Part shown: positions 1 to 64,000 of the stretch, piece by piece
Position numbering within the stretch: position 1 is the first letter of the stretch
How the letters are laid out: every line of letters begins with the position of its first letter
Assembly: GCF_044324875.1 (NCBI RefSeq)
Contig: NZ_CP172188.1
DNA from: Escherichia coli
GTDB taxonomy: Bacteria; Pseudomonadota; Gammaproteobacteria; Enterobacterales; Enterobacteriaceae
Direction: 5' to 3' (one strand)
Length of the DNA: 64,000 nucleotides
Notes under the pieces: model-generated
The model's database searches: none
What the model saw: the letters and a program-made list of their open reading frames with translations, nothing else
Told to the model about the DNA's origin: nothing
Position numbers and translations under genes: made by a program

Positions 1-307
1 GGTAGAAACCGTCGAGCAAATCAAGAAAGGCAATATTCCGGAAGGCTACATTGGCTACCGCCAGCTGGCGGCGAAATGCGGCCTGACTGAAGCCAAATGT
101 CGCAACCTTGTCAACGCTTACCGGATTCCCACCGATACACATGAGTTTTTAACTCCAGAGGGGGTATTGTCGCGTCGTTCCATCGTGGCCTTATCTCCCT
201 TCATGAATGCTTTTAACCGGATGATGTCGGAGGCTGAACACCGAGGAAAACGCTGGTATCACCCCAAAATGGGGCAATTCCAGGTGATCGGTTGGGGAGG
301 TGAGTGA
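1..307 (+). CDS. Rha-family antirepressor-like protein, 5'-truncated by window edge (Ant paralog lacking fused C-terminal domain)
   Basis: Frame 2 reads VETVEQIKKGNIPEGYIGYRQLAAKCGLTEAKCRNLVNAYRIPTDTHEFLTPEG..., closely matching the central part of the ORFs at 38647..39588 and 62385..63305; ends at TGA 305..307. Confidence 0.6.
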   Translation, partial: VETVEQIKKGNIPEGYIGYRQLAAKCGLTEAKCRNLVNAYRIPTDTHEFLTPEGVLSRRSIVALSPFMNAFNRMMSEAEHRGKRWYHPKMGQFQVIGWGGE

Positions 308-504
308 TGGACATCATGCAGGCGGTAAAAAAAATCAGGGAAGGACAGGCTGAAGTGTGCCGCCGTAAAGCATGGAGTGTTGGTGTATGGGCCTGGCCTG
401 ATAATTACTCTACTACCGGATGGTTTTGTATTAATGGACTCCAGATCCGGGAAGTTGATTTATCGACGGCTGATATAGTCGGTAATGATTGGATCGTGAC
501 TTGA
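304..504 (+). CDS. small DUF2829/Tad2-like domain protein, stand-alone version of the domain fused to Ant in the other two copies
   Basis: 66 aa; GTG 304 / ATG 307 overlaps upstream stop (TGATG); motifs CRRKAWSVGVWAWP and C-terminal GNDWIV resemble DUF2829 (R-x-x-W ... DW-E/I-V). Confidence 0.45.
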   Translation: MMDIMQAVKKIREGQAEVCRRKAWSVGVWAWPDNYSTTGWFCINGLQIREVDLSTADIVGNDWIVT

Positions 505-512
505 AGCGTGAT

Positions 513-538
513 GCCCCGGCCTGGCCGGGGCTTTTTTC
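513..538. terminator. rho-independent terminator hairpin GCCCCGGCCTGGCCGGGGC + T-run (bidirectional)
   Basis: Perfect GC stem followed by TTTTTT; same hairpin recurs after the other two ant copies (39597, 63314). Confidence 0.6.
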
Positions 539-1022
539 ATGCCTCATTAGTTGAGGTTGCTGCGTCTCCGACTGGTAACAGAGCGGTATTGCGTGGTTCG
601 CCAGCAGGCCAGCGATAGCCAGACACTCTTGATGTTGGGAATGCGCGAATATTAACCGCATCCCCCTGGTTCCCACCCAGGACAAGCAGATCGCCATTGG
701 CGCGGCGTCCGACAACGAAGCCTACGTGCCCACCGCCTACGCGGGTAAATACAACGATACATCCGTATGCCGGTGTATCTAATTTCTCGCCCCAATCCAG
801 ATAGGATTTTGCCGACTCAAATCTTGTTGAGCGGATGCCTACACGTTCCAGCATTGCACCGACAAATGCTGCGCACCACGGAGTTTCATCGTCTTTAATT
901 CCGCCGCGCTTGATGTCGCGCCAGAACTGAACGATTACAGGGTTGTGTTTAGCACCTTTTATTTCAGTCAGGCCAATGTGCTTACGGGCTTCAATTAGCC
1001 AGCGAGGTTCAATGTTTGCCAT
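537..1022 (-). CDS. putative cell-wall hydrolase, NlpC/P60-CHAP-like (TIGR02594-like)
   Basis: 161 aa; candidate Cys (PWCAAFVG) and His (GGGHVGFVVG) catalytic motifs; family assignment from memory. Confidence 0.45.
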   Translation of the reverse strand: MANIEPRWLIEARKHIGLTEIKGAKHNPVIVQFWRDIKRGGIKDDETPWCAAFVGAMLERVGIRSTRFESAKSYLDWGEKLDTPAYGCIVVFTRVGGGHVGFVVGRRANGDLLVLGGNQGDAVNIRAFPTSRVSGYRWPAGEPRNTALLPVGDAATSTNEA

Positions 1023-1097
1023 ATTTTTCTCCCGGTCATGGGTTAATAAGTAGGCAAACTATGGGGAGTATGTGATTTAGACGGTAGTATCGTCCCC

Positions 1098-4000
1098 GTG
1101 AAAATAACATTCTCCATACCCTCTCAACCGTACCGCATAGCGGATTTTTTACGGTTTAGAGGGGGTAATCCTTTGGATAAACTACTTCATTCAATCAGTG
1201 AAGCCTCCAGCTTAGGCGAACTGATTGAAATTGTTAGTCGGTTGCATAAATTACGTGCTGTTGCGACCTTTGGCGTTAAGAAAGTCGATGGTGTCAGCAT
1301 TCAAAAAACACGGCGGGCAGCAAACAACGCCGCAGTAGAGCTTCTTAATTCCCTTCCGCCCGGCTTCGATGGGGCGAAATTAACTGACGAACAACGTCAG
1401 ATTCTTGCCGGGTATACCGGTGAAGGCGGCCTGACAGATGGTGAGGGCAGCCAATACGAATACTACACACCACAGTTTATGGCTGAAGGTATATGGGATC
1501 TGTTTGCTGACTACGGTATTGATGGCGGGCACGTACTGGAACCATCAGCGGGCACAGGTATTTTCCAGGAGACAAAACGGCAGGGCATGATAATGACCAG
1601 CGCCGAACTATCTCCGATTTCCGGTCGAATAAACCAGCTTTTGCACCCGGAAGACGATGTGAATATCGGGGCGTTTGAGGCGCTGGCGGCGAAAGACGCA
1701 ATGTATGACCACGCTGTTGGTAACGTACCGTTTGGTGAAGGGCGTTCCGGCGTTGCCGGGCTTGATCCGGCATATGCAAACGAGAAGAACGTTGGCAATT
1801 ACTTTGTGCTGCGCACGATCGACAAGGTTAAGCCTGGTGGACTAATTGTATTGGTGGTGCCGAATGGCATGACCGATGGTACGAAATACAAAAAATTGCG
1901 CGATAAAGTCAGCCGTAAAGCGGAATTTTTGGGCGCACATCGTATGCCTTCTGGTACGTTCAGCGAATCCGGTACAGATACAGTGGTGGACGTATGGGTA
2001 TTGCGTAAACACCCGGAAACCTTCCTGGAGATGATCCCCGACACGGATGATGCAACGCTCAAGTCGGCAAACGTCCTTTGGGATACCTTCCTCAAAGGGA
2101 AATGGTTTACAACCGAAGGGAAGCGATTTGTTTACGGCGATATGGAGCGTACCAGCTTCCGCAATACCCTGGTGGTGAAAAAGGACGGTCGTGTATCCAA
2201 TGAGTCGATGAAAAACGCTCTATCGCGCCGCTTTGAAAGCCGCATTAATTGGGATTTGCTTGGCGTAACTACTCAGGCATGGCAGGGCGCGAAAGTGGGC
2301 GATAAACGCCTTGTAGGCGGCATCTGGCATGAGTTTGATGGCCTGAAATGGGTCAAGGACGCGACAACCAAATCCTCCGCGCTTGATGTAAATCGATATG
2401 GTGTTACGACGTTTGGTGATCTGCAGATCGCGTTTCAGTCAACAAATGGCATTCTGGCGTTGTCATGGGACCAGATATCGGCGATCGCGTCCGACTATCC
2501 GTCGGTTATCAGTGATGAAGTAGCGGCAATGATTCGCTTTGCTGGCAAGCAGAGAGAAAAAGACAGAGAACGCGTTATGCGCGGCGCACTGATAGGGCAG
2601 TTGATCAACAAGGCGCTTGATAAGCGTAATCTGGGGGAAAATGTTGATGATGAACTTGCTGATGCCGCGCGCCTGGCGGAAGCCGAAATTGCGAAGTATG
2701 GTCCGCCGCACGCGATTAAGCTGAATGGGATTGCTGAAGCTGGCGCTAAAAACTGGATGACTTTCACTGGCAACGTGAAACAGGACGGCTCTGCTTCTGA
2801 CCTCCTTGCTGGACGACTTGATGTAACGGATGGTGCTGCCGGTATTGACTTTACACGCCCGGAACAAGTTGTAACCCACCTTTTCAGTGACGTGGCACTT
2901 AATCCAATCACACTGGACGATTTTCGTGAGGCGTTTGCTGGCGAACTGCCAGAAGACGAAGATGCTGCTCTGGAATACCTGGCGAAATTTGATGATATCG
3001 CTATTGATGGGTATGGCTGCCTGCTGCCGATGGACCGCGCCACCAGCGGCGATATTGCAACCAAAACAGCATTGCTGGTGGGCTGGCGTGATGCGTCAAC
3101 AGGTGAGCAGAAAGCGAACTTTGAGCGTCAGTTGGCGAAAATCGAAGAGAAACGCATTTTCACGCCACTAAATAAAGTCACCGTTAATCTGAACGCCCGC
3201 TGGCTGGATCGCCGCTTGATAAAAGAGTTCCTGGCAGAGCAGGGCTATGACGAGTTTAAGTATACAGAACCCGACCTTAAGGTTGAGGACGGCATTCTGG
3301 TATCTCCGGACGATTACGAAGGTAAGGACGGGGTATTTACTGGCTATCAACTACGAACCGTAAACGGCAAAAACGGGAATGAGTTCAAGAAGGCCAACAA
3401 TAAAGACGGCTTCCTGAACCAGTTAGAAAACTACCTGAACGGCATTAAACCGCGTGGGCAGAACGCTAACGAGTACCTGGATAAGATTGCTCAACTGGAA
3501 ATTAGCTTCAACGACTGGTTACGCACTCACCCGCAGGCTGATCAGATAGCCCGCGACTATAACGACGCATTTAATGGCTTCATCCCGTTTACGCATTCTG
3601 ACGCACCGCTTGGCCTGGAGGGGATTAGTGGGAAGCGCATTCCTCTGACTTATCAGAATGAAGAAGTTCGGCGCTTGTCAGAAGATGGGCGCGGCATCAT
3701 GGGATTTGGTACCGGGCTGGGTAAAACCACGACCGCGCTTGCGCTTGAGGCGTATAACTTCGAAACAGGTCGCACTAAACGCACGTGTATTGTTGTTCCG
3801 AAGGCGGTTTATCAGAACTGGTATCACGAGGCACAGAGCTTCTACAGTGCTGATGCCTTCGCCAATATGATGTTTATCGGTCTGGATGAAGTTCGTGATG
3901 ACAGCGGAAATATTCTGACCGCGCCGGTGCTTGATGAAAATGGCGAACCACGCCTCGACAGTAACGGGCAGCCTCTTACCCGAAATGTTGTGAAAGAGTC

Positions 4001-7000
4001 CGCCAGCGCCGTTATCGTTCAGCGCATGAACATGATCCCGTCGTCAAATTGGCGAACGGTCATCATGACAAAAGAGCAATTCGCGTCTATCCCGCTACGA
4101 GAAGAAACCATTGAGGAAAACTCACAGCAAGCGGTCTTTAATGCTGTGGAAATGGGGCGTCTTGACCTGGCATCTGGCAAACACCGTGACGCGCAGAAGA
4201 AGAACAAGATTAAGGACCAGGCCGCAAATACCGGTACAACGAAGAAGCAGAATATCCCGTACTTTGAGGATATGAACTTCGATAGCGTAATTGCCGACGA
4301 AGGGCATAACTACCGCAACTCCTTTAGCGCCGGGCGCGAAGCGGGGCAACTGGCATATTTGCCTAACCCGGCAGTATCCAAAATGGCCCGCGACATGGCT
4401 GTAAAAGCTGCGTACATGATGAAACGCAACAACGGGCGTGGTGTGGTTATGCTGACGGCAACACCGCTGGTGAACAGCCCGATTGATGCTTTCAACATGC
4501 TGTCTACTGTCATTCCGCAGGAAGAGTGGATGCGCATGGGTATTGTTACGCCGGATGATTTCGTTCGCGTGTTCGGTAAAACAGCCACAGTTCAGGTTCA
4601 GAAAATTTCCGGTGAGGTGGAAGAGAAGCAGGGACTGGTGGGCTTCCAGAACCTGGATGGTCTGCGTGGTATTTTCCATCGCTGGACTACTCTGAAGACT
4701 GCTGCGGACGTCGGGGCGACGGTAAAAATCCCTGATATTGTCGAGAATACCTTGCAGATCCCGATGACAGGAGAGCAAGAGGCCATTTACGAAGAACTTC
4801 GTAAGCGTGCACAGGAGTTAAGTAGTAAAGATGCGCTGACGGTCGATGAAAACGGGCATATCACAAACGAAAAACCGGATGATTTCATCTTCTCCATCAT
4901 CCGCGACATGGATAAGGTTGCTATAGATCCTGATCTGTATGCCAGTGCGATTACATTCCAGTTCCCCGTTGAGCTTGCAGACAAGGTAAAAGCTATTGCT
5001 GATGCCCTGCCAAAAGTAGCTGGCGGTAAAGTGGCAGATGATGTAGACGAGGCCGAAGAAGATGGCGCTGGTGGGCTGGTCAGTACGCGTACCAGCAAGG
5101 TAGTGAAGACCACCTTTAGCGAACATCCGTCGCATGTTGAAATACGTGCTGGCATTGAACTGGAAGCTGAAATACTGAAGGCCATTGCGGCTGCCGGTAT
5201 TGATATGCAGCAGGTATCACACCCCATCCCGCCGAAGTATGCCGCGCTGATCGAAAACCTTCGTGAAGGTCTGAAGAACGGTAAACAAATCGTCTTCATT
5301 GATGAAAAAGCCCAGCACCAGAAGCTGCGCCGTATTATTGCCAGTGCACTGCAAATGCCGGAGCAGGAGATAGGCATTATCAATGCGACGACAGTTAGCC
5401 AGGCTGGCGGCGTCAAGCTGAAGAAGGTGAATAAGCCGACTGAACCTACGCCAAATAAAAACGGTGAATACAAAGAAGGTGCATGGGAAACCTACTACAG
5501 CAAACTTGCCCAATATGAGGATTATCTCTCAGCTAAAAATGATGCTGGCCTTGAGGGCATGGAAGGTATTGCCGCCGACTATAACGAAGGTCGCACGCGC
5601 ATCATAATCTGTAACAAGAAGGCTGAAGTAGGTATTAACTTGCACATCGGGACAACCGATATCCACCATCTGACACTACCCTGGACTCCTGCCAGTATCG
5701 ACCAACGTAATGGGCGCGGCGCTCGGGTAGGCTCACCACAAGAAAAGGTCAATGTTCACTACTATTGTGGCAAAGGCACATTTGATGACTTCCGTCTGGA
5801 TACGCTGAAACGTAAGAAGGACTGGATCAATATGGTGATGACCTCCGACATGTCAGAGATCGCCAATGGTGATGCGGATGACGCAGATGAACGCGCCATT
5901 ATGCTGGCGGCAAATCCGGAAGAACGCCGTGCAATCATGAGTCGTCAGGCGCAAGAGCGTGAAGAACGTCTGAAACTGAAAGCCCTACGCGAAGCCAATA
6001 ATGCTCTCGATAACTACCTGAAAGCGGCGAATGCTGCCGGGAAAGATATCGGCATGATGGAGACAGAACTGAAAAGCGCGATGGAGCAGGTAGAGCATTA
6101 CCAGCGCAATCTTGACGACCTGATTAAAGCGGGGACGAACAGGAACGGGCAGAAATATGTTCTGGAACAGTTGCGAGACTACAGAAAACGTGTGCGGGAG
6201 CTACGCTTTGCGATCACCAGAGCTAAAGACGCTGACACCGTTATGAAACGTTCTCGTGGTGATCTGGAACGTGCGATTAAAGCCGGGGTTCTGGAGCTTG
6301 ATGCCGATGTATTGCAGAACCCACAGGAGTATGTACGCACTGAGAAAAATATCTTGTTGCACAAGGGCAGCCATTATCGCGCGATCATCGATGAGAATCA
6401 CAATACGACAGCAATTGTTCGTGTTACCGCCATTGATGCGGAAAGGGGCGGGTGTACGTGCCGCATATCCTGGCTGGATGTGGCTAGTCGTTACTCTCGT
6501 TCTCCGGGGACGGCATTATTTTTGCCCTTTAACCTGATAATTGAATCGGTAACCTTTGAAGAGGGAGTTGCAGAATCGCGTGAAACAGCTGCACGTGGTG
6601 TTCAATGCCACCAGCTATCAACAACACTTACGCGCGATCAGTTCTATGATGCTATTCGCAATGGGGTAATGAATGTCACTGCCGGGAAGCCTAGTAGAGT
6701 ATGGGGCGGTGGTTCAGCTATTAAATACTGGGCTTATCGCACCGATGATGGTCAGATTGCACTGTCATCGGCTTATGATGGCGTAATAGGTCAAAAAATC
6801 GGGCGAGCATCGGATATAGCGCCTGAGCGGTGGATTTACCCTGATGGCAACGATGAGGCGCTGAAGCGTGAAGTGGCAAAAATACAAGCCAGTGATAACC
6901 CGCTGAATGTCGTGGACGGCGAGGGATTCCTCCAGGCATTGTATGGATATGATTACATCCAGGGAATGCAGGCATGGGGGTCACAGGCCACGATGGATGA

Positions 7001-8012
7001 TGTTTCCCAGGAGTTTGAAAACTGGATGGCAGGGCGTGGTTTGTCCGGTCGCTCACTTAATAAAGTTACTTCTGAAGATATTCTTAGCCTGTTCCGTAAA
7101 CCGTCCGGAGAAGGGCTGGAATCTTTCTGGAAGACCGTGGTGGCATACCGTTTATTCCAGGGCAGGATGAAAGCCTTTAGCAACACTGATGACATTGAAC
7201 GGATGTTTAATCAGGTGAAGGCCGCGAAAATTACGGCGAAAATTGAGAAAACACGAGCTGCGCTGGTGGCCTGGCGCGATGCATTGTTTGAGCAATATAA
7301 ATCACTCAGCGATGCCGATGGCTGGTCGGCATTGGAGCAGCTGGCTAATAATGGTGTCGATGGAGCGAAATTAGCCATTGTTCAGGCCGATAATCCTCTG
7401 GATTCGCCAGCAGCGCAGTGGATTAAGGTGGGGGCTGTCATCAATGCATTTGATGAAAAACACATTAGTAAGGACGATTTTGCTGATGCTGTTTCTGTTA
7501 ATCGCCTGGTAGAAATGGCTACCCGTCGCGCCCGTGAGTTGAAAGACGGCGACTATGTGAATGAGTTGCCGGATGCGCTCAAATCGGCAACGTGGCAGGA
7601 CTATGTATCGCTGAAAAACGGCGGGGCCACTGAATCAGAGATCGCGGAAAGGCTTGAGCAGGCTGAAAGCAAAAGAGAAGAGCAGGCGGCAGTGGCTGAA
7701 TCCAGAGCTGATGAAGCGGCGAATGATGACTATATCATTGTGGTTAATGATAAGCCGATTCGCGCTAAGGCGCGTGTTCGCGGGCGCTGGTGGAGCGTCA
7801 GCGAAGACGTTGGCGCGGTTTATCTCATTGCCGACCAGCCAGGTTCCTCGACAATACGGAACGCCAAAGACGCGATTAAGAAGATTGGCGGGCGTTTCTG
7901 GAATTTTGAAGCAAACCCGGTTGCTGATGTGAACTTTGACCGTCCGGCATGGATGGTATCTACGCGTTACTCGGTAGATGAACTGCGTAAAATAATCGCC
8001 GATGCGGCCTAA
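1098..8012 (+). CDS. darB: DarB-like giant antirestriction protein (N6-adenine DNA methyltransferase + SF2/SNF2-like helicase)
   Basis: 2304 aa single ORF; SAM-binding motif LEPSAGTGIF, catalytic-type motif NVPFG; helicase motifs GFGTGLGKTTT (Walker A), DEGHNYRN (DEAH-like), QRNGRGARVG (motif VI); size and domain order match phage P1 DarB. Confidence 0.8.
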   Translation: MKITFSIPSQPYRIADFLRFRGGNPLDKLLHSISEASSLGELIEIVSRLHKLRAVATFGVKKVDGVSIQKTRRAANNAAVELLNSLPPGFDGAKLTDEQRQILAGYTGEGGLTDGEGSQYEYYTPQFMAEGIWDLFADYGIDGGHVLEPSAGTGIFQETKRQGMIMTSAELSPISGRINQLLHPEDDVNIGAFEALAAKDAMYDHAVGNVPFGEGRSGVAGLDPAYANEKNVGNYFVLRTIDKVKPGGLIVLVVPNGMTDGTKYKKLRDKVSRKAEFLGAHRMPSGTFSESGTDTVVDVWVLRKHPETFLEMIPDTDDATLKSANVLWDTFLKGKWFTTEGKRFVYGDMERTSFRNTLVVKKDGRVSNESMKNALSRRFESRINWDLLGVTTQAWQGAKVGDKRLVGGIWHEFDGLKWVKDATTKSSALDVNRYGVTTFGDLQIAFQSTNGILALSWDQISAIASDYPSVISDEVAAMIRFAGKQREKDRERVMRGALIGQLINKALDKRNLGENVDDELADAARLAEAEIAKYGPPHAIKLNGIAEAGAKNWMTFTGNVKQDGSASDLLAGRLDVTDGAAGIDFTRPEQVVTHLFSDVALNPITLDDFREAFAGELPEDEDAALEYLAKFDDIAIDGYGCLLPMDRATSGDIATKTALLVGWRDASTGEQKANFERQLAKIEEKRIFTPLNKVTVNLNARWLDRRLIKEFLAEQGYDEFKYTEPDLKVEDGILVSPDDYEGKDGVFTGYQLRTVNGKNGNEFKKANNKDGFLNQLENYLNGIKPRGQNANEYLDKIAQLEISFNDWLRTHPQADQIARDYNDAFNGFIPFTHSDAPLGLEGISGKRIPLTYQNEEVRRLSEDGRGIMGFGTGLGKTTTALALEAYNFETGRTKRTCIVVPKAVYQNWYHEAQSFYSADAFANMMFIGLDEVRDDSGNILTAPVLDENGEPRLDSNGQPLTRNVVKESASAVIVQRMNMIPSSNWRTVIMTKEQFASIPLREETIEENSQQAVFNAVEMGRLDLASGKHRDAQKKNKIKDQAANTGTTKKQNIPYFEDMNFDSVIADEGHNYRNSFSAGREAGQLAYLPNPAVSKMARDMAVKAAYMMKRNNGRGVVMLTATPLVNSPIDAFNMLSTVIPQEEWMRMGIVTPDDFVRVFGKTATVQVQKISGEVEEKQGLVGFQNLDGLRGIFHRWTTLKTAADVGATVKIPDIVENTLQIPMTGEQEAIYEELRKRAQELSSKDALTVDENGHITNEKPDDFIFSIIRDMDKVAIDPDLYASAITFQFPVELADKVKAIADALPKVAGGKVADDVDEAEEDGAGGLVSTRTSKVVKTTFSEHPSHVEIRAGIELEAEILKAIAAAGIDMQQVSHPIPPKYAALIENLREGLKNGKQIVFIDEKAQHQKLRRIIASALQMPEQEIGIINATTVSQAGGVKLKKVNKPTEPTPNKNGEYKEGAWETYYSKLAQYEDYLSAKNDAGLEGMEGIAADYNEGRTRIIICNKKAEVGINLHIGTTDIHHLTLPWTPASIDQRNGRGARVGSPQEKVNVHYYCGKGTFDDFRLDTLKRKKDWINMVMTSDMSEIANGDADDADERAIMLAANPEERRAIMSRQAQEREERLKLKALREANNALDNYLKAANAAGKDIGMMETELKSAMEQVEHYQRNLDDLIKAGTNRNGQKYVLEQLRDYRKRVRELRFAITRAKDADTVMKRSRGDLERAIKAGVLELDADVLQNPQEYVRTEKNILLHKGSHYRAIIDENHNTTAIVRVTAIDAERGGCTCRISWLDVASRYSRSPGTALFLPFNLIIESVTFEEGVAESRETAARGVQCHQLSTTLTRDQFYDAIRNGVMNVTAGKPSRVWGGGSAIKYWAYRTDDGQIALSSAYDGVIGQKIGRASDIAPERWIYPDGNDEALKREVAKIQASDNPLNVVDGEGFLQALYGYDYIQGMQAWGSQATMDDVSQEFENWMAGRGLSGRSLNKVTSEDILSLFRKPSGEGLESFWKTVVAYRLFQGRMKAFSNTDDIERMFNQVKAAKITAKIEKTRAALVAWRDALFEQYKSLSDADGWSALEQLANNGVDGAKLAIVQADNPLDSPAAQWIKVGAVINAFDEKHISKDDFADAVSVNRLVEMATRRARELKDGDYVNELPDALKSATWQDYVSLKNGGATESEIAERLEQAESKREEQAAVAESRADEAANDDYIIVVNDKPIRAKARVRGRWWSVSEDVGAVYLIADQPGSSTIRNAKDAIKKIGGRFWNFEANPVADVNFDRPAWMVSTRYSVDELRKIIADAA

Positions 8013-8048
8013 CAGATAAGGAGCGGCCCCAACCGGGGCCGAATTTGA

Positions 8049-8483
8049 ATGACGACACTAATTGACACTGTAAAACCGACGGAATCCTACCTTGAGGAAA
8101 TCTTGCCGCAGGCACTCAATGGCAGGAGTGAAGAAGAATACCTGACAGTTTATCTTGATGGCATGGTAGAAAGGCTGAAGAAAAATCCACAGCTTTATCA
8201 CCTTTATGGTCCGTGGTGGCCCGCGCTCAAAACGATATTGCTGGAGCGCGGCGACATATCATTTGGACAAGTTGTAGATAGTGATGTGGCAGAGATCTAC
8301 AAAATGAGTCGCCCGGCGCTTACGGTTTTGGCTGGGCATCTGTATTCGAGCGATCGCCTGGAAAATGACGCGGTATACAATCCCGTTCATGCTCTGGAAG
8401 TCGCACCTTATGCTGATGATACAGAGCCATACGTGTACACAAGTTACGACGAGTCAATAGAGAAATATCGAATCATGGGGTAG
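8049..8483 (+). CDS. hypothetical protein
   Basis: 144-aa ORF, ATG start, co-directional and tightly spaced after darB. Confidence 0.5.
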   Translation: MTTLIDTVKPTESYLEEILPQALNGRSEEEYLTVYLDGMVERLKKNPQLYHLYGPWWPALKTILLERGDISFGQVVDSDVAEIYKMSRPALTVLAGHLYSSDRLENDAVYNPVHALEVAPYADDTEPYVYTSYDESIEKYRIMG

Positions 8484-8485
8484 CC

Positions 8486-8746
8486 ATGCGAAAGAATCGT
8501 AGGTTTACGGTCGAAGACCTAAAGGAATATTCCATATCGAAGGGGTATGTCCTTGAGTTTCACCGTTACAAGAAGGTTTTTACGCTGCGAAAAGCAGAAA
8601 ACCCAGCGAGCTGGAGCTGGGTATACTTCCCTCATACAGAAGACAAACTGGTAGAGCTTGTTGATGATTTAACCTATGAAGGGTGGTTGATCGCAATCGA
8701 CAAGACAATCACAGAAATATCCGAACCGGATAAAATAAACCTTTAA
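8486..8746 (+). CDS. hypothetical protein
   Basis: 86-aa ORF starting 3 nt after the previous stop. Confidence 0.5.
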   Translation: MRKNRRFTVEDLKEYSISKGYVLEFHRYKKVFTLRKAENPASWSWVYFPHTEDKLVELVDDLTYEGWLIAIDKTITEISEPDKINL

Positions 8747-8885
8747 AAATAACAAGTTGGGTAAATGCCATGCGATTTACCCTCCTTGTTGATTAAGGTC
8801 ACTTTTTACTCTAAAAGCAAATCCTACCTGTTGCATATAGCCCAGCCTTGAGTAGTATCTCTCTTGTTTTACAAATCTAACGCAG

Positions 8886-9377
8886 TTGTTATTATTTCGC
8901 TTATTTACTATCAATGGGTGTGTTAGAAAAATAGCGAGGAAAAGAAGGCGTCGCAGTGAATATTCTGAAACGTCCCCACATGCCGCAGCTCTCAGAGAAC
9001 TGGAGAAAAACCCAGATCTAATCAAAAGGAACCATGAGCATTACGAGCAGGTACGCGTCCTGGATTGGTTGTATCGCAATATGCGCTATGTGTATGAGCA
9101 TACACACGCCACTCCAAACGGCGGTCTGCGAGGCATAAGGACGGCAATAAAAATGGTGGCAGAGGGCCAAAAGAAGGGATATCCCGATCTTTCTATAGAC
9201 CTTGCTTGTGGGGGATACCACGGAATGCGCATTGAGATGAAACATGGGAGAAATCGCCTGACTCCCGAACAACTCGTCTGGATGACTCGCCTCACCGAAG
9301 CAGGTTACTACTGCTTTGAGGCGCGCAGTGCCGCTGAAGCCATAAAAGCTATCACGGAATATGTTTGTCTTGATTAA
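8886..9377 (+). CDS. VRR-NUC domain nuclease (PD-(D/E)XK family); true start uncertain (no in-frame ATG near 5' end, TTG/other likely)
   Basis: C-terminal region ...GYPDLSIDLACGGYHGMRIEMKHGRNRLTPEQLVWMTRLTEAGYY... fits the VRR-NUC pattern (G-x-PD ... E-x-K ... Q..W). Confidence 0.6.
   Translation: MLLFRLFTINGCVRKIARKRRRRSEYSETSPHAAALRELEKNPDLIKRNHEHYEQVRVLDWLYRNMRYVYEHTHATPNGGLRGIRTAIKMVAEGQKKGYPDLSIDLACGGYHGMRIEMKHGRNRLTPEQLVWMTRLTEAGYYCFEARSAAEAIKAITEYVCLD
8918..8934 (+). promoter_or_regulatory. operator-like motif copy (GTGTGTTAGAAAAATAG)
   Basis: Matches the recurrent TGTTAGAAAA core; lies at the 5' end of the VRR-NUC ORF. Confidence 0.45.
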
Positions 9378-9391
9378 ACGGAGAAATCGTT

Positions 9392-9592
9392 TTGCGTTTA
9401 CTTAACGTGGCTGAACTTATCCCTGCTGGTGCTAACGTTGTTGCTCGCCGTCGTTCCTGGCAGCAACCATTGTGTGTTGAGTTGTTGAAACACAGCAATG
9501 GAACAATAGAGGCTCGGAATATTGTCACTGGTGATAAGGTTCACATTACCCCGGAAAGTACAGGCGCTGATGATTGGGAGTTTGTACATTGA
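9392..9592 (+). CDS. small DUF2829/Tad2-like protein
   Basis: 66 aa, TTG start with GAGAAA RBS; VVARRRSWQQP ... ADDWEFVH. Confidence 0.4.
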   Translation: MRLLNVAELIPAGANVVARRRSWQQPLCVELLKHSNGTIEARNIVTGDKVHITPESTGADDWEFVH

Positions 9593-9888
9593 GCAAAAAA
9601 TATCATGTGAACCTGGCGTTTGCCGATGACGCCGGGAGGACGCGGAGCATTACGCTCAACACTGCCCGCAAGGTGGTAACAGCGCCTTTAATCCGGGAAG
9701 CACTCAGGGAGCTGGAAATGGGGGAGAACTCGACCCTTTTGTCGGTTAGTTGGTTAGGGAAAATGTCAGAGAAGGAATACGTAGACGGAGTTACTCCCAT
9801 GACAGCCATGAGGCTGCTTTCATTGCTGCAATGGGCTATCGTACCGGTATGCATCGTGTATTTTATCTACCAGGCAATGACACAATAA
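9574..9888 (+). CDS. hypothetical small protein with C-terminal transmembrane segment
   Basis: 104 aa; hydrophobic C-terminus LLSLLQWAIVPVCIVYFIY. Confidence 0.4.
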   Translation: MGVCTLSKKYHVNLAFADDAGRTRSITLNTARKVVTAPLIREALRELEMGENSTLLSVSWLGKMSEKEYVDGVTPMTAMRLLSLLQWAIVPVCIVYFIYQAMTQ

Positions 9889-9894
9889 CCGCTC

Positions 9895-9922
9895 AAAAAC
9901 CCGCCGATTAGCGGGTTTTTTG
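9895..9922 (+). terminator. rho-independent terminator
   Basis: AAAACCCGCCGATTAGCGGGTTTTTTG hairpin + T-run immediately after the 9574..9888 ORF. Confidence 0.7.
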
Positions 9923-9962
9923 TTTATCACATCTTTCGCTCTTGTTCTCATACTAATAAAAT

Positions 9963-9980
9963 ATGTTAGAAAACTAATTT
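9963..9980 (+). promoter_or_regulatory. operator-like motif copy (ATGTTAGAAAACTAATTT)
   Basis: Consensus copy directly upstream of the 10004..11212 CDS. Confidence 0.5.
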
Positions 9981-10003
9981 TGCAAAAAACAATGGGAACT
10001 GCA

Positions 10004-11212
10004 ATGAGTCAACAAACTGATACTTCTAATCTGGAAATCATCTCAGCCGCGATTGAAACGCTGCGGACACAGATCGCCCTTATTCAAAAGCGGAATCCGG
10101 GGGATGACCTGTCCAGACGGCTACATGAGAGCGTCATTGCCACTACTGATAACCTGGTCGCGGAGATCAACCAGCTACTTGAGGAAGGGACGGTTGATTA
10201 CAACAAGCTGGTGGATCAGTTTGAGGAATATCAACAAGCCGTTAATGATGGCTTGATCCGTTTTTCACAAGTCACAGGCGTATCAGCGACAGTTGAAAGT
10301 CTTGGCAATGCTGTTAATCAATTTGCCGCGAATATGCGTAGTGAGATCGGCAATCTGGAAGCGCGTCTTGAACAGGCAAACACACTGCGCAAATCCGCAG
10401 AAGCCGATTTGAGTCGTTACAAAAAAGACTATCCAGCCAGTCTGTCAAAACGACTGGATGTTGCGGAGAAGGATAACCGTGCGCTGAAAAGAGAGCGTCG
10501 GGAACTAAAAGAGCGTTTAACAGAGCTGAATCAGCAATGCATTAAGTATCAAGGCGAAGGCGTCACACTGCGTAAAAAGTTAGCAGCAGCGCAGAACATT
10601 ATTGAAACGCTGAAACGAGAGTGCTCACAGCTTGGTCATGATCTGAACCGCGCTTGTGGTATGGGACAAAGGCCAGAGACATTCCCGCTCATGTATGACG
10701 GGGTGGATGCTATTGCCTATATCCATGAGTACCCGCATGGTCTGGTTGCGGAGACTGGTCAGCGTGGTGAAGCTCTGTTGACGGCTAATTACCATCAACA
10801 AATTAGAACCAACCGCCTGCTGACGATGGATGTGATCCCATCAGTATGGGGAACGCCGCTTTACTATCGCCTGCCCGGCTTCGAAACGGACTGGAATACC
10901 GATATAGACGAATGCCTGGCAGATAAAATTATGGCGTACCTGGAGACTGATTTCCCGCGCCTGCATCGCCGGATTATGGACTCTAAGGATGCGCCGATCG
11001 ATGAATTGAAAATGCGCCCAGAGACGTTGGAAGCTATCAAACAGACTGCGTTTGATACCGTATTCAGCGTGGCCTGTATCCCAAGTAGTTTTCATGAAAG
11101 CATCCCCTTTATGCAGGGCGACCGTCGTCAAGAAATTATTGATGCCTGCCGGGTGTGGGCTAACGAATGGGACAAGAAGAATGGGGGCGTAGAAGATCTT
11201 TATGGGAAATAA
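10004..11212 (+). CDS. hypothetical protein with N-terminal coiled-coil region
   Basis: ORF 9920..11212; most likely start ATG 10004 (GGGAA RBS-like 7 nt upstream); heptad-like charged N-terminal third. Confidence 0.55.
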   Translation: MSQQTDTSNLEIISAAIETLRTQIALIQKRNPGDDLSRRLHESVIATTDNLVAEINQLLEEGTVDYNKLVDQFEEYQQAVNDGLIRFSQVTGVSATVESLGNAVNQFAANMRSEIGNLEARLEQANTLRKSAEADLSRYKKDYPASLSKRLDVAEKDNRALKRERRELKERLTELNQQCIKYQGEGVTLRKKLAAAQNIIETLKRECSQLGHDLNRACGMGQRPETFPLMYDGVDAIAYIHEYPHGLVAETGQRGEALLTANYHQQIRTNRLLTMDVIPSVWGTPLYYRLPGFETDWNTDIDECLADKIMAYLETDFPRLHRRIMDSKDAPIDELKMRPETLEAIKQTAFDTVFSVACIPSSFHESIPFMQGDRRQEIIDACRVWANEWDKKNGGVEDLYGK

Positions 11213-11213
11213 T

Positions 11214-11231
11214 ATGTTAGAAATCTAATTT
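11214..11231 (+). promoter_or_regulatory. operator-like motif copy (ATGTTAGAAATCTAATTT)
   Basis: Starts 2 nt after stop of the 10004..11212 CDS. Confidence 0.45.
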
Positions 11232-11368
11232 CATCAAACGAACATATTGATTGTGAGAGTAACTTAACTTAGAATTTTCCTTGCTGGTGGAGCGTTGCCA
11301 CATTTCGCTTGCTGGGCTTGATAGTCACTTATTGGTTGTTGTTCGCCCACCAGCAAATAACAAATTAA

Positions 11369-11385
11369 AGTGTTAGAAAATTACA
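11369..11385 (+). promoter_or_regulatory. operator-like motif copy (AGTGTTAGAAAATTACA)
   Basis: TGTTAGAAAA core at the start of the long non-coding tRNA region. Confidence 0.4.
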
Positions 11386-11967
11386 TGCATACAGGGACTC
11401 GCTTTGGCACCGAGCAAGCCAAAGTTCAGCAGGTTTAGTGCGTAAAGTGGTTTCAGAGAGAGCACTTTACGGAGTAAACAACAAGACATGTTGAGCCACG
11501 GAAGGTCTTTTTAAGATGTTCATTGATGATGGTCCGGCAGAGAGTAACGGGACTCGCCGCATCGAATCATCATCAATGCACATCCTCAACATTAAGGAGG
11601 CATAGGGATTTTTTTGTGGCGATTACCTTTTGCCCTAAGTCTCCTTAATGTTGCGGTAATGCACCTATGCGGATGCGGCCTTGCATTGTGTCTTGAAAGA
11701 ATGGGGTAAGGCCGGGGATATCCCCAGGGGGAGGCACCCCCGCTGCAACGAACAGCCACAGACGGCAGTCGAGTGATGGAAACGTGCAAAGACTTTAAAC
11801 CTCGTTACGGCTGGCGTGGCAAACGCGACAACCGAGACAGAGCGGTGACGGGCGGAGAGAGTGCCGCATCAAGAAAGAAGCCGACTTGTGATCCCTTTCT
11901 GCGGGCATTTGAAAGTGAATCCAGCTCAGGCAGTCGGCTTCTTTCTTGTGTGAGATGTAGCGTATTT

Positions 11968-11992
11968 GCCCATCTTCGGGTGGGCTTTTTTA
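11968..11992 (+). terminator. rho-independent terminator-like hairpin
   Basis: GCCCATCTTCGGGTGGGC followed by TTTTTT; no credible CDS upstream, so may terminate a non-coding transcript. Confidence 0.45.
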
Positions 11993-12451
11993 GGGTTTTC
12001 GTCATGGTTAGCGACTTTGCGGCGGTTTAGAACCCGACCATTAAAGTAAATGCAAACGATGATCTGATGATGGTAGCGGCCTAAGAAGCCTGACGCCACG
12101 GGGTATGAGTCGTCCCCCGTCAAAAAATCGACCGCAGAGTGTCCCCGTCTGTGTATTAGGGAACGGGGAGGCATAACAGGCAAGGGCGCTGGTGTGATTA
12201 ACCAGATGAATGAGAAGGGTCAGGTCTTTCTGGTCAGCGCCCTTACCTGTTACGTCCCTCCCGCGTAACAGCCATTGATTAATGGCTTTCTGGGATAACA
12301 TCCTACTACGGGTATATCCCGTCATGCTGAAGGCGCTAATCACGCTGGAAGCCAGGGTTGTGCATCCCCTGTTACCGAATTGCAGCCAGGGCGCGGTGCG
12401 CCGAAAAGCATACGGAGGTGGAAGCCCTCGCCGGAGACGTACCCGGCAAGT

Positions 12452-12528
12452 GATGGTGTAGCTCAGTAGGATAGAGCAGCAGCCTTCTAAGCTGTCGGTC
12501 GGTGGTTCGAATCCACCCACCATCGCCA
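12452..12528 (+). tRNA. tRNA-Arg (anticodon TCT)
   Basis: 77 nt; 7-bp acceptor stem GATGGTG/CACCATC, D-arm GCTC..GAGC, anticodon loop CTTCTAA, T-arm GGTGG TTCGAAT CCACC, encoded CCA. Confidence 0.9.
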
Positions 12529-12530
12529 AT

Positions 12531-12606
12531 GCCGGTTTAGCTCAGTTGGTAGAGCGCCTGCCTTGTAAGCAGGATGTCAGCGGTTCGAGTCCGTTAACCG
12601 GCACCA
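12531..12606 (+). tRNA. tRNA-Thr (anticodon TGT)
   Basis: 76 nt; acceptor GCCGGTT/AACCGGC, anticodon loop CTTGTAA, T-loop TTCGAGT, encoded CCA; P1 also carries a tRNA-Thr. Confidence 0.9.
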
Positions 12607-12608
12607 AC

Positions 12609-12694
12609 ACAACAGGTAAGGGTATTTTGCGACGTCGGAGATCGCCGTGCTTGGCAGAGGGTTCGAATCCCTACGAAGTACCCTTACCGTTGTG
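12609..12694 (+). other. tRNA-like remnant / structured element: 15-16 bp stem enclosing a T-loop-like GGTTCGAATCC
   Basis: ACAACAGGTAAGGGTA ... TACCCTTACCGTTGTG inverted repeat; no canonical D or anticodon arm identifiable. Confidence 0.25.
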
Positions 12695-13071
12695 ATGAAG
12701 TGCAGCTCTTTGAAGCAACCAGAAGATAAGCATCTGGCTTCACAACATAAACCGCAGGAACGACCAATAAACGGTAGTCCGTATGGAGAATACCCCGTTG
12801 AGGAAGAGGCCTGGCCGGAACCGTAACCGGCACTACAACGTTGAGAACACTGACGTAACGGGGTCATATCCCAATCTACGAATAAATGTTGCGTTGCAGC
12901 GTGACAACCAGTGTTCTCAACGTTGTGGTGGATTCGCAGACTGATGCGATAGCTTTCTTGGATGTTAGGGAAATGCGGCCGCAAACCTTCCCTTTCGCGA
13001 GCGGTGATCGTCCGTAGTCCTAATTGGCTGCACCGTATGCCGGAGATTCAGTACCGGCCACCACAACGGCC

Positions 13072-13158
13072 GGAGAGTAGGGAGCATGGTGCTCAAGCGG
13101 TCTTGAAAACCGTCCCATTGCGCAAGCGATGATGGTTCGATTCCATTACTCTCCGCCA
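13072..13158 (+). tRNA. atypical type-II (long variable arm) tRNA-like gene, anticodon possibly TGA (Ser-like); may be a pseudo-tRNA
   Basis: 87 nt; acceptor GGAGAGT/ACTCTCC, anticodon stem-loop GCGGT-CTTGAAA-ACCGT, T-arm GATGG TTCGATT CCATT, discriminator G + CCA; D-arm irregular. Confidence 0.4.
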
Positions 13159-13561
13159 TCGCAACGTTAAGAGTATTTGGCTAATTAAGCGAATGCCGGA
13201 AGCAGAACCGGATCAACAAATGCGTACAGGCGTCATCGCCGCCCAGCCAGCCAAGTGCTCTTACCATTGCGGTGAATGCGGCTAAGCGCACGCGGAACAG
13301 TTAAAACAATCCTGCTTACTAAACATCCCGGCGTTAATTGTTAACTGGTTAACGTCACCTGGAGGCACCAGGCACCGCAATCTAACAGCAATGGCGTTTT
13401 GTCTTAAAAGGTAGCTGCAAGTGATGGATTTTTGGGCCTTTGCCGATAAGAACCCTGGTTGGACATTTTTATTTCTGCTGGTGGTTGCATATGGGATCGA
13501 GCAAGCGGCAAAAGCCTTACGCGGTTCTGGCAAAAAGCGTAAGCGGAATTAACAGTAATCT

Positions 13562-13637
13562 GGCCCTTTAGCTCAGTGGTTAGAGCTGGCGACTCATAAT
13601 CGCACGGTCACCGGTTCAAGTCCGGTAGGGGCCACCA
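13562..13637 (+). tRNA. tRNA with CAT anticodon, most likely tRNA-Ile2 (lysidine type) rather than elongator Met
   Basis: 76 nt; GGCCCTT acceptor, anticodon loop CTCATAA, T-loop TTCAAGT; resembles enterobacterial ileX-type tRNA as I recall it; P1 also encodes a tRNA-Ile. Confidence 0.85.
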
Positions 13638-14090
13638 TATTTGGTTGTAACACGGCGTATGGCACATGCGTCGTTAGCGGTCTGGTGACGTTATAGGGGT
13701 TACCTTTTCCCCTAGCTCAGGCAACAAACCAGGTAGCCGGAATGTGCAAGCCCCGTTCATATCGTCGGACCGAGGACTCACCATCCTGGCGATTCGGTGT
13801 GACAGCCGGAAGAGTACGGCGCACAACAGGAAAAGGCGTTTAATTAACGTGAGCGCCGTTTCCGTTGTGGTAATTGCGGCTATGCGCTCGTGACGAAGCC
13901 ATTTTCATTCACTACGTTCTGATAAGTGACGTCGCCAGGAGTGGCTAACCTGGCAGGTGGAGTCACCACCGCCACAACTCCTTTCAATTCATCATATAGC
14001 CGCTCAGGCTGTAACCCTTAATTAATACGAAGTTTCGACATCTCTATCGGTTTAACCGAGGGATGGTCGCGCGTGTAAAAAGGAGACGTT

Positions 14091-14666
14091 ATGTTAACGG
14101 CGAACGATAACGCGTATGCAGAAGCAGATCTCATATTGAGTGACTTCATCGGTCAGCGGGAACGCTGGACACAAAAGCGAGAGGAACTTTATGCCTCGTT
14201 AGTTCGCAAAGGTGTCAACATTGAAACCGCTCAAAGCGGCGATATGACGGTAGTCAGTGTTGGATTACATGGTGTGAGCGTGTCCGCAGCCAATCATGAG
14301 CCATACGTAGCGTTATCCGAGTCGATGGCAAGGCTAATTAAGTTTCTGAAGCAAACAGAAGCCAATAATGTTTTCATCGCCAAAAAGAACATCAATTTTT
14401 CTGCCGCCATGTTCTGGATGATGAAGGGGCTGGATGCCCGCCGGGCATCATGGCCTAAAGGGAGCTATTTATCGATGTTCCGTGGCAGCATTGGCAGCAA
14501 AGAAAAGCTCTTCGAATTCTTGCCGGAAGAGGCATTCGATATTGTGGAAGGGTGCGATGTGATGGTTATGCCTCGCCTGGTAATGATGAATGGGGATTTA
14601 CAGGCGCAGACAGACTGGTTCGCAACTGGCGTGGATATTATCGCAACTGACTGGGAGGCATTCTGA
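14091..14666 (+). CDS. hypothetical protein with C-terminal DUF2829/Tad2-like domain
   Basis: 191 aa; C-terminal LDARRASWPKGSYL ... IIATDWEAF. Confidence 0.5.
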   Translation: MLTANDNAYAEADLILSDFIGQRERWTQKREELYASLVRKGVNIETAQSGDMTVVSVGLHGVSVSAANHEPYVALSESMARLIKFLKQTEANNVFIAKKNINFSAAMFWMMKGLDARRASWPKGSYLSMFRGSIGSKEKLFEFLPEEAFDIVEGCDVMVMPRLVMMNGDLQAQTDWFATGVDIIATDWEAF

Positions 14667-15058
14667 TGTACGAGACAACAAAATTAAGCATTCACGAAGT
14701 CTCCAACGTGGAGTGGAATATCGTCACCTGTAAGATTGTATCGTGTAATGCTGCGCGTACTGATGCAGGCCATAAGAGCACGATAACAGGCTACATGGTA
14801 ATGGCTTATAGGGGATTGAGAGTTCGCTTTATCTGGAAAGCTCGGCAATTGACACCATTCAGAGAGCCGTCAATGCCATTAGAGGTAGAACAGGATTATT
14901 TAAGCCTGCCGGAAATAGACGGTGCAACGCTGGTGGATTCTGATGGTCGTAAGGCTGATTTTGAAGTCAGCTTAAAGGTGGCGCAGGCCGTAATTAATAA
15001 CTCACGTGGTAAGTGGATCGCTAAGGTAAAACACGTCGTTCGCTTATCTCGCTGGTAG
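14666..15058 (+). CDS. hypothetical protein
   Basis: 130-aa ORF; start overlaps upstream stop (TGATG). Confidence 0.5.
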   Translation: MYETTKLSIHEVSNVEWNIVTCKIVSCNAARTDAGHKSTITGYMVMAYRGLRVRFIWKARQLTPFREPSMPLEVEQDYLSLPEIDGATLVDSDGRKADFEVSLKVAQAVINNSRGKWIAKVKHVVRLSRW

Positions 15059-15070
15059 TGTTAGATGAAT

Positions 15071-15089
15071 GGAATTAATTTTCTAATAT
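15071..15089 (-). promoter_or_regulatory. operator-like motif copy (reverse strand ATATTAGAAAATTAATTCC)
   Basis: 15 of 18 consensus positions; upstream of the Lpa-like candidate. Confidence 0.35.
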
Positions 15090-15166
15090 AACCAACTTTT
15101 TGCCAGTCTATACAGAAATAACATTCTCATTATCATCCCCTCGGTCATTTCCTGCCTGGGGGATTA

Positions 15167-15559
15167 ATGGAGCATATCAGCAGCGCAGAAATTGCGGATA
15201 TCATGATTAGGGCTGACTGCTATCTGACAGTCACCGAAATCACCACTCTAGCTAAAGAAAAATATCCTCACCTTCATGTTTCACGCGTAAGTGTAACCAA
15301 CATCATTCGGCATTTTGTGCGGTCAAGCCGAGCTATTTGTGAGCTTGATGATCGTGTTTACCCACGGAAATACTGGTTGCATGGCCTGAACGGATATCAG
15401 TTCAAGGTGCGCGGGCGCACGCCTGAATACGGTAGCTTACTGGTTAAAAACTGTAGCAGGAAATCAGTCGAACAGGCGCGAAAAGAGCAACGAGAGCTGG
15501 TGGACATGGCGAATAAGCTGTGGAATGCCGCCGTTAAAAAGCGTGGTGTTGCTTTATGA
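15167..15559 (+). CDS. candidate late-promoter activator (Lpa-like), by synteny only
   Basis: 130-aa basic protein immediately upstream of the terminase genes and preceded by an operator-like site, as for lpa in P1; no sequence-level confirmation. Confidence 0.3.
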   Translation: MEHISSAEIADIMIRADCYLTVTEITTLAKEKYPHLHVSRVSVTNIIRHFVRSSRAICELDDRVYPRKYWLHGLNGYQFKVRGRTPEYGSLLVKNCSRKSVEQARKEQRELVDMANKLWNAAVKKRGVAL

Positions 15560-16920
15560 GTCTGGTTAATTGGGAGGAGCACCGCGCCCGCTTTATAGCG
15601 TTGCGTGAAGAAAAAGGGATCACTGTAAAGGAATACTGTGAGGAGCATGGCCTTAGCTTCAATACAGCCAGAAAGCATCTCAATATGAAAAAAAATGAGG
15701 TGCGGTCGCAGGTGAAGACTACAAAAAAAAGCACCAAATCACCTGAAAAAAAACGGGCAGGAAGAGCAAAAAAAAGGCCAGAAGAGGGTACAGAAACAAC
15801 AAAATTTACAGAAACTGACAATTCACAGAGCGGAAGTTCTTTCCGGAGCATGCCGAGAAAGAAAACTTCGGATCATAAAAATAACGACAATAATAACAAT
15901 GAGATAAAAGAATCTGTCAGGAGATCATTGCGCGAAAAAATGGCGAAAATGATCCCCACCGAAGATAAATGCGCCTCAAAAATCGAGGGATCTTCAGCAA
16001 TGATCCCTGGCGGTGCTGTGCAGCGTGCCACGTTGCCCACTACGAGTGTGGCTCGCGACATGATGAAGAACGGCGCAGAAGAGCACCTGCGGTTAGCAAT
16101 TCAAATGGCGCAAGAACGCGCACTTCAGTACCAAAGCATTGTTGATCAGGAGGCCGAACGCCTACAGGCGGAGATAGACGCCCTGGGTGATGAACAGCCA
16201 GAAGGAATGCACCCTGGGCAGCGACTTCTCGGTCTAATCAGTGACGCGGCCTACTACATGAACGATTTTATCAGTAGGTTGGCAGCGATATATCAGTCCG
16301 AACAAAAGCTGCGACAGGGTGATGAAAAACTTCGTCAGGGTGCTCGCCAGCAAGCATTCAGAGAGGCCGAGGCCAGAGAAAAACTCGAATTAGCACGCCT
16401 ACAGGCCGAACAGCGTGGCAAAGAGATTGAATATCGCATTGGCGCTGACGCACGCGCAGCCAGAGTTATCGCCGCCGCTATACGTATGCGTGAGCGCGAG
16501 GAGCTGGATGATATCGGTGTTGCTGAATACATCGAGCGTCAGGGTGTCAGTGTCCCGGCTATCCTCGCGGCGCGCGCGGCGAAAGCTATCACTCTTCTCG
16601 AGCCTCCAGTTTCTGACATCAATGATGTTGATGATGAACAGCTGGACAAAGAAGCGAAGGAGTTTGCATCGCTTCAGGCTAACCATCCGCAATGGCTGGC
16701 AGAGCGCCGGGCGGATGTGGCAACCATTGTTGAAGATCTGGGGTGCGGAGATTACGACCACAATGGCGAGCGTAAGGCTGGGGAATTCGAGGCCAACGAC
16801 GAAGAGTTGGATATTGACCCTTCGGCTACGGCTGAAATTTACGGTGATTATGATGCATCAGACGCAGGATATGACGCCGGAGATGATGATATCGCGATAG
16901 AACCGCCGGAGGACGACTAA
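15556..16920 (+). CDS. terminase small subunit (PacA-like)
   Basis: 454 aa; N-terminal HTH-like region, Lys-rich linker, acidic C-terminus; overlaps large-subunit start (TAATG). Confidence 0.55.
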   Translation: MSLVNWEEHRARFIALREEKGITVKEYCEEHGLSFNTARKHLNMKKNEVRSQVKTTKKSTKSPEKKRAGRAKKRPEEGTETTKFTETDNSQSGSSFRSMPRKKTSDHKNNDNNNNEIKESVRRSLREKMAKMIPTEDKCASKIEGSSAMIPGGAVQRATLPTTSVARDMMKNGAEEHLRLAIQMAQERALQYQSIVDQEAERLQAEIDALGDEQPEGMHPGQRLLGLISDAAYYMNDFISRLAAIYQSEQKLRQGDEKLRQGARQQAFREAEAREKLELARLQAEQRGKEIEYRIGADARAARVIAAAIRMREREELDDIGVAEYIERQGVSVPAILAARAAKAITLLEPPVSDINDVDDEQLDKEAKEFASLQANHPQWLAERRADVATIVEDLGCGDYDHNGERKAGEFEANDEELDIDPSATAEIYGDYDASDAGYDAGDDDIAIEPPEDD

Positions 16921-18428
16921 TGGCTGGTGGGCGCAAGATTAAATGCGTCACCAGCGATCCACGCTGGCGCGATATGGTAATCAAATACCGCTACAACTTT
17001 ACCCAGGCTGTTGTTGATATTTTCGGGATGTTTCCCTCCCACCAGCAGCAGGAGATTATCCAGTCCGTACAGCAAAAAGGGAGCAGAACCACTGTTACTT
17101 CTGGTCACGGTACAGGGAAATCGTCGTTAACGGCTATGTTGTTGCTGATTTATTTGATTCTGTTCCCCGATGCCCGTGTCATCATTGTTGCTAACAAGAT
17201 AGGCCAGGTTAAAACAGGCGTATTCAAATACGTTAAACAGTATTGGGCGAATGCAGTTAAGCGTCACGGGTGGTTACAGACCTATTTTGTCCTGTCTGAC
17301 ACCATGTTTTATGAACGTTCCCGCAAAGGGATCTGGGAAGTTCTCTGCAAAGGTTATCGACTCGGTAACGAAGAAGCACTGGCGGGGGAGCACGCGGCAC
17401 ATTTGCTTCTAATTCTGGATGAAGCATCAGGTATATCTGATAAAGCGATCGGCGTAATGACTGGCGCTCTGACTGAAGAAGATAACCGAATGTTGATGCT
17501 ATCCCAGCCAACAAGGCCAAGTGGTTATTTCTACGATTCGCACCATTCTCAAGCTAAAACCCCAGACAACCCGAAAGGGATCTGGACAGCAATTGTTCTT
17601 AACTCAGAAGAATCACCGTTCGTCACACCACAATTCATCAGGCAGAAGCTTCTGGAATATGGCGGGCGCGATTCTATTGAGTACATGGTCAAGGTTCTTG
17701 GTCAGTTTCCTCGGGAGATTAACGGCTATTTGCTTGGTCGTGATGAATGCGATCGCGCTGCGCGGCGCAAGGTGTTGTTGGAGAAAAACTGGGGATGGGT
17801 GGCTACTGCTGACGTTGGTAACGGGCGAGACAAGTCAGTTCTTAATATCTGTAAAGTGTCTGGTCACCGGGAAAAGCGGCGTGTTGTTAACTTTAAGGTA
17901 ATGGAAATGCCAGGGACTATGGACCCGCTGGCTTTTGCTGACTTTATATACAACGAATGCACGCCGGATAAATACCCGAATATTACAATCGCGGTTGACG
18001 CAGACGGTTTTGGTTCAGATACCTGTGCGCAGCTGGTGCGCCGTGGGGCTAATCCGGTACGGATTCGGTGGGGGAAACCCATGTTTTCGAACAAAGACAA
18101 GGAGCGTTTTGTTAACCAGCGTGCCTACGCAAATATTATGGCTCGTGATGCCATAAAGTCAGGTCGTATGCGAATAGACAGCGACCCTAAAACGGCAGAG
18201 CAAGCGTCAAAAATCCCCTTTTTACTTAATGAAGAAGGGAAGATGGCGATGATGCGCAAGGAGCACATGCGGCAAAAGCTGAACATCAAATCACCTGACC
18301 GATGGGATACCTACTGCTTTACAATGCTGGTGGACTATGTTCCTGCTAATGAAGATATCGGCGCTGAAATGGCTACCTTCCGCGATCAGGTTCTTGCAGA
18401 TGTGGAAATGCCAGAGCTGGATATATAA
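16920..18428 (+). CDS. terminase large subunit (PacB-like; ATPase + nuclease)
   Basis: 502 aa; Walker A TSGHGTGKSS, Walker B LLLILDEASGISD, long C-terminal nuclease-type domain. Confidence 0.85.
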   Translation: MAGGRKIKCVTSDPRWRDMVIKYRYNFTQAVVDIFGMFPSHQQQEIIQSVQQKGSRTTVTSGHGTGKSSLTAMLLLIYLILFPDARVIIVANKIGQVKTGVFKYVKQYWANAVKRHGWLQTYFVLSDTMFYERSRKGIWEVLCKGYRLGNEEALAGEHAAHLLLILDEASGISDKAIGVMTGALTEEDNRMLMLSQPTRPSGYFYDSHHSQAKTPDNPKGIWTAIVLNSEESPFVTPQFIRQKLLEYGGRDSIEYMVKVLGQFPREINGYLLGRDECDRAARRKVLLEKNWGWVATADVGNGRDKSVLNICKVSGHREKRRVVNFKVMEMPGTMDPLAFADFIYNECTPDKYPNITIAVDADGFGSDTCAQLVRRGANPVRIRWGKPMFSNKDKERFVNQRAYANIMARDAIKSGRMRIDSDPKTAEQASKIPFLLNEEGKMAMMRKEHMRQKLNIKSPDRWDTYCFTMLVDYVPANEDIGAEMATFRDQVLADVEMPELDI

Positions 18429-18450
18429 AGCCCCGGCAATGCGGGGCTTG
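18429..18450. terminator. hairpin between convergent terminase and repressor-candidate genes
   Basis: AAGCCCCGGCAATGCGGGGCTT. Confidence 0.45.
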
Positions 18451-18453
18451 TGA

Positions 18454-19491
18454 TTACCAGAGTTTAGCGGCGTGCTGTGTTTGGGAGAAAGTGAACCCGT
18501 AACGTTCTTCTATGGTTTTACCGTATCTTTTCCGCGCGTCTGTCAGTTTTATGCCTGTCAGGTCATCTCCGGATGTCATCATTACGTCTAACAACTCCAG
18601 ATCCATTTTATTCAGTCGCGCCATCGCTTCGCGTGCTGTCTGTATTTTACGCTCAATGATATGGCGAATAGCCGGATCGGCTTCCTCAAGCATTTTGGCT
18701 GATTTGTTCTTTAAGCTCTCATTGCGGATGTCGATGTTTCGCAAGATGTATGACTTCGCAACATAGCTTGGTTGGTGTTTCTCCAGATCGCGAACGCGAT
18801 AGAGACTAAAGTCACCAAGCAGGCCGCAAGGTATCGACTCAACCCCAGAATAAATAGTAATGCTGCGACGTTCGCCGACATTATTAACAACGGGCACTGT
18901 GGTGTTCGGAAGTTTTGCGAACACTAAGGCTCCGTGTGCGCCTACCCTGAATCGTGACAGAGCATTGCTGCCTTCAATGTTTGTTGTAAGCACTACATCT
19001 GTGTATCCATCTTTGCGCGCCCGGTAAACTTCCCCTTCAGGTTCTGATGCGAAAAAACGGCGCTCTTCTTCAAGTGCACCAACAATCTGCGAAAATATCT
19101 TGTTTTTCAGGCTTTTCTTTATAATTGCATCATATTTTTTGAGCAGATTTTCGCGCGTAAATGAGCGGGTGGTGGTCGCGCTTTGCACAACAATATGCGT
19201 GCTTTGATTTGTGTCCTCGATAATGAATGGGATCGGAGAATATACAGACTCAACAATGTTAGACGCTTTGCCGTCAGCGTTACGGCACAAGTCAACAAAG
19301 GCTTTCCATTCTGTGAGGCACTTTTCAGCTTCTTCTAGCACATTCTGATCATGTGTTAGTGCAACATGGCGGAATTCCTCGCCGGCATAACTGGTATCAT
19401 GGAAAACAGAGTTTGCGACCACCAGCTCTTTCCACCGTTCAGCGGTTTGCAGGAACCGTTTGTACTCTTTCTCGATCGACTTCTTACTCAT
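18454..19491 (-). CDS. candidate C1-like master repressor (by position and operator cluster; sequence not confirmed)
   Basis: 345 aa; convergent with pacB as c1 is in P1; its upstream region 19504..19700 carries 2-3 operator-like motifs. Confidence 0.35.
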   Translation of the reverse strand: MSKKSIEKEYKRFLQTAERWKELVVANSVFHDTSYAGEEFRHVALTHDQNVLEEAEKCLTEWKAFVDLCRNADGKASNIVESVYSPIPFIIEDTNQSTHIVVQSATTTRSFTRENLLKKYDAIIKKSLKNKIFSQIVGALEEERRFFASEPEGEVYRARKDGYTDVVLTTNIEGSNALSRFRVGAHGALVFAKLPNTTVPVVNNVGERRSITIYSGVESIPCGLLGDFSLYRVRDLEKHQPSYVAKSYILRNIDIRNESLKNKSAKMLEEADPAIRHIIERKIQTAREAMARLNKMDLELLDVMMTSGDDLTGIKLTDARKRYGKTIEERYGFTFSQTQHAAKLW

Positions 19492-19503
19492 TATTCCTAC
19501 TCG

Positions 19504-19520
19504 ATTTAGTTTTCTAACAT
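19504..19520 (-). promoter_or_regulatory. operator-like motif copy (reverse strand ATGTTAGAAAACTAAAT)
   Basis: 13 nt upstream of the candidate repressor start codon. Confidence 0.5.
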
Positions 19521-19691
19521 AAAATTACTATGACAAATCTATGCCGAATAACAGGGTGAGTAAAGGATCAAGATGCATTTTTTTATCATCCAATTTAGAA
19601 AATTCTGCTTAAAAACTGCCAGGCATAACTTAAAGCCCACGCCAGCAATGCATTGCCCATCTGCGCGGAAAGGAAAAAAATTCCTAAGTTT

Positions 19692-19725
19692 CTAACTTTA
19701 GATAATTGGCATTATTTAAAGTTAG
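19692..19725. other. lox-like 34-bp recombination site (13-bp inverted arms, 8-bp spacer)
   Basis: CTAACTTTAGATA-ATTGGCAT-TATTTAAAGTTAG; arms differ at one position; 9 of 13 arm positions shared with loxP ATAACTTCGTATA; 150 bp upstream of the Cre-like gene. Confidence 0.55.
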
Positions 19726-19876
19726 GCTATAATTATGGGTAGATGATCAGTATTGACATCACTGAAAATACGTGCCTCGAATCAAAGGCTTGAATCTTGA
19801 AAATTAACTTATAGCTACCCTGTCATTTTTATATTTTTCGCGTAGCGTCATCTGTATATAGAGGTTAAATAGTTTC

Positions 19877-20905
19877 ATGAGTGAATTAATTATCTCTGGC
19901 AGCTCCGGTGGTTTTCTGCGCAACATTGGCAAAGAGTACCAGGAGGCCGCAGAAAACTTTATGCGGTTCATGAATGACCAGGGGGCTTACGCGCCGAATA
20001 CTTTGCGCGATCTCCGGTTAGTGTTTCACTCCTGGGCGAGATGGTGTCACGCTCGCCAGCTCGCCTGGTTCCCGATCTCACCAGAGATGGCCCGCGAGTA
20101 TTTTCTTCAGCTGCATGATGCTGATCTGGCTTCGACCACCATTGATAAGCACTACGCCATGCTTAACATGCTGCTTTCGCATTGTGGCCTTCCGCCACTT
20201 TCGGATGATAAAAGTGTTTCTCTGGCTATGCGGCGCATCCGGCGTGAAGCGGCAACTGAAAAAGGCGAACGAACAGGCCAGGCTATACCGCTGCGGTGGG
20301 ACGATCTGAAACTGCTCGACGTCCTGTTGTCCAGGTCAGAACGGCTGGTGGACCTGCGCAACCGGGCTTTTCTCTTTGTTGCATACAATACGCTGATGCG
20401 TATGTCGGAAATCTCGCGTATTCGTGTAGGAGATCTGGATCAAACAGGTGACACTGTCACGCTACATATTTCACACACGAAGACAATAACGACCGCCGCC
20501 GGGCTTGATAAGGTGCTTTCCCGTCGCACTACCGCTGTGCTGAATGACTGGCTGGATGTTTCCGGGCTTCGCGAACATCCTGACGCAGTGTTGTTCCCGC
20601 CGATACACCGTAGCAATAAGGCCAGGATCACGACAACGCCCCTTACTGCACCTGCAATGGAGAAAATATTCAGCGACGCCTGGGTGTTGCTGAATAAAAG
20701 AGATGCTACGCCAAACAAAGGAAGATACCGGACGTGGACCGGGCATAGTGCACGCGTCGGGGCCGCTATTGATATGGCTGAAAAGCAGGTGTCTATGGTG
20801 GAGATCATGCAGGAAGGAACCTGGAAGAAACCGGAAACACTTATGCGGTATCTTCGCCGTGGCGGCGTGTCTGTGGGGGCTAATAGCCGCCTGATGGATT
20901 CGTAA
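19877..20905 (+). CDS. cre: Cre-family tyrosine recombinase
   Basis: 342 aa; blocks resembling P1 Cre as recalled: MLNMLLSHCGLPPLSDDKSVSLAMRRIRRE, DLRNRAFLFVAYNTLMRMSEISRIRVGDL, WTGHSARVGAAIDMAEKQVSMVEIMQEGTWKKPETLMRYLR (R-H-R-Y region). Confidence 0.85.
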   Translation: MSELIISGSSGGFLRNIGKEYQEAAENFMRFMNDQGAYAPNTLRDLRLVFHSWARWCHARQLAWFPISPEMAREYFLQLHDADLASTTIDKHYAMLNMLLSHCGLPPLSDDKSVSLAMRRIRREAATEKGERTGQAIPLRWDDLKLLDVLLSRSERLVDLRNRAFLFVAYNTLMRMSEISRIRVGDLDQTGDTVTLHISHTKTITTAAGLDKVLSRRTTAVLNDWLDVSGLREHPDAVLFPPIHRSNKARITTTPLTAPAMEKIFSDAWVLLNKRDATPNKGRYRTWTGHSARVGAAIDMAEKQVSMVEIMQEGTWKKPETLMRYLRRGGVSVGANSRLMDS

Positions 20906-20922
20906 ATTAAAATTCTAACACA
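20905..20922 (-). promoter_or_regulatory. operator-like motif copy (reverse strand TGTGTTAGAATTTTAATT)
   Basis: Upstream of the 20979..24600 operon. Confidence 0.45.
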
Positions 20923-20978
20923 TCTTTTTAGATTAACGCCTTTGCTGTAAAGTACCCTCGCCTATTTAGGAGGGTGCT

Positions 20979-21323
20979 TTGCAGAGTCAAATCACGGAAT
21001 CAAGACGCTTCAAGGTGGATGGTTACACCGTAACCTTCGCCGCTGGTGTTAAGAACAGTCATGCTGTCGTTGTGTTCGGCATCATGACCGGGCTTGAGGC
21101 CGTCCCTGTGTTTACCCTCGAAAAAAACTGGCGAAATCTGGAGGAAGCAGAAAGCTACGTCCGGAAAGTAACCATCATTGCCGCCGAAAAACTCCTGGCC
21201 CACTATCAGGAAAATTATCGCACTATGGTCGAGAAGATTAATCTCGCTTTCACTCGCCCCACTACCGGCTTTATTGCACCGGATACTAATGCCGGTCGAT
21301 ATCCTGCAAGGGGGCGTCGGTGA
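20979..21323 (+). CDS. hypothetical protein
   Basis: 114 aa; TTG start with strong RBS TAGGAGGG. Confidence 0.45.
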   Translation: MQSQITESRRFKVDGYTVTFAAGVKNSHAVVVFGIMTGLEAVPVFTLEKNWRNLEEAESYVRKVTIIAAEKLLAHYQENYRTMVEKINLAFTRPTTGFIAPDTNAGRYPARGRR

Positions 21324-21796
21324 AAACTTATTACCCATCTCTGAATTGTTACCCGTCTTCCTATCCAGAATTATCCGGGAAGCTGTTAGCTCTATTAGCT
21401 AAAGCACCTACGGAATGGTTTAAGCCAGTCGTTATCAATCCACACTTCCTGGGGTACGGATCTGTTCGCACTCGTAACGAACTCAAAAACCTACTGGCGC
21501 ATGGATTCATTCGACACCGTGCCGGGAAAGGCTATCAGTTAGCGATTGCGCCAGAAGAGGCCGTGCGGCTATTCGCATATCGTGACAGCCAGACAAAAGC
21601 TCGGGTAATAGCTCAAATACTTCATAACGGCAGCACCTATGCCCGCCAGTTTGGCGGCGACACGTCGCAGTTCTTGCGGGCGGTGCGATCGCTGGAGGAG
21701 CAAGGAGTTATTGAAAGTTCCTGTCTTCCTGTTCCTACCGTTCCACATATCAAACGTCGGGTTTACACCTTCACGCAGAGAGCTAAAAAACAATGA
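21320..21796 (+). CDS. hypothetical protein
   Basis: 158 aa; GTG start overlapping upstream stop (GTGA). Confidence 0.45.
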   Translation: MKTYYPSLNCYPSSYPELSGKLLALLAKAPTEWFKPVVINPHFLGYGSVRTRNELKNLLAHGFIRHRAGKGYQLAIAPEEAVRLFAYRDSQTKARVIAQILHNGSTYARQFGGDTSQFLRAVRSLEEQGVIESSCLPVPTVPHIKRRVYTFTQRAKKQ

Positions 21797-22287
21797 TTTA
21801 CGTAAAAGTGAAACGCCTACATCCGGCAGCAAAACTTCCAGCTTATGCCACCTCCGGATCGGCGGCGATGGATTTTGAGGCTGTTGAAATAAAACCATGC
21901 GTCGATAGCAATGGTGCAATTTCCTCAAGCTGGTGGGTGTATACCGGACTGGCTATGGAGATCCCGCCCGGCTGGTGTCTGAAACTCTATCCGCGATCAG
22001 GATTGGGCTGCAAAAAACATACTCGCCTGGCTAACTGCGTAGGAATTATCGACTCCGATTATCGCGGCGAAATCATGGCAAAACTGATTACTGATCCAGG
22101 CGGGGAAGGCGTTTGTCTCAAGCCTGGAATGGCTGTCATGCAAGGAATTTTTGAGCGTGTTGAACAAGTCTCACTAGTCGAGGTTGAGGAACTCAACGAA
22201 ACGGAGCGTGGTGCTGGTGGCTTTGGTAGCACATCGGAAGGCCACTTTGAAATTAAGCGTTCACCGCTTCAGTACGAAAAGTTATAA
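21793..22287 (+). CDS. dut: dUTP diphosphatase (dUTPase) family protein
   Basis: 164 aa; motif YPRSGLG and motif G-x-ID-x-DYRGE (GIIDSDYRGE). Confidence 0.75.
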   Translation: MIYVKVKRLHPAAKLPAYATSGSAAMDFEAVEIKPCVDSNGAISSSWWVYTGLAMEIPPGWCLKLYPRSGLGCKKHTRLANCVGIIDSDYRGEIMAKLITDPGGEGVCLKPGMAVMQGIFERVEQVSLVEVEELNETERGAGGFGSTSEGHFEIKRSPLQYEKL

Positions 22288-22301
22288 GCAGAGAAAAGAC
22301 T

Positions 22302-22742
22302 ATGAATAACATGGCAACGAAAGAGCTTTTTAAGTTCCGTCCCAAATACAAAGCTCACAAAAAAAATGGAACCACGGTCATCATTACGGATGACAACGGC
22401 GTGATGATTAATCTTACCGGGAGCGTAACTATTTCTGCTGGTGGCATCACCACCCAGCAAGAAGAAATCGACCTTGAAGCAGCCGACTTTTCAGACGCGC
22501 TGATGTGGCTGAAGGAAGGCAAGAAAGTTGCTCGACGCGGGTGGAACGGCGAAAACCAATTCTGCTGGCTGGTTCCTGAAGGACAGTACCCGGCACGAAT
22601 GGAAGCCATTAAGGGATATTTCCCCGGCGACCTCGTTCCGTATGGTGCTTATTTCGCCTTAAAAAATGCACAAGGTGTAGTTGTTCCGTGGGTGCCTTCA
22701 GTTGGCGACCTGCTGGCCTGTGACTGGTTTGTTGTGGAGTGA
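22302..22742 (+). CDS. DUF2829/Tad2-like domain protein (candidate signalling-nucleotide sponge)
   Basis: 146 aa; C-terminal LMWLKEGKKVARRGWNGENQFCWLV ... PWVPSVGDLLACDWFVVE. Confidence 0.55.
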   Translation: MNNMATKELFKFRPKYKAHKKNGTTVIITDDNGVMINLTGSVTISAGGITTQQEEIDLEAADFSDALMWLKEGKKVARRGWNGENQFCWLVPEGQYPARMEAIKGYFPGDLVPYGAYFALKNAQGVVVPWVPSVGDLLACDWFVVE

Positions 22743-22748
22743 TTTGAC

Positions 22749-23516
22749 ATGGAAAGCACTAAAACAATTCAATACCGCTTGCGTAATGGCCTGCTGGTGG
22801 CTGTTAACGCCGACATGTCACTGCCGTTTGACACGATTGAACGCACTATCATGACGTATCTCGGCTTTAATGAAGAGCTGAATGAAGAGCATGGCGTAGC
22901 TATATGGAGTGATGCAGACAGCGGCGTTCGTCGTTACATCACCGCCAGGGGCAAAGACTACTCTCTGGAAGAACTGTTTGCCCTTGCGCAGTCTTTCGAA
23001 TGTGTAGCATTAGACCTGTTTAATGATCCTGCTATAGCGCAACGACTTATACGCGAGCTTGGGCTATCCGTTACACCAATTATATTTAAAAATGGCAGCC
23101 TGACTGGCACATGGCGCGTAGAACGCATCTCAAACTACCTTCCATATAACCGACAGTTAAATGGAGTAATCTCCGGCGTTAACCAGCCCGTAGCGTGTGA
23201 AAATGTAAACCTGGTTGTCGCTGTTTTGGCAACCGCATGTCGTGTTATCGGTTTGGCTAAACAGGCATTTATTCATTTCCCAAATGGTGCAGAAGGTAGC
23301 GCAGAGATTATCGCGTGTGATTTCGAATTTACCTGGATGCTACGCGAATATCTGGACCAAACAGTATTCCGTGCCGAAGAACTGGATATGTATATCACGT
23401 CAACGATTCCAGACGATGTGCGAGCTGAAGCAATCGCTACAGCCAGGGCGAAATGCCGTGCGGCGATTGCAGAACAGGCCAAAGAAGAAGTTAAGGAAGT
23501 GGCAGATGGCGACTAA
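22749..23516 (+). CDS. hypothetical protein
   Basis: 255-aa ORF in the same operon. Confidence 0.5.
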   Translation: MESTKTIQYRLRNGLLVAVNADMSLPFDTIERTIMTYLGFNEELNEEHGVAIWSDADSGVRRYITARGKDYSLEELFALAQSFECVALDLFNDPAIAQRLIRELGLSVTPIIFKNGSLTGTWRVERISNYLPYNRQLNGVISGVNQPVACENVNLVVAVLATACRVIGLAKQAFIHFPNGAEGSAEIIACDFEFTWMLREYLDQTVFRAEELDMYITSTIPDDVRAEAIATARAKCRAAIAEQAKEEVKEVADGD

Positions 23517-24600
23517 GAGCAATATTTATAAAGATCCGCGCTGGCTGTCGCTGGTGGAGAAATATAAAGACAATTGGGTACTGGCAGCAAAAGAATTGTT
23601 TGATATTGATTTAAGCCACCAGCAACAACAAATTGTTGAAGCTATACAGCCCAATAATGCAAAAGCTACTGTCACCACTCCGTATGGGATCGGACGACCG
23701 CAAGTGCTTGCTGTTATTAGTACCCTTTATACGATTATGTATCCTGATTCCCGGACAGTAATTGTTTATCCAAAATCAAATGTTTGCAAAAGAGGAATTG
23801 TTGCATATGTGTGGCAATGTTGGGAGGCATTGCTGAAAAAACAACCTTTTATCATTGAGTATTTTAAGGTCGGTGATAGCGGTCTGATGTTCAATGAATT
23901 TTGGGGAATGTGCTTTTGTAACTTCCGCCTTAACTATGAAGATAGCATTGCAGGTCACTACGCCGACCATCTTTTATTCATTATTGTGGATTCCGCACAT
24001 ATCAGCGATCGGGCATACAGCATTGTGTGGGCAAGCATGACTAGTGGTGATTCACGCATATTGCTCACTTCAATTCCGTCACCAGAGGAAATAGGCTTTT
24101 TTTATGATTCACATCATGGACGTGCTTTAGCTGAAGATAATCCGAGTGGTGTATATAAAGCCATTAAGCTGAGTGCGGAGGATTCACCATTTATTACCCA
24201 AGAATATCTTGATCATTTTGCCGAAAGGTATGGCGGGCGAAATAGTGATGACTATCGTCGTATGATTCTTGGTGAGTTCCCTGGTATTAGGGAGGCTGTT
24301 CTTGAATCAGATATGCCGAAGACAATGCGCTTTTCGATGCCTGATGGTAGTGAATGGACAATACCATTACGAGTGATAGCCCGGCATCATGCGCAGCACC
24401 ACGCCAAAAAACATGGCGTCACGACATTAGAATGGTTGAAATCGCACACCATTCCACTCTTCACTGCAGATCACAATGCTATCGTTGAGTGGGCAAAAAC
24501 AATTCCGTGGGAGAATGTCGCTGAATACGCCCACATGCTAAAACCGCCGAAAGACAGGCAAGAAATTAGCTGGCTGACAGCAGAAAAAATCATTGAGTGA
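23506..24600 (+). CDS. terminase-large-subunit ATPase-domain paralog with degenerate Walker motifs and no nuclease domain
   Basis: 364 aa from ATG 23506 (RBS AAGGAAG); aligns to PacB-like 16920..18428 (DPRW..KY, SHQQQ, YDSHH, DNP, YGGR, FPG) but Walker A GHGTGKS becomes PYGIGRP and Walker B ILDEAS becomes IIVDSA. Confidence 0.65.
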   Translation: MATKSNIYKDPRWLSLVEKYKDNWVLAAKELFDIDLSHQQQQIVEAIQPNNAKATVTTPYGIGRPQVLAVISTLYTIMYPDSRTVIVYPKSNVCKRGIVAYVWQCWEALLKKQPFIIEYFKVGDSGLMFNEFWGMCFCNFRLNYEDSIAGHYADHLLFIIVDSAHISDRAYSIVWASMTSGDSRILLTSIPSPEEIGFFYDSHHGRALAEDNPSGVYKAIKLSAEDSPFITQEYLDHFAERYGGRNSDDYRRMILGEFPGIREAVLESDMPKTMRFSMPDGSEWTIPLRVIARHHAQHHAKKHGVTTLEWLKSHTIPLFTADHNAIVEWAKTIPWENVAEYAHMLKPPKDRQEISWLTAEKIIE

Positions 24601-24606
24601 TAGTAA

Positions 24607-24636
24607 GAAGCCCGCCTGGTTGAGCGGGCTTCTTTT
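24607..24636. terminator. hairpin terminator between convergent genes
   Basis: GAAGCCCGCCTGGTTGAGCGGGCTTCTTTTC. Confidence 0.6.
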
Positions 24637-25016
24637 CAAATATTGGAACCATATAGTTCACGTAGTTTTTTCGCTACTGAAGATACGGGGATTTCACCAG
24701 TTGCAGCCCCCACTGCAAGCTCCACCAGCACGGGATCATCATATACCTGTATACCGTTACGGCGTAGAAATAGCAGCGCACTGTTTAGCGCGGTACGCTT
24801 ATTGGCATCATTGAATATATGCCCTCTCGCCGTAGCCACCAGGTAGGTGGCGGAGACTTCGAAAAGGTCGGTGATCTCTTCGTAGGCAACTCTGGCCTGA
24901 ACTCTCCCGATAATGGCCTCTGCCCTACCCGGATCTGACATTCCCGGCAGGCCGCCGTAGCGGCTTATATTCGCATCATGAAGCGCAATAAGTTCTTCCG
25001 GTGATATATGCCTCAT
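24636..25016 (-). CDS. doc: Doc toxin (Fic-family kinase) of the phd-doc addiction module
   Basis: 126 aa [40 protein letters not shown]...; essentially the P1 Doc sequence as I recall it. Confidence 0.93.
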
Positions 25017-25237
25017 TATCGGTTAACCAGTTCCTTGTTGGTGGAGTCCAGGGTGTCAAACAGGGATGCAAATTCGGCATCCAGCGCCGCTTTTTTGTAG
25101 GCTTCAAAAGTAGCCTTGCTGACAATTACTGCTGGCTCACGGCCTCTGCGGGTGATTTCAACCTCTTCCCCGGCTTCAACATTGTTGAGCACTTCAGAAA
25201 GGTTGCCACGCGCGGTACGGAAGTTAATGGATTGCAT
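25016..25237 (-). CDS. phd: Phd antitoxin
   Basis: 73 aa from second Met: [49 protein letters not shown]...; overlaps doc start. Confidence 0.93.
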
Positions 25238-25309
25238 AAACACCTCGTGTACTCGTTATGTGTACACAATTATAAACTTCACAGGCATAAAGCACCAGCA
25301 CTTTGCAGC

Positions 25310-25699
25310 TTAAATAACCGGACAATCATCAAATTCCCCACTTCGGGCATCATTGATGACATGAGTGATCACACCAAAAACAGCATTACTGCCCGTGTAT
25401 CCATCGTCATCTACTGGTAACGCCTCTTTCTTCCCGGTGCTTAAGTCCTCCAGGTGCTGGCGCGGATACTTCCTGTATCTCTTTATGCGATATTCACCCT
25501 CCATAGCGCACACAAGCAGAGAACCATCAACCGGAGTAAGCGAGGAATCAACCACCAGCAAAGCACCCTGCAATATTCCCTCACGGTGATGGCTATCAGC
25601 TGCCCGCATGAAGTAGGTCGCTGAAGGATGTCTAATTATCTGCTGATCAAGAGAAATTCGGCTTTCAACATAATCCGCCGCAGGAGAAGGGAAGCCCAT
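25310..25699 (-). CDS. humD: HumD (UmuD'-like, LexA/S24 peptidase family)
   Basis: 129 aa; FPSPAADYVESRISLDQQIIRHPSATYF ... AVFGVITHVIN parallels UmuD. Confidence 0.75.
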   Translation of the reverse strand: MGFPSPAADYVESRISLDQQIIRHPSATYFMRAADSHHREGILQGALLVVDSSLTPVDGSLLVCAMEGEYRIKRYRKYPRQHLEDLSTGKKEALPVDDDGYTGSNAVFGVITHVINDARSGEFDDCPVI

Positions 25700-25717
25700 A
25701 GCGTTTTACCTCAATGA

Positions 25718-25737
25718 TACTGTTTATTCATACAGTA
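25718..25737. promoter_or_regulatory. LexA box (SOS operator) in the humD promoter
   Basis: TACTGTTTATTCATACAGTA = CTGT-N8-ACAG palindrome about 20 nt upstream of the humD start. Confidence 0.7.
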
Positions 25738-25822
25738 TACATTGAAAAGGCATAGTTTGTGAAAGCGGGGTTTGTAGGCGCGCCACGCTGGGGGCTAATC
25801 ACATTTCTCCCCCATCTTGCCG

Positions 25823-26074
25823 TTATTTTTTTGGTGCATCCTCGTTCTGATACACCGGATCGCTCCCTTTTGGCAACTGGAGGCTTAACTGCCGGTAGTG
25901 CCGTAGCCGTTCCATGAAATAGGCGCGCAGGTTTTCCGGTTGCTCACGGGCCACCTGCTCTGCAATCACAGGTATATTCAGCCGTTCTTTGTAAGCAACG
26001 CCGCTGGCGGCAAGGTCTACGTTCACCTTGTCTCGCTCTTCCTGGCTTTTAGCTGCTATATTTCGATCTGACAC
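25823..26074 (-). CDS. hot: Hot (homolog of DNA polymerase III theta subunit)
   Basis: 83 aa; [43 protein letters not shown] parallels E. coli HolE. Confidence 0.75.
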
Positions 26075-26106
26075 AAGAAACCTCCAGGAGTTAGTGGATC
26101 AGGCAC

Positions 26107-26457
26107 ATGCACAATAACGTTCTCAATGTTAGCCGTTCAATTCAGACAATCAGAGACTGCACCAGTGTGGTGGCATCAATCCCATTGCGAAACAGCATAG
26201 ACGAACTGCAAATTCGTGTATTGAATCCGAATCAGGCTAATAAGCAATTGCGCTTTATTTTGACGCTGAAAAGTGAAACAGAGGGGATAAAGCACAGCGT
26301 AAAAGTGTTTTCTGAGGCCATTCTGCTTAATGGGAAGCTCCGGCATCTGGTAAGGCCAGAACGTCAATATCCTGACGTCCTGGCGCGTGAAAAAGACCTT
26401 CTTTCTGAAGTTCAGGATAGGGTGATCGATTTCGTCAAATGCTATCCCCTGCATTGA
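26107..26457 (+). CDS. hypothetical protein
   Basis: 116-aa ORF, ATG start. Confidence 0.4.
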   Translation: MHNNVLNVSRSIQTIRDCTSVVASIPLRNSIDELQIRVLNPNQANKQLRFILTLKSETEGIKHSVKVFSEAILLNGKLRHLVRPERQYPDVLAREKDLLSEVQDRVIDFVKCYPLH

Positions 26458-26726
26458 GGGCAGGTGTTCCCTTCCGCAAAGTAGGGAAAACTGCTATCAA
26501 GTTCATCACACCATCTGCGATGGTCGTAGCACCAAAACGCCTCCCACGGCGCACGGAAATACTTCATCCACCAGGACACCCGATCAGGTATATCTGCTGG
26601 TGGCAGTTCTTCTGGCAATAATTTGCCTGATAATTCCCTTTCCGCCCGCGACAGCATTTTTTTGAGGCTCGCGTTCTCTTTTTCAAGCTCATCTACGCGC
26701 ACCTGTAATTCAGCTTTCGTTGGCAT
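26442..26726 (-). CDS. hypothetical protein (start set at internal Met)
   Basis: ORF 26442..26807; likely start MPTKAELQ...; short coiled-coil then Cys/Trp-rich C-terminus. Confidence 0.35.
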   Translation of the reverse strand: MPTKAELQVRVDELEKENASLKKMLSRAERELSGKLLPEELPPADIPDRVSWWMKYFRAPWEAFWCYDHRRWCDELDSSFPYFAEGNTCPQCRG

Positions 26727-27582
26727 GGTCCGCCTCATGCTTTTCAGCCACCAGCGGCAATAAAGCCCTGGCCATCTTATGAACCAATAATGCATCAATA
26801 ATGCCAAGCGTATGCCCCGGCTTAATGTTTAATGCCGCCTCAAGGTGACACCTTTCCAAGCCACTTTTCTCGGCTTGTTTATGATGATCTGGTGTAATAA
26901 CGTCGCCCAAAACACGGCTAATTCTTTCTCGTAATTGCTGGGTGCCCGCACACTTGATCGCTGTATCGTGGAGACGGTTAACCAGTTCGCGATAAACATG
27001 CGGTTTAATGCGGATACGTTCACCGGTGACGCCCTTTCCTGGCACTGGCACCGAACTATCCGGAATATCCGGATAGTTGCCAGCCAGTCTACGCAAAACA
27101 GCCTTAATTGCATCAATACGGTCATCATCAACTTTTTCTACAATATTGGAATTTAAATACTTCGAAGCCTTGCTATGCCAATCGCTGGTTTTAGGGTCTT
27201 GTCCATCCATCAAACGCCAAGCTTCAGCGATTAACTCATAGCCAGTAACAGTGGCTTCCTGCGCATCACCAATCAGTTGTGTGATCTCTCTTTCAAGCAT
27301 GCTTAGAGCGTTAGGCATTGGTTTTTCTTCCGGTACTACTGGAACGGGGGGAGCGGCGTAGACCTCAATAATTCCATTATCAATAGGCCATTCTCCATCC
27401 TTGAGGTAGTCACTTGTGCCGTCAACTTGCTGTTCTGCAATGTGGAATGCACCTATTGGTTTTGCTTCCAGCGATGCCAGAGCAATTTCATAAGCACGGC
27501 GCTCAATATTGTCTCTCACATCCAGGCTACCTATGCGCTCTTTGATTTCTTTAATCAGTTCTTTGTCGGTTAAAGTGGTCAT
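26710..27582 (-). CDS. hypothetical protein; shares a module with the IS-disrupted gene at 36077..36796
   Basis: 290 aa; segment LHDTAIKCAGTQQLRERISRVL matches LRDVAIECHGTDQLRARLSNTL in 36077..36796. Confidence 0.5.
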   Translation of the reverse strand: MTTLTDKELIKEIKERIGSLDVRDNIERRAYEIALASLEAKPIGAFHIAEQQVDGTSDYLKDGEWPIDNGIIEVYAAPPVPVVPEEKPMPNALSMLEREITQLIGDAQEATVTGYELIAEAWRLMDGQDPKTSDWHSKASKYLNSNIVEKVDDDRIDAIKAVLRRLAGNYPDIPDSSVPVPGKGVTGERIRIKPHVYRELVNRLHDTAIKCAGTQQLRERISRVLGDVITPDHHKQAEKSGLERCHLEAALNIKPGHTLGIIDALLVHKMARALLPLVAEKHEADHANES

Positions 27583-27896
27583 TTGTTAATCCTCAAAACT
27601 TTATGCCCGGGCGCAAAAGCACGCGTTTTGTCTTTGCTTATTCGCCAGCCATCCTTGCGCGCCTCTTTTGCACAGCCAGCCCATGACGTACCGATATACT
27701 CACCGAAGTCTGGTGATTGATATTTACCATTTGTACACTGGCGACAATCACAGTAGAGATGCATGGTGTAACTTGCGGCAATAGCCATATCAGGCTCCTT
27801 TAGTGCGCAAGTGGTTTTTCCAGCGGTTTTGCGCCGCGCTGCGCTTATCTTTGATTCCCTCTCTGGCAATTCCAGAAAATGAAAACAACACCACAC
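27579..27896 (-). CDS. hypothetical Cys-rich protein
   Basis: 105 aa; YCDCRQC and WAGC motifs. Confidence 0.4.
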   Translation of the reverse strand: MWCCFHFLELPERESKISAARRKTAGKTTCALKEPDMAIAASYTMHLYCDCRQCTNGKYQSPDFGEYIGTSWAGCAKEARKDGWRISKDKTRAFAPGHKVLRINK

Positions 27897-28326
27897 AGCG
27901 ATTGCTAACTCTCAACCACTGGCTGGGATAGCAAAGTCTGTATACACGGGAGATAAGCATCTTAGCTTTACGGTTTTTCATCGCACTGCGTACCCCTTCT
28001 CTCGTCTGTTACGCGATGTGGTGGGTTTATAGTTAAATGCGAATACCACCCTACCAAACATGCCGATCACCGCCCGTTTGTGATTGCTGATTGGTAGCTT
28101 CTCGTACCCCGTCGAACGCGATAAAAGAAGTAATTTTGCTTTACGGTTTTTCATCGTTTTGCTCTCCTGCGTCTCTTTGCTGCTCGTCGTGCCGCTGCAA
28201 TACCGGTATGGCGGCGCTTTGGTGCCGGGATGATGTTGTCAGCCATCAGTACATGCGGCTTTGCAATTAGCGCAGAAGCCCAAAAACGAGTCGGGTATGG
28301 TAATAAACCGATAAACGCGACACGCA

Positions 28327-29037
28327 TTACGCACCTCCTTTGATGCGAATGCCTGCGGCGCGTGGCACATTAACTTCCACGATGCGCACTGTTGGTTTGT
28401 ACATCTCAATCGCTGTCAGCCAGTCAGCTCCTGTCATGCGCTTTTCCGCATCGCCATTAGTCCACTTAACCGGTACACCAATAGACTTCATCGCGATTTC
28501 TATTTCCCCGGCGATGGCGCTTTTTCCGCAACCAGTAAAACCAGATACAACGACAAGAACTTCGCCTTTGGCTGGTTTTATTTCCCGTGCTTCCTGCCCT
28601 GATTTGCGCAGCAAAACAGCGTACTTTAATGCGTCCTGGGCTTTCTGAAATTTCAGTGCATAGTCAGTGGCGATTTTCTCCAGTTCAGCAATACGCTTAC
28701 TCCCATCCGAGATAACACCTTCGTAATACTCACGCTGCTCGTTGAGTTTTGATTTTGCCAACTCCAGTTGTTTTGTTAGTTCCGCAATACGGCAAACATC
28801 GTTGATACGCGTTTCCTCTAATGCGTTGATCTCATCCAGCAGCGCCAGCACGGTAGCCGGATTGGCTGCGGCGATGAATTCAGCATCACGAGATTCGTTT
28901 TCACTGAACACCATAGCTATTTGCTCATGGTTTATGCCGTCAGTGGAGTAAATCTCATCGTCGAATTCAACAGCCCACTTACCTTTCGTAGCCTTCTCTG
29001 CCGCCTCACGCAGTGCCTGATAGTCAATCTTGCTCAC
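28327..29037 (-). CDS. Ea22/Ead-like family protein (paralog 1)
   Basis: 236 aa; N-terminus MSKIDYQALREAAEKATKGKW typical of lambdoid Ea22-like proteins. Confidence 0.6.
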   Translation of the reverse strand: MSKIDYQALREAAEKATKGKWAVEFDDEIYSTDGINHEQIAMVFSENESRDAEFIAAANPATVLALLDEINALEETRINDVCRIAELTKQLELAKSKLNEQREYYEGVISDGSKRIAELEKIATDYALKFQKAQDALKYAVLLRKSGQEAREIKPAKGEVLVVVSGFTGCGKSAIAGEIEIAMKSIGVPVKWTNGDAEKRMTGADWLTAIEMYKPTVRIVEVNVPRAAGIRIKGGA

Positions 29038-29714
29038 TGGTTGCCTCCTTTGCGAAGCTGGGCAGCAAAGTCAACTAACCACTCAGTCATTTCAACCTTC
29101 CCTACCAGGTCTGAACCAGGGTGCATACAGCAATCACTCTGCACCGCTTTGAAATCCTTATACTCATATTCTTGGGCCACCAGATTTTTTGCAGCTTCTA
29201 TAGCAGCATCCACCCCCTGCGCCCGGACTTCAGCCAGGAAAGCATCAGTGGTTGGCGTTTCAGGTATCTGTCTCCTCATCCGTTCTATTGCATGATTGAA
29301 CCCGAAGTCTTCCGCGAGAGATACGTCATCCATATTGTCATTGTCATCCTCAATATCCCGTGATTCTGGAATTGCAGACTTTATTCCCGCATTCTCCGCT
29401 GCCAGCGCCGCGCACTTGGCTTCAAGAGCGGCAACCACTTCCTGATGGTCTTTGTACTTAACGTATGAGCCGGAGATGTCATCACCTTCGGTGTTTAGCC
29501 ATGCGTCATTGCAATTCACTGCGTAGGTTCTGATGCTGATGCTCTCCCGCCCCTGACAGACGCCAGGCCAGTCAATAAAGTATCCGCAATGCCTACCCTC
29601 AGACGTGCGCGCAGGATAAATGCCGTTATGACCCGGCAAAATATATGCTACCCATTCATCTTGCGTTGCCTGTTCCGCCGCCTCGCGCAGTTCTTGATAG
29701 TTAATTTTGCTCAC
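29034..29714 (-). CDS. Ea22/Ead-like family protein (paralog 2, mosaic)
   Basis: 226 aa; N-terminus MSKINYQELREAAEQATQDEW; C-terminal module [17 protein letters not shown]...QLRKGGNQ shared with 32990..33757. Confidence 0.6.
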   Translation of the reverse strand: MSKINYQELREAAEQATQDEWVAYILPGHNGIYPARTSEGRHCGYFIDWPGVCQGRESISIRTYAVNCNDAWLNTEGDDISGSYVKYKDHQEVVAALEAKCAALAAENAGIKSAIPESRDIEDDNDNMDDVSLAEDFGFNHAIERMRRQIPETPTTDAFLAEVRAQGVDAAIEAAKNLVAQEYEYKDFKAVQSDCCMHPGSDLVGKVEMTEWLVDFAAQLRKGGNQ

Positions 29715-30402
29715 TGGTTGCCCCCTGAATACGCTTAAACTCGATTACCCACACCCAAGGATTAGCGTTCCAACTATCTTCGCCATAAATTGATTTCCAT
29801 AGGCTACGGAAACTTGGGTAATGCTTATCGCCAATGAGGGTCGATTCTGTTGGTGCGCCCTCAGCCCTTGCATCGCATTCGCTGATATCGTTCAACCGCT
29901 CAACGCGCACGTTGGTAATTTCCAGAAGAATGCGCGATGCCCAGCGCGGCATGTGAATTGATGGACACCACCCGCCATCAAATTTTTCATTCACAGTGTG
30001 AGGTTTCCAGTCGGCATCATCGGGTATCGACCACAAGCCGTAATCACCCGGCTTTTGCTCACAACTGGCCCGATAAATCCTTGCTGCGTTCTTCTCATCG
30101 CCACGACAAAGGTTGTCGTTCCAGTCCACACTGCAACCATCCTCATTGCCTAATATCGCCCACGCCTCACGGACCCATATGCGATCACCAACGTTACCGA
30201 ACGGGCATAAACCATGTTCAGGCGCATCCATAACGTGGGTATAGACACCATTGCGTTTCTTTGTCGGTTTACGGATAACCAGGCAGTTATCGGCCCTGAC
30301 ATTTTTTACAGGTCGGCGAGTCTGCGTCTTCCTTCCTTCGAGGATGGCCCTGACCATCTCATCGTTAAAAATCATCCCGCATTCTTTCATTTTTTGATCC
30401 AC
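29701..30402 (-). CDS. hypothetical phage protein, possibly ASCH-domain-like
   Basis: N-terminal MIFNDEMVRAILEGRKTQTRRP resembles ASCH-type proteins; from memory only. Confidence 0.35.
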   Translation of the reverse strand: MDQKMKECGMIFNDEMVRAILEGRKTQTRRPVKNVRADNCLVIRKPTKKRNGVYTHVMDAPEHGLCPFGNVGDRIWVREAWAILGNEDGCSVDWNDNLCRGDEKNAARIYRASCEQKPGDYGLWSIPDDADWKPHTVNEKFDGGWCPSIHMPRWASRILLEITNVRVERLNDISECDARAEGAPTESTLIGDKHYPSFRSLWKSIYGEDSWNANPWVWVIEFKRIQGATSEQN

Positions 30403-30406
30403 CTCA

Positions 30407-31402
30407 TCAGTTATTGAAAGTGATCACTCCGCGCTCGATGGCGAAGTCAAAAAGCTGGTTAGCGGCTACGTAAAGGCGTATGCCATGTGCTTTTTCCCAT
30501 GCCCGGACATCGTTTTCTGCGCTTCTGGCGCAGTCATCGCAAAGAGGAACAGCCCAGCGGTCGTGTTCGTTTAACGAGCGGGCGCGGTATATGAACGGGT
30601 GGTTAACTTTGCCACCGCATCCGATGCACGGACGAGAAACCACAAACCGGAGATAAGCCGGGCTTTTACCGAGGACCGCTTTTGGTCGGCGCATATAAAG
30701 CAGGCCGGAATCCTCATCTACAGACAGGTTGACGATCTGCTCTGCGGTTATGTCCACCAGCTCGCGGGTACTGTGCTCCCAGGTGATATCTGATTCTTTC
30801 AGCGTACCGGTAGGGATTTCAGTTTTTGGCTGACAAAATGCAATGCGACCGGCTTCATCTGGCAGCTCATCTTTCAGATTCCGGCGAATGGCCCAAAAAG
30901 TGAGTTCAACCATGCTCAGATCGCGTTCTGGCGGTAGTTTTAACTCGCTCGCAGCCCAGTTCATAACCCAGTTGGCACGATTCAGGGATAACTGGTCGTC
31001 CAGCTTGCTGTACCCCTTCATCATGTATTCCGCATCATGCTTCCAGCACAGGCGAACGGCAGAGCCGTTATAGAAATGAGTGGTTAGCTGGTGGCTGCAA
31101 TCGCGCTTATCGTGCGCCTGGCAATCGTGGATATTGGAACTTACCCAATGAACAAGCGAATCTTCACCGCCCAACGCGTTAAATACGCGCTCGCTTTGAA
31201 AAAACGGTTTCAGAGACTGGTTGGCAACCAGCGAATAATTCAGATCCACTACGCCATCTGGCGTGTTTTCAGCCTGTTCACGCGGAAGTGGGGAGATAAT
31301 GAAACGGCGACCTACGCCAATGTAGTTACTGGTGGGCTTGTCTACCGGAAAGACAGCCACACCAGCTCCGTTTACGAAATGAGGTGTGATTATTGCACTC
31401 AT
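30407..31402 (-). CDS. hypothetical protein with C-terminal Cys-cluster (zinc-binding) motif, DUF968-like
   Basis: 331 aa; C-terminal RPCIGCGGK ... VPLCDDCAR. Confidence 0.45.
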   Translation of the reverse strand: MSAIITPHFVNGAGVAVFPVDKPTSNYIGVGRRFIISPLPREQAENTPDGVVDLNYSLVANQSLKPFFQSERVFNALGGEDSLVHWVSSNIHDCQAHDKRDCSHQLTTHFYNGSAVRLCWKHDAEYMMKGYSKLDDQLSLNRANWVMNWAASELKLPPERDLSMVELTFWAIRRNLKDELPDEAGRIAFCQPKTEIPTGTLKESDITWEHSTRELVDITAEQIVNLSVDEDSGLLYMRRPKAVLGKSPAYLRFVVSRPCIGCGGKVNHPFIYRARSLNEHDRWAVPLCDDCARSAENDVRAWEKAHGIRLYVAANQLFDFAIERGVITFNN

Positions 31403-31443
31403 AATGTATACCGACTCTGTTTTGTTCCGAGCGGTAAAATAAT

Positions 31444-31477
31444 ATGTTAGAAAACTAAAATCAATGTTCTAACACAT
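31444..31477. promoter_or_regulatory. paired (inverted) operator-like motifs
   Basis: ATGTTAGAAAACTAAAATCAATGTTCTAACACAT: TGTTAGAA ... TTCTAACA inverted halves; upstream of the 30407..31402 gene. Confidence 0.5.
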
Positions 31478-31499
31478 TTTGAGTGCGTAAATGATTTGA

Positions 31500-32192
31500 T
31501 CAGACTTTAAGCTGTCCTCCCTTCACCTGCATTAGCGTCAGATTTCCGCAAAAAACCGCGCCCGTGTCTATGTAGTGCTGATTCCAGTATGCTTTTGGTC
31601 TTCGTACCGGTGTGTGCCCAAAGATAAAGCGATCTGCGCCTGTGATTTCTCCACCAATGCCATCTATCGAATCACCGACGCGACTGCGCGACCAGACAAC
31701 ATCAAAAAGCGACACATCCTTACCGAACTGGTACTCTCCACCTGGATAGTCGGCATGGGCTATAACGATAGTTTCATGCCCGGTGTTCAGCTCAATGATA
31801 TAGGGCAGACGCTTTACCAGCTCCACCAGCGCCCTGGCTAATATTTCCTGATCAGTGTCCAGCATGAAGAACCATTGACCGCCATTCATTAGCCAGTTAT
31901 TCACATTGCCTGCGGGACTTAACGCATCGATCATTAATCGCTCGTGGTTTCCCATAACCGACCGAAACCAGGGCATCTGCAATAGCTCCAGGCATTCAAC
32001 ATTTTCGGCGCCGCGATCGATAAGGTCGCCAACCGATATCAGTAAATCCTGTGTCGGGTCAAAATCCACACGATGGAGTTCATTCATAAGTAGGGTGTAG
32101 CAACCGTGCAAATCACCAATAACCCATATGTTTCTGTAGCCTGAACCATCAATACGGCTATATAAATTCACTTCATGCAGAGCCTGGATCAT
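31500..32192 (-). CDS. Ser/Thr protein phosphatase (lambda PPase / calcineurin-like metallophosphatase)
   Basis: Motifs GDLHG, GDLIDRG, GNHE; ATG overlaps upstream stop (ATGA). Confidence 0.85.
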
Positions 32193-32500
32193 GCGGCAAC
32201 CTTCTCCCGCAGCCAGATACAAACTGGACCATCTTCAGTGTCATGAATAGAGCCAACAAACCAGCCTTCACCCTCTGGTCGCTCCGGTTCCCAGGCGGCA
32301 ATATCGGGACCAGCTGCGTCCAGATCAAAATCATCTTCATCCATACTGCGAATAGTCCACTGAAGATTATTTTCCTTCATCCAGGCGTCAAATTCCTCAG
32401 TGGATATATATTCACGACCTGCGCAAAACTTTTCATACTCCGGATGTGTCCAGCAGCCATATTCATCACGTTCTACCGGCATTTCTTTAATGATGCTCAC
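32189..32500 (-). CDS. hypothetical protein
   Basis: 103-aa ORF in the same minus-strand gene array. Confidence 0.45.
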
Positions 32501-32721
32501 TCTTCATCCTCCAAGTCGGCAACGGCATCCATCACATCAGAACCGCGAATAACCTCAAAAGCACGGCAGGCCATTTCAAACACCTGTTGTTCTTGCGGAT
32601 GCGGTGACTCCCAATACTTAAAACCAGGTCGATGCTCGTAACCCATCATGGAATAAAAATCGCCAGCAAGTTCAATCGCGGCATCAACAAGTTCGCGATT
32701 TGTCATCGTCTGTTCTGTCAT
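32497..32721 (-). CDS. hypothetical protein
   Basis: 74-aa ORF, overlapping stop/start with neighbours. Confidence 0.4.
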   Translation of the reverse strand: MTEQTMTNRELVDAAIELAGDFYSMMGYEHRPGFKYWESPHPQEQQVFEMACRAFEVIRGSDVMDAVADLEDEE

Positions 32722-32993
32722 TTGGTTTTCTCCTGTCTGAACATCACTATCATCAGGTCGCCTTTTGTCGCTATCCTCGCTGTTGTGCCTGGTTCAATGC
32801 GGCTAAGTTCAAATGCGTCATAGAACGCCTCCAACGCTTTCTGGCGTTTTTCCTGTTTGCGGCGCTTTCCCCACTGCTTTAGAAAAACAGAGGCCGCCCA
32901 CTTCCCCGCACTGAACATGATGTAAAACCAACCGAGAAGTGCCAGACCGGTATTTAGGAGCGTATCGATCGTTATTGTCGTGTCGATATTCAC
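32718..32993 (-). CDS. hypothetical small membrane protein
   Basis: 91 aa; hydrophobic N-terminal segment GLALLGWFYIMFSAGKWAA. Confidence 0.4.
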   Translation of the reverse strand: MNIDTTITIDTLLNTGLALLGWFYIMFSAGKWAASVFLKQWGKRRKQEKRQKALEAFYDAFELSRIEPGTTARIATKGDLMIVMFRQEKTK

Positions 32994-33757
32994 TGGTTGC
33001 CTCCTTTGCGAAGCTGGTCGGCGAACAAACGTACACCAGACGCTTCACTGCGTAGAAACTTAACGGCATAATCAAAACCACCTCGTTCTGCGTCGTCTGC
33101 TGCGTTGTCGAGGTTATCTGCGTACATCTCTACCCCCTGCGCACGCACTTCAGCCAGGAAAGCGTCGGTGGCTGGGGTTTCAACACGGATGCTGTCGCGC
33201 AAGATGAAAAATGCATTGAGCATTCCTGTCTCTGGCACTTCATCCTGATGCTTCTCATACGCATCAAGAGCCTTCATCATCTCAGCTCCGAATGGTTGAG
33301 GGTGCACAGACTTCAGCTCCGCATTCTCCGCCGCCAGCACCACGCGTTCGCTCTCCAGTTCTGCAATGCGCTGTTTTGCGGCATCAAGTTCAATCGATAA
33401 TTTTTCCAACTGCTCTTTATGCTTCTTGTATTCCTGATATGCGTGCCAAGACTGACCTTTGCGCACACTATCCGTGATATCAGTAATCTGTTCTGGTGTT
33501 AGCGTGGTCAGTGGCTGTGCTGGGAAAATCAGCACTTTCCCGGAATCCCAATCAAAACCAGCGTGAATTGACTGAACCTCAACTGAAGGTGTTGAACCAA
33601 TGCTGCCAGGCGAATGAACAACGATCGTTACATCCATATCGCGACGATGGCTGTGGTTGTTGGACAAAATACGATTCACCAACTCAGAAAATTTGGAAAA
33701 TTTCATGCTGATTCCCTTTGCTCTTCCTGGATAATGTTGTTGCAATCTTTCACGCAC
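32990..33757 (-). CDS. Ea22-like family protein (paralog 3, mosaic)
   Basis: C-terminal [17 protein letters not shown] ... QLRKGGNQ shared with 29034..29714; coiled-coil middle. Confidence 0.55.
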
Positions 33758-34065
33758 TCGTTGCAGATGAAAACGTTGTCCCCGGCAATTAACTTTTTAA
33801 CGGTGTGCTGGGATTTGTTGCAGAAGCTGCAATAAAGCGTTGGACTGGCTGATACGGATGGTGCGCCAGATGTCAGCCGCGCGATGTCGTTCTTGCGACG
33901 CAATATCACACGGCTGCACTCGACCAGCATCTCCGGGGATATCTCCTCCTCCGTAGCGAGCGTTTCTAATCGTTCGAGTATGTGGAAGGCTTTTTCCTGG
34001 GTAATCCTGGGTAATTCAGCGTTACGCTCTGCCAGTTGTGCGGGCGTTAAACCTTCAGACTTCAT
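33703..34065 (-). CDS. protein with ClpX-type N-terminal zinc-binding-domain homology (stand-alone ZBD)
   Basis: 120 aa; C-terminal [39 protein letters not shown] parallels ClpX [39 protein letters not shown]. Confidence 0.6.
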
Positions 34066-34372
34066 ACACTCTCCTTTCGAAATAAACGTACTGATTAATC
34101 ATGCCCAGGGGCATTTCGAGTTTTTCCGCGATCTCACGGCGGGGAACACCACACTGATGAAGCTGCCGTGCCAGTTCTATATCGCTCTGCCGGTATTTGG
34201 CTGACGGATGAAAGTCACCTTTCAGAATCATTCTGATCCCCAGTTCCCGCGCTTTAGTCCTGACAGCATCTCCGGTACGCCCGATCAGCCTCCCTATACT
34301 CTCGACTGTCATAGTTCCGGCACACTGGCGGAGTATCATGATTTCTGCCCTTCTCCATCCCCGCCATCTCAC
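34055..34372 (-). CDS. putative HTH DNA-binding protein
   Basis: 105 aa; two HTH-like segments ([24 protein letters not shown]; [22 protein letters not shown]). Confidence 0.4.
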
Positions 34373-34519
34373 GCTGACATCCTCTTAGACATAAACTCAA
34401 CAAAACGAACTGCATCTTCAGAAACAACGCCGCATGACTTCAGCGAAAAACCGCCGAGAACCCTCGCCCAATGCGGGCGGGGAGGAAAGGCGGAAAAGCC
34501 CGAAGGGCTTTAAAAAAAA

Positions 34520-34945
34520 TCATTCCGGCGTTGACTGGTTTTGAACGTAAGCCCTGAGTGTTTCAATCGTTGCTCCTCCGGTACTACATGCAAAGTAGGC
34601 TCTCGACCAAAGCAAGCCTGTTTTGCTCTGTGTTCGTAAATGTGTGTTTTGTTGACGTAGCAGACGTGACGATACTGATTTCAAATTATTCACCATTACG
34701 CTGACTGCCAGCTTTGGCGGATAGGCAACCAGTAGATGTACATGATCTGCTTCTCCATCCATTTCAAGAATTTCGCATTCAAGTTTTGCAGCAGCGGAAC
34801 AAAAAGCTTCCCGTAGTTGCTCTATCATGCAGCCGTCAAAAAGTTTTCTGCGGTATTTTGTAGTGAAAATTAAATGCACAACGAGCTTACTCACGCTGTG
34901 ACGTTTCCGAAGGAATCCCTCAAGGGATTCATGCTGTTCGCTCAA
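34520..34945 (-). CDS. tnpA: IS200/IS605 transposase TnpA (HUH Y1)
   Basis: 141 aa; HUH motif DHVHLLV and catalytic Tyr region SRAYFACSTGG. Confidence 0.9.
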   Translation of the reverse strand: MSEQHESLEGFLRKRHSVSKLVVHLIFTTKYRRKLFDGCMIEQLREAFCSAAAKLECEILEMDGEADHVHLLVAYPPKLAVSVMVNNLKSVSSRLLRQQNTHLRTQSKTGLLWSRAYFACSTGGATIETLRAYVQNQSTPE

Positions 34946-35001
34946 TTGAAAAAACGCCTCAATTTGTTAAAATGATTGAATAATATCAATGAGCGCTGAG
35001 T

Positions 35002-36180
35002 ATGTTAAGAGCGACAAAAGTACGCATATATCCCACTACTGAACAGGCTGAGTATCTCAATGCCCAGTTCGGTGCGGTACGTTTTGCGTACAATAAAGCT
35101 CTTCACATCAAAAAACATGCTTACCAGCGATACGGGGTGAATTTAAGTCCGCGCAAAGATTTAAAGCCGTTGCTGTCTATAGCGAAGAAGTCCCGTAAGT
35201 ATGCCTGGCTCAAAGAGTTTGATTCAATGGCATTGCAACAGGCAGTAATTAATCTTGATGCGGCATTTTCCAACTTTTTTAATCCGAAGCTGAAAGCACG
35301 GTTCCCGACGTTTAAACGTAAACACGGGAGACAATCGAGCTATCACTGCACCGGAATCAAGGTGCTGGATGATGCCATTAAGATCCCTAAACTGAATCTG
35401 CCGATAAAGGCGCGTATACACCGTGTAATTACGGGAAAAGTAACGAGCATAACAATTACTCGCAATGCCGCTGGGGAATATCACGCATCCATCCTTTGTG
35501 ATGACGGTATTCCCGCGCCAGAGAAACCCACGTATCTGGAAGAAGAAAAGATTACTGGTGTGGACATGGGATTAACAGATTATGCCATCAAATCGGATGG
35601 TAATAAGGTTGGTAATCCTCGTCATCTCATCAATGCCAGTCGTAATCTGCGACGCAAACAAAAAGCGTTATCCCGCAAGCAAAAGGGAAGCGCGAACCGT
35701 AAAAAGGCCAGAATCCGTCTGGCAGCGTTACACGAACGGGTGGCTAATGCCCGTGCTGATTTTCAACACAAGCTCTCTCGTGCAATTGTTGACGAAAACC
35801 AAGCGGTAATTGTCGAGACGCTGAAAACAGCCAACATGATGAAAAACCACAATCTGGCAAGAGCGATAGGTGATGCAGGCTGGCATAGCTTCATCACAAA
35901 GCTGGAGTACAAGGCAGCGGAAAAAGGCGTTCACCTGGTAAAACTCGACCAGTGGTTTGCCAGTTCGAAAACGTGCCATTGTTGTGGTTACAAAATGCCG
36001 GAAATGCCGCTTCATAAACGCATCTGGCGATGCCCTGAATGTGGAGCAGAGCACGACCGCGATATCAATGCGGCGCTCAATATCCGGCAAAAAGGAATAC
36101 TGGAACTAAAGGCGGCGGGACTCGTCGTTTCTGTCCATGGAGGCCAGCGTAAATCCGTCGAACAGACGGTAGCGGCCTGA
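35002..36180 (+). CDS. tnpB: TnpB (OrfB; RNA-guided RuvC-like endonuclease)
   Basis: 392 aa; N-terminal MLRATKVRIYPTTEQAEYLNAQFGAVRFAYNKAL; C-terminal zinc finger CHCCGYK...CPECG and RuvC-III-like DRDINAALNI. Confidence 0.9.
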   Translation: MLRATKVRIYPTTEQAEYLNAQFGAVRFAYNKALHIKKHAYQRYGVNLSPRKDLKPLLSIAKKSRKYAWLKEFDSMALQQAVINLDAAFSNFFNPKLKARFPTFKRKHGRQSSYHCTGIKVLDDAIKIPKLNLPIKARIHRVITGKVTSITITRNAAGEYHASILCDDGIPAPEKPTYLEEEKITGVDMGLTDYAIKSDGNKVGNPRHLINASRNLRRKQKALSRKQKGSANRKKARIRLAALHERVANARADFQHKLSRAIVDENQAVIVETLKTANMMKNHNLARAIGDAGWHSFITKLEYKAAEKGVHLVKLDQWFASSKTCHCCGYKMPEMPLHKRIWRCPECGAEHDRDINAALNIRQKGILELKAAGLVVSVHGGQRKSVEQTVAA

Positions 36181-36796
36181 GAAGTGGGAAGCCTCGCCCG
36201 ACAGGGCGGGGAGCAGTCACATAATTCATTGCGTCATTAGGTAGCGGATTAGTTGGTTCGGCATTTGCCAGGGATTGAGATAAACGCGTGATTAATTTGA
36301 CCATTCTCCGCTGCCGGAGGTTGTATCCTTCAGCTAAAGACAGGTAACTGGAAAGGGTATTGCTTAAGCGGGCGCGAAGCTGATCCGTGCCGTGACATTC
36401 AATAGCAACATCACGTAACGCATCGACCAGTTCACGGTAAAGATGCGCTGCCATTCTGCAATCTGTGTCAGATGGTGCTTCATAAATTACCGTCAACCCC
36501 AGTTTTTCAGCCAGAGCGTGTTCTGCACGTGCTCCTGCGGACACATCCCATCCCTTAAGCAGATAGATCGCATCAGCAGAACGCACCATTGCCAGGCAAA
36601 TATCCATGTATTCACTCTGGCAAAGGCCACCAGGTAACACAGCTGGATTCAGAACGATATGCCCTTCAGACATCAGCTCGCTCGCTTTCGCATTAAACGC
36701 CGCACGGTTGTAGTCTGGATAACCAGTCATCGGCCCCGCGATGTAAATTTTCAAAACACGTTTCACCATCAAAATTTCCCCAAAATCGTGACGCAA
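36077..36796 (-). pseudogene. DUF4406 / nucleoside 2-deoxyribosyltransferase-like gene with 3' end replaced by IS sequence
   Basis: N-terminal KIYIAGPMTGYPDYN Rossmann-like motif; the last ~50 codons (below ~36226) read into the IS right end. Confidence 0.45.
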
Positions 36797-36961
36797 AACA
36801 TAAGCACTGCGAAAAGCTCAATACCAAGCTCAAGTAGCGCCAACGCCCCGAAAAACAACACATAGAACAGGCCAATCTCATTCACAGATGGCTGGTGGAT
36901 CGCACTTAAAGCTATAAGCATCATGTCCTCCAAACAGTTATCAGGAATGATATTAATGTTT

Positions 36962-36992
36962 TGTGTTAGAAAATCAATTTTGAATATCTAAC
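36962..36992. promoter_or_regulatory. operator-like motif pair upstream of ref
   Basis: TGTGTTAGAAAATCAATTTTG plus inverted ATATCTAAC; 50-80 nt upstream of ref. Confidence 0.5.
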
Positions 36993-37041
36993 TGTTTTGA
37001 TCAATCATAGAAAAATAGCTGAAAAGTAAGAGGCAGCCATC

Positions 37042-37620
37042 ATGCAGAAACAGAGCTATTGGGAGAAACAGAGACAAAAAGCCATGCAAAAATTGGCTGA
37101 CCCAGCCTGGCGAGAGGAACAAAGGGCAAAGCGCCTTCAACAAGCTCAACGCCAGCAGCAGCGAGCGAGAGAAAAAGCCGCATCGCCTGAATATCGGCAA
37201 AAGAAAATTGAAAAAGCAAAGCAATATGAACAGCGGAGAAAAGATAAAGCTGTATCCGCTCCGCCCAAAAAAACACGCACGTCACGCGGCCTGAAGGGCA
37301 GATCACTCACAGCCGATGAACGCCGGATACAGACCGCTATCGGTACTCTCCCCTGCATTGCCTGCCATATTCACGGGCAACATAGCCCAGTGGTATCCCT
37401 GCACCATATCTTCGGGAGAACGGCAGAGAACGCACATAAATATGTCCTCCCTTTGTGTAAATGGCACCACCAGTACGCAGCGCCAGCCGAGGTCCGAGAA
37501 CAATATCCCTGGCTGGTCCCTGTTCATGCTGATGGAAAAATAGGCGGAAAAGCAGATTTCATACGGCACAATGCCGATGAAATGGCGTTGTATCAGATGG
37601 CGATTGAATTAATAAATTAG
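37042..37620 (+). CDS. ref: Ref recombination-enhancement HNH-family endonuclease
   Basis: 192 aa; basic N-terminus then SRGLKGRSLTADERRIQTAIGTLPCIACHIHG ... CKWHHQYAAPAEVREQYPWLVPVHADG, matching P1 Ref as I recall it. Confidence 0.85.
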   Translation: MQKQSYWEKQRQKAMQKLADPAWREEQRAKRLQQAQRQQQRAREKAASPEYRQKKIEKAKQYEQRRKDKAVSAPPKKTRTSRGLKGRSLTADERRIQTAIGTLPCIACHIHGQHSPVVSLHHIFGRTAENAHKYVLPLCKWHHQYAAPAEVREQYPWLVPVHADGKIGGKADFIRHNADEMALYQMAIELIN

Positions 37621-37631
37621 TTTTCTAACAT
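37611..37631 (-). promoter_or_regulatory. operator-like motif copy (reverse strand ATGTTAGAAAACTAATTTATT); candidate control site for the downstream immunity module
   Basis: Overlaps the ref stop codon; consensus copy. Confidence 0.5.
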
Positions 37632-37951
37632 TTTAAGTTGAATTGTAAATTTCTCCGATGTACATTCACTACCGATTGGCACACCGGTCAACTTTTTGAG
37701 ACAAACTGTTTAGTTTTTCGTATTATTGCCCCCGCCATACCTATGGCGGTGCAATATAGGTGGCTGAAAAGCCCCCGTTGACTCACGGTGTTCCAGCCTT
37801 TATTGCGCCGCCACCAGACCGTGGAACAGTCGATGGCGGCTCCGAAAGCAAGGAGTCACTACACTATGAACAACTACAGTCTTTTCCCATCACTCGTCGT
37901 CCACCACTCACGCGATAATCTGCATTCTTTATTCGCGCTGGGGGAGTCAAA

Positions 37952-38119
37952 ATGACTGTTCGCTACCTCAACTTTCAAATCAAGAACATTACTGGCGGTT
38001 GCTATGACTGGTTTGTCACTCTCGGAAAAGAAGTGATTACCGGGAAGCTGGATGAAGTGAAAGCTAAAGCAATGGCCTACGCCTGCAAGCAAGCCCGGAA
38101 GAAATCCGCCAAAGCATAA
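37952..38119 (+). CDS. possible small protein (55 aa)
   Basis: ATG with GGGGGAG RBS 7 nt upstream; below the ORF-track size cutoff. Confidence 0.3.
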   Translation: MTVRYLNFQIKNITGGCYDWFVTLGKEVITGKLDEVKAKAMAYACKQARKKSAKA

Positions 38120-38139
38120 AATACTGACTGTTGCGCCCT

Positions 38140-38430
38140 GGCATTATCGTGGGGTATATTTCTACGGCACCTTAGAAAAACGGGTGCCGGGATTGGAACC
38201 CCGGATAATGCAAAAGGCGACACAGACGCCGAAAGCGTCTTTTCTTGTGTCATGCCATCGCACAGCCATACGTAGCGTTTAGCTCAGAGATCAATGGTAG
38301 TGCTGGCTGGGCTGCCGAAAGGCAGGCCGGTTCCCTTTTGCGCCGGTAGTTCCAACCCAGTCAGTGCTACCGCCATTGAGATTGGAACCTCACGCGGTAG
38401 CTCCTTAAATTAGCAAAAGGAGGCTGCCAA
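38140..38430 (+). ncRNA. candidate c4-like antisense RNA / leader region of immunity module A
   Basis: Structured leader upstream of the icd-like gene: direct repeats GATTGGAACC (38192, 38383) and a partly complementary GTTCCAACC (38346); hairpin GACGCCGAAAGCGTC + T-run near 38223. Confidence 0.3.
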
Positions 38431-38431
38431 T

Positions 38432-38647
38432 ATGGCTACTATCCCTACCCCAACTCATTCTGAATTTATCTGGCGTTTCTATTCCTGCCAAAAACACCTG
38501 TATATCTGCGTCATGGCTGCAACCGAAGCAGAAGCTCGTTCATACCTTCCTGAAGAACCCTGCATTTTTGCCGCACGCTTCACTCTTGATGCGATGGAGA
38601 TCCTCAATTACTGGAATCTGCCAATGAACTGCGTGGAGGTGCACTGA
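38432..38647 (+). CDS. Icd-like small protein (module A)
   Basis: 71 aa; paralog of 62161..62385 (shared SEFIWRF, QKH, AATE-EARS); stop overlaps ant start (TGATG) as for icd-ant coupling in P1. Confidence 0.5.
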   Translation: MATIPTPTHSEFIWRFYSCQKHLYICVMAATEAEARSYLPEEPCIFAARFTLDAMEILNYWNLPMNCVEVH

Positions 38648-39588
38648 TGAATCTGTCCATCTCTCAAAAAGCGACAATGACCAGCATTGAGATCGCGGAA
38701 CTGGTAGGAAGTCGCCAAGATAGTGTGAAGAGAACTATCGAAACACTGGCTAAAAAGAGTGTGATCCAATTTCCACAATCTGTGGAAATTGAAAATAAAC
38801 AATCAGTTGGCCCTCGTCGATTTTCCAAGGCTTACATCTTTGAAGGCGAACAAGGCAAGCGCGATAGTATCATTGTCGTCGCACAGCTCTCTCCGGAATT
38901 CACCGCCCGGCTGGTGGACCGCTGGCGCGAACTGGAGAATGCCAGGGGACCGTTAAAATCAAAAGCCGAAATCCTGGCTGAAATGGCGCAAATGCATCTT
39001 GAGCATGAACGCCGGATCAACGCCGTAAATGCCCAGGTAGCCGAGGTATCAGCACAAGTATCGATGGTCGCTGAAACACTCGAGCAAATAAAGAAAGGCA
39101 ATATGCCGGAAGGCTACATTGGCTACCGCCAGCTGGCGGCGAAATGCGGCCTGACTGAAGCCAAATGTCGCAACCTGGTTAACGCTTACCGGATACCCAC
39201 TGATACGCATGAGTTTTTGACTCCCGACGGTTTGCTTGCGCGACGCTCAATTGTGGCCCTGGCCCCCTTCCGGAAAGCCTTTAAGCAGGTTATGTCGGAG
39301 GCAGAACCACGCAACAAACGCTGGTATCATCCAAAGATGGGGATGTTTCAGGCAATCCACCATCCTGTGCCTGAAAGTCCAAAGGCAAACCTGTCGTTGC
39401 ATACCGCCAGAGAGAGGATTAAAACAGGGTATGCAATCGTATGCCGTCGAGCATCTTGGCCTGAAGGTGTATGGGTATGGCCCGAAGGTGGATCACGAAA
39501 GCACTGGCGCACTATCCGGGATGGGAAAATCCATGCGATTGATTTAGCTCCAGAGGATGTTGTTGCTACGGACTGGATTGTTAGTTAA
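38647..39588 (+). CDS. antirepressor-like protein: Rha-family N-terminal domain fused to DUF2829/Tad2-like C-terminal domain (module A)
   Basis: 313 aa; N-terminal MTSIEIAELVGSRQDSVKRTIE; C-terminal CRRASWPEGVWVWPEGG ... DLAPEDVVATDWIVS. Confidence 0.65.
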   Translation: MNLSISQKATMTSIEIAELVGSRQDSVKRTIETLAKKSVIQFPQSVEIENKQSVGPRRFSKAYIFEGEQGKRDSIIVVAQLSPEFTARLVDRWRELENARGPLKSKAEILAEMAQMHLEHERRINAVNAQVAEVSAQVSMVAETLEQIKKGNMPEGYIGYRQLAAKCGLTEAKCRNLVNAYRIPTDTHEFLTPDGLLARRSIVALAPFRKAFKQVMSEAEPRNKRWYHPKMGMFQAIHHPVPESPKANLSLHTARERIKTGYAIVCRRASWPEGVWVWPEGGSRKHWRTIRDGKIHAIDLAPEDVVATDWIVS

Positions 39589-39596
39589 TTACTGTT

Positions 39597-39620
39597 GCCC
39601 CGGCCTGTCCGGGGCTTTAA
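39597..39620 (+). terminator. rho-independent terminator
   Basis: GCCCCGGCCTGTCCGGGGCTTT. Confidence 0.6.
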
Positions 39621-39647
39621 CTACTAAATAACCGGATTCTCCGCACG

Positions 39648-39932
39648 ATGAAGAAAATAGATTTCACTTACTCTGCTGCCACAATCCAGCGACGTTTCAG
39701 TCTCATAAGGGAAGTGGAACTATCAAAAAACTGGTATCAAATTCTACTGGATGAAGAGTTTTCACTGATGGTTATAGCAGAAAAATTGGCTATGCCGAAT
39801 GACCGGCACAAGGTCATAGCCAGCCTGGATCTGGTGACAAACAGATACTGGGAATCCGAGGAACTACTTGAAGTTGGCTTGATACGCGAGATGATAGAAC
39901 AGGCTGTTCCCCTCCACTTACAGCAACCATAA
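39648..39932 (+). CDS. hypothetical protein
   Basis: 94-aa ORF, ATG start. Confidence 0.4.
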   Translation: MKKIDFTYSAATIQRRFSLIREVELSKNWYQILLDEEFSLMVIAEKLAMPNDRHKVIASLDLVTNRYWESEELLEVGLIREMIEQAVPLHLQQP

Positions 39933-40068
39933 TTGAAAGGTCTTAACGATAGTCTGCCACGAATAGTTACTTTCACTGCCTAAAGTTATTTAATTGCATT
40001 ACAAAGTGTAAATTAGTAACATTAGAATCTCACACAGCACTATAACTATATGTTTTTTATGTAAAAGG

Positions 40069-40428
40069 ATGATAATCGTGGCTACTAAAATTAAACTTGA
40101 AAACCCTCAAACTGGCGAATCAATCACCGGTTTTTATGGTTTTTCCTGGACTACATTCTTGTTTGGTGCTTTTCCAGCTTTGTTCAGGAAAGACTTTATA
40201 ACTTTTATTGGGGTATTCGTAGTGATGCTGATACTGGCATTCCTCACAGCCGGAATTGGCCCGTGGATTGCCTCATTTATCTGGGCGTTCATGTATAATA
40301 AATATTTCACCGTAAATAAGATAAAACAAGGCTTCATTTTTGCTGGTTCTCACACAGAAAATGAGTTGGCTGCTAGCAAGCTAGGATTGTCATTAAATCA
40401 AAACAACTGCAAAACTATTACCGAGTAA
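40069..40428 (+). CDS. small integral membrane protein
   Basis: 119 aa with two hydrophobic helices; AT-rich locus. Confidence 0.5.
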   Translation: MIIVATKIKLENPQTGESITGFYGFSWTTFLFGAFPALFRKDFITFIGVFVVMLILAFLTAGIGPWIASFIWAFMYNKYFTVNKIKQGFIFAGSHTENELAASKLGLSLNQNNCKTITE

Positions 40429-40468
40429 TAGCCAAAAAGCAGGCTTAATAGTAAGCCTGCTATGTCAA

Positions 40469-41290
40469 TCACGAATCTCTCTGACAATTCAGAAACATAA
40501 ACGCCCGCTTGTCTGTTAAATCCGTAACATAATACTCTCTCATGCCTGTAGGTTTTATTCTACGAGCATATACAAACTTATGAACTGGTTGTTTTTCCCC
40601 ATAACTTACATCAGTCCTAAATTCATCAACCACGCTACCATCTTTTTCGACTTCCTTCCTCACCAGCTTATTTTCTAATGCTGGCTTTAATTCGTCCATG
40701 CCACTAAAAGCATCCTGGCCTGTACTATTGCCTCGATTTCCGCGCGGCAAATCCCAGGAGAAATAAGTGCCATAGTCAGTAATCACACGATCCCAGACTC
40801 CGGTATCCCCCATATAGTTAGAGCGCTTTCCATTGTAGGTTACAGCCACTTTACAGGAGTACGTTTCTTCATTCCCTCCAGCCTTACTCGCTGTGGTTGC
40901 AGGGATATTTTGGATAGATGCGCTTACGTCATCTTGCGTTAATTCCTCAACTGGAGCAAATTCATATATGGGTGTGCCGAGGCTATTTAAATATAACTTA
41001 TATCTAACCCTAAGCGCACTTCCATCTGAGAATTCATACGTTCCCAGGCATTGGAGCTTATTTTTTTCTCTTATCTCATTGATCTGATAATAAGCATCAA
41101 TTACAGAGATTGCTTCCTGATCGTCCTTCAGCAGTTCATTATAATCATCAATTAACATCTGTCTGGTTTTAGGGGCATTGCAGTCAATTTTGCTAAAATC
41201 ATAAGCAAAGGCAAATGTGGGAACAGAGAGAGCAACAACAGTAGCAAGTATTGTTGAGGAACATCTTTTTCCATTTTTTATAAAAAACAT
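40469..41290 (-). CDS. secreted (signal-peptide) protein of unknown function
   Basis: Start ATG 41290 with GGAG RBS; N-terminal signal-like STILATVVALSVPTFAFA; AT-rich. Confidence 0.5.
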   Translation of the reverse strand: MFFIKNGKRCSSTILATVVALSVPTFAFAYDFSKIDCNAPKTRQMLIDDYNELLKDDQEAISVIDAYYQINEIREKNKLQCLGTYEFSDGSALRVRYKLYLNSLGTPIYEFAPVEELTQDDVSASIQNIPATTASKAGGNEETYSCKVAVTYNGKRSNYMGDTGVWDRVITDYGTYFSWDLPRGNRGNSTGQDAFSGMDELKPALENKLVRKEVEKDGSVVDEFRTDVSYGEKQPVHKFVYARRIKPTGMREYYVTDLTDKRAFMFLNCQRDS

Positions 41291-41530
41291 TTCATTAACT
41301 CCATACTTTACCATCTTAGCCGCGAGCGCGGTCCCTAAAACCATTAACTTCACTGCACCGTTCCTTCATGCAATCAAAATGACTTTTATGTTATAAAAAT
41401 AATCAGCCAAATCAACATGATTTAGGCCAAATGCGTATTCCGCTCTATTCGATCACGGATTGGCATCGAAGTCCGATCAGCGATTCGCATCCATTCGATC
41501 AACCGGGAACTTAACTTTTTCTACCGCTTT

Positions 41531-42286
41531 TTAACGCGTTTTTTCGCTGCTTTCCACTACCGGGGGATTTTTCCTCAGTGACTCTCCCTGAAGGACCACT
41601 CGGTGTGAGTTATGTACCAGTCTGTCCAGGATGGCATCTGCTGTTGTTGGGTTCTCCATCAGACCATGCCATTTATCTACCGGGAACTGGCTTACCACTA
41701 TCGTGCTGCTTTGTCCGTAACGATCCTCTATGAGCTCCAGAAGGTCATTACACTGGGCGTTACTTAACTGTTCCAGCCCCAGATCGTCCAGGATTAGAAC
41801 CTGTATTTTTTGCAACTGTTTCAGATATTTCAGCCAGCTGCCATCAACACGTCCCTGAGCCAGTTGTTCCAGTAATCGCCCGGTTCTACAGTACCGGACG
41901 CTGTGTTTCTGTCGACATGCCTGTTCGCCCAGCGCATTGGCTATCCAGCTCTTGCCACATCCTGTCGGACCGGTTATCAGCAGGTTTTTCCTGTGGGTTA
42001 TGTAGTGGCCGTTCAGCAGTTCTCTCATCTGTTCAGCCCGCAGACCTCTTGAGGCCGGATAGCGCAGCCCTTCCGGTGTTGCCTGGTATTTCAGGCCGGC
42101 ATTTTTTCTCAACCGTGCCACACGGCTGTTTTCCCTGCTCAGAAGCTCGTCATCAACCAGCAGCGTCAGCCTTTCCTCGAACGACAGTTCGTCGTAGGTC
42201 TGAGGCGTTTCCCGCTGCCGTATCAGGCTCCCGGCCATCGCCGGGAGTTTCAGTTGGGTCAGTTTGTTTAACAGGTTATCACTCAT
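41531..42286 (-). CDS. istB: IS21 helper ATPase IstB
   Basis: Walker A LLITGPTGCGKS, Walker B VLILDDLG; start set at MSDNLL. Confidence 0.88.
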   Translation of the reverse strand: MSDNLLNKLTQLKLPAMAGSLIRQRETPQTYDELSFEERLTLLVDDELLSRENSRVARLRKNAGLKYQATPEGLRYPASRGLRAEQMRELLNGHYITHRKNLLITGPTGCGKSWIANALGEQACRQKHSVRYCRTGRLLEQLAQGRVDGSWLKYLKQLQKIQVLILDDLGLEQLSNAQCNDLLELIEDRYGQSSTIVVSQFPVDKWHGLMENPTTADAILDRLVHNSHRVVLQGESLRKNPPVVESSEKTR

Positions 42287-42302
42287 ACTGTTGTTCCTTC
42301 TG

Positions 42303-43838
42303 TCAGTGGTAGTAGCCCGGACCACGCAGGTTTTCATGCTCTGAAGCATATGCCGGATGTTGTTCGCCCTGGCGGGATAATGGAAGCTCCAGGTTCTCCC
42401 GATGGTGACGCAGCAGATTGTCGATAAAGCGTCTGTCAGGGGCGTTATAGTGCAGGGCAACGTAACAGGCCTTTTCCAGCCGTTCCGGGCCGTATTTTTT
42501 CTGAAGTGCCAGCAGCCCCAGAACTGCACGATAAGCCAGTTCCGGATGGGGTTTTGCCTTCAGCATGGATTCAACCACCCGGCCTGTGGACGGGCCCGTA
42601 CGTTTTCCCTGCTCGATCAGGCGTTCCGGTGTCCATGTCCCGTGCTGCCGGTGGCGCTCTGGCATGTGAAGCGGATTGGTTGTGTGTTTATATTCATGTG
42701 TGCTGCGCGGATGTTGCGCCACACACTGCCCCTTGTGCCAGAGCTGTACCACCGACTGCCCCGCCTTCAGTGACAGACGCTGACCGACCAGTTCGTGTGG
42801 AACGGAGTACCAGTGACGGGCATATTCAACGTGGTAGTCAGGGCCAACCTTCACAGCTTTGTATTCCGTGTATTCATAAGGTGCCAGAGGCAGCGGAGAG
42901 AGTGCTGGCGCATCCAGTATGCGGAAGCGTTCTGCACGGGTTTGATTGCCGTACCCCTTCATTGGCCGGTTATTCATGTCTGTCAGTAACTCCCTAAGGC
43001 GCGCATTCAGCGCCCTGAGCGTGTGGAAGGTTTCATTACGGATGCGGGCAAGAAGCCATCGTTCAACGATGAGGACGCCGTTTTCTGCTTTTGGTTTATC
43101 TTTAGGTTTGCGTGGTCGGGCCGGGATGATAACCGTGCCATAGTGCTCAGCCAGTGCCTGATAACTGTCGTTGATGACAGGCTCATATCGATCGGCCTTT
43201 TTCACTGCGCTTCTGAGGTTATCGGGGATGAGCAGCTTCGGTACGCCGCCCAGGAAGGTCAGGCAACGGCTGTGGGCATTTAACCATGACATCATGTCCT
43301 GACCTTCGCACGCTTCAACGTAGGTATAGTTGGACGCCCCCATTACGGCCACGAAGATTGCCACGCGGCGTATCTCACCGGTGTCCGGATTAATAACAGG
43401 AACCGTAGGACCACAGAAGTCGATAAAAAGCTTTTCGCCGGCACGATGCTCCTGGCGCATGGAGAGACGTCGCGTTTTTTTCCACTCCCGGTAGCAACGG
43501 CAGAAGTGCGAGTATCCCATCGCTTTGTTACCCGCCTGTGCCTTGTATTCCATCCACAACAGTTGCCGCGTCACACCTGGTTTTCTCATTTCCGTATCGA
43601 AGTACAACATGTCAGGCATTACAAGCTCTGATGCAAAGGTGTCTTTGGGCGGAAAAATGAGTTTCTCCAGCGTGTCATGGGATATATCAGCAGGTAATGG
43701 CCATGACAGAGAAGAGGCTTTGAAGCGGGCAAGAACCTCAAAAACGGTTGAGGCGCTGATGTGTAACGTCAGTCCGATACAACGGTTAGTCAGCTTCTTG
43801 TCGAACTTGAGCTGAAGGATCTTAAAACAGGTTTCCAT
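42303..43838 (-). CDS. istA: IS21 transposase IstA
   Basis: 511 aa from METCFKIL; N-terminal HTH and DDE-type core. Confidence 0.85.
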   Translation of the reverse strand: METCFKILQLKFDKKLTNRCIGLTLHISASTVFEVLARFKASSLSWPLPADISHDTLEKLIFPPKDTFASELVMPDMLYFDTEMRKPGVTRQLLWMEYKAQAGNKAMGYSHFCRCYREWKKTRRLSMRQEHRAGEKLFIDFCGPTVPVINPDTGEIRRVAIFVAVMGASNYTYVEACEGQDMMSWLNAHSRCLTFLGGVPKLLIPDNLRSAVKKADRYEPVINDSYQALAEHYGTVIIPARPRKPKDKPKAENGVLIVERWLLARIRNETFHTLRALNARLRELLTDMNNRPMKGYGNQTRAERFRILDAPALSPLPLAPYEYTEYKAVKVGPDYHVEYARHWYSVPHELVGQRLSLKAGQSVVQLWHKGQCVAQHPRSTHEYKHTTNPLHMPERHRQHGTWTPERLIEQGKRTGPSTGRVVESMLKAKPHPELAYRAVLGLLALQKKYGPERLEKACYVALHYNAPDRRFIDNLLRHHRENLELPLSRQGEQHPAYASEHENLRGPGYYH

Positions 43839-43941
43839 AGTGCTCCTGGATTTTCTCTTTCTGGACATTGACGTCTCCACTGGTTTAAACACGGCAATGG
43901 AGACTGTGGTGAAAAGAGTTAATTCCCGGAGTGACTGGCAG

Positions 43942-44060
43942 GATGCCAATCAATGATCGGAAGCATGCCAAATCGTGATCGATTGTGATGCCAAACTGTG
44001 ATCGGAGATGGATGCCAAATCATGATCGATTCGAATGCCAAACTGCGATCGATTCAGATG
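43942..44060. repeat. five tandem ~23-bp repeats at the IS21-family end
   Basis: GATGCCAATCAATGATCGG / CATGCCAAATCGTGATCG / GATGCCAAACTGTGATCGG / GATGCCAAATCATGATCG / AATGCCAAACTGCGATCG. Confidence 0.7.
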
Positions 44061-44281
44061 CCATTTTGCAGCCAAATTTCTGTCAAAAAATAAAATCCAC
44101 AAAAAGTGGTTGACACTATTTTGGAAATCACAAACTGCACATAATCCATCGCGCTAACGGCTCCCGTTGAAGGTTCTTTTGACGATTAACTTTCAGCCGA
44201 AGCGCGGTAGGGAGTCATAACGCCAAAGCAGGCCGCCATGTGCGGCCTTTTTTTGTATCCGTCATCCGTGGAGGAAGGACA

Positions 44282-44935
44282 ATGGAAAAGATCGCAATAT
44301 TCAGCCTGACCACCAGCAAGCCTCAAATGCTCACTGCAATACTGAAAGACGGTGCTCTCATTATTAACGAAGTAAAACCCCTTCCCGCGTCAGCATTGGA
44401 GCAAAAGCAAAAAATTCCTCCAGCTATAGCAGCCCTGCGGAAAAGCAAATTTAAGGTACTGGTAGACGAAATTACGCCAACGATCTCCGCTGGCACCGGA
44501 GCAAGCCAGGTTACTCTCAAGACCCGTCATGCCGATGGCAGAGCAGCAATCATCGTCGGGATGGAAAGATACAGAGAGTTAAAACTCCAGAAGCTATTAT
44601 CCCTGCCGCAAAATAACAAAGGTGCTTTCGAAATCCCTGACTCCATCGTTGACACCGAATACAACGGTAACGGAGAAGAAGTCTACCGGGTGAACTGGCA
44701 GGATATCAGGCCGGAACATATTCTGATGGTCCTGTGTTGCTACGCGACCGTATACCACAACGTTGCCAGTGCAGATTACGTAGAGCAGATGACCGGCACA
44801 GTCGAGAAAGAGCAAAAAACAGGCATACTCGCTTCGTTCCTGTCCATTATTGGGCATGAAAAAGTTGAAGCAGGCACCTCCCAGCCAAAGTCACTGGCTG
44901 GGAAAGAAGTTGATGAAGATACCGTGATACTTTGA
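44282..44935 (+). CDS. hypothetical protein
   Basis: ORF 44240..44935; start set at MEKIAIF. Confidence 0.45.
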   Translation: MEKIAIFSLTTSKPQMLTAILKDGALIINEVKPLPASALEQKQKIPPAIAALRKSKFKVLVDEITPTISAGTGASQVTLKTRHADGRAAIIVGMERYRELKLQKLLSLPQNNKGAFEIPDSIVDTEYNGNGEEVYRVNWQDIRPEHILMVLCCYATVYHNVASADYVEQMTGTVEKEQKTGILASFLSIIGHEKVEAGTSQPKSLAGKEVDEDTVIL

Positions 44936-45271
44936 TCACATTAGTAGCTTTGTTAACTCCCTCAATACCAGGTAGAAGAGTAACAAAAACACTGACGTGG
45001 ATACCTGCTGAGTTAAAGAAGCACTAATGAATTTATTCAATAAATCAATCAGCTTATTAAAAATATTCATCTTTTCGAATCCATTCGATCGGTAAATAAC
45101 ACCCAGCTCACTATCGAGCTGGTCCACGCCTTAAGATTAATGAAAGTCACTTGTTGACAGTCAATAAATTCCAGGGTGGCGAAAAAACTCTGTCTATACG
45201 GATAGTGCTTGCATTTTACTCTTTCTGCGTGTAGCGTATATACACAGGTTGCACGCACGAATGGAATTATT

Positions 45272-45553
45272 TTGATTAAGTCATTTCGCCATAAAGGGCT
45301 TGAACGCTTTTTCAAGACAGGTTCAACCGCAGGCATTCAGGCCAAACATGCGGTTAAGCTACGCATTCAATTGACTGCGCTTAATACAGCTAAACGCCCG
45401 GACGATATGTCTGCGCCTGGATGGGAATTGCACCCTCTAAAGGGGGCGGACCTTAAAGGTCACTGGGCAATATCGGTAAACGGTAACTGGCGACTTACCT
45501 TCCGATTTGAAGGAGAAGACGCAATTCTAGTTGACTATCAGGATTATCATTGA
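45272..45553 (+). CDS. higB: HigB-family toxin (RelE/ParE superfamily, killer-protein type)
   Basis: TTG start; [13 protein letters not shown] ... WELHPLKG ... [21 protein letters not shown]. Confidence 0.75.
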
Positions 45554-45561
45554 GGAACACT

Positions 45562-45843
45562 ATGAGTCGTATGCATAATCCCGCGCATCCAGGCGCGGTT
45601 CTTCGTGAATATTTGGGAGACATGTCAGTCACAGACGCCGCTGCGGCATTAGGCATTACTCGCACGGCGCTTTCCCGAATTCTGAATGAAAAAGCAGGTA
45701 TATCTGCTGATATGGCACTTCGTCTGGAGTCCGCTCTTGGAACCAGTGCCGAAATGTGGACCGGTATGCAATCCCAGTATGAGCTTTGGGTTGCTTCGCA
45801 AACCACTCGCCCAAACATCCGTCCATTATTTTTCCACGCATAA
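45562..45843 (+). CDS. higA: HigA-family antitoxin (XRE HTH)
   Basis: GAGGA RBS; [44 protein letters not shown]. Confidence 0.75.
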
Positions 45844-45935
45844 TTTCACAGCGTCACCAGGCCTGGTGACGCTGCTTTCTCGCATTTCACACCCTGCATA
45901 CAGTTTTCCCCAGGTTATGACTGAGGGGCTTTGTT

Positions 45936-46265
45936 ATGGGCTATAGCAGACTCGACGATAGGTACATTGAAGACGATATTTTTCGTGCGCTGTTTCACCA
46001 GGAAATGATTAAGCGGGTATCGGAGTATCACTCTGATAATTTCCAGTACACGATAAAGATTGATGAAGTATATCGTTCAGACCTTGCAGCCTACAGGGCG
46101 TATGGCAATGCAGATTTGCGCTGGGTATTCCGGGTGCTGGTGGGCCATGAGTCAGAAATGGAAGAAATGCCCGCCGGGACCACGTTAACTCTTCCTGATG
46201 TGGCATGGCTGAGGAATAAGATCCGTGATTACGCGAGCGCGGAACCGGAGATAGAAAATGCCTGA
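45936..46265 (+). CDS. hypothetical protein
   Basis: 109-aa ORF. Confidence 0.4.
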   Translation: MGYSRLDDRYIEDDIFRALFHQEMIKRVSEYHSDNFQYTIKIDEVYRSDLAAYRAYGNADLRWVFRVLVGHESEMEEMPAGTTLTLPDVAWLRNKIRDYASAEPEIENA

Positions 46266-47448
46266 TTTCCTGAAAAACCAGGACGGGCGCTATATCACTG
46301 ACGGCCTGTCCTCTAAGGACTTCACGCGTTTATTCGACCTTATCAGGAAAGAACAAACCCGTAAGCGCCGGCAAGCTCACCGGACGCTGACGCCAGGTAG
46401 ACTGAGGAACAAATCCGCCGAAGATATTCTCAAGTTAGGGAAGAAAAAAGGCGGCACGTTCTTCACGCGAGACGACCTGAAAGGTTTCGAAAAGCTACGG
46501 AGTAAAACGCGCGAAAAATATGACAGCAAGACGGCTGGCATCACATACGCCCAGCTGGTGGCATCCAGCCAGGCAATCGATATTAAGCGTGCAAATAACG
46601 CCGTGGATGACGGATCTGGTATCAAAAGAGCTACACCCGTATCTCTTCGCCACAATGTGATTAATATCCGCGTAGAAGCATCGGATATATCCGTCCACCA
46701 GCACCATATCGTCCGGATACGCTTTGAAGAATGGGATCAGATGGTTGATGATATCGCAGAAGACGATAAATCAGCTCTCAAAATCACTAAATCACTGTGC
46801 GCCGGGCGAGTGTCTTTCGATTGTGACTGTGGTCGTCATCAATACTGGTATCGTTACATCGCCACTGCGGGTAACTTTGCCCTGGCACCGCCAAAAGAAT
46901 ACGCCTATCCAAAAGTTCGCAACCCGAAGCTGCAAGGCGTCGCCTGTAAACACGTGATCCACTCAATGACGCGGTTACAGTCCGCCAGTTGGCAAATGAG
47001 TATTGCTCGTGCGCTACAAAAGGCTGCAACGCAAATTGCATTTGGTGACGATCGCCGCCGTACAACCAAACACTTCTCAAAAGAAGACGAGAAGGAGTTT
47101 AATCGCAATCGTAGCAGTAAAACAAACGTTGAAGCCGCCAAACGCGAATGGAGGCTCTATCAGAAGCGCCAGGCAGCTTTAAGTACAAAACTGGCAAAGG
47201 ACAACGGCAATATCGACAAGCTACGTGACCAATTGACCAGGGCCAGAAAGTTGTCAGACGCACAGAAAAAACGGGCGGCTGCAAAAGAAGCGGCCTTGCA
47301 ACGTGAGAAACAGAAAAATAAGGAACTTCAGCAACGCCTTGCCGATCAGTTCGCACTGAAGAAGCAGGCGTTCATTGATGCGCTTGTCATGGCTGGAACA
47401 CCACCAGCACAAGCTGAAAAAATGTTCATGGAGTACATAAAAAATTAA
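46258..47448 (+). CDS. hypothetical protein with SWIM-like zinc-finger motif and basic coiled-coil C-terminus
   Basis: 396 aa; C-x-C ... C-x-H pattern in FDCDCGRHQYW ... ACKHVIH. Confidence 0.45.
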   Translation: MPDFLKNQDGRYITDGLSSKDFTRLFDLIRKEQTRKRRQAHRTLTPGRLRNKSAEDILKLGKKKGGTFFTRDDLKGFEKLRSKTREKYDSKTAGITYAQLVASSQAIDIKRANNAVDDGSGIKRATPVSLRHNVINIRVEASDISVHQHHIVRIRFEEWDQMVDDIAEDDKSALKITKSLCAGRVSFDCDCGRHQYWYRYIATAGNFALAPPKEYAYPKVRNPKLQGVACKHVIHSMTRLQSASWQMSIARALQKAATQIAFGDDRRRTTKHFSKEDEKEFNRNRSSKTNVEAAKREWRLYQKRQAALSTKLAKDNGNIDKLRDQLTRARKLSDAQKKRAAAKEAALQREKQKNKELQQRLADQFALKKQAFIDALVMAGTPPAQAEKMFMEYIKN

Positions 47449-47459
47449 CAAAGGTGGGT

Positions 47460-48200
47460 TTATCCCACCTTTTTATTAGCATCGCATTTAATTTTTTCAA
47501 GTGAATCAGAAAGCTTTGAGAGAATCTCCTCAAGTGTCTCCCTGTCATTTGTATCACCCGAACGAAAAGATGAGTTTTTCACGGCAGTAAAAAATTCATA
47601 AAAATCATCCAACGAATTTAAGCTCTCACCTTTCTCTCTATATAATTTAATAACATGACGGATATCGCTATCCACACATTCAATCTGTTCCCTAACTTCT
47701 TCTACCTTTCTTTTTAATGATTCATGTTCTTCTTTTTCTTTTTCAAGACGCTCTTCAACGTCTTTCCGTTTCTTAGTAAGATCATTAATGTCTCTGTTAA
47801 TTTTTCTTACTTGTTCTTTTTTGTCTTCAATTTTATCTATCTCTCTCAATTTAGCGTATATTGTGCCAGTCACCATAGAAATTAGTAAAGTTAACATTGG
47901 GGCTAATATTGAAGCCACAACACCATAAATAAAAGGCAAGACAAAATGAGCTACGAATGAGGGTACAAAAACATTCCCAAATAATGGAATCTTTTCCCCA
48001 ACAAACACCATAGATAATGTATACATAACATCATCTTTTGACTTCAACAATATAAATATATCTCGCCAGTTAGAAATTAAAAATGAAATAAAAATGTAGG
48101 CAAAAACCTTATTAAACAACTTATCTTTTACAGCATCTTCTATCAGATTTTGGGCGGATGATTTTTCATTTTCCTTTTCTATTGATGAATCAGTGCTCAT
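47460..48200 (-). CDS. membrane protein with cytoplasmic coiled-coil domain (AT-rich cargo)
   Basis: 246 aa; transmembrane stretches (FAYIFISFLISNW; FVAHFVLPFIYGVVASILAPMLTLLISMV) then E/K-rich heptad region. Confidence 0.5.
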   Translation of the reverse strand: MSTDSSIEKENEKSSAQNLIEDAVKDKLFNKVFAYIFISFLISNWRDIFILLKSKDDVMYTLSMVFVGEKIPLFGNVFVPSFVAHFVLPFIYGVVASILAPMLTLLISMVTGTIYAKLREIDKIEDKKEQVRKINRDINDLTKKRKDVEERLEKEKEEHESLKRKVEEVREQIECVDSDIRHVIKLYREKGESLNSLDDFYEFFTAVKNSSFRSGDTNDRETLEEILSKLSDSLEKIKCDANKKVG

Positions 48201-48260
48201 ATAATCACCAAATATTTAAACCTTGATTTTATGTAAAATCGGCCCTCCAGACTGCCAAAC

Positions 48261-48641
48261 TTAAACACCAACTAGGCTTTCAAGAGGAATGCCAAACTGG
48301 GAATGTAAACGACGAATCATAGGTAACGTTAAATTTCGTGTCCCATTTAGCACTTCGTAAACACGATTTGACTTACCAATCGCCGGTTCCAGATCCTTCA
48401 CGGTCAACCCTTGCTATTCCATACGGGATTTAATGGCTTCAATAGGTGATGGCGGCTCAATTGGGTAATGTTTTTTCTCGTACTCCTCAATGAGAAGACA
48501 CATAACCTCCAAGAAATTACCTTCCGGGGTGTTCGTTTCCGGTTCGTTATCGAACATCGGTTCTACCGCACGCAGTGCGGCCTCATAATCTTGTTCTGTA
48601 CGGATAGTTTTAATGTTCATTAATTCCAAAGGAAAGCCCAC
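48261..48641 (-). pseudogene. HigA-type antitoxin homolog interrupted by an in-frame amber codon
   Basis: N-terminal part (48414..48641) then TAG at 48414..48416, same frame continues QGLTVKDLEPAIGKSNRVYEVLNGTRNLTLPMIRRLHSQFGIPLESL (HTH), parallel to E. coli HigA LTLSDLPEIGSKSMVSRVLSGKRKLTLEHAKKLATRFGISPALF. Confidence 0.5.
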
Positions 48642-48676
48642 TTGTTAAGTGGGCTTTTTGTATGTGTTTTACTATA

Positions 48677-49015
48677 TCAGGCTGCTTTTTTATTCAGGTT
48701 CCGCTGAGAAATAAATTTTTCAGCAGTATTGATACGACTTAACTCTTCCTGAACGCGCATGTCATTTTCGACTTCCCACAGGTCTACTGCGGTCTGGAGA
48801 TTAATCCAAAAATCTACAGAAGTATCGAATGCTTTTGCCAGGCGATATGCCATATCCATCGTTAGCTTACGATTATTATTAACAAGAGCACTTACGGTGT
48901 TACGATGAACATGAAGTATTTCTGCTAACTCGTTGATCTTCAGCTCTAACGGCTCCAGGTATTCGTACAGCAGGATATCACCTACGGTCGTCGGTTTTCT
49001 GGTTGCCTGTTTCAT
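48677..49015 (-). CDS. higA: HigA-family antitoxin (XRE HTH)
   Basis: VGDILLYEYLEPLELKINELAEILHVHRNTVSALVNNNRKLTMDMAYRLAKAF. Confidence 0.75.
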   Translation of the reverse strand: MKQATRKPTTVGDILLYEYLEPLELKINELAEILHVHRNTVSALVNNNRKLTMDMAYRLAKAFDTSVDFWINLQTAVDLWEVENDMRVQEELSRINTAEKFISQRNLNKKAA

Positions 49016-49085
49016 TTTTTGCCCTTACTAGCGTGCGTATTAAGTGGACTCTGGTCAGAACCCGGTCCGTAACCGGGTATCTGTT

Positions 49086-49388
49086 TTAGTATTTGTGAGG
49101 GTCGAGATACAAGTCCTCGGCCTTTCCGTTAACCCACTTAAAAATTAACCTATATTGCTTATTCACCCTTACTGATGAATAGCCATTTAGCTTCCCTGAC
49201 AGTTCCTCATACCGATTACCTGGTGGTGATCTTAAATCCTTACAGGTAGTTGCGGCATTGATAATGTCCAACTTCCGTGACAATGTCATATGAATATCAG
49301 GAGGTATCTTTCTATGTGGTGTTGAAAATTCAAAAAAATCATCAAGCCACGCATCCCTGAAATCCTTTATGTTAATTTTTTTGGTCAT
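49086..49388 (-). CDS. higB: HigB-family toxin (RelE/ParE superfamily)
   Basis: DLRSPPGNRYEELSGKLNGYSSVRVNKQYRLIFKWVNGKAEDLYLDPHKY. Confidence 0.75.
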   Translation of the reverse strand: MTKKINIKDFRDAWLDDFFEFSTPHRKIPPDIHMTLSRKLDIINAATTCKDLRSPPGNRYEELSGKLNGYSSVRVNKQYRLIFKWVNGKAEDLYLDPHKY

Positions 49389-49550
49389 TAGTCATTTGAT
49401 CCTCCGTGATGATTACCGAATGCCATAACTATAGCGCACTGTTGCACTGTGCGCAAGTGCATTTTATGAATTCCCCCTCCTTCATCCAAAATCACAATCT
49501 CCCGAAAATCTTCCTTTCGATACCTGACAGATCGACCTTTGAGGATGCTT

Positions 49551-50342
49551 ATGGGCCGTTTTGACGAATGGTTTGCTGACGATGCAAACCTGGCAAGTAA
49601 GGAGTCAGAACATGACAGCACGCAGAGAGAAACGCCAGCACCGATTGAAGCGAATGCAGGAGGCGCGCCGGAACATGGCAATACCGGTTCGGATTCATTC
49701 AGCATTCTGGAAGAGCAACCCGCCGCCAAAGCTGATAGCCATGATAATTTTGCTGATAGCAACGGTGGCCTTACTTCGGATGCTGGCGAATCAGATATAG
49801 CCATACTTCCATCTTCCCTGGCTGGCAGAGAACCGACTCCACAGTTAAAAGCACGCTATAACGGGCATAAAGCCTTTAACGACCAAATCCGCGCAGACTG
49901 GATGCTGATTATTGAATCCAGCCCAGACGCGTTTCAGGCTCTCTTATATCGACCAGATGTTGGCACATATGGGGTAGTCAGCGACGAAACAGGAGAAGAG
50001 TCATTCACCGAACTGGATAACAACCAACGCGAACTGACTTACCAGGAACCTGAAATCGTTTATGTGCTGGATAACCCTGACGGGCGTGACTCTTTCCATG
50101 CGATTGACGCAGACGGTGAGCAGGATGGCTTAACCGATGATGTTCTGATTCTGCGTATTGCAGCAAATAACGTCCCCGTCGGCTCAATTCTTGAATGGAA
50201 TGAAGAGATGGTAAACGGCGTAGCGCGCCGCTGGTGGTACGTGCACCGTATTTTTAGCTACGGCACACAGCATGTTGGTTCGCTTTACTACTGCATACCT
50301 GCCAGGAATTTTGATACGACTCAAAACGGAGTGATCGAATGA
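49551..50342 (+). CDS. hypothetical protein, possibly virion/baseplate-associated
   Basis: ORF 49539..50342 with start at MGRFDEW (GAGGATG RBS); first of four overlapping genes ending in a gpV-like spike. Confidence 0.4.
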   Translation: MGRFDEWFADDANLASKESEHDSTQRETPAPIEANAGGAPEHGNTGSDSFSILEEQPAAKADSHDNFADSNGGLTSDAGESDIAILPSSLAGREPTPQLKARYNGHKAFNDQIRADWMLIIESSPDAFQALLYRPDVGTYGVVSDETGEESFTELDNNQRELTYQEPEIVYVLDNPDGRDSFHAIDADGEQDGLTDDVLILRIAANNVPVGSILEWNEEMVNGVARRWWYVHRIFSYGTQHVGSLYYCIPARNFDTTQNGVIE

Positions 50343-51106
50343 CTTCAAATAAAACCCTCCTGGCGCGAACAGGTGAATGGCAAACCTCACGCACAGGAAA
50401 ATTCCAGACCACGGGCTTTGAAAACGTGGATAACGCGTTTGCGACGCTAATCAGCAACATTTTTTCTGATATCTTACTGGTGGCCCCCGCGCCGGAAGAA
50501 AAACGCTTTGCGTCATTCCTGAATCGTCCACCAGCAGAGCGTGTCTATGTGGCCCGTTTCGACAATGCGATCGAGTTTCTTAAAGCAGTTCGTCGCGCAA
50601 ATGCCGGGCAAGGGAGAAAACCTGAAAACCAGAACATTAACCGGGATGCTCTCCCCCTGGTCAATATCTCACGCAATATGGATATCAATTATATCAACGA
50701 TGATCAGCAGATTGACCGCAAAAAAGTAGCCAGTTTTTGCGAACCGGATACCGGAATGCCTTTAGCAGAACTGGAATACACCCAGGCCATTCTGACGTAT
50801 GACGTTACGTTAATGGCAACTGATAAAGCGACCATGAGTCTGATGTGTAATTCGCTGGGCGCACGGCTTCGCCTGATGACAGGTACACAATTTGAAGCAA
50901 CCACTCACCTTGTTCGTGTCCCGGTCCCGCTGATTAGCTCGATACAGGATGCCAAAGAAGTCGGCTTTACGGATGTTTCAGCACCAATTGGAGAAGAGCG
51001 TATTTATGCCACACAAGCGCCGATAAGTGTGATTGCAGACGTGATCACAGCATGGGAGTTGGACGCAAAACGTATTATTACCGAAACCTCGATATCTATG
51101 GGGTGA
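50339..51106 (+). CDS. hypothetical protein, possibly baseplate-associated
   Basis: 255 aa; ATGA overlap with upstream gene. Confidence 0.4.
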   Translation: MTSNKTLLARTGEWQTSRTGKFQTTGFENVDNAFATLISNIFSDILLVAPAPEEKRFASFLNRPPAERVYVARFDNAIEFLKAVRRANAGQGRKPENQNINRDALPLVNISRNMDINYINDDQQIDRKKVASFCEPDTGMPLAELEYTQAILTYDVTLMATDKATMSLMCNSLGARLRLMTGTQFEATTHLVRVPVPLISSIQDAKEVGFTDVSAPIGEERIYATQAPISVIADVITAWELDAKRIITETSISMG

Positions 51107-51109
51107 TAA

Positions 51110-52090
51110 GTGGCCCAGGAGTTACAACAATATTTTCTACAGTCAGTGCTCATTAACGATAACAAAGTGCCACGAGACTGGATTTTTACCGCAGTATATG
51201 TAGAAAAAACCAGCCTCAAAGCCCCTTTGCTAAAACTGGAAATTCATGACGCTACCGGCACCGTAATTGATGACTGGAAAGCCAAATACGGTGCATCGCT
51301 GGTGGCTGAAATGGGCGATCCAAACGGTAATGCAGGCACTTTTAAAACAGATTTCTTTGTTACGTCTGCAATGCTGGCTGGTGATGTTGTTACCGTTATT
51401 GCTGTCAGTGAAGACGTGCGCAGGTTTAAGATCCCCTCCCCGCGCACAAATTTACATACCAACAAAACACCAGACGCTATATTCAAGGCATATTCCGGCA
51501 AGCTTAAAATTACCAGCAGCGTGCTAAAACGCGCAGTTACATATCATCTGAATGCCGGTGACAAACCGTCAAAAATGCTTTCGGAGATAGCGCGAGACAA
51601 AGGTGCATTATGTTGGGTATGCCGGGGGGAATTTAACTTTTACACCCTGGATGATCTGATGAAGCAAACGCCATCATTTACCTACGAGGGGAATAACCCT
51701 AAAGCAGAATACACTTTGTCCAAAATGCGCCTACTCCAACAGGAACATGCGACAACAGCAAAGAATCAATATCGTTTTGTTGGGTATTCCATGACCGATG
51801 GCTACGTCGAATATGGCGATAGCTCACTCCCAGTGCGTTATATATCCGACTCTGATATGGAAACTCTTCGCAATATGCAGCTGTCTCTCGTCCCCAAAAT
51901 GGATATAGAAGTCGCAGGCAATCCGGATATAAAACCGGGAATGGTAATAGAGATTATCGTATACCGCTATGACCAGGAAAACCGCATTGATGAATCAATG
52001 CCCCGCAAGCTGATAGTAAAAAATGTTGCGCACTTTGAAGACCGCGTAGGCTACACAACACGAATGATATTAGGAGTGCCGAACAAATGA
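51110..52090 (+). CDS. putative baseplate hub (gpD / gp27-like) protein
   Basis: 326 aa immediately upstream of the gpV-like spike; assignment by position and size. Confidence 0.35.
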   Translation: MAQELQQYFLQSVLINDNKVPRDWIFTAVYVEKTSLKAPLLKLEIHDATGTVIDDWKAKYGASLVAEMGDPNGNAGTFKTDFFVTSAMLAGDVVTVIAVSEDVRRFKIPSPRTNLHTNKTPDAIFKAYSGKLKITSSVLKRAVTYHLNAGDKPSKMLSEIARDKGALCWVCRGEFNFYTLDDLMKQTPSFTYEGNNPKAEYTLSKMRLLQQEHATTAKNQYRFVGYSMTDGYVEYGDSSLPVRYISDSDMETLRNMQLSLVPKMDIEVAGNPDIKPGMVIEIIVYRYDQENRIDESMPRKLIVKNVAHFEDRVGYTTRMILGVPNK

Positions 52091-52740
52091 AGCGTAGAGC
52101 GCAAATTGTTGGAACTGTGCACCCGGCAGGGCTTATGCGTGCTCAGGTCCGTGTTTTACCAGACTGGAATGGCGTTCCTGATGACGATCTACCCTGGGCA
52201 GAATACCTGTTACCCATAGGTAACGCGTTTGTACCTACAGTAAAAGGCGACCTGGTATGGGTAGAGTTTCCTTATCTGGATGTTAATGGTCGAATTGATA
52301 CCAGACGCCCAATGATAGTTGGCGCAGCTCAGGATGCGCCTGGCGGAGTACCAAACGTCGCGCCGGAGGCGTCAGGCAATGGTAGCGGCTGGACGCCACC
52401 AGAAGTAGACGGAGCGCCTCCCCGCCCGCAATTTTCGGCGACAAAAGATTTCGTGATTCACCGCAACAATGTGCTCGAAGTGCGAACGGCTGGCGGTGGA
52501 TATGAAATAGCGAATACGGCAGCAGGCTCAAGGATTGGAATGAATGAATCAGGGCAGATATACATCATTGGTCCGGCTGATGTAGTAGTGAATGCGGGAG
52601 GGAGTGTTAACGTCAAATCAGCCGATAACATCAGCGTTAATGGCAAAAACATTACTGTGACAGCCGACGAAAATATTGATTTCAAGGCTGGAGGCACCTT
52701 CCAGGCTATCGCAAGCAACTTTGATTTCAAGAAGGGATAG
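52087..52740 (+). CDS. baseplate spike protein (gpV / Mu gp45-like OB-fold)
   Basis: N-terminal GTVHPAGLMRAQVRVLPDWNGVPDDDLPWAEYLLPIGNAFVPTVKGDLVWVEFPYLDVNG resembles gpV family. Confidence 0.55.
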   Translation: MKRRAQIVGTVHPAGLMRAQVRVLPDWNGVPDDDLPWAEYLLPIGNAFVPTVKGDLVWVEFPYLDVNGRIDTRRPMIVGAAQDAPGGVPNVAPEASGNGSGWTPPEVDGAPPRPQFSATKDFVIHRNNVLEVRTAGGGYEIANTAAGSRIGMNESGQIYIIGPADVVVNAGGSVNVKSADNISVNGKNITVTADENIDFKAGGTFQAIASNFDFKKG

Positions 52741-52750
52741 AAAACACATC

Positions 52751-52792
52751 CAATTGTGTTAGATAATTGAACAGAATTTTCTAACACAATTG
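52751..52792. promoter_or_regulatory. palindromic operator-like site upstream of rdgC
   Basis: CAATTGTGTTAGA ... TCTAACACAATTG, perfect 13-bp inverted arms. Confidence 0.6.
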
Positions 52793-52799
52793 GTGAAAC

Positions 52800-53705
52800 A
52801 TGAGATCAGTCGCTTTCAAAAACATCTTCATCTATCGTCTTTCACGTGAAGTTAACTGGAGTGCCGCAGAAGTATCCGATGCTCTTAGCAAATTCGTGTT
52901 TACTCCTTGCGGTTCTCAGGACACAGCTAAAGTCGGTTGGACACCTGTTCTTGGTGACAACCTCACCCATGAATACCAGGGTTTTCTGCTAATACAGCAT
53001 AAGCGAGAAGAAAAAATTCTCCCCTCGCAGGTGCTCAAGGAAGAGTTGCAGAAAAAAGTCCTGAAACTCGAAGAAGAGCAAGCCCGCAAGCTGAAGAAAA
53101 CGGAAAGAGACAGTCTTAAAGATGAAGTCCTGCATTCCCTTTTGCCTCGCGCGTTCACGAGAAAATCACTCGCCAAAATCCTGATCGACCGCAGCAACCA
53201 TCTGGTATTCGTTGAGGCAAGCAGCGCCAAAAAGGCAGAGGACCAGCTGGCTTTATTGCGAAAATCGCTCGGCAGCCTGCCTGTCATTCCATTCACACCA
53301 CGCGAACCGCTGGAAATTACAATGACCGAGTGGTTTAAAAACGGCTTCCCTGCCGGATTTACAGCAGGTGAAGACGCCACATTAAAGGGTCTGCTCGATA
53401 ATGGTGGTGCCGTTCGCTGCAACAAAGTTGATCTACAGTCCGACGAGATTATGTCTCACATTGAGGCGGGGAAAGTAGCTACGACCGTTGCAATTAACTG
53501 GATGGAACGCGCGTCGTTCAGAGTCAACGATGATATGAGTATCAAAGCCCTGACATTCTGTGATGATCTCTATGACCAGAACGACGATATCGACCGGGAG
53601 GATGTAGCACAACGATTTGATGCTGATTTCGTGCTCTTTACGGGCGAATTATCTGCACTGTTTAACGCGCTGGTGGAGGCCATTGGCGGTGAAGCAGAAC
53701 GATAA
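52800..53705 (+). CDS. rdgC: RdgC recombination-associated protein
   Basis: 301 aa; near-colinear with E. coli RdgC ([61 protein letters not shown]). Confidence 0.9.
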
Positions 53706-53718
53706 TAACCGACAGCTT

Positions 53719-54369
53719 GTTGTGAGTCTTTGTGATTTTACGGGGGCAATGGTTGCCCCCTGGCTGGAATACGGTGTCGATGCCGCTATCGTCGATCCAC
53801 AGCACTTATCGACCAGTGACGAGCGGATGCAATCAGGTGCCGTTCTGACGCGTATTAGTGCGATCATCGATAGCGATGAAGTATACGCTTTTCTTCGTAA
53901 GAATTTGCAGCGCATCGTGTTTCTGGCCGGGTTCCCACCGTGTACTGACCTGGCTGTTTCCGGCGCGCGCTGGTTTTCTGACAAGGCTAATAAAGATCCG
54001 GTTTTCCAGTTCAAAGCAATGCAGGTTGTCTGGCAGTGTTACGACATTGCAAAGATGATTGGTTGCCCGTACATGATTGAAAACCCGGTCAGCCAAATAT
54101 CGACATTCTGGCGTAAACCTGATCACATCTTCCATCCTTACCACTTCACTGCATATTGCAAGGAAGACAATTACACCAAAAAAACATGCCTCTGGAGCGG
54201 GCAAGGCTTTGTCATGCCTGATGCCCTAATGGACGAATCATTAGGCAAGCCAGATAACAGAATCCATACCGCGCCACCTGGACCTGAAAGGGCTAATTTT
54301 CGAAGTGCTACTCCGCATGGATTCGCAAAGGCAGTTTTCGAAGCGAATAAGGGGGTGCTCTATGAGTAA
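53719..54369 (+). CDS. compact C5-cytosine-methyltransferase-like protein (start uncertain, GTG/TTG near 53719)
   Basis: Motif-IV-like FLAGFPPCTDLAVSGA (Pro-Cys) and motif-VI-like IENPV; no clear target-recognition domain. Confidence 0.4.
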   Translation, partial: VVSLCDFTGAMVAPWLEYGVDAAIVDPQHLSTSDERMQSGAVLTRISAIIDSDEVYAFLRKNLQRIVFLAGFPPCTDLAVSGARWFSDKANKDPVFQFKAMQVVWQCYDIAKMIGCPYMIENPVSQISTFWRKPDHIFHPYHFTAYCKEDNYTKKTCLWSGQGFVMPDALMDESLGKPDNRIHTAPPGPERANFRSATPHGFAKAVFEANKGVLYE

Positions 54370-55267
54370 ATCTATAGCAAGCATAGCCATAGAAAAACAG
54401 GATACGATGGCTGAAATTAGCTATATGCGCACCATTCGGACTCAGGATGAATATGAGCGCCCGATCTTCAAATGGGTAGGCGGTAAATTCTCAGAGTTGC
54501 CTACAGTGCTTGAGCATCTACCACACGGCAAGCGGTTAATAGAACCATTCGTTGGTGGCGGTTCCGTATTTACAAATGCAGGATTTCGCCACAACCTGCT
54601 TAATGATATTAACGGTGACCTGATTAACTTCTATCAGACATTGCAGCGAGAAGGACATTCGCTCGTCACGCTGTCATATAGTTTTTTCCAAAATTACAAC
54701 AACGCTGACGCTTACCTCGAAGTGCGTGAGGCATTTAACAGAGGAAAGTATGACCAGCTACATCATGCTGCCGCCTTTTTGTACCTTAATCGGCACTGTT
54801 TTAATGGCGTAACGCGGTACAACCAAAATGGCGAGTTCAACGTGGGGTATGGCAAATACAAAGCGCCCTACTTCCCACATGCAGAGATGGAGGCATTTTT
54901 GGCTGATGACGTACTCAAAAACACGTCCTTTGTATCAGGTGACTTTGCTGGCGTCATCGAGGCGGCTGGTGAAGGCGATGTGATTTTTTGCGATCCGCCG
55001 TATGAACCGCTGCCGGATACAGAAGGGTTTACCAGTTATTCAGGAAATAGCTTCCGTTTCGACGAACAGAAACGGCTGGTATCTCTATTGGTGGAAGCCC
55101 ACCAGCGCGGCGCTAAGGTAGTGATAACAAATAGTGGTGCGCCAAACATCCGTGAACTATATGAAGGAAACGGGTTTAAAGTACATCATATGGCAGCCAG
55201 ACGGTCGGTTTCCTGCAAGGCGTCAACACGTGTAGTTGCTAACGATATAATTGCAATAATGAAGTAA
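54362..55267 (+). CDS. dam: DNA adenine methyltransferase (Dam family)
   Basis: FKWVGGK ... EPFVGGGSVF (SAM binding) and catalytic DPPY; overlaps upstream gene by 8 nt. Confidence 0.85.
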   Translation: MSKSIASIAIEKQDTMAEISYMRTIRTQDEYERPIFKWVGGKFSELPTVLEHLPHGKRLIEPFVGGGSVFTNAGFRHNLLNDINGDLINFYQTLQREGHSLVTLSYSFFQNYNNADAYLEVREAFNRGKYDQLHHAAAFLYLNRHCFNGVTRYNQNGEFNVGYGKYKAPYFPHAEMEAFLADDVLKNTSFVSGDFAGVIEAAGEGDVIFCDPPYEPLPDTEGFTSYSGNSFRFDEQKRLVSLLVEAHQRGAKVVITNSGAPNIRELYEGNGFKVHHMAARRSVSCKASTRVVANDIIAIMK

Positions 55268-55297
55268 AAAACGCCGCAGTAGCGGCGTTTACTTTTT
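55266..55297. terminator. bidirectional rho-independent terminator between dam and glnS
   Basis: AAAAACGCCGCAGTAGCGGCGTTTACTTTTTC. Confidence 0.7.
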
Positions 55298-55315
55298 CAT
55301 GTGGCGAAATACCTA

Positions 55316-56977
55316 TTAACCTAACTTCGCCCAGGTATCACGCAGCCCAACGGTGCGGTTAAATACCGGTTTTTCCGCCGTAGAATGGCGGCTATCGAGG
55401 CAGAAGTAACCTTCACGCTCAAACTGGAATGCTTTACCCGCAACCGCATCTTTCAGCGACGGTTCAGCAAAGCCCTGTTTGATCACCAGCGATTCCGGGT
55501 TAATCACCGACAGGAAATCATCCGCAGCACCTGGGTTAGGCACGCTGAACAGACGATCGTACAGGCGGATTTCAACCGGCAGCGCATGTGCCGCGCTCAC
55601 CCAGTGAATAACGCCTTTCACTTTACGACCATCTGCCGGATCTTTGCTTAAGGTGTCGGCGTCATAAGTACAGAAGATGGTGGTGATATTGCCTTCGGCA
55701 TCTTTCTCCACGCGTTCAGCCTTAATGACGTAAGCATTACGCAGACGCACTTCTTTACCCAGCACCAGACGTTTGTACTGCTTGTTAGCTTCTTCGCGGA
55801 AATCGGCGCGGTCGATCCAAATCTCACCGCTAAACGGCACCTGACGGCTACCCATTTCCGGTTTGTTCGGATGGTTCGGCATGGTGACCATTTCGCCTTC
55901 GCCCTGGTAGTTTTCGATAACCAGTTTCACCGGATCGATAACCGCCATTGCGCGCGGCGCATTTTCGTTGAGATCTTCACGGATGCAGGATTCCAGCGAC
56001 GCCATCTCAATGGTGTTGTCCTGCTTGGTCACGCCGATGCGTTTGCAGAACTCACGAATAGAAGCCGCAGTGTAACCACGACGACGCAGACCGGAAATGG
56101 TCGGCATACGCGGGTCATCCCAGCCTTCAACGTGTTTGTCGGTCACCAGCAGGTTCAGCTTACGCTTGGACATCACGGTGTATTCCAGATTCAGGCGCGA
56201 GAATTCGTACTGGCGCGGGTGAACAGGAATGGTGATGTTGTCCAGCACCCAGTCGTACAGGCGACGGTTGTCCTGGAACTCAAGCGTACACAGAGAGTGC
56301 GTAATACCTTCCAGCGCATCGCTGATGCAATGGGTGAAGTCGTACATCGGGTAGATGCACCACTTGTTGCCAGTCTGGTGGTGTTCAGCAAATTTAATGC
56401 GGTACAGCACCGGATCGCGCATTACGATAAATGGCGACGCCATGTCGATTTTCGCACGCAGGCAGGCTTTACCTTCTTCAAAACCACCGGCACGCATTTT
56501 TTCGAACAGCGCCAGGTTCTCTTCAACGCTGCGATCGCGGTACGGGCTGTTTTTACCCGGCTGCGTCAGGGTGCCGCGGTATTCGCGGATCTGTTCCGGC
56601 GTCAGTTCGTCAACATACGCCAGGCCTTTGTTGATCAGTTCAACAGCATAGGCGTGGAGCTGATCAAAATAATCGGAGGAGTAACGGATGTTGCCAGACC
56701 AGTGAAAACCTAACCATTCAACGTCGTTTTTAATCGACTCGACGTACTCGATATCTTCTTTTACCGGGTTAGTGTCGTCGAAACGCAGGTTGCACTGGCC
56801 TTTATAGTCCTGGGCGATCCCGAAGTTCAGGCAGATAGATTTCGCATGACCAATATGCAGATAGCCATTCGGTTCCGGCGGGAAACGGGTATGTACTGTG
56901 GTGTGCTTACCACTGGCCAGATCTTCATCGATGATCTGACGAATAAAGTTAGTCGGGCGGGCTTCTGCCTCACTCAT
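55316..56977 (-). CDS. glnS: glutaminyl-tRNA synthetase
   Basis: 553 aa; class I HIGH (HIGHAKS) and KMSKS-type (VMSKRK) motifs; essentially colinear with enterobacterial GlnRS. Confidence 0.95.
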
Positions 56978-57168
56978 TGTGGATTCCTCAAAGCGTAAAC
57001 AACGTATAACAGCGTATGATCTTATAAGCCGAATAGGCTGACAACCACTAGTTGATTAGAAATTGCTTTCTATCGTTATTTCAATAATGAGCTTTTTCAT
57101 TAAGCCCACTTTTGCGCATAAGTAAATTAATGACAAATGGTACACAATTGGAACCAAAAAGGATGTAA

Positions 57169-57201
57169 AGGTGCACCAAATTAGTGGTGTATTGGTGCAC
57201 C
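57169..57201. repeat. palindrome GGTGCACCAA-N13-TTGGTGCACC
   Basis: Perfect 10-bp inverted arms downstream of the parG-like gene / upstream of glnS; adjacent TTGGAACCA-type motifs. Confidence 0.5.
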
Positions 57202-57245
57202 TTTGGTTCAAGACTTTTTAAGTTCTAAAACCAACCTGAAAGACT

Positions 57246-57533
57246 TTATTTTGCTTCCTCAGACTCCGCTAACATGAGGATAGCATGGCGGATCATATTC
57301 AATTTGCTACGATTATGCTTTTTACTTAACGCATCAAGTACCTGGTACTCGTATTCATTGAAACCAACACGAATAGATTTAAAATCACGTGGAGCGTCCT
57401 TATCGAGCACTTTGTTGTCTTCTGGTTGCTCACCCGGCACCAAATCAGCCTTACTTGCAAAATCCTCAATTCGGCGTTCAAGATCGGGGTCTTTTACTTC
57501 GGGGGCTTTTACCGATTTACGAGGCTTAATCAC
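57246..57533 (-). CDS. ParG-like ribbon-helix-helix partition protein
   Basis: 95 aa; C-terminal RHH-like SIRVGFNEYEYQVLDALSKKHNRSKLNMIRHAILML; start overlaps ParF-like stop. Confidence 0.5.
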   Translation of the reverse strand: MIKPRKSVKAPEVKDPDLERRIEDFASKADLVPGEQPEDNKVLDKDAPRDFKSIRVGFNEYEYQVLDALSKKHNRSKLNMIRHAILMLAESEEAK

Positions 57534-58167
57534 TTAATAACTCCTTAACCAACATCTGGATTTCACCTTTAGCTTTCCCGTTGTCCATCTCAACAACGCC
57601 CTTCCCTTCAGCCATGCAATCGCGGTAAACCTTACGATCACGAATGATGGTTTTCAGCAACTTCAGTTGCGGATATTCAGCCAGGTACTCTTTGGCCTCA
57701 TTGGTTTCATTCACAACCGGATTGGATGGGGCCATTGTTAAGACTGCGAACGCCTTAATGCTAGGATTAGGCATCAGGTCCAAAGCCTCTTCAAACACTT
57801 CAACAAAGTGTGCCAGCGTGTCTAAATCTGGTTGAGATGGTCTGAATGGGACCAACACAATATCTGCAGCGGTTATGCCTGTACGCATCTCTTTGCTATC
57901 GCGCCCGGCTGTATCAACAACTACAAATTCATAACGCTTATCCAGATCGAGAAGTGTTTCTCGAATATTACCAAACTTCTGGACACAATGAATTACAGGA
58001 GAAACCTCTGCCGTGTTACGGTCAGCGGCCCAGCGGGCAGCTGTTCCTTGCTTGTCTGCATCTAGTAACACTACATCCTTATTTTCGCGGGCAAGCTCCG
58101 CACAGATGTTTACGCTTGTGGTTGATTTTCCACAGCCACCTTTTTGGCTGACTACCAATATAATCAT
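57526..58167 (-). CDS. ParA/ParF-family partition ATPase
   Basis: 213 aa; deviant Walker A VVSQKGGCGKST and motif LLDADKQG. Confidence 0.8.
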   Translation of the reverse strand: MIILVVSQKGGCGKSTTSVNICAELARENKDVVLLDADKQGTAARWAADRNTAEVSPVIHCVQKFGNIRETLLDLDKRYEFVVVDTAGRDSKEMRTGITAADIVLVPFRPSQPDLDTLAHFVEVFEEALDLMPNPSIKAFAVLTMAPSNPVVNETNEAKEYLAEYPQLKLLKTIIRDRKVYRDCMAEGKGVVEMDNGKAKGEIQMLVKELLSD

Positions 58168-58189
58168 ATCCGTTCCTCGGTGTTATTTT

Positions 58190-58406
58190 GGTATCAAACT
58201 GGTTCCAAACAGAAGCCTTATTGATGCGGTTTTGGCTCTATAGTGGAGTCATTATGCTTTGCAAAAGTATAACACTAATCATTCTAAATTTGCCCTCTGT
58301 TGCATCCTGTTTAACACGAAATCAGCACTAAATTGGAACCAGATACAAAGCAGCACCATAACAACACCGTTTTGGTACTAAAAGAGCACCAAACTAGAAC
58401 CATAAC
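58190..58406. repeat. repeat-rich putative centromere/operator region of the ParF/ParG module
   Basis: CAAACTGGTTCCAAAC, TAAATTGGAACCAGATAC, AAACTAGAACCATAAC and related copies. Confidence 0.45.
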
Positions 58407-58452
58407 GGTATAAAAAAGGCTGCAAATTGCAGCCTTTGAAGATGTAGATTGG

Positions 58453-58824
58453 TTAATCAGGGAGTGAGTTTGCCAAATTCTGAGCAGAGCGGCTTTTCGG
58501 AACGCCTGGTTTTTTTACATCCTCTGAGACAGAGGTTTTTCCTTCAGTAGGTTCCCGAACTTCATGCGAAATTTCAAGAAACGAAACCAGCATTTTTCTG
58601 ATCACTTCAGAGCTATTATCACCGGATAAAAGCGATGCCAACATGGGAGGTAATCTGCTATCAACCTCGCCAAGAGCGATACCTGCAAGCATCGCAGTGC
58701 GCACCATATCATTGCGATCACTTAATGGATGGGCCTCAATTTTTGCCACAGCATATTGCTCACTGGCGTAAGCGTTAAGATCTGAACGAAGATAAAACAT
58801 TATTTTTCGACGTTCTTTAGACAT
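58453..58824 (-). CDS. parR: ParR-like centromere-binding protein
   Basis: 123 aa immediately downstream of parM; hairpin terminator follows at 58410..58436. Confidence 0.5.
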   Translation of the reverse strand: MSKERRKIMFYLRSDLNAYASEQYAVAKIEAHPLSDRNDMVRTAMLAGIALGEVDSRLPPMLASLLSGDNSSEVIRKMLVSFLEISHEVREPTEGKTSVSEDVKKPGVPKSRSAQNLANSLPD

Positions 58825-58834
58825 GGCAACCTCA

Positions 58835-59794
58835 TCAACCGATAGATTTTAGACCATATACAAGAGCAAGTTGTGGATCATCAGCAACGAAAAACCTATC
58901 GTCACGAATGTTTACCTGCTCACGGATAGCATCAGCAACAAGCGGCGCGCCGCCACCAATTACCATAACATGTGTGTATCCTTTGAAATCACTGATCACA
59001 TCCAGTACGCGTGTACGGAGTCGCTCTATGCTTGACGAAATGGCTTTCTTAACATCATCAATAGCAGACGGATCGTTAATATTGTCGGTCAGATAATCCT
59101 CATCATCTCGATTAATGATTAATTGATCGACGTTATAATTAGAGGTTTCGGTATTAGCTTTTGCAAGTGCCTGTCTGACCTCTTTAGTTACCAGCGAAAC
59201 GCCGAGATTAGAATCGCCAAATACGCGAGAAACGGCGGTCATTTGCCCGGCAACCATCGACACATCCAGAGTAGTCCCGCCAAGATCAACAATAAGCACA
59301 GAATGCGCTGGCACAAGGCTGTCGCACAGACCGATCCCTGCGGGTATTGACTCCGGGCGCACAGTCACTTTTTTGATAGTAAAAACCTGACCTTTGTTAA
59401 GGGTGACTGGTCGCATCAGGCTGGCCTTTTTCCGCTCAATATTTTTCATGTTGTATTGTGCGTCGTCGTCATAAAACTCTGCCAGTGGCAACGTGACTAC
59501 TATTTCCACTTCTTGAGGCTCAATGCCACTTGTAAGCAGGGCATGATGAACAGCAAGCACATTAAGCGGGCTGTATTGCCATTCAACGTTATTCGTTGGC
59601 AGAGCATCCGGCGAGATCAAGTCATATGAATATTTTTCGTCATCAATGATGTAGTTAAACGTTTTTCCTGCGCCAAATGTGGCGGACCATCCACGTTTAA
59701 AACTGTTCGGGCAGATATGGGTTCGAGTTTCCCCGTCTTGTTCCCACAGCATTTTGATATTGGTAGAACCATCGTCGATAAAAATGCGCATCAT
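58835..59794 (-). CDS. parM: ParM/StbA actin-like segregation ATPase
   Basis: Start MMRIFIDDGSTNIK (GGAG RBS); blocks SPNSF, VHHALLTSG, IVDLGGTTLDVS, GDSNLGVSLVT, YTHVMVIGGGA match R1 StbA as recalled. Confidence 0.85.
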   Translation of the reverse strand: MMRIFIDDGSTNIKMLWEQDGETRTHICPNSFKRGWSATFGAGKTFNYIIDDEKYSYDLISPDALPTNNVEWQYSPLNVLAVHHALLTSGIEPQEVEIVVTLPLAEFYDDDAQYNMKNIERKKASLMRPVTLNKGQVFTIKKVTVRPESIPAGIGLCDSLVPAHSVLIVDLGGTTLDVSMVAGQMTAVSRVFGDSNLGVSLVTKEVRQALAKANTETSNYNVDQLIINRDDEDYLTDNINDPSAIDDVKKAISSSIERLRTRVLDVISDFKGYTHVMVIGGGAPLVADAIREQVNIRDDRFFVADDPQLALVYGLKSIG

Positions 59795-59890
59795 ATTGCT
59801 CCACTTCTGAGACACATTTGAGAAAGAATTGAATCTTATATGAGAAAACAAAATAAAACCAGAAGTTGAGAGAGCAAAAAGCACCAGATT

Positions 59891-59956
59891 TGAGACAAAC
59901 CAGAGACAAACCAGAGACAAACTAGAGACACACTAGAGACAAGTATGAGAAACAAG
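59891..59956. repeat. parC-like centromere: five to six tandem 11-bp iterons
   Basis: TGAGACAAACC AGAGACAAACC AGAGACAAACT AGAGACACACT AGAGACAAGTA upstream of parM. Confidence 0.65.
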
Positions 59957-60013
59957 AAATCTTAAGAGTGAAAATCACAAAGTGGAGAAGATTTAAGAAA
60001 AAGGAGGTGTTAG

Positions 60014-60298
60014 ATGAGTGCAATAGCGACCTGTGACACAGTTTGTTCCGGTCATGGAGGATTCCCTCCGCGACCTGTAGCAGAAACAGTTTCCTGGTTT
60101 ACCGTAAATGGAAAGCCAGTTGTTGTAGATGGTGCCATGTTTCCCAGTCACACTGACGGTAACAGTGCACATCCAGGGGCAGCTGTATCGACGCGAGTAT
60201 GGTTTTCGATAGGTGGAAAGGGAGTTGTCTGTGTAGGCGATCCGCTTTCTTGTGGTTCTGTTATCGCCAACGGCGAGGATATTTTTCAGGTTGCATAA
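60014..60298 (+). CDS. PAAR-like spike-tip protein
   Basis: 94 aa, Cys/Gly-rich with HPGAAV and repeated G-x-V segments; my reading of the printed sequence around 60013-60061 differs from the ORF track by one base, track coordinates used. Confidence 0.45.
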   Translation: MSAIATCDTVCSGHGGFPPRPVAETVSWFTVNGKPVVVDGAMFPSHTDGNSAHPGAAVSTRVWFSIGGKGVVCVGDPLSCGSVIANGEDIFQVA

Positions 60299-61104
60299 TG
60301 CTTGATTCAATAGGTGAAGTTAAAGCCTTCAAAATTCTGTCAGATGCCGGTATCTCTACACCAGAATCTATAACCATAAGCCGGGCAGCTTCTGTAAAAG
60401 CCTCATCGCTCGCCAGCGCCATACAGGGAATAGTTCACGCCGATAAAACCTATCCTGATTCTGTTTCGGCCTGGACTACTCAATTGCTTGGCTTTTCTGA
60501 ACAGCTCAATGAGGCCAGCAAAGCGTCTTCATCACTGGCTGATTCTCTTTCCCCATACACCAAGCCATCAGAGCTGTTACAGATGAAGATTGGCTGGGAA
60601 TGCTACGCAAAAGGTAACGAGCTGACCCCCATACCTGCTTTCGCCCTTGTTGAGGGAATGGGGAATGTTTCCATTCCGCAATCTCTAACGGACGCATTGA
60701 CGGCGCTAAAACTTGATGCTCTGAAAACCGCCATGAACGCCATTAACGCAAAAATTGAAGCTGCCGGAAGTGCTGGTGGTGGTGAAAGCAATGGTGGACA
60801 GGGTGGTGCTGGGGGCGCTCAGGCTCCAGTCATTACTCAGGATGAAATTGATGCTTTACGGGAAGCAGTGACAGCCGCCGAAGTTTTACTCTCCGAAATT
60901 AACTCAGCAAGTGAGGGTGTCGTAGCCCTTACAGGTCGCATTAAAACGTCAACCACTCAGGCAACCAAAGGTTTAGAGAACGCTGTCGCCATCACGTTAA
61001 CTGGTTCTCTACTGGATGATGCAGTAATGAGTCCGGCAATCAGTTTAATCATGCCACAAGGCGTTATTGATGCGCTCCAAAAGAACACCAAAAAGGAACC
61101 ATAG
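60298..61104 (+). CDS. hypothetical protein (start at MLDSIGE, TAATG overlap with PAAR-like gene)
   Basis: ORF 60199..61104; Gly-rich linker GSAGGGESNGGQGGAGGAQAP. Confidence 0.45.
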   Translation: MLDSIGEVKAFKILSDAGISTPESITISRAASVKASSLASAIQGIVHADKTYPDSVSAWTTQLLGFSEQLNEASKASSSLADSLSPYTKPSELLQMKIGWECYAKGNELTPIPAFALVEGMGNVSIPQSLTDALTALKLDALKTAMNAINAKIEAAGSAGGGESNGGQGGAGGAQAPVITQDEIDALREAVTAAEVLLSEINSASEGVVALTGRIKTSTTQATKGLENAVAITLTGSLLDDAVMSPAISLIMPQGVIDALQKNTKKEP

Positions 61105-61159
61105 AAACACCACTTAGGCACACAAAAGGATGTATATTGGTACATGTTTAACACCAAAA

Positions 61160-61633
61160 ATGAACCTGAAGAGGATGGTTTTGAAAAAGATAATTTTGAT
61201 TGTAATTGCGCTTTTAGCCATTTCTGGAATTTACCGAACAACGACGGCAGTTATCGAACACATCAGGTATGTCCGATCGCTTGAAGACTCAAAATCACAA
61301 CTGGAAAGCACGAACAACACGCTTTCTACCGCATTACAGTTAAGTGAGAACGCTCGCTCAGCCATGCTGACCGAAAACGAAAGAATTAAAGCACTGGAAA
61401 AGGAGTACCAGCGCAAAACAGCAGAACTGAATGCCAACCTAATCAAACAACGAGAGGAAAGCCAGAATGAAATCACTCGCCTTGAAAATGCGTTGCGCCG
61501 TGCTGGGATTAACGATGTGCGTGTGCCTGATGACGTTATCAGGATGCAGCGGGAACGGGCAAAAGCCATCAACCAGCGTGCCAGTGAAAATTACCGTAGA
61601 AGCCACCAGCAAGCCGCAGGCAAATCTGATTGA
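61160..61633 (+). CDS. i-spanin (Rz-like): N-terminal TM anchor + periplasmic coiled-coil
   Basis: ORF 61130..61633; KKIILIVIALLAISGIY then coiled-coil. Confidence 0.6.
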   Translation: MNLKRMVLKKIILIVIALLAISGIYRTTTAVIEHIRYVRSLEDSKSQLESTNNTLSTALQLSENARSAMLTENERIKALEKEYQRKTAELNANLIKQREESQNEITRLENALRRAGINDVRVPDDVIRMQRERAKAINQRASENYRRSHQQAAGKSD

Positions 61634-61793
61634 TTACTCCCCTTGTTTAGTGCCAGAGGACACGCCAGTGCTGTTAAACAAGTATCCGACATACGCTGAA
61701 CAGTTATTCAGCACGATCGACGAATGCAACCAACGAAACGCACTGAATAACCAAAGAAACAGGGAGATTTGGGAAGGGAAGGGGCGGCAGTGA
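61467..61793 (+). CDS. o-spanin (Rz1-like lipoprotein), overlapping the i-spanin in the +1 frame
   Basis: Lipobox LTMCVCLMTLSGCSG; starts inside the i-spanin gene and extends past its stop. Confidence 0.6.
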   Translation: MKSLALKMRCAVLGLTMCVCLMTLSGCSGNGQKPSTSVPVKITVEATSKPQANLIDYSPCLVPEDTPVLLNKYPTYAEQLFSTIDECNQRNALNNQRNREIWEGKGRQ

Positions 61794-61820
61794 GCTTCAC
61801 AAAATCTATATAGCTATTTT

Positions 61821-61838
61821 ATGTTAGAAAAATAATTT
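61821..61838 (+). promoter_or_regulatory. operator-like motif copy (ATGTTAGAAAAATAATTT), candidate control site of immunity module B
   Basis: Consensus copy ~100 nt upstream of the c4-like leader. Confidence 0.5.
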
Positions 61839-61899
61839 GAATTTTCGAACATAAACAATAAAATAAATCATCAAAAATTTGATGTTGATCTTCCATGTT

Positions 61900-62160
61900 T
61901 TCAGGCTTATATTCACGCCGTTGCAGCAAATTCTGCGACCGGGTTTAGCAGCCTGAATGTACATGCGGACAACCGCAGATATCCGATATTGCGGTATTTT
62001 TGTGTCCGTAAAACCATGTTACGCCCGAATTATGGTGGGGCGTGATGGGGAGGCTTCGGCCTGCTGGTTTCATGTACGCCAGTCTGCTAACCCCGTCACG
62101 TCCTGCCACCCGTTTAGCAGCGGGTAGCAGGTTGTTAAACCTGTACATGAGGCCGTAACT
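61900..62160 (+). ncRNA. candidate c4-like antisense RNA locus of immunity module B
   Basis: Paired elements a=TTTAGCAG and b=GTACATG occur at 61945/61958 and again at 62112/62141; complements (CATGTAC at 62066, CTGCTAA at 62085) lie between in reversed order. Confidence 0.35.
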
Positions 62161-62385
62161 ATGGTTAATGCCAATCCTTGCTCACGTCCAGAATTCATCT
62201 GGCGTTTTCACTCCCTGCAAAAACACTGCGATCACTTCGCAATTGCCGCAACTGAAAAAGAAGCCCGTTCTCTGATCCCTGATCAGTATGGTGTTCTTAC
62301 TGGTCGTTTCTCTACTTCCCCACAACCAAACACTAATCCCTGGTATCGCAATATTACCAATCCCGGAATTGCGGAGGCACACTGA
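62161..62385 (+). CDS. Icd-like small protein (module B)
   Basis: 74 aa; paralog of 38432..38647; stop overlaps ant start (TGATG). Confidence 0.5.
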   Translation: MVNANPCSRPEFIWRFHSLQKHCDHFAIAATEKEARSLIPDQYGVLTGRFSTSPQPNTNPWYRNITNPGIAEAH

Positions 62386-63305
62386 TGGATATCTGCATTC
62401 TTGAAAAGCCATCAATGACCAGCATTGAGATCGCGGAGCTGGTGGGAAGTCGTCCAGATAACGTAAAAATATCAATAGAGCGCCTGGCTAAATCTGGAGT
62501 TATTCAACTTCCTGCATTGCAGGTTTTCGAAAAAATCAATAACTTAGGACTACGCCGTAGTGTCGAGGCTTACGTCTTCGAAGGCGAGCAAGGCAAACGA
62601 GACAGCATTATTGTCGTTGCGCAGCTCTCTCCCGAATTCACCGCCCGGCTGGTGGACCGCTGGCGCGAACTGGAAGAACAAGTACGCCAGCCGTTGACCG
62701 AAATAGAGATGATCGCCGCAATGGCTGCAAATGCAGTTCAGCAGCAAAAGCGGCTTCATGTTGTTGAGTCAAAGGTTAGCCAGGTTGCTGAAACCGTCGA
62801 GCAGATCAAGAAGGGCAACATGCCAGAAGGTTACATTGGCTACCGCCAGCTGGCGGCGAAATGTGGCCTGACTGAAGCCAAATGTCGCAACCTGGTTAAC
62901 GCTTTCCGGATTCCCACCGATACGCATGAGTTTTTAACTCCAGATGGTTTGCTTGCGCGACGCTCCATTGTGGCCCTGGCCCCCTTCCGGAAAGCCTTTA
63001 AGCAGGTGATGTCGGAGGCAGAACCACGCAACAAACGCTGGTATCATCCGAAGATGGGGCTGTTTCAGGCAATCCATCATCCTGTGCCTGAAAGCCCAAA
63101 GGATAATCTGTCACTACATACCGTCAGAGAGAAGATCAGGACTGGATACGCAACAGTGTGTCGTCGTTCTTCCTGGCCTGAAGGTATATGGGTGTGGCCC
63201 GAAGGTGGATCACGAAAGCACTGGCGCACTATCCGGGACGGGAAAATCCATGCTATTGATTTAGCGCCAGAGGATATTGTTGCTACGGACTGGATTGTTA
63301 GTTAA
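62385..63305 (+). CDS. antirepressor-like protein: Rha-family N-terminal domain fused to DUF2829/Tad2-like domain (module B)
   Basis: 306 aa; N-terminal 60 aa and middle linker differ from module A, C-terminal 200 aa nearly identical. Confidence 0.65.
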   Translation: MDICILEKPSMTSIEIAELVGSRPDNVKISIERLAKSGVIQLPALQVFEKINNLGLRRSVEAYVFEGEQGKRDSIIVVAQLSPEFTARLVDRWRELEEQVRQPLTEIEMIAAMAANAVQQQKRLHVVESKVSQVAETVEQIKKGNMPEGYIGYRQLAAKCGLTEAKCRNLVNAFRIPTDTHEFLTPDGLLARRSIVALAPFRKAFKQVMSEAEPRNKRWYHPKMGLFQAIHHPVPESPKDNLSLHTVREKIRTGYATVCRRSSWPEGIWVWPEGGSRKHWRTIRDGKIHAIDLAPEDIVATDWIVS

Positions 63306-63313
63306 TTACTGTT

Positions 63314-63336
63314 GCCCCGGCCTGTCCGGGGCTTTC
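63314..63336. terminator. terminator hairpin
   Basis: GCCCCGGCCTGTCCGGGGCTTTCG. Confidence 0.55.
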
Positions 63337-63340
63337 GTGA

Positions 63341-63745
63341 CTAAAAATCTGTTCGCTGTCGCCATGCGTTTTTTAACTCAGGAATATCCGCCATTTCAAT
63401 TAACTTGCGAAGTCCAGCACTGACTTTCCCATTGCCAACCATAGCAAGCCAATCTCTTACAGCTTTCGGCATGTAGAGCGTTGCAGTTACCGGCTCTTCA
63501 ACCCTGGCAGGACATCCGCATACAGGCCATTTAATTGATTCCATAACTTCGGATGCCGGGGTGAGGGCGGGGACATTGAGTATATCTCTACCAGAAAACT
63601 GGATAACGATCCGTTCAGCGAGCGAGAGTATCTCACTTTCGGCAAGAATTGATGCCAACTGCGCCTCAACAAGAAAGCGACTTGTTGTGTTCAGAGAGTG
63701 GCTCTTAGCGCCATTTTTATACGAAACAAAGATTCGATACGCCAT
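63341..63745 (-). CDS. hypothetical protein
   Basis: 134-aa ORF; operator-like motif just upstream of its start. Confidence 0.45.
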   Translation of the reverse strand: MAYRIFVSYKNGAKSHSLNTTSRFLVEAQLASILAESEILSLAERIVIQFSGRDILNVPALTPASEVMESIKWPVCGCPARVEEPVTATLYMPKAVRDWLAMVGNGKVSAGLRKLIEMADIPELKNAWRQRTDF

Positions 63746-63758
63746 AACTCTAATGATT

Positions 63759-63778
63759 TGTGTTAGAAAACTAAAATT
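63759..63778 (+). promoter_or_regulatory. operator-like motif copy (TGTGTTAGAAAACTAAAATT)
   Basis: 14 nt upstream of the 63341..63745 start. Confidence 0.5.
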
Positions 63779-64000
63779 AAATCACATAACAACATGTGTG
63801 TTAATAGATTTTATTTTACTAAACCTATTGACTAAATCACAAAGTAGGTATTGTTAGCCCGTCAAAAGAACCTTCACGCCGCGCCCGAATTTAGGGCTTA
63901 ACCGTGAATAAAAACATTCAGCCAGCTCGTGATCGCGAGCGCGAGATTATGAATCGGGCGGCAAGCGTCATGGCTATGACCGTCGATCCGACCACCGATG

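Follow-up and report, generated by a model that had tools for sequence, protein, structure and literature searches.

A darB-like, probable antirestriction gene of a D6-like plasmid prophage in Escherichia coli: start codon, domain map and a two-allele barrel in its tail

Results

The window, a 64,000-nucleotide stretch of E. coli DNA, holds between positions 1098 and 8012 one unbroken open reading frame (ORF) of 2304 codons, counted from a GTG; this and all features below lie on the plus strand. Neither strand carries a competing ORF of more than 228 aa inside 1098-8012, and GC skew is positive along the entire gene. In comparison with the D6 allele, pN/pS is 0.00 to 0.14 in 21 of 23 bins of 100 codons, the remaining two standing at 0.31 and 0.44, the latter from only 5 substitutions; the ORF is therefore a real protein-coding gene under purifying selection, its C-terminal third included. 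The GTG at 1098 is not preceded by a Shine-Dalgarno sequence, and phage D6 has a CTG in its place. At 1173, a TTG follows, at a spacing of 7 nt, the Shine-Dalgarno sequence GAGGGGG (1159..1165), which was identified by direct reading and is shared by D6. Both the D6 record and PGAP, the latter on a plasmid gene with 100% identity, annotate this TTG as the start, and Met1 of P1 DarB falls opposite it in the alignment. For these reasons the coding sequence most likely runs from TTG 1173 to 8012 and encodes a protein of 2279 aa, so that of the single 6.9-kb gene with 2304 residues described in an earlier note, the unbroken frame stands, while the residue count is that of the maximal ORF.

Residues 26 to 2304 of the ORF align with residues 1 to 2255 of P1 DarB (YP_006479.1) in one BLASTP high-scoring segment pair with 39.9% identity (E = 0). 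This is the direct alignment that the earlier note had named as the test of its DarB-like call, and the match extends from end to end. Throughout its length the protein is colinear with the P1 and P7 DarB proteins (2255 aa), its modules come in the same order, and its methyltransferase and SNF2 motifs are the same; the match to PHROG 1685 is full-length and that to PHROG 10089 ("DarB-like antirestriction") partial. It is far closer to gp15 of phage D6 (ASR76325.1; 95% amino acid identity), which the D6 GenBank record describes as "defense against restriction; similar to P1 gene darB", and nucleotide identity to D6 is 92.9%. Assignment to the P1 family, also made in the earlier note, thus holds in a broad sense, but the element is D6-like and distant from P1 (about 40% amino acid identity). 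The gene is 100% identical in nucleotide sequence to those of plasmid pGF4-B (WP_266194977.1), which matches positions 1-11740 of the window at 99.99%, and of NZ_OY754373; identical or nearly identical genes, annotated "SNF2-related protein", occur in D6-like plasmid prophages of E. coli, Salmonella and Shigella, and 92 of 5426 complete E. coli genomes carry the gene at essentially full length. The window gene shares start codon, length, ulx neighbor and flanking genes with D6 gp15 and the pGF4-B gene; from D6-type genes it differs by a minority allele of a small barrel in the tail (see below) and is otherwise the same gene.

Immediately downstream, as in P1, lies a ulx homologue (8049..8483; 144 aa) with 48% identity to P1 Ulx (E = 3e-46) and a match to PHROG 1629 ("Ulx-like anti-restriction"; 4.9e-59); in P1, Ulx is required for localization of DarB to the head (PMC9024508, Table 1). 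The wider arrangement departs from that of P1, where a divergent portal gene sits directly upstream of darB, whereas in the D6 type repL, icd, antirepressor and peptidoglycan hydrolase genes lie between the two, and the ORF following ulx is unrelated to P1 Lxc. Homologues of Hdf, DarA, DdrA and DdrB were absent from the 64-kb window by tblastn. Those of pGF4-B are 40%, 39%, 33% and 64% identical to their respective P1 counterparts, and the Pfam domains DarA_N, DarA_C and ddrB-ParB are found among them. The D6-type DdrB, at 461 aa, corresponds to the N-terminal half of P1 DdrB only, and the D6-type assembly pathway may differ from that of P1 for this reason. More distant relatives keep a neighborhood with a portal gene, an Ulx-sized ORF, and DarA_N and ddrB-ParB proteins.

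Pfam searches, motifs and fold matches together give the DarB-like layout proposed in the earlier note, namely, a methyltransferase followed by an SNF2 helicase and a long tail. The first 30 residues (1173..1262), predicted in the structure model to be helical, are equivalent in position to the capsid-targeting sequence of P1 DarB, and may have a corresponding function; they share 8 of 30 residues with residues 1-30 of P1 DarB by count and none at residues 6-10. The targeting signal of the D6 type may be structural or may have coevolved with its partners. A helical N-terminal domain follows in the model (1290..1457), with a GYTGEGG motif conserved with P1; it resembles the LPD36 domain named and described by Iyer et al. 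in 2017 (PMC5512222).

Positions 1461..2072 encode a predicted gamma-class N6-adenine DNA methyltransferase catalytic domain. Pfam support for the methyltransferase motifs seen by the earlier reader is by itself marginal (N6_Mtase at 20.0 bits against a cutoff of 20.4, with Eco57I also weak), as is sequence similarity to type I and type ISP enzymes (7eew, E = 9e-4), but the call is backed by intact motifs conserved with P1 (TP as YYTP, motif I as LEPSAGTG and motif IV as NVPF) and by Foldseek matches of the N-terminal model (pLDDT 82.6) to HsdM, EcoKI M, BsaXI, PacII, TaqI and LlaBIII (E = 1e-8 to 1e-5). The NVPF of motif IV departs from the canonical NPPF/Y; most of about 30 DarB-family representatives have an N/D-x-P-F/Y motif at the corresponding place (residues 171-211). 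Neither Pfam nor fold searches found a target-recognition domain after the methyltransferase, and a nuclease domain was found in no region by Pfam, PDB sequence or fold search. The conserved middle region that comes next (2073..3632; about 520 aa) has no Pfam match and no assigned family, and the model resolves it with confidence into helical and mixed alpha/beta subdomains; in the whole 16-sequence N-terminal alignment, which includes the methyltransferase, column identity averages 46%.

The second enzymatic module (3648..5903) is an SNF2-type SF2 ATPase/translocase by Pfam matches (SNF2-rel_dom, 1.3e-13; ResIII; Helicase_C) and motifs, with a large insertion between the lobes and helices after motif VI. 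Motifs I to VI are all intact, and P1 has the same or almost the same residues in I (GTGLGKT), II (DEGH), III (TAT), V and VI (QRNGRGAR). While the helicase motifs reported earlier are confirmed, the placement of V and VI at ORF residues 1509-1543 moves the beginning of the motif-less part from residue 1500 to about residue 1560.

The tail of about 750 aa has no sequence family match in Pfam or the PDB and was found in only 62 cluster representatives among 1.84 billion. It is homologous across the approximately 30 DarB-family representatives, which share the same layout at 2000 to 2480 aa, and is under purifying selection; identity to P1 DarB within it is 15 to 25%. Domain and structure prediction, proposed in the earlier note as a check, was run on the C-terminal third and yields subdomains of the model. 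In the AlphaFold model the tail opens with a long antiparallel coiled coil (5916..6281; tail residues 52-173, pLDDT 85 to 95), the PDB matches of which are of coiled-coil type only. This is followed by a predicted small beta-barrel with weak likeness to Tudor, BAH and SH3 folds (6330..6551), an all-alpha region (6855..7697; model helices 365-645) with no family match, and a C-terminal alpha/beta domain (7731..8006; model residues 657-748) with a conserved lysine and a GxWW motif, in which K706 and W730 are invariant in 16 of 16 family tails.

The barrel exists as two discrete, recombining alleles that are about 71% identical, the rest of the gene being 93 to 99% identical, and the divergence lies at nucleotides 6123-6572. 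Among D6-like plasmids, 27 share the allele of the window and 88 carry the other, which is 60 to 80% identical to it in this patch (58 to 77% for D6).

Discussion

The end-to-end alignment, common module order and ulx neighbor make it probable, at roughly 85%, that the gene is the D6-lineage orthologue of P1 DarB, carried by an E. coli plasmid prophage, with packaging and antirestriction of the P1 kind inferred by homology. The gene was already known and is annotated as darB-like in the public D6 record, so that the identification is correct but ordinary, and existing annotation is unchanged by these results. P1 DarB is a head protein, of which a virion contains about 40 copies; its capsid-targeting sequence occupies the N-terminal 30 residues, and Ulx and DdrB aid incorporation of the protein (PMC9024508). 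Table 1 of the same paper gives DarB as inhibiting restriction by EcoK and EcoB, and the P1 Dar proteins are coejected and Dar acts in cis (PMC12810830, PMC12707154). This function has been tested for P1 only, and overall identity to P1 DarB is 40%, so that packaging, ejection and antirestriction of the D6-type protein are presumed by transfer across that distance.

Modeled on P1, the DarB-like protein would be made late in infection, drawn into the prohead by its N terminus, aided by Hdf/DarA, DdrB and Ulx, and ejected with the DNA, where it would act in cis only and shield that DNA from type I restriction of the EcoKI/EcoBI type. The mechanism of P1 DarB has itself been called undefined (PMC11109961, PMC12707154). 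Following the methylase-translocase model of Iyer et al. (PMC5512222), the SNF2 motor would drive the enzyme along the incoming duplex while the methyltransferase lays down N6-methyladenine, which would either modify the target adenines of type I systems or mark the DNA before HsdR-driven translocation and cleavage.

A capsid-delivered DarB orthologue could also protect independently of methylation, with (i) the SNF2 motor stripping or blocking translocating type I HsdR complexes or (ii) some 40 copies occluding the entering DNA, and with the methyltransferase fold serving only to bind DNA or SAM. Strict cis action of Dar has prompted an occlusion hypothesis (PMC12707154), enzymes of the SNF2 class remodel protein-DNA complexes (PMC5512222), the region after the methyltransferase showed no target-recognition domain in the Pfam and fold searches, and the long coiled coil and noncatalytic tail would suit a scaffold or multimer. 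We nevertheless regard this explanation as possible but rather doubtful, since the SAM-binding and catalytic methyltransferase motifs are strictly conserved between P1 and D6 despite 60% divergence, which argues that catalytic activity itself is under selection; the persistence of N/D-x-P-F/Y at the equivalent position in most family representatives likewise speaks against it. A main role inside the head, in structure or morphogenesis, or as a helicase of replication or recombination, with antirestriction lost in the D6 lineage, is very unlikely for the protein: the P1 Dar proteins are indeed tied to head morphogenesis, with DarA and Hdf setting head size, and the D6 type has different capsid-targeting residues and a different DdrB, but the head-size roles in P1 belong to DarA and Hdf, DarB being the listed EcoK/EcoB inhibitor (PMC9024508, Table 1), the full set of Dar genes is kept, and a purely structural role leaves the strong purifying selection on both enzymatic domains unexplained.

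It is extremely unlikely that the gene encodes a prophage-borne defense or restriction-modification-like enzyme (of the type ISP, BREX or DISARM kind) that guards the lysogen and is not an antidefense factor. The type ISP enzyme LlaBIII does appear among the Foldseek matches, and NCBIfam and PADLOC give local matches to the SNF2 helicases DISARM DrmD, Zorya ZorD, DpdE and BrxH, but these are generic helicase motif segments far below the cutoffs (43.7 against 610 bits for DrmD), a nuclease domain is lacking by Pfam, PDB sequence and fold search, and the methyltransferase-then-helicase order is the reverse of that in type ISP enzymes. The gene, moreover, adjoins ulx, belongs to an element whose full form has a dar operon and head genes, and is the end-to-end orthologue of a known virion component of P1. 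With scores below the cutoffs, no nuclease and phage-gene neighbors, the protein was not placed among the defense helicase-methyltransferases (DrmD, ZorD, Dpd, BREX and type ISP). Its resemblance to HsdM (EcoKI M) and LlaBIII consists in the gamma-class fold and motifs of the HsdM/TaqI kind and a coupled SF2 motor; unlike HsdM and the type ISP enzymes, it has no HsdS-type specificity subunit, target-recognition domain or nuclease, and its domain order is different. Closer in layout is the methylase-SNF2 dyad of the polyvalent proteins of phages and conjugative elements defined by Iyer, Burroughs, Anand, de Souza and Aravind in 2017 (PMC5512222), with which the DarB orthologue shares an LPD36-like N-terminal domain with GxGU, an adenine methyltransferase of the EcoKI/TaqI kind that bears the TP and N-x-P-F motifs, and, fused to it, a SWI2/SNF2 ATPase that has helical inserts. 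In conjugative elements, the polyvalent proteins contain many more effector domains, whereas here the DarB layout is fixed and ends in the family's own tail of about 750 aa.

The tail, which has no recognizable catalytic fold, probably serves oligomerization or docking through its coiled coil and swappable barrel, and the barrel may contact Ulx, other Dar partners or a host target. A bolder proposal, which we consider unlikely, is that the barrel is an exchangeable cassette setting which host restriction or defense complex, or which Dar or capsid partner, is engaged; if this were true, exchange of the barrel module would let D6-like phage-plasmids change the range of their antirestriction. With the two-allele barrel included, the tail's domain map offers concrete targets for comparative and mutational study, and the D6-type DarB, which keeps the catalytic motifs at 40% identity, is a useful second example for such work. 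D6-like phage-plasmids, which are common in E. coli, carry a complete gene kit for Dar antirestriction of the P1 type, and this bears on the ease with which they cross restriction barriers.

Upstream of the gene, a candidate late (Lpa-type) promoter, ATGTGATTT-N6-TAGTAT (1070..1090), resembles the P1 promoters LPlyz, LPpro and LPdar (AAGTGAYTW-N4-TANNNT), its spacer of 6 nt being noncanonical; a promoter function is suggested by this consensus resemblance. The window contains 11 occurrences of the word TGTGATTT, 3.3 being expected, and TAGNNT or TAAGAT likewise follows four other copies.

Identity, reading frame and lineage of the darB-like gene

The darB-like gene occupies an open reading frame on the + strand that runs from a GTG at 1098 to a stop codon at 8012 (2304 codons), and no competing ORF of more than 228 aa was found inside 1098-8012 on either strand. 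The size of 2304 aa given in the earlier note holds for this maximal ORF but not for the product, which most likely has 2279 aa, since translation probably initiates at the TTG at 1173: a GAGGGGG lies upstream of this codon at a 7-nt spacing, the GenBank record of phage D6 and the PGAP annotation of an identical plasmid gene both start there, and the codon aligns with Met1 of P1 DarB. The GTG at 1098, which lacks a Shine-Dalgarno sequence, is a CTG in D6 and is used by neither the D6 nor the PGAP annotation, was rejected as a start. Residues are numbered from TTG 1173 unless marked ORF.

Direct alignment with P1 DarB (YP_006479, 2255 aa), which the earlier note had named as the test of its DarB reading, gave a single BLASTP alignment joining ORF residues 26-2304 to residues 1-2255 at 39.9% identity (E=0), and the reading was not refuted. 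By bins of 100 residues, the methyltransferase core reaches 54-61% identity to P1 DarB and most bins of the helicase core 52-72%, against 15-25% over the last 700 residues. The gene is much closer to that of phage D6 (MF356679), with 92.9% identity at the DNA level and 95% identity between the product and D6 gp15, which is annotated as 'defense against restriction; similar to P1 gene darB'. A 100% identical gene, named 'SNF2-related protein' by PGAP, is present on the E. coli plasmid prophages pGF4-B (NZ_CP172219) and NZ_OY754373, and pGF4-B matches window positions 1-11740 at 99.99% identity. At least 80% of the gene was found in 113 PLSDB plasmids, nearly all of them non-mobilizable records of about 90 kb from Escherichia, Salmonella or Shigella, and in 92 of 5426 complete E. 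coli genomes. Taken together, the DNA identity to D6, the match to pGF4-B and the plasmid carriers identify the element as a D6-like phage-plasmid, whose kinship to P1 amounts to no more than about 40% protein identity; the earlier assignment to the P1 family holds in a broad sense only and has to be corrected from P1 proper to the D6-like lineage. The ORF itself is confirmed and its interpretation as DarB is supported. The gene was already known, being present and annotated in public records, and our additions are modest: a domain map of the hitherto unassigned tail (the C-terminal third, about 750 aa) and a two-allele beta-barrel cassette within it.

Methyltransferase and helicase modules

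All of the methyltransferase and helicase motifs claimed in the earlier note were found, and a motif comparison showed them to be near-identical to those of P1. The former comprise YYTP (TP), LEPSAGTG (motif I) and GNVPFG (motif IV, an NPPF variant), and the latter GTGLGKT, DEGH, LTATP, motif V and QRNGRGAR (motif VI). Pfam detected SNF2-rel_dom (1.3e-13), ResIII and Helicase_C, while N6_Mtase was marginal (20.0 bits versus a cut-off of 20.4), as was Eco57I. For residues 1-820, an AlphaFold model built from 16 family sequences (pLDDT 82.6) found its best PDB matches among gamma-class N6-adenine DNA methyltransferases (E values of 1e-8 to 1e-5), including the type I HsdM structures 7eew, 3ufb and EcoKI M 2ar0, and further BsaXI, PacII, M.TaqI, M.BseCI, CamA and the type ISP enzyme LlaBIII. 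These matches of a predicted fold agree with the 'methylase-helicase dyad' that Iyer et al. describe for DarB (PMC5512222). No family match was found for residues 301-820, although they are conserved and modelled with confidence.

The C-terminal tail and its two barrel alleles

The earlier note had described a long C-terminal region without assignable motifs (about residues 1500-2304). Such a region exists, but it starts at about ORF residue 1560 rather than 1500. No Pfam domain was found in any of 16 family tails, and a sequence-profile search of the PDB with the tail returned only coiled-coil proteins. When 1.84 billion cluster representatives were searched by phmmer with ORF residues 1561-2304, just 62 hits were obtained, and about 30 of these are proteins of 2000-2480 aa sharing the DarB layout. 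In this group Walker A falls at 832-888, motif VI is mostly found near 1430-1560, the tail measures 570-920 aa, and N/D-x-P-F/Y is located at residues 171-211 in nearly all having one. Most single-sequence matches span just the first 100-400 tail residues; with a profile iterated within the set of hits the tails align end to end, which shows consistency rather than independent significance because the set was small and pre-selected.

With AlphaFold, the tail was modelled at a pLDDT of 80.2 and a pTM of 0.47, so that its domains can be considered reliable but their relative arrangement cannot. Five parts are predicted (in model residues): (i) helices that probably still form part of the SNF2 module; (ii) a long antiparallel coiled coil (52-173); (iii) a small beta-barrel (190-263), weakly Tudor/BAH-like, followed by a small alpha/beta unit; (iv) an all-alpha region (365-645); and (v) at the C terminus, an alpha/beta domain (657-748) in which Lys706 and Trp730 (GxWW) are invariant.

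Of 23 bins of 100 codons compared with D6, 21 have a pN/pS of 0.00-0.14, tail bins among them, and the ratio is about 0.1 across most of the tail. The two exceptions are residues 2101-2200, where the value of 0.44 comes from only 5 substitutions, and residues 1701-1800, where it is 0.31 (pN 0.21, pS 0.67) and protein identity falls to 67%. At the DNA level the divergent patch covers nt 6123-6572, spanning the end of the coiled coil and the beta-barrel, with 58-81% identity to D6 versus 93% overall. Positive selection on the tail was rejected on these values; since pS in the patch is itself high, the pattern indicates replacement of an allele by recombination. A 270-bp segment of the patch is bimodal across PLSDB, 27 records matching at 99% or more and 88 at 60-80% (about 71% among the matches listed), with only 1 intermediate, which makes the barrel a two-allele cassette swapped by recombination, of which the window carries the minority form.

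Gene neighbourhood

Directly downstream of the darB-like gene lies a ulx homologue (8049-8483, 144 aa), the product of which shares 48% identity with P1 Ulx (E 3e-46) and also matches a PHROG named 'Ulx-like anti-restriction'. A tblastn search of the window recovered none of the other P1 Dar proteins; on pGF4-B, a lydA-lydB-hdf-darA-ddrA-ddrB block stands some 7-11 kb upstream of the point that corresponds to the left end of the window. Its products are 40% (Hdf), 39% (DarA), 33% (DdrA) and 64% (DdrB) identical to those of P1, and the partner proteins carry the Pfam domains DarA_N, DarA_C and ddrB-ParB. The D6-type DdrB (pGF4-B 12558-13943, outside the window) has 461 aa and corresponds only to the N-terminal, ddrB-ParB half of the 995-aa P1 protein, the C-terminal half being absent. 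Directly upstream of the darB-like gene and divergent from it, on the - strand, is a 161-aa gene (537-1022); its product is annotated in D6 as a putative peptidoglycan hydrolase and goes under TIGR02594 family protein on pGF4-B. P1 has its portal gene at this position.

More distant members of the DarB family keep the neighbourhood. One (P0002) has a divergent portal-sized gene adjoining and a 64%-identical Ulx downstream; another (P0017) has two upstream genes sized like portal and protease, a 140-aa ORF downstream and, among its neighbours, a ddrB-ParB/InPase protein and a DarA_N protein.

P1 lxc encodes the C1 co-repressor modulator. An 86-aa ORF (8486-8746), hypothetical in D6, directly follows ulx in the position of P1 lxc, and no similarity to Lxc was detected downstream of ulx. 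pGF4-B and the window are colinear except for an IS421 (IS4-family) insertion in pGF4-B at window position ~11728-11740, which the window lacks. A tRNA cluster at 12452-13637 comprises Arg(tct), Thr(tgt), Ser(tga) and one CAT-anticodon tRNA, called Met by ARAGORN and Ile by PGAP on pGF4-B. The 3' end (5-274) of a Rha/antirepressor-like gene at the left edge has two paralogous copies, at 39073-39342 and within 61874-63060 (84% and 87% identical), inside ORFs 38647-39588 and 62385-63305, and the window thus holds three Ant/Rha-like genes with a common C-terminal module.

Proposed function

The facts on P1 come from later papers, parts of which summarise the primary work (PMC9024508; PMC12810830; PMC12707154). 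According to these parts, DarB is a 250-kDa head protein of about 40 copies per virion that joins the head last among the Dar components via a capsid-targeting sequence formed by its N-terminal 30 residues; its incorporation is helped by Ulx and DdrB, Hdf and DarA are prerequisites, the Dar proteins are co-ejected and act in cis, and DarB is required against EcoB and EcoK. By homology, the D6-type protein would be packaged, be ejected and protect the DNA. None of P1 capsid-targeting residues 6-10 (0/5) is conserved in it, which suggests that the D6-type N terminus may have co-evolved with D6-type partners.

The biochemical mechanism of P1 DarB is explicitly undefined (PMC11109961). We favour the model of Iyer et al. 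(PMC5512222), in which the SNF2 motor would travel along the entering duplex with an HsdM-class adenine methyltransferase, and the methyltransferase would modify or mark this DNA before type I enzymes act; both active sites have been kept despite 60% sequence divergence, and throughout the DarB family. Its main mechanistic rival is remodelling or occlusion independent of methylation. A role in a defence system (DISARM, Zorya, Dpd, BREX or type ISP-like) was also considered, and the NCBIfam and PADLOC matches that might point to one are limited to generic helicase motif segments, far under family cut-offs, while no nuclease domain was found in the protein and the adjoining genes are phage genes; this role is therefore not supported.

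Candidate late promoters and Chi sites

No convincing sigma-70 promoter was found upstream of the darB-like start, the sole + strand match in the 5' region (1225-1252) falling within the CDS. The element ATGTGATTT-N6-TAGTAT at 1070-1090 resembles the P1 late promoters (AAGTGAYTW-N4-TANNNT), with a longer spacer, and should be regarded as no more than a candidate late promoter. With 11 copies in the window versus 3.3 expected, TGTGATTT is over-represented and may be a D6-type late-promoter (-22 box) motif akin to the Lpa-dependent promoters of P1; it is followed 5-7 nt on by TAGNNT or TAAGAT at motif starts 1070, 44133, 59980, 63787 and 63842.

P1 is rich in Chi, and Chi sites in cloned P1 darB caused artefactual restriction alleviation (PMC11109961). 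This richness is common to the D6 lineage: the 64-kb window holds 46 Chi sites (GCTGGTGG) versus 1.7 expected, by our count 29 on the + and 17 on the - strand, and six of them lie inside darB, at 3040, 3074, 5067, 6608, 7262 and 7786.

Follow-up and report, generated by a model that had tools for sequence, protein, structure and literature searches.

A dispersed, asymmetric (non-palindromic) 18-bp motif, RTGTTAGAAAAYTAAWTT, recurs through the 64-kb stretch of Escherichia coli DNA analysed here (the window), which belongs to a D6-like, P1-family phage-plasmid (plasmid-prophage), and its 13 strong and about five weaker sites (Table 1) very probably form the operator set through which the element's C1-family master repressor keeps the lytic genes off. 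A sequence-only reading of this DNA had proposed a C1-style dispersed operator regulon of a different specificity, and every computational test that was run agrees with it and supports it. Such operator logic is already known from P1; what distinguishes the present element is a different operator word together with a very divergent repressor. Since the element is of a known type, the phage D6 family, a different immunity specificity is to be expected and is not surprising.

Each of these asymmetric 18-bp sites would be bound in the lysogen by the 345-aa C1, as a monomer by analogy with P1 C1, and two molecules would occupy each of the three overlapping inverted pairs. This would block transcription of ref, orf86-C4-icd-ant, C4-icd-ant, hrdC-dmt, the tRNA operon, pmgS, pdcB-pmgT, the dut operon, the VRR-NUC gene and c1 itself (in D6 also of repL), and the blocking of lpa would turn off all late genes. 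Ant-family antirepressors would relieve the repression, and would in turn be restrained by two C4 antisense RNAs. We infer C1 as the binder, the stoichiometry and the occlusion of promoters.

Table 1. Candidate operator sites and associated features of the window, with weight-matrix scores, positional analogues in P1, and counterparts in D6 and in three distant relatives (L007, L008, L009)
Feature	Position	Strand	Score	Context	P1 analogue	Relatives
half-site GTGTTAGAAAAATAGCGA	8921..8938	+	<8	upstream of pmgM / VRR-NUC gene; downstream of TTTACA-16-TATTAT, best sigma-70-like match of the set	O26	identical in D6; full core at same place in L008
pmgR/pmgS operator	9963..9980	+	32.2	exact consensus	OpmgRa,b	identical in D6 (10315); site at same position in L007
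tRNA-operon operator 1	11214..11231	+	29.9	right after pmgS stop codon	Obanab	
tRNA-operon operator 2	11370..11387	+	22.5 (leave-one-out 16.3)		Obanab	D6, score 13.1; L007, score 18.4
lpa operator	15072..15089	-	26.4	78 bp upstream of lpa (late-promoter activator gene); weak inverted partner 15058-15075, score 4.7	Olpa	block TTTTCTAA(T/C)A conserved in 5 lineages (alignment)
c1	18454..19491	-		345-aa C1-family repressor, presumed motif binder		
c1 operator	19503..19520	-	29.3	directly upstream of c1 ribosome-binding site; putative autoregulation	Oc1/Op99a	core TGTTAGAAAA invariant in 5 lineages, flanks 59% identical (alignment)
second c1 operator, degenerate, inverted	19592..19609	+		~75 bp upstream; AATTTAGAAAATTCTGCT, 12/18 to consensus		aligns with perfect inverted core in L007, L008, L009
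dut-operon operator	20904..20921	-	26.1	overlaps dre stop codon; upstream of orf117-dut operon		D6 (89945), L007 (8421), L008 (8404)
bivalent operator (31444+31458)	31444..31475	.	29.9, 25.4	inverted 18-mers, 4-bp overlap; between ppp and pdcB-pmgT	OpmgT	D6 80706/80722, same geometry
ref operator	36963..36994	.	28.1 (+), 5.6	strong site with weak inverted partner; ref ORF 37042..37620	Oref	D6 76630
ref-stop operator	37614..37631	-		overlaps ref stop codon; exact consensus	Omat (exact positional analogue)	D6 75977
C4 antisense RNA, other icd-ant module	38290..38377	+		Rfam RF01695, 76.7 bits; isrK match nearby at 38167-38245		
weak candidate site	41388..41405	+	13.2	upstream of simB		identical sequence D6 72195
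bivalent operator (52756+52770)	52756..52787	.	11.3, 17.7	4-bp overlap; inside perfect 13-bp inverted repeat, 13 bp upstream of hrdC/rdgC-dmt	Odmt	D6 64113/64129, scores 21.1, 24.0
bivalent operator (61821+61835)	61821..61852	.	29.6, 23.3	upstream of second immunity module	Oc4	
C4 antisense RNA, second module	62028..62113	+		Rfam RF01695, 71.7 bits; module under predicted control of 61821/61835; a1b1 target 61907-61959, icd 62161..62385, Ant-family gene 62385..63305		
orf52/capsid operator	63760..63777	+	29.1	divergent region between orf52 and major capsid gene		D6 54201

Frequency, placement and conservation of the motif

The 18-mer of the sequence-only reading, WTGTTAGAAAAYTAAWTT, has two exact matches in the window and 13 at up to three mismatches, as against a mean of 0.46 (~0.5) and a maximum of 3 at the same threshold in dinucleotide shuffles. 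When the window is scanned with a 20-column weight matrix the scores fall into two peaks, with 13 sites at 22.5-32.2 (16.3-31.5 when rescored leave-one-out) and the next best at 17.7, 13.2 and 11.x. First-order Markov simulations of the whole window gave 0.01 expected sites at a score of at least 19, and simulations with the composition of intergenic DNA only (7.5 kb, 44.8% GC) gave 0.002. These counts are far below 13, and therefore the motif is more frequent than AT-rich intergenic DNA would predict, as the earlier reading required. Its core, TGTTAGAAAA, is the commonest 10-mer in the whole window (10 copies); no second repeated motif of comparable rank was found there, the other top k-mers being Chi sites and a coding repeat within the ant paralogues. 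The 18-base repeat and its excess over chance are thus confirmed. One may still consider chance similarity in AT-rich intergenic DNA, or relics of a single duplicated segment, especially as the motif has an AT-rich, low-complexity 3' half. With 0.002-0.5 sites expected and 13 observed, with similarity between sites that stops at the motif borders, and with orthologous positions kept in D6 and three distant relatives while the flanks have diverged, the probability of this is close to nil, and such an origin is refuted by the shuffling and conservation tests.

Under a maximal-ORF model 11.7% of the window is intergenic, yet 14 of the 16 listed sites are at least 60% intergenic. Both exceptions, 8921 and 9963, are covered only where maximal ORFs run too far at their 5' ends: the VRR-NUC ORF matches its PHROG from residue 27-40 onward, and the pmgS start in D6 falls downstream of the operator site. 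Orientation relative to co-directional flanking genes is mixed (the same at 11214, opposite at 15072, 20904 and 37614), and besides the three inverted pairs, whose constant 4-bp overlap is also the geometry in D6, weak partners occur at two or three more sites. As in P1, sites may face either way with respect to the gene that follows, which speaks against a promoter element with a fixed direction. That the motif is nevertheless a promoter or transcript-start element (for instance a discriminator or a conserved initially transcribed stretch at early promoters), or else a site for a host factor, would agree with the location of all sites in promoter-bearing intergenic DNA and with the -10-like hexamer (TAAAAT, TAATAT) found directly before many of them. 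We consider this very improbable, given also the overlapping inverted pairs, the two copies (20904 and 37614) that overlap stop codons of upstream genes, and the absence of the motif from P1, also in front of units that are homologous there with a DNA identity of 84-92%, which fits a phage-specific repressor word and not a signal for the host polymerase or a host factor. A sigma-70 scan gave only weak and ambiguous promoter matches near most sites, the c4 region being the exception, so that elsewhere the geometry by which C1 would occlude promoters is taken from analogy.

Plasmid prophages of the D6 type are frequent in human and livestock E. coli and Salmonella. The window is 91% identical to phage D6 (MF356679) at the DNA level over 8000-19600, and 98% identical to many E. 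coli plasmids; one collection has more than 60 plasmids with a query coverage of 80% or more. D6 has the same motif in the same places, with 14 strong sites, and its set additionally includes repL; the window departs from D6 in having the surroundings of the immunity modules rearranged and in an insertion (41531-43949). Operators are annotated in neither D6 GenBank record. Among viral contigs the multi-copy motif is confined to D6-like ones, and it was found wherever a D6-type C1 was found, down to 45% identity. Where C1 identity falls to 45-52%, the core still shows footprint-like conservation in front of c1, of lpa and of the VRR-NUC gene, and in front of c1 it is invariant. The operator word and the map together provide a predicted C1 regulon for annotating D6-like elements.

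Most of the positions listed in the sequence-only reading could be reproduced: 9963, 11214, 11369 (11370 here), 15071 (15072, -), 19504 (19503, -), 20905 (20904, -), 37611 (37614, -) and 63759 (63760). The inverted pair claimed at 31444 is a true one, as is the site listed at 61821, and the palindrome at 52751 was verified as a perfect inverted repeat, CAATTGTGTTAGA / TCTAACACAATTG, that holds two moderate sites. Some entries had to be modified. The "pair" at 36962 has a single strong member, whose partner is weak though in the standard pair geometry, and 8918 turned out to be a half-site rather than a full site, identical in D6 and weak by its matrix score. The sequence at 19592 is degenerate in the window, as had been said, but in three distant relatives the same position has a perfect core. 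The site at 19686, which lacks one A and overlaps the rox arm, is doubtful.

Correspondence with the C1 operators of P1

P1 has 22 dispersed asymmetric 17-bp operators (PMC8546580), and inactivation of its C1 induces ref, ban, ssb, dmt and kilA (PMC4713147). About ten positional matches were observed between the window sites and the C1 operators annotated in the P1 record AF234172 (Table 1), and three sites are without an exact P1 counterpart, namely 20904, the 31444 pair (relative to pdcB) and 63760. P1 Omat (2628-2645, -) overlaps the ref stop at 2637, an unusual position that is shared by 37614 (-). Only for c4 can the control region still be aligned with its P1 counterpart. The constitutive P1c4 promoter has been kept there, and in the alignment the window's bivalent site replaces P1 Oc4 at the same place just upstream of that promoter, at a fixed distance. 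Downstream of 11214 and 11370 lie tRNAs (12452-13637, + strand), and from 11965 onward the DNA matches the leader of the P1 ban operon and the tRNA region at 92.5% identity; ppp and pmgT, which flank the 31444 pair, are 82-85% identical to P1 DNA.

The two systems resemble each other in having a homologous repressor, encoded between pacB and the lox/rox-recombinase module, 15-22 scattered copies of an asymmetric 17-18 bp operator in some 90 kb of genome, monovalent as well as overlapping inverted bivalent operators, and antirepressor modules controlled by C4 antisense RNA. The target units are also alike (ref, c4-icd-ant, repL, hrdC-dmt, the tRNA/ban operon, pmgR/S, pmgT, lpa and c1). In contrast, the operator words are unrelated, RTGTTAGAAAAYTAAWTT here and ATTGCTCTAATAAATTT in P1/P7, and neither genome has the other's word. 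At up to three mismatches the P1 consensus has 17 matches in P1 and none in the window or D6, and therefore the element falls outside the P1/P7 immC specificity group; the window motif, with its 14 strong sites in D6, has none in P1, and each operator word thus goes with one type of repressor to the exclusion of the other. The proposal of C1-style dispersed operators with a different word is thus supported in silico. Other differences are the overlap of the bivalent sites, 4 bp in the window and D6 as against 6 bp in P1 Obanab, and the presence in the window of two C4 modules and three Ant paralogues.

Immunity of P1 and P7 is tripartite (immC, immI and immT), and the operator word offers a sequence basis for independence from its immC part. 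It would also provide genetic tools with a second, orthogonal P1-type repressor/operator pair, and suggests that a dispersed regulon can swap its word at every site yet keep the positions of the sites.

The candidate repressor and the immunity modules

The product of 18454..19491 (-), already named as the candidate repressor, can be assigned to the C1 family by PHROG, by the PF27008 matches of its homologues and by synteny. It is 89.9% identical to D6 gp1 "prophage repressor" and 20% identical to P1 C1 over 239 aa (BLASTP, E 8e-8); phrog_1678 is common to both C1 proteins (E 4.7e-159 for the window, 2.6e-140 for P1), and PF27008 "Phage_P7_repressor_C1" is found on homologues 45-96% identical to window C1, with which itself a Pfam-A profile search gave no match. 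The gene order is lpa-pacA-pacB-c1(-)-rox-dre, which places c1, like its P1 counterpart, between pacB and the recombination module (rox/dre). Window C1 differs from P1 C1 in an extra C-terminal helical extension of about 60-90 aa. No LexA box was found near c1.

Neither Lxc, the P1 corepressor, nor Coi, an antirepressor, had a detectable homologue in the window or in D6 (tblastn E > 0.3 for both). No coi-sized ORF is present between c1 and dre (upstream of c1), and the 86-aa ORF that follows ulx, where lxc would be expected, belongs to a different PHROG; D6-like plasmids have been described as lacking Lxc (PMC6799933). The circuit is therefore not the same as that of P1, and the binder could be among the differences. 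The motif might be a real regulatory site bound by some other element-encoded protein (for instance a lytic repressor resembling Cro, an early activator or a member of the Ant family) while C1 acts elsewhere, an explanation consistent with such rewiring and with the match of the three Ant-family proteins to PHROG families labelled "transcriptional regulator". We regard it as improbable, since the layout of the sites, with one directly upstream of c1, tracks that of the C1 operators defined by experiment in P1, the window offers no other repeat of similar rank, and the motif accompanies D6-type C1 even where that protein is 45% identical.

With C1 as the probable binder, control of both immunity modules, as proposed earlier, can be followed in one case more readily than in the other. 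An immI-type module is indicated by two RF01695 matches, one c4-a1b1 match, icd and Ant-family ORFs, and the operator pair 61821/61835 at the Oc4 position. The other module (C4 RNA at 38290), the first along the window, has its nearest upstream operator, 37614, about 550 bp away.

A possible Tus-like fold and a comparison with stoperators

The predicted structures of window C1 and P1 C1 match only Tus, a monomer with asymmetric Ter sites. This could mean, tentatively and with the balance slightly against it, that the whole C1 family, both these proteins included, has the Tus fold and binds its asymmetric operators as a Tus-like monomer clamp. At the sequence level hhalign gave no C1-Tus signal (probability 0.4%), and the operator agrees with the Ter core (ATGTT..AACT) at 9/11 positions with a 2-bp gap, which is not beyond chance (P about 0.05-0.09). 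Tus-Ter is the E. coli replication fork barrier, whereas the function of C1 here would, by analogy, be transcriptional repression. If true, a Tus fold would explain a 40-year-old oddity, that of a monomeric repressor with non-palindromic operators, and C1-operator complexes might then, besides occluding promoters, be orientation-dependent roadblocks to RNA polymerase or replisomes; several of the window sites lie at gene ends (11214, 20904 and 37614). If confirmed, it would thus provide a structural explanation for the P1 C1 family; no paper describing a C1-Tus link was found among those searched.

Cluster A mycobacteriophages have stoperators, many dispersed short asymmetric sites of the L5 gp71 repressor, some of which lie far from promoters or where genes end. 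The likeness lies in this scattering of one short asymmetric repressor site, in many copies, over the genome of a phage. L5 gp71, however, is a helix-turn-helix protein unrelated to C1, and stoperators act in one orientation relative to transcription, whereas the window sites have no consistent orientation.

Recurrence and placement of the motif

The sequence-only reading had proposed a recurrent, intergenic operator-like word in this element. When the window is searched for the degenerate 18-mer, one finds two exact copies and 13 matches at ≤3 mismatches, as against a mean of 0.46 and a maximum of 3 in dinucleotide-shuffled windows. A 20-column weight matrix derived from the motif sites gave 13 sites scoring 22.5-32.2, followed by 17.7, 13.2 and about 11, and in leave-one-out scoring the 13 sites still reached 16.3-31.5. 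A Markov simulation of the whole window predicts 0.01 sites scoring at least 19, and a simulation with intergenic composition alone predicts 0.002 sites, so that the motif stands, its 13 matrix sites comparing with 0.002-0.46 by chance. Information content is highest across TGTTAGAAAA, the most frequent 10-mer of the window, and the consensus is non-palindromic. Of 16 sites listed, 14 fall in the 11.7% of the window that is intergenic, the remaining two lying only within over-extended 5' ends of maximal ORFs. Some individual sites fared less well: within the window the matches at 8918 and 19592 are weak, yet their positions are conserved, and 19686 is doubtful.

At three loci (the counterparts of OpmgT, Odmt and Oc4 in the table) two 18-mers form an inverted pair sharing exactly 4 bp, a geometry also seen in the inverted pairs of D6, whereas the bivalent Obanab of P1 has a 6-bp overlap. 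A weak partner occurs at the same offset beside two or three of the "single" sites, and the palindrome claimed near 52751 proved to be an exact inverted repeat at 52751-52792. The orientation of the sites relative to the downstream gene is variable, as it likewise is for P1 operators, which argues against a directional promoter element; stoperator-like polarity was rejected on the same inconsistency. A reading of the motif as a late promoter was also rejected, since P1 late promoters carry AACAAGTGACT at -22, which is unrelated to the motif, and since the motif stands ahead of lpa itself.

The repressor and its probable operator word

The window is a D6-type plasmid prophage of the P1 family, with 91% identity to D6 over 8000-19600 and about 98% identity to many E. 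coli plasmids of 88-93 kb; its gene content corresponds almost gene for gene to that of D6, apart from rearrangements in the neighbourhood of the immunity modules and an insertion described below. The product of 18454..19491 on the minus strand (C1, 345 aa) is 89.9% identical to D6 gp1, annotated as "prophage repressor, similar to P1 C1" in the D6 database record. It shares 20% identity over 239 residues with P1 C1, the classical P1 repressor (E 8e-8), and both match one PHROG end to end. A Pfam-A scan and a PDB sequence search with C1 returned no match; its homologues of 45-96% identity carry the precomputed Pfam assignment PF27008, "Phage_P7_repressor_C1". This repressor family is small, comprising 119 clusters (50% identity) in a set of 1.84 billion representative proteins. 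The c1 gene lies between pacB and rox/dre, just as in P1 it lies between pacB and lox/cre, and its product, unlike P1 C1, has an additional C-terminal helical region.

With the matrix, 14 strong sites were located in the full D6 genome and none in P1. Conversely, the P1 C1 operator consensus, ATTGCTCTAATAAATTT (PMC8546580), has at ≤3 mismatches 17 matches in P1, 0 in D6 and 0 in the window. Judged from these scans, operator word and repressor type go together. Within a viral-contig set, 120 stretches contained an exact 15-mer of the motif; the multi-copy contigs among them were D6-like, and 98 of the 120 have no relation to the window or D6 and appear to be single matches by chance.

The core word is also found with more distant repressors. 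In three contigs (L007-L009), whose C1 proteins are 52%, 50% and 45% identical to that of the window, TGTTAGAAAA stands immediately upstream of the c1 ribosome-binding site, with an inverted copy ~75 bp further upstream. Further copies precede lpa and the VRR-NUC gene, follow the recombinase gene and lie around pmgS; the DNA flanking these kept copies has an identity of only about 59-61%. In the relatives the 3' half has drifted by one or two bases, and the main difference in L007 and L008 is a single additional base (AAAAA, then TAGATTT or YYAATT); we claim drift here, rather than a lineage-specific change of specificity.

An independent structural model of P1 C1, for which an alignment of 86 family sequences was used (pLDDT 95.5, pTM 0.83), matched Tus, the E. 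coli replication terminator protein, with E 2.6e-9 and TM about 0.5 (next match E 0.13), the same result as for the model of the window's C1. The ter sites of Tus are non-palindromic, 23 bp long and bound asymmetrically (PMC8347550), matching the asymmetry of the C1 operators. The link was not recovered by sequence (hhalign probability 0.4%), the operator matches the Ter core at 9/11 positions when a gap is allowed, a likeness that is not significant (P about 0.05-0.09; the P1 operator scores 7/11), and no C1-Tus link was found in papers of the searchable literature.

Correspondence with P1 operators

Motif sites of the window and the P1 C1 operators to which they correspond in position (P1 operators from the annotation of AF234172; window genes named via D6 and P1)
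P1 operator	Window site	Strand	Location
Oref	36963		upstream of ref
Omat	37614	-	spans ref stop codon; P1 Omat likewise minus strand, over ref stop
Oc4	61821/61835		upstream of a1b1 target and C4 RNA
Odmt	52756/52770		upstream of hrdC-dmt
Obanab	11214 and 11370		upstream of tRNA operon
OpmgRa/b	9963		between pmgR and pmgS
OpmgT	31444/31458		ahead of pdcB-pmgT
O26	8921		upstream of pmgM/VRR-NUC
Olpa	15072		78 bp upstream of lpa
Oc1	19503		just ahead of c1 ribosome-binding site

The tRNAs downstream of the Obanab counterparts are on the plus strand, and the leader of their operon is 92.5% identical to the P1 DNA downstream of Obanab. D6 has in addition a motif site upstream of repL, the counterpart of P1 OrepL, in a region outside the window. 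Inactivation of C1 in P1 induces ref, ban, ssb, dmt and kilA (PMC4713147).

In the c4 control region the window can still be aligned with P1 (alignment A4), and the constitutive promoter P1c4 is conserved (TTGACC...TATAGT in P1, TTGATC...TATATT in the window). Just upstream, P1 Oc4 covers the -35 of a C1-controlled promoter, and the same place is taken by the bivalent site in the window and by D6's own copy in D6. A defensible promoter-operator geometry comes from this region only, with its alignable P1 promoters; when the surroundings of all sites were scanned for simple -35/-10 pairs, the matches were weak and mutually inconsistent.

The proposal of a C1-style dispersed repressor regulon is supported by the C1 homology, the pairing of word and repressor, the P1 operator positions and conservation, and the motif sites are very probably C1 operators. 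C1 would then occupy each operator and repress the overlapping or adjacent promoter, pairs would be occupied by two molecules, c1 would be autoregulated via 19503 and the upstream inverted site, and repression of lpa would keep the late genes silent. Upon failure of C4 control, Ant proteins would be released and inactivate C1.

A G+C-rich hairpin at 15125-15166 (ATCCCCTC ... GGGGGAT), directly upstream of the lpa start codon, is kept, with compensatory changes, in three distant relatives and in D6 (alignment A2, the lpa upstream region), and may serve translational or attenuation control of lpa.

Induction and other features of the element

The window encodes three Ant-family paralogues (1-307, 38647-39588 and 62385-63305) and only two C4 antisense RNA genes (38290-38377 and 62028-62113); matches to isrK and c4-a1b1 lie at 38167-38245 and 61907-61959, respectively. 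A near-identical internal stretch is common to all three paralogues (CGCCAGCTGGCG repeats at 59, 39127 and 62844), and these repeats were rejected as a second motif, being located inside the ant genes.

A window search gave no LexA box near c1; the only good LexA-box-like sequence, CTGTTTATTCATACAG at 25720-25735, falls within the humD region, the homologue of the P1 LexA site. P1 differs in this respect, since LexA controls coi there. Homologues of Lxc and Coi were not detected in the window, and the space upstream of c1 is too small for a coi gene; a D6-like plasmid without Lxc has been described (PMC6799933). Directly after ulx, an 86-aa ORF (8486-8746, plus strand) agrees with P1 lxc (82 aa) in position and size; it was rejected as an Lxc homologue (PHROG 6844 vs 2160, similarity undetectable) and is a positional candidate only for a corepressor analogue. 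The apparent lack of Lxc and Coi homologues, the lack of a LexA box near c1, the extra C1 helices and the two C4 and three Ant genes set the element apart from P1.

Systems of this kind are familiar from P1 and P7, and the element's phage type has been described before. The operator word and map were not found annotated or described in the sources covered, namely two D6 GenBank records, which hold no operator annotation, and full-text literature other than the D6 genome paper, where searches for the motif or D6 operators gave nothing relevant.

At 19681-19724 the right arm of a rox-like site on the minus strand, TAACTTTAAATAATGCCAATTATCTAAAGTTA, runs on into the operator-like AAGTTAGAAACTTAGGAA, itself a poor operator match with one A missing; repressor and recombinase sites may overlap here. 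Relative to D6, the window has an insertion between simB and mat (41531-43949, minus strand), encoding a 548-aa transposase (phrog_1157) and then a 332-aa DnaC-like/IstB-like ATPase, the gene pair typical of an IS21-family element. Next to isaA, a 461-aa ORF (23215-24600, plus strand), which D6 does not have at the same place, shares 33% identity with part of P1 PacB, weakly matches terminase large subunits (phrog_5902; phrog_2 at E 1e-8), and may be a second, diverged terminase-like gene. ARAGORN places the three tRNA genes of D6 (7145-7850) on the minus strand, in the same direction as pmgS and tciA, whereas the GenBank record (MF356679) has them on the plus strand. Among its own tRNAs (12452-13637) the window has tRNA-Arg(TCT) in place of D6 tRNA-Asn(GTT), and an additional tRNA-Met/Ile2-like (CAT) gene. 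Chi (GCTGGTGG / CCACCAGC) supplies the most frequent 9-mers of the window, with 17-20 copies per 64 kb.

Follow-up and report, generated by a model that had tools for sequence, protein, structure and literature searches.

Positions 11,213–14,090 of the window (the 64,000-nucleotide stretch of Escherichia coli contig NZ_CP172188.1 analysed here) are flanked by pmgS-like and D6 orf6-like genes within a D6-like phage-plasmid of the P1 family, and carry four tRNA genes, one small membrane-protein gene and a chain of hairpins and other structured RNA modules (Table 1). The region is 95% identical in sequence to phage D6 and 99.9% identical to an E. coli plasmid, and two of its parts (11965-12946 and 13551-13823), trnA/trnT/trnI included, are 91-92% identical to the ban leader of P1 and P7. 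About 11% of the complete E. coli genomes carry the RNA modules, nearly always on a phage-plasmid; the modules are 90-100% conserved among hundreds of plasmids, and short module blocks are 80-97% conserved in unrelated phages (lambda, P22-like, Sashavirus, SSU5-like and rV5-like). Some relatives (L110, L025) have insertions or truncations in the leader, and therefore not every module is essential.

Table 1. Features of the region in order of position
Feature	Position	Strand	Basis
17-mer TGTTAGAAATCTAATTT, operator-like	11215..11231	+	motif count
sigma-70 promoter-like site TTGATT-17-TAGAAT	11247..11275	+	consensus scan, 9/12 matches
four leader hairpins specific to D6-like elements	11281-11356, 11433-11479, 11510-11589, 11586-11654	+	folding, z -3.0 to -7.1
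115-nt inserted module	11751..11865	+	81% identical to Pantoea plasmid segment
long hairpin, 17-bp perfect core	11865..11952	+	folding, orthologue comparison
intrinsic terminator GCCCATC-TTCG-GGTGGGC + T6	11968..11991	+	terminator scan (stem 11968-11985 + T-run)
core 5' domain, ~270 nt	11992..12265	+	alignments, RNAalifold
tmRNA-tag-like frame GCA AAC GAT GAT CTG ATG ATG GTA GCG GCC TAA (ANDDLMMVAA*)	12052..12084	+	sequence comparison
P1-family-specific 3' leader part, small hairpins (12270-12287, 12291-12305, others)	12266..12451	+	alignment, folding
tRNA-Arg(UCU)	12452..12528	+	ARAGORN; Infernal/Rfam 72.1 bits
tRNA-Thr(UGU)	12531..12606	+	ARAGORN; Rfam 74.9 bits
trailer hairpin, GGTAAG type, ~25 bp, bulged A, T-loop-like interior	12608..12695	+	folding, comparison
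58-nt three-way-junction motif (H element)	12689..12746	+	covariance model R1
trailer-family hairpin CACTACAACGTTGAGAACACTG / CAGTGTTCTCAACGTTGTGGTG	12831..12930	+	folding, family alignment
long-range 11-bp perfect pairing CGTTGTGGTGG / CCACCACAACG	12921..13068	+	stem search
tRNA-Ser(UGA), class II, long variable arm	13072..13158	+	ARAGORN
trailer hairpin GCAACGTTAAGAGTATTTGGCT / AGCCAAGTGCTCTTACCATTGC with G-U pairs	13160..13276	+	folding, family comparison
STnc100-like element	13268..13379	+	Rfam 35.7 bits, E 2.3e-5
small membrane-protein gene, TciC family (MDFWAFADKNPGWTFLFLLVVAYGIEQAAKALRGSGKKRKRN)	13421..13552	+	homology, substitution pattern
tRNA(CAU), Ile2-like	13562..13637	+	ARAGORN; Rfam 64.7 bits
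3' untranslated part	13638..14090	+	folding, stem search

Gene content and relation to the ban-operon leader

The tRNA genes identified with ARAGORN and Rfam are Arg-UCU, Thr-UGU, Ser-UGA and an Ile2-like CAU. The original prediction, made from the sequence alone, had recognized Arg, Thr and CAU, all of which exceed the gathering score of the Rfam tRNA model (RF00005, 29) in the Infernal scan that it had proposed, but had missed tRNA-Ser, which is called by ARAGORN and has the Rfam tRNA-Sec model as its best Infernal match (46.6 bits, gathering 47). Similarly, the CCGGCC...GGCCGG repeat that had been pointed out is present (13054-13073), but its role as the leader hairpin of tRNA-Ser had gone unseen. 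The tRNA-Arg is a chimera of the tRNA-Asn of P1 and D6, with the same acceptor and T arms but a different D loop and anticodon arm, and the CAU tRNA is called Ile2-like because it is homologous to P1 trnI, for which the annotation is ileX-like. Among relatives, the tRNA arrays are highly variable. Within the ORFs of the window, AGA accounts for 9.9% of Arg codons, ATA for 19.3% of Ile, ACA for 27.7% of Thr and TCA for 19.8% of Ser.

The region had been described as devoid of credible protein genes, which holds with the exception of one ORF (13421-13552) that the same description had flagged as a small membrane peptide. This ORF is a real gene of the P1 TciC family: it matches phrog_23152 (E 1e-3) and displays the M[DGE]FW..DK.P-TM-basic pattern common to P1/P7 TciC and D6, and the D6-type and window-type copies differ by conservative amino-acid changes. 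Over the first (5') 750 bases, the PGAP annotation of ~120 related plasmids contains no CDS.

The ban operon leader of P1 and P7 comprises Pban with the C1 operator Op72, a 'dicF-like region', trnA-trnT, tciA-tciB-tciC, trnI and ban. Both homology and gene order agree with P1 68855-71200, the order in common being terminator, core leader, two tRNAs, hairpins, tci cassette and tRNA-Ile2; a C1 operator over the promoter and a downstream ban (dnaB analogue) were not found here, where the downstream genes are D6 orf6/orf5/lpa homologues. The leader is located between pmgS and orf6/orf5/lpa, rather than between dmt and ban as in P1/P7, its first (5') 750 bases are D6-specific, and its first tRNA slot is occupied by Arg(UCU) instead of Asn(GUU). 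In addition, tRNA-Ser is present here, in P7 and in D6 but absent from P1, whereas tciA and tciB, found in D6, P7 and P1, are deleted here. Judged by sequence and gene order, the region is an untranslated operon leader, the counterpart of the P1/P7 ban-operon leader. In P1vir, RNA-seq identified upl and tciB (PMC8201110), as well as trnA, trnI, tciA/B/C and ban (bioRxiv 10.64898/2025.12.28.696737), as differentially expressed.

Hairpins, terminator and covarying modules

The 17-mer at the 5' end of the region occurs nine times in the window at up to three mismatches, compared with an expectation of 0.26. The P1/P7 ban leader is headed by a repressor operator, with C1 operators (Op72/Oban) in the equivalent position, and the P1 C1-operator consensus has 0 matches here. 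From its sequence and placement, the 17-mer is probably a D6-type C1-repressor operator that heads the operon. It lies upstream of the promoter-like -35 element, which it does not cover.

The inverted repeats listed in the original prediction are all real and lie at or near the places assigned to them, and most are longer than had been claimed (17 bp rather than 10 for 11870-11886 / 11932-11948). Beyond that list, strong hairpins are present at 11281-11356, 11433-11479, 11586-11654, 12165-12261, 13160-13276 and 13822-13869. Of the D6-specific leader hairpins, 11433-11479 has a z of -7.1, while 11510-11589 and 11586-11654 have the arm 11563-11589 in common; the stem 11510-11536 / 11563-11589 spans 27 nt with 81% complementarity (z -4.2). 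Stems within 11281..11654 are retained in relatives at 74-93% identity, chiefly via G-U/A-U transitions. The 115-nt inserted module is missing from the diverged D6-like plasmids L128 and L129, in which the orthologue of the long hairpin that follows has the family base CGCAAC...GTTGTG and a compensated lower stem.

The terminator had been noted before, but not that it ends a leader RNA, as its sequence indicates: hairpin and terminator together form a 3' end that aligns with the last part of the 'dicF-like region' that P1 has downstream of Pban, and the terminator itself is shared with the 3' end of that region. The DicF Rfam model finds no match in the window (E up to 10) or in P1 (E up to 1).

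The hairpin that begins 1 nt past the CCA of tRNA-Thr encloses GGGTTCGAATCCC (-42.1 kcal/mol, z -5.0). Its T-loop-like interior had been read as a sign of degenerate tRNA copies, a view that finds little backing, as the same stem bears at least five non-homologous interiors among relatives; because these interiors interchange, the T-loop-like one is not a conserved tRNA remnant. The hairpin belongs to a family of 20-25-bp hairpins that stand 1-3 nt past the last tRNA of each run in many arrangements, with covarying stems and hypervariable loops. A second member has a 22-nt stem (12831-12852 / 12909-12930) of 95% complementarity (-52 kcal/mol, z -7.8; 0/200 shuffles as stable), and the loop of a third (13183-13247) is 96.9% identical over 65 nt to the lambda late leader.

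Among 52 distinct arm pairs of the family, 90.6% of positions are paired, a percentage inflated at positions 1-16 by the rule used to choose members, which demands basal pairing; positions 17-20, unused in that choice, still pair. Double changes occur at 19 of the 22 pairs, and covariation reaches 0.634 as against 0.232 in shuffles (0/500 as high). G-U pairs exceed A-C on the tRNA-sense strand by 88:46, a less than 2-fold excess among sequences that are not independent. Compensatory changes are also observed between orthologues of hairpins 12608-12695 and 11865-11952. The same elements are found in lambda, where they follow tR', in P22-like phages, where they precede N-like genes, and in Sashavirus, in each case on the transcribed strand. 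The structured non-coding RNAs that had been proposed are thus borne out by conservation, by compensatory changes across phage families and by the G-U excess on the sense strand.

The H element consists of a 9-bp P1, the junction AAGUGCA, a 3-bp P2 with loop CUUUGA, AA, and P3 (CCAG/CUGG) with loop AAGAUAAGCAU. Covariance model R1 recovers it at 82.5 bits (E 9e-23) as the sole copy in the window, and 36 distinct sequences contain nine pairs with double changes (0/500 shuffles as high). It occurs in P22-like, Sashavirus and other contigs, and also upstream of N antiterminator genes. We considered the HK022 put antiterminator RNA and rejected it, since a search of HK022 20000-40751 with R1 yields no H element (best score 10.8 bits, E 0.9).

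Further downstream, the long-range 11-bp pairing brackets a module present in only ~12 loci. The STnc100-like element covers part of RF02076 only (model positions 31-147), and scores below the gathering value of 47 both here and in P1 (33.4 bits); copies also occur in lambdoid phages. The 3' untranslated part contains hairpins at 13652-13674 and 13694-13714, a CACAAC...GTTGTG hairpin (13822-13869) and a long-range pairing of 13784-13792 with 13932-13940, followed by the Shine-Dalgarno site of the downstream gene. All of the new modules stay below Rfam 15 thresholds. Among phages, the modules are found separately and in differing orders, and their presence is patchy.

The core domain and its tmRNA-tag-like frame

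The core 5' domain is conserved in alignments of P1-like and SSU5-like phage-plasmids, and is organized by two long-range helices (11998-12003 with 12205-12210 and 12023-12028 with 12125-12130) and three hairpins (12099-12119, 12142-12169 and 12165-12261, the last with z -5.4), with compensatory changes at pairs predicted by RNAalifold. Within this domain lies a short frame reminiscent of the tmRNA (SsrA) tag: a resume-codon-like GCA after an A-rich UA(A/G)NU context opens a 10-residue frame, AN(D/E)(D/E/N)x(Y/M)(L/M)(A/V)(V/A)A-stop compared with ANDENYALAA in E. coli, that has a hydrophobic C-terminal A/V-A-A and a stop codon placed in a small hairpin loop. Furthermore, a 5' UUCG(U/A)C segment resembles tmRNA nt 4-25. 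The frame keeps its tag character in eight variants among 127 loci, and a tag pattern, chosen post hoc, matches once in the window and in 0 of 200 shuffles.

In contrast to tmRNA, the module is without acceptor stem, T arm, CCA and pseudoknot 1. ARAGORN at default settings detects no tRNA-like domain (acceptor stem with G3-U70, T arm, 3' CCA) in the window or in 130 loci, and a permuted tmRNA called under relaxed settings was rejected as unconvincing; apart from the interior of hairpin 12608-12695, T arms in the region belong only to the genuine tRNAs. The tmRNA_permuted model scores 22-25 bits (gathering 47), RF00023 is unreported at E up to 10, and nucleotide similarity to ssrA is non-significant (nhmmer E 7.7). 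We offer as a speculative possibility, one we doubt, that 11992-12265 is a functional phage-borne relative of tmRNA, its own tRNA-like domain being absent or supplied by a partner, that would tag stalled chains (ANDDLMMVAA, ANExxYLAVA) during infection by P1/D6/SSU5-type phages, or else a decoy for the host trans-translation machinery. Equally doubtful is the separate idea that the 58-nt three-way junction represents a novel kind of cis-acting RNA in phage operons (N-gene leaders, tRNA operons), with a possible role in processing, antitermination or translation control.

Interpretation and alternatives

We consider it likely that the region encodes a polycistronic stable-RNA precursor, the leader of a repressor-controlled operon, with its hairpins as processing and insulating sites. 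The leader would be read from left to right as one precursor, which presumes a transcription start and read-through of the strong terminator standing between the promoter-like site and the tRNAs. Such a precursor would supply four tRNAs for A-ending codons, which the phage appears to use far above what the host tRNA pool favours, and would also carry tciC. Its self-contained modules (terminated 5' leader RNA, ~270-nt domain, trailer hairpins, three-way junction and STnc100-like element) may each have a function of their own. The long hairpins, most likely cut by host RNase III, could free tRNA precursors and separate the modules, which may have been exchanged between unrelated phages by recombination at the helix-closing CACAAC/GTTGTG. 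With stems of 20-27 bp, the hairpins would offer in the transcript the approximately two turns (at least 20 bp) of dsRNA expected of an RNase III site.

If correct, this reading would explain the organization and processing of a multi-kilobase untranslated tRNA operon, correct database annotation and define two testable RNA motifs outside Rfam. Although few phages have been studied as thoroughly as P1 and lambda, these leaders are annotated as empty or with doubtful ORFs (plp, upl); a few short RNA modules would then constitute a common toolkit exchanged between temperate phages of Enterobacteria, raising the question of why phage-plasmids retain a tmRNA-tag-like frame beside tRNAs.

Alternatively, the hairpins could be DNA-level elements, attC-like folded recombination sites or MITE-like repeats that shuffle tRNA/small-RNA cassettes, with RNA structure being incidental. 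Like integron attC sites, they are imperfect inverted repeats with conserved AAC...GTT ends, a bulged base, a covarying upper stem and variable, non-homologous centres of 30-80 nt, flanking exchangeable cassettes, and hypervariable loops on conserved bases suit a recombination site as well. Module boundaries fall at CACAAC/GTTGTG: Cyrano has Thr-ACACAAT-T-Ser without insert, pJN2-26 has Asn-CAAC[hairpin][H]CACAAC-GAAC-Ser, and the extra modules here lie between CACAAC copies at 12741 and 13062. The variability of tRNA arrays fits this too. However, the core sequences deviate from attC (ACACAAC agrees with RYYYAAC at 6/7 positions and GTTGTGA with GTTRRRY at 5/7), and we know of no integron integrase in P1, D6 or SSU5-like phages. 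Across five phage groups, every occurrence lies within an operon and on its transcribed strand, the strand on which G-U exceeds A-C; such a strand bias and operon setting favour RNA. Moreover, selection would tolerate recombination joints at helix boundaries too, and the lambda member presumably sits where RNase III sites have been reported. A DNA-level role is thus unlikely. We find it improbable, too, that everything apart from the tRNAs is decaying debris of tRNA genes, tmRNA and the tciA/tciB cassette, its stems being functionless leftovers of duplication. The deletion of tciA and tciB relative to D6, P7 and P1, the non-conserved T-loop-like interior, the tmRNA-like module without a tRNA-like domain, and the patchy modules with insertions and truncations in relatives would all suit decay, but not the conservation in hundreds of plasmids and unrelated phages, the maintenance of stems by compensatory changes or the preservation of the tag-like frame in eight variants.

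A single large ornate RNA of the GOLLD/ROOL kind upstream of and between the tRNAs, instead of independent modules, would account for a long non-coding stretch adjoining phage tRNAs, the long-range helices of the core domain and the pairing from 12921 to 13068. We regard this as very unlikely, as the window gives no match to the Rfam models of GOLLD and ROOL (E up to 10), and separate, reordered modules among phages point to independent units. Unannotated protein genes, either minus-strand ones of the P1 plp/upl style or an Arg-rich 48-53-aa ORF (12783-12944), are an extremely unlikely explanation. The P1 and RCS47 records do annotate plp and upl here, a 135-aa minus-strand frame equivalent to P1 plp is open (12577-12984), and phrog_27020 matches the minus-strand ORF 12041-12529. 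Yet ORFs of this type overlap tRNA genes on the opposite strand, and where the P1 record has plp/upl CDSs we find RNA hairpins without coding signal. The Plp-like ORF, which we reject as a gene, matches no PHROG or NCBIfam family, its substitutions are spread over the codon positions without bias (37/42/47) with 38 indel sites, and P7 has unrelated sequence in place of part of it; the Arg-rich ORF is truncated or altered after ~12 residues in many relatives, and PGAP mostly annotates nothing here.

The stable-RNA precursor reading is consistent with the lambda late leader (tR' to S), which likewise begins with a promoter-proximal terminated RNA followed by untranslated modules: a family hairpin CACAACAGGTAAGAGCATTG...CAGTGCTCTTTCCGTTGTG comes straight after tR', and next the 65 nt shared with 13183-13247. 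In vivo, the late transcript of lambda contains processing sites for RNase III (Daniels et al. 1988 Virology 167:568, as cited in PMC7547250). Lambda is without tRNAs at its late leader, whereas Stx phages have them. The published lambda sites we take to fall within the family hairpin after tR'. Read-through in lambda requires Q; to our knowledge, there is no known antiterminator for the P1/D6 leader. A similar organization is seen in the tRNA cluster of phage T4, an operon of tRNAs among structured stable RNAs (species 1 and 2), of which species 1 is an RNase III substrate in vitro. T4 is lytic and packs its tRNA genes far more tightly than the region here, and the likeness drawn is one of organization.

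Identity and coding content of the region

Escherichia phage D6 matches 94% of the region (2878 bases, window 11213-14090) at 95.3% identity, one E. coli plasmid is 99.9% identical to it, and the matching plasmid records number 1136. In D6, the stretch is flanked by a pmgS-like gene (window 9920-11212) on one side and by orf6, orf5, lpa and pacA (window 14091 onward) on the other. The ban-operon leader of P1 and P7 shares 91-92% identity with window 11965-12946 and 13551-13823, and the P1 record lists, in order, Pban with C1 operators, a 'dicF-like region', trnA, trnT, plp/upl (on the other strand), tciA-tciB-tciC, trnI and ban. The locus is the known P1-family tRNA/ban leader and therefore does not represent a new type of system. 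Most of what it contains, however, is undescribed: a family of covarying hairpins, a junction motif of 58 nt and a module resembling a tmRNA tag, none of which has an Rfam family, and literature searches on these RNA elements returned nothing. Compared with D6, P7 and P1, the window lacks tciA and tciB (TerB, DUF3927) between 13385 and 13422, and the first 750 bases (11213-11965) are confined to D6-like elements. Of 5426 complete E. coli genomes, 610 have the composite, and plasmids account for 621 of its 637 places.

The original prediction of a region without credible protein genes, save possibly a small peptide gene at about 13424..13552, is borne out on both counts. PGAP places no CDS over the 5' part of the region among ~120 related plasmids, and the ORF at 13421-13552 is a real TciC homologue, as seen from its likeness to P1/P7 TciC (MDFWAFADKNP... 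in the window, MGFWDFADKHP... in P1/P7) and from the conservative changes that separate D6-type copies from the window; its match to phrog_23152 is weak. The minus-strand ORF of 135 aa, the counterpart of P1 plp, is not a gene, because it overlaps tRNA-Thr, matches no PHROG or NCBIfam family, spreads its substitutions evenly across codon positions (37/42/47) and has 38 indel sites as well as internal homology breakpoints. Since this ORF has no coding signature, the P1 plp and upl annotations are probably spurious. In P1 (L002 3618-4187), conserved RNA hairpins occupy the strand opposite plp ('putative lipoprotein') and upl, and the first of these two genes also overlaps trnT. An Arg-rich frame (MENTPLRKRPGRNRNRH...; 12783-12944) follows the H element, the 58-nt junction motif, and extends across hairpin 12831-12930; only its first ~12 residues are constant in relatives, which makes a gene unlikely. 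We note that this frame has a curious likeness to the arginine-rich motifs of N proteins.

Upstream of the region, a 2304-aa ORF spans window 1098-8012 (+). The downstream gene at 14091-14666 is named 'MW1434 family type I TA system toxin' by PGAP in related plasmids; an NCBIfam scan of its protein gave no family, and its PHROGs matches are to unknown-function families only. In addition, there are two separate C4 antisense RNA matches (38167-38377 and 61907-62113; 76.7 and 71.7 bits), with a match to isrK (59.4 bits) ahead of one and a match to the c4-a1b1 target (53.5 bits) ahead of the other. The element seems to carry two immI-type immunity modules.

Coordinates of the features (window numbering unless a contig is named)
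Feature	Position	Strand	Basis or remark
17-mer TGTTAGAAAWCTAATTT	9964, 11215, 19503, 20904, 31445, 36964, 37614, 61822, 63761		
Promoter-like site	11247-11275		follows the 17-mer copy
Terminator	11968-11985		scan
Core 5' domain	11992-12265		
Tag-like frame	12052-12084		
tRNA-Arg(TCT)	12452-12528	+	ARAGORN
tRNA-Thr(TGT)	12531-12606	+	ARAGORN
tRNA-Ser(TGA)	13072-13158	+	ARAGORN
tRNA(CAT)	13562-13637	+	ARAGORN
Trailer-family hairpins	12608-12695, 12831-12930, 13160-13276		
Trailer-related hairpins	12165-12261, 13822-13869, 11865-11952		
H element	12689-12746		three-way junction
Lambda late leader, trailer-family hairpin and 65-nt block	L133 (phage lambda) 1424-1580, ~lambda 44789-44945		no Rfam family

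The tRNA array

The three tRNAs that had been predicted are all recovered by ARAGORN and Rfam, but the total of three does not hold, since ARAGORN gives a fourth, tRNA-Ser(TGA). Rfam confirms three of the four at 65-75 bits, and the Ser tRNA matches the tRNA-Sec model at 46.6 bits (threshold 47), above its score as an ordinary tRNA. It is kept in SSU5-like and rV5-like phages, and together with its trailer is 83-88% conserved in the latter. This tRNA has a short D loop of 4-5 nt, and its acceptor and T stem can be drawn as 8 bp and 4 bp; in the D6 record, tRNAscan-SE would not call its isotype. The D6 RefSeq record (NC_050154; L001 4233-4938) also places its three tRNAs on the strand opposite to the ARAGORN calls, and contains neither the tRNA(CAT) at L001 5924-5999 nor tciC.

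In relatives, the array consists of Asn(GTT) or Arg(TCT) in slot 1, an optional Tyr(GTA), Thr(TGT), an optional Ser(TGA) and an optional CAT tRNA, with His(GTG) in one locus. Comparison with phage D6 (L001 4233-4308) and phage P1 (L002 3494-3569) reveals that the slot-1 tRNA of the window is a chimera, in which acceptor and T arms identical to those of phage tRNA-Asn(GUU) are joined to a D loop of Arg type and an anticodon arm with UCU; among relatives, both slot-1 versions (Asn, Arg) circulate. A truncated hybrid of slot 1 and Thr is seen in L100. Within their codon families, the cognate codons account for 9.9% (AGA), 19.3% (ATA), 27.7% (ACA) and 19.8% (TCA) in the window ORFs, and the E. coli values are roughly two to three times lower. 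This pattern fits codon supply by the phage tRNAs; counter-defence roles of phage tRNAs have been described as well.

Trailer hairpins and the H element

All of the stems named in the original prediction are present, most of them longer than had been stated, and stems of the region reach z values of -3.0 to -7.8 relative to shuffled controls; at 13260-13400, folding is no better than in shuffles (z -1.4). After the last tRNA of every run, a long trailer hairpin begins with its 5' arm within 1-3 nt (consensus ACAYARC-RN-TRAG...), and CACAAC or its complement occurs nine times within 12357-13978, versus 33 times in the whole 64 kb. The trailer family comprises 52 distinct arm pairs with 90.6% standard pairs and changes on both sides in 19 of 22 pairs, where membership required 13 or more of the 16 basal positions to form Watson-Crick pairs, which inflates pairing there. 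At positions 17-20, which were unselected, only 0-5 of the 52 sequences are unpaired. When covariation, proposed as a check in the original prediction, was scored, the trailer stems were found to covary (0.634 versus 0.232 in shuffles, with 0 of 500 as high, and at most 0.153 with the partners slid). Over the first 20 positions, G-U and A-C stand at 88:46 on the tRNA-sense strand, which also has the longer stems.

The interiors of the trailers are hypervariable; indeed, stem 12608-12695 encloses at least five unrelated interiors in relatives, and the T-loop-like motif is found in only some of these. Matches to Rfam microRNA, MicA, STnc240, YrlA and plastid models are hairpin or tRNA look-alikes that fall far below threshold, and mimicry of CRISPR repeats (type I-E, I-F) was set aside as the resemblances are not kept in the SSU5-like copies. 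In lambda, a hairpin of the family at about 44789-44863 (CACAACAGGTAAGAGCATTG...CAGTGCTCTTTCCGTTGTG) directly follows tR', and is itself followed by 65 nt with 96.9% identity to window 13183-13247 and then by CACAAC. The RNase III sites of the lambda late transcript may lie in this hairpin. A hairpin-plus-H composite is present in Sashavirus, and an STnc100-like piece is found in lambdoid phages. Processing sites for RNase III are recorded in the lambda late transcript (Daniels et al. 1988, as cited in PMC7547250).

The H element is 95% conserved even in Klebsiella SSU5-like plasmids. A scan by its invariant loop retrieved 36 distinct copies of a three-way junction, which is composed of a 9-bp P1, the junction AAUUGCA, a P2 of 3-4 bp with loop CNNNGA, the linker AA, and P3 (CCAG/CUGG) with loop AAGAUAAGCNN. 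Changes on both sides are observed in 7 of 9 P1 pairs and 2 of 3 P2 pairs, and 0 of 500 shuffles reach the observed score; P3 was fixed by the search pattern and is hence uninformative on covariation. The covariance model finds one copy in the window (82.5 bits), and the element is absent from lambda, from HK022 20000-40751 (best model score 10.8 bits, E 0.9) and from Rfam.

In many contigs (L131, L134, L147, L150, L151, L156, L193, L240 and others), the H element precedes N-type antiterminator genes by 33-37 nt. These genes encode no fewer than four different arginine-rich motifs (lambda-like, phi21-like and two others); the element is therefore unlikely to be a boxB, and is not one specific to a single N protein. 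The lambda N leader has an RNase III-sensitive structure, and the H element occupies a matching position in N leaders. As HK022 put RNA it gave no match; as a hammerhead or other known ribozyme it has no Rfam match and the core motifs are missing; and a boxA reading of the stretch GCUCUUUGAAGCAA within it was rejected, as this stretch is not kept in other copies. A good boxA-like CGCTCTTTTTGA precedes the H element in L158, L167 and L236.

Core domain, leader and mosaic structure

The core 5' domain follows the terminator and is common to SSU5-like phage-plasmids of E. coli and Klebsiella (Cyrano, pJN2-26, pKP110-2), where a promoter-like TTACTT-17-TATAAG with a palindromic operator lies directly 5' of it. 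A pattern derived from the domain retrieved 120 IMG/VR loci in 41 sequence clusters. For 58 distinct sequences, RNAalifold predicts two long-range helices (UUCGUC/GAUGAA and CGGUUU/AAAUCG) and hairpins whose pairs differ in a compensatory way from one family to the other (for example, CGGGG/CCCCG versus CGAGG/CCUCG), differences that reflect few independent events. Within the domain, GCA AAC GAT GAT CTG ATG ATG GTA GCG GCC TAA encodes ANDDLMMVAA-stop. The frame takes eight forms over 127 loci (ANDDLMMVAA, ANDDLMMAAA, ANDNLMMVAA, ANEEVYLAVA, ANDNQYLAVA, ANEDTYLAVA, ANEDAYLAVA, ANEDSYLAVA), each of them similar to ANDENYALAA, the SsrA tag of E. coli; a TAT/TAC change among them is synonymous.

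As in tmRNA, the tag-like frame has an A-rich stretch (UAAAGUAAAU) just 5' and its stop codon in the loop of a small hairpin. A tag regex, written post hoc, matches once in the six frames of the window and in none of 200 shuffles. Weaker signs agree with this: Rfam tmRNA models consistently score sub-threshold at this spot in the window, P1, L128 (a diverged D6-like plasmid) and Cyrano (22-25 bits versus a gathering threshold of 47), and the sole match of the domain profile against a 1.1 Mb background is the K-12 ssrA tag region (E 7.7, not significant). Read from the sequence, the SSU5-type 5' end GAUGACUUUGUUUUCGUUGAGA agrees with tmRNA nt 4-25 at 15 of 22 positions. The core domain differs from tmRNA in having neither a tRNA-like domain nor pseudoknot 1. 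Because of this, and because ARAGORN at default settings found no tmRNA in 130 loci and its relaxed 'permuted' call, which stands among obvious false positives, has an unconvincing tRNA domain, we call the domain a putative tmRNA-derived, mRNA-like module without a tRNA-like domain. Such a domain was also sought, without success, by pairwise comparison with K-12 ssrA, by reading the terminator stem as a permuted acceptor stem and by taking the first tRNA as partner. Hairpin 12608-12695 was rejected as a tRNA or as the tRNA-like domain of a tmRNA, since it lacks a CCA and since P7 and other relatives have another interior in the stem. Among SSU5-like elements, L110 (~1626-2166) carries a ~320-bp insertion inside the core leader, flanked by the short duplication GCAGAACGCAGGAT, and in L025 (~3767-4300) the leader is truncated with unrelated sequence in its place.

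The 17-mer TGTTAGAAAWCTAATTT is present in nine copies versus 0.26 expected, one of them (11215-11231) directly 3' of the pmgS stop codon. Given the C1 operators scattered over P1, and Op72 at Pban, we infer by analogy that the copies probably serve as operators for a D6-type C1 repressor of distinct specificity; nothing in the window matches the P1 C1 operator consensus. Five hairpins lie between the promoter-like site and the terminator, their stems being kept in relatives at 74-93% identity, mainly via G-U/A-U transitions. In the diverged D6-like plasmids L128 and L129, the lower stem of the orthologue of hairpin 11865-11952 is rewritten on both sides, with CAACATAC/GTATGTTG replacing CAAGAAAG/CTTTCTTG. 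The terminator claimed at 11968 was recovered and is shared with P1; a DicF identity was rejected, with no Rfam match in the window or P1.

Conservation is uneven between the pieces of the region, and variant joints fall at CACAAC/GTTGTG. Thus, Thr and Ser are separated only by ACACAAT-T in Cyrano, pJN2-26 reads Asn-CAAC[hairpin][H]CACAAC-GAAC-Ser, and the window has three extra modules between the CACAAC copies at 12741 and 13062. Although a dedicated recombination system working on folded DNA is conceivable, we favour a mosaic produced by recombination at conserved helix-closing sequences, with selection holding the modules intact.

Anatomy, homology, covariation and distribution are established by the analysis, and we infer both the functions of the modules and the most likely course of expression: once the repressor is lifted, transcription would start near 11280, and part of the transcripts would end at 11991 to yield a leader RNA of ~700 nt, as compared with ~190 nt for its P1 counterpart, called dicF-like. 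The remaining transcripts would read through the terminator into the core domain, the tRNAs and tciC, and on into orf6, orf5 and lpa. RNase P and host 3' trimming enzymes would mature the tRNAs, and RNase III would cut the 20-25-bp hairpins, thereby freeing tRNA runs and modules from one another. RNA-seq of P1vir infection reports differential expression of upl and tciB (PMC8201110) and of trnA, trnI, tciA/B/C and ban (bioRxiv 10.64898/2025.12.28.696737).
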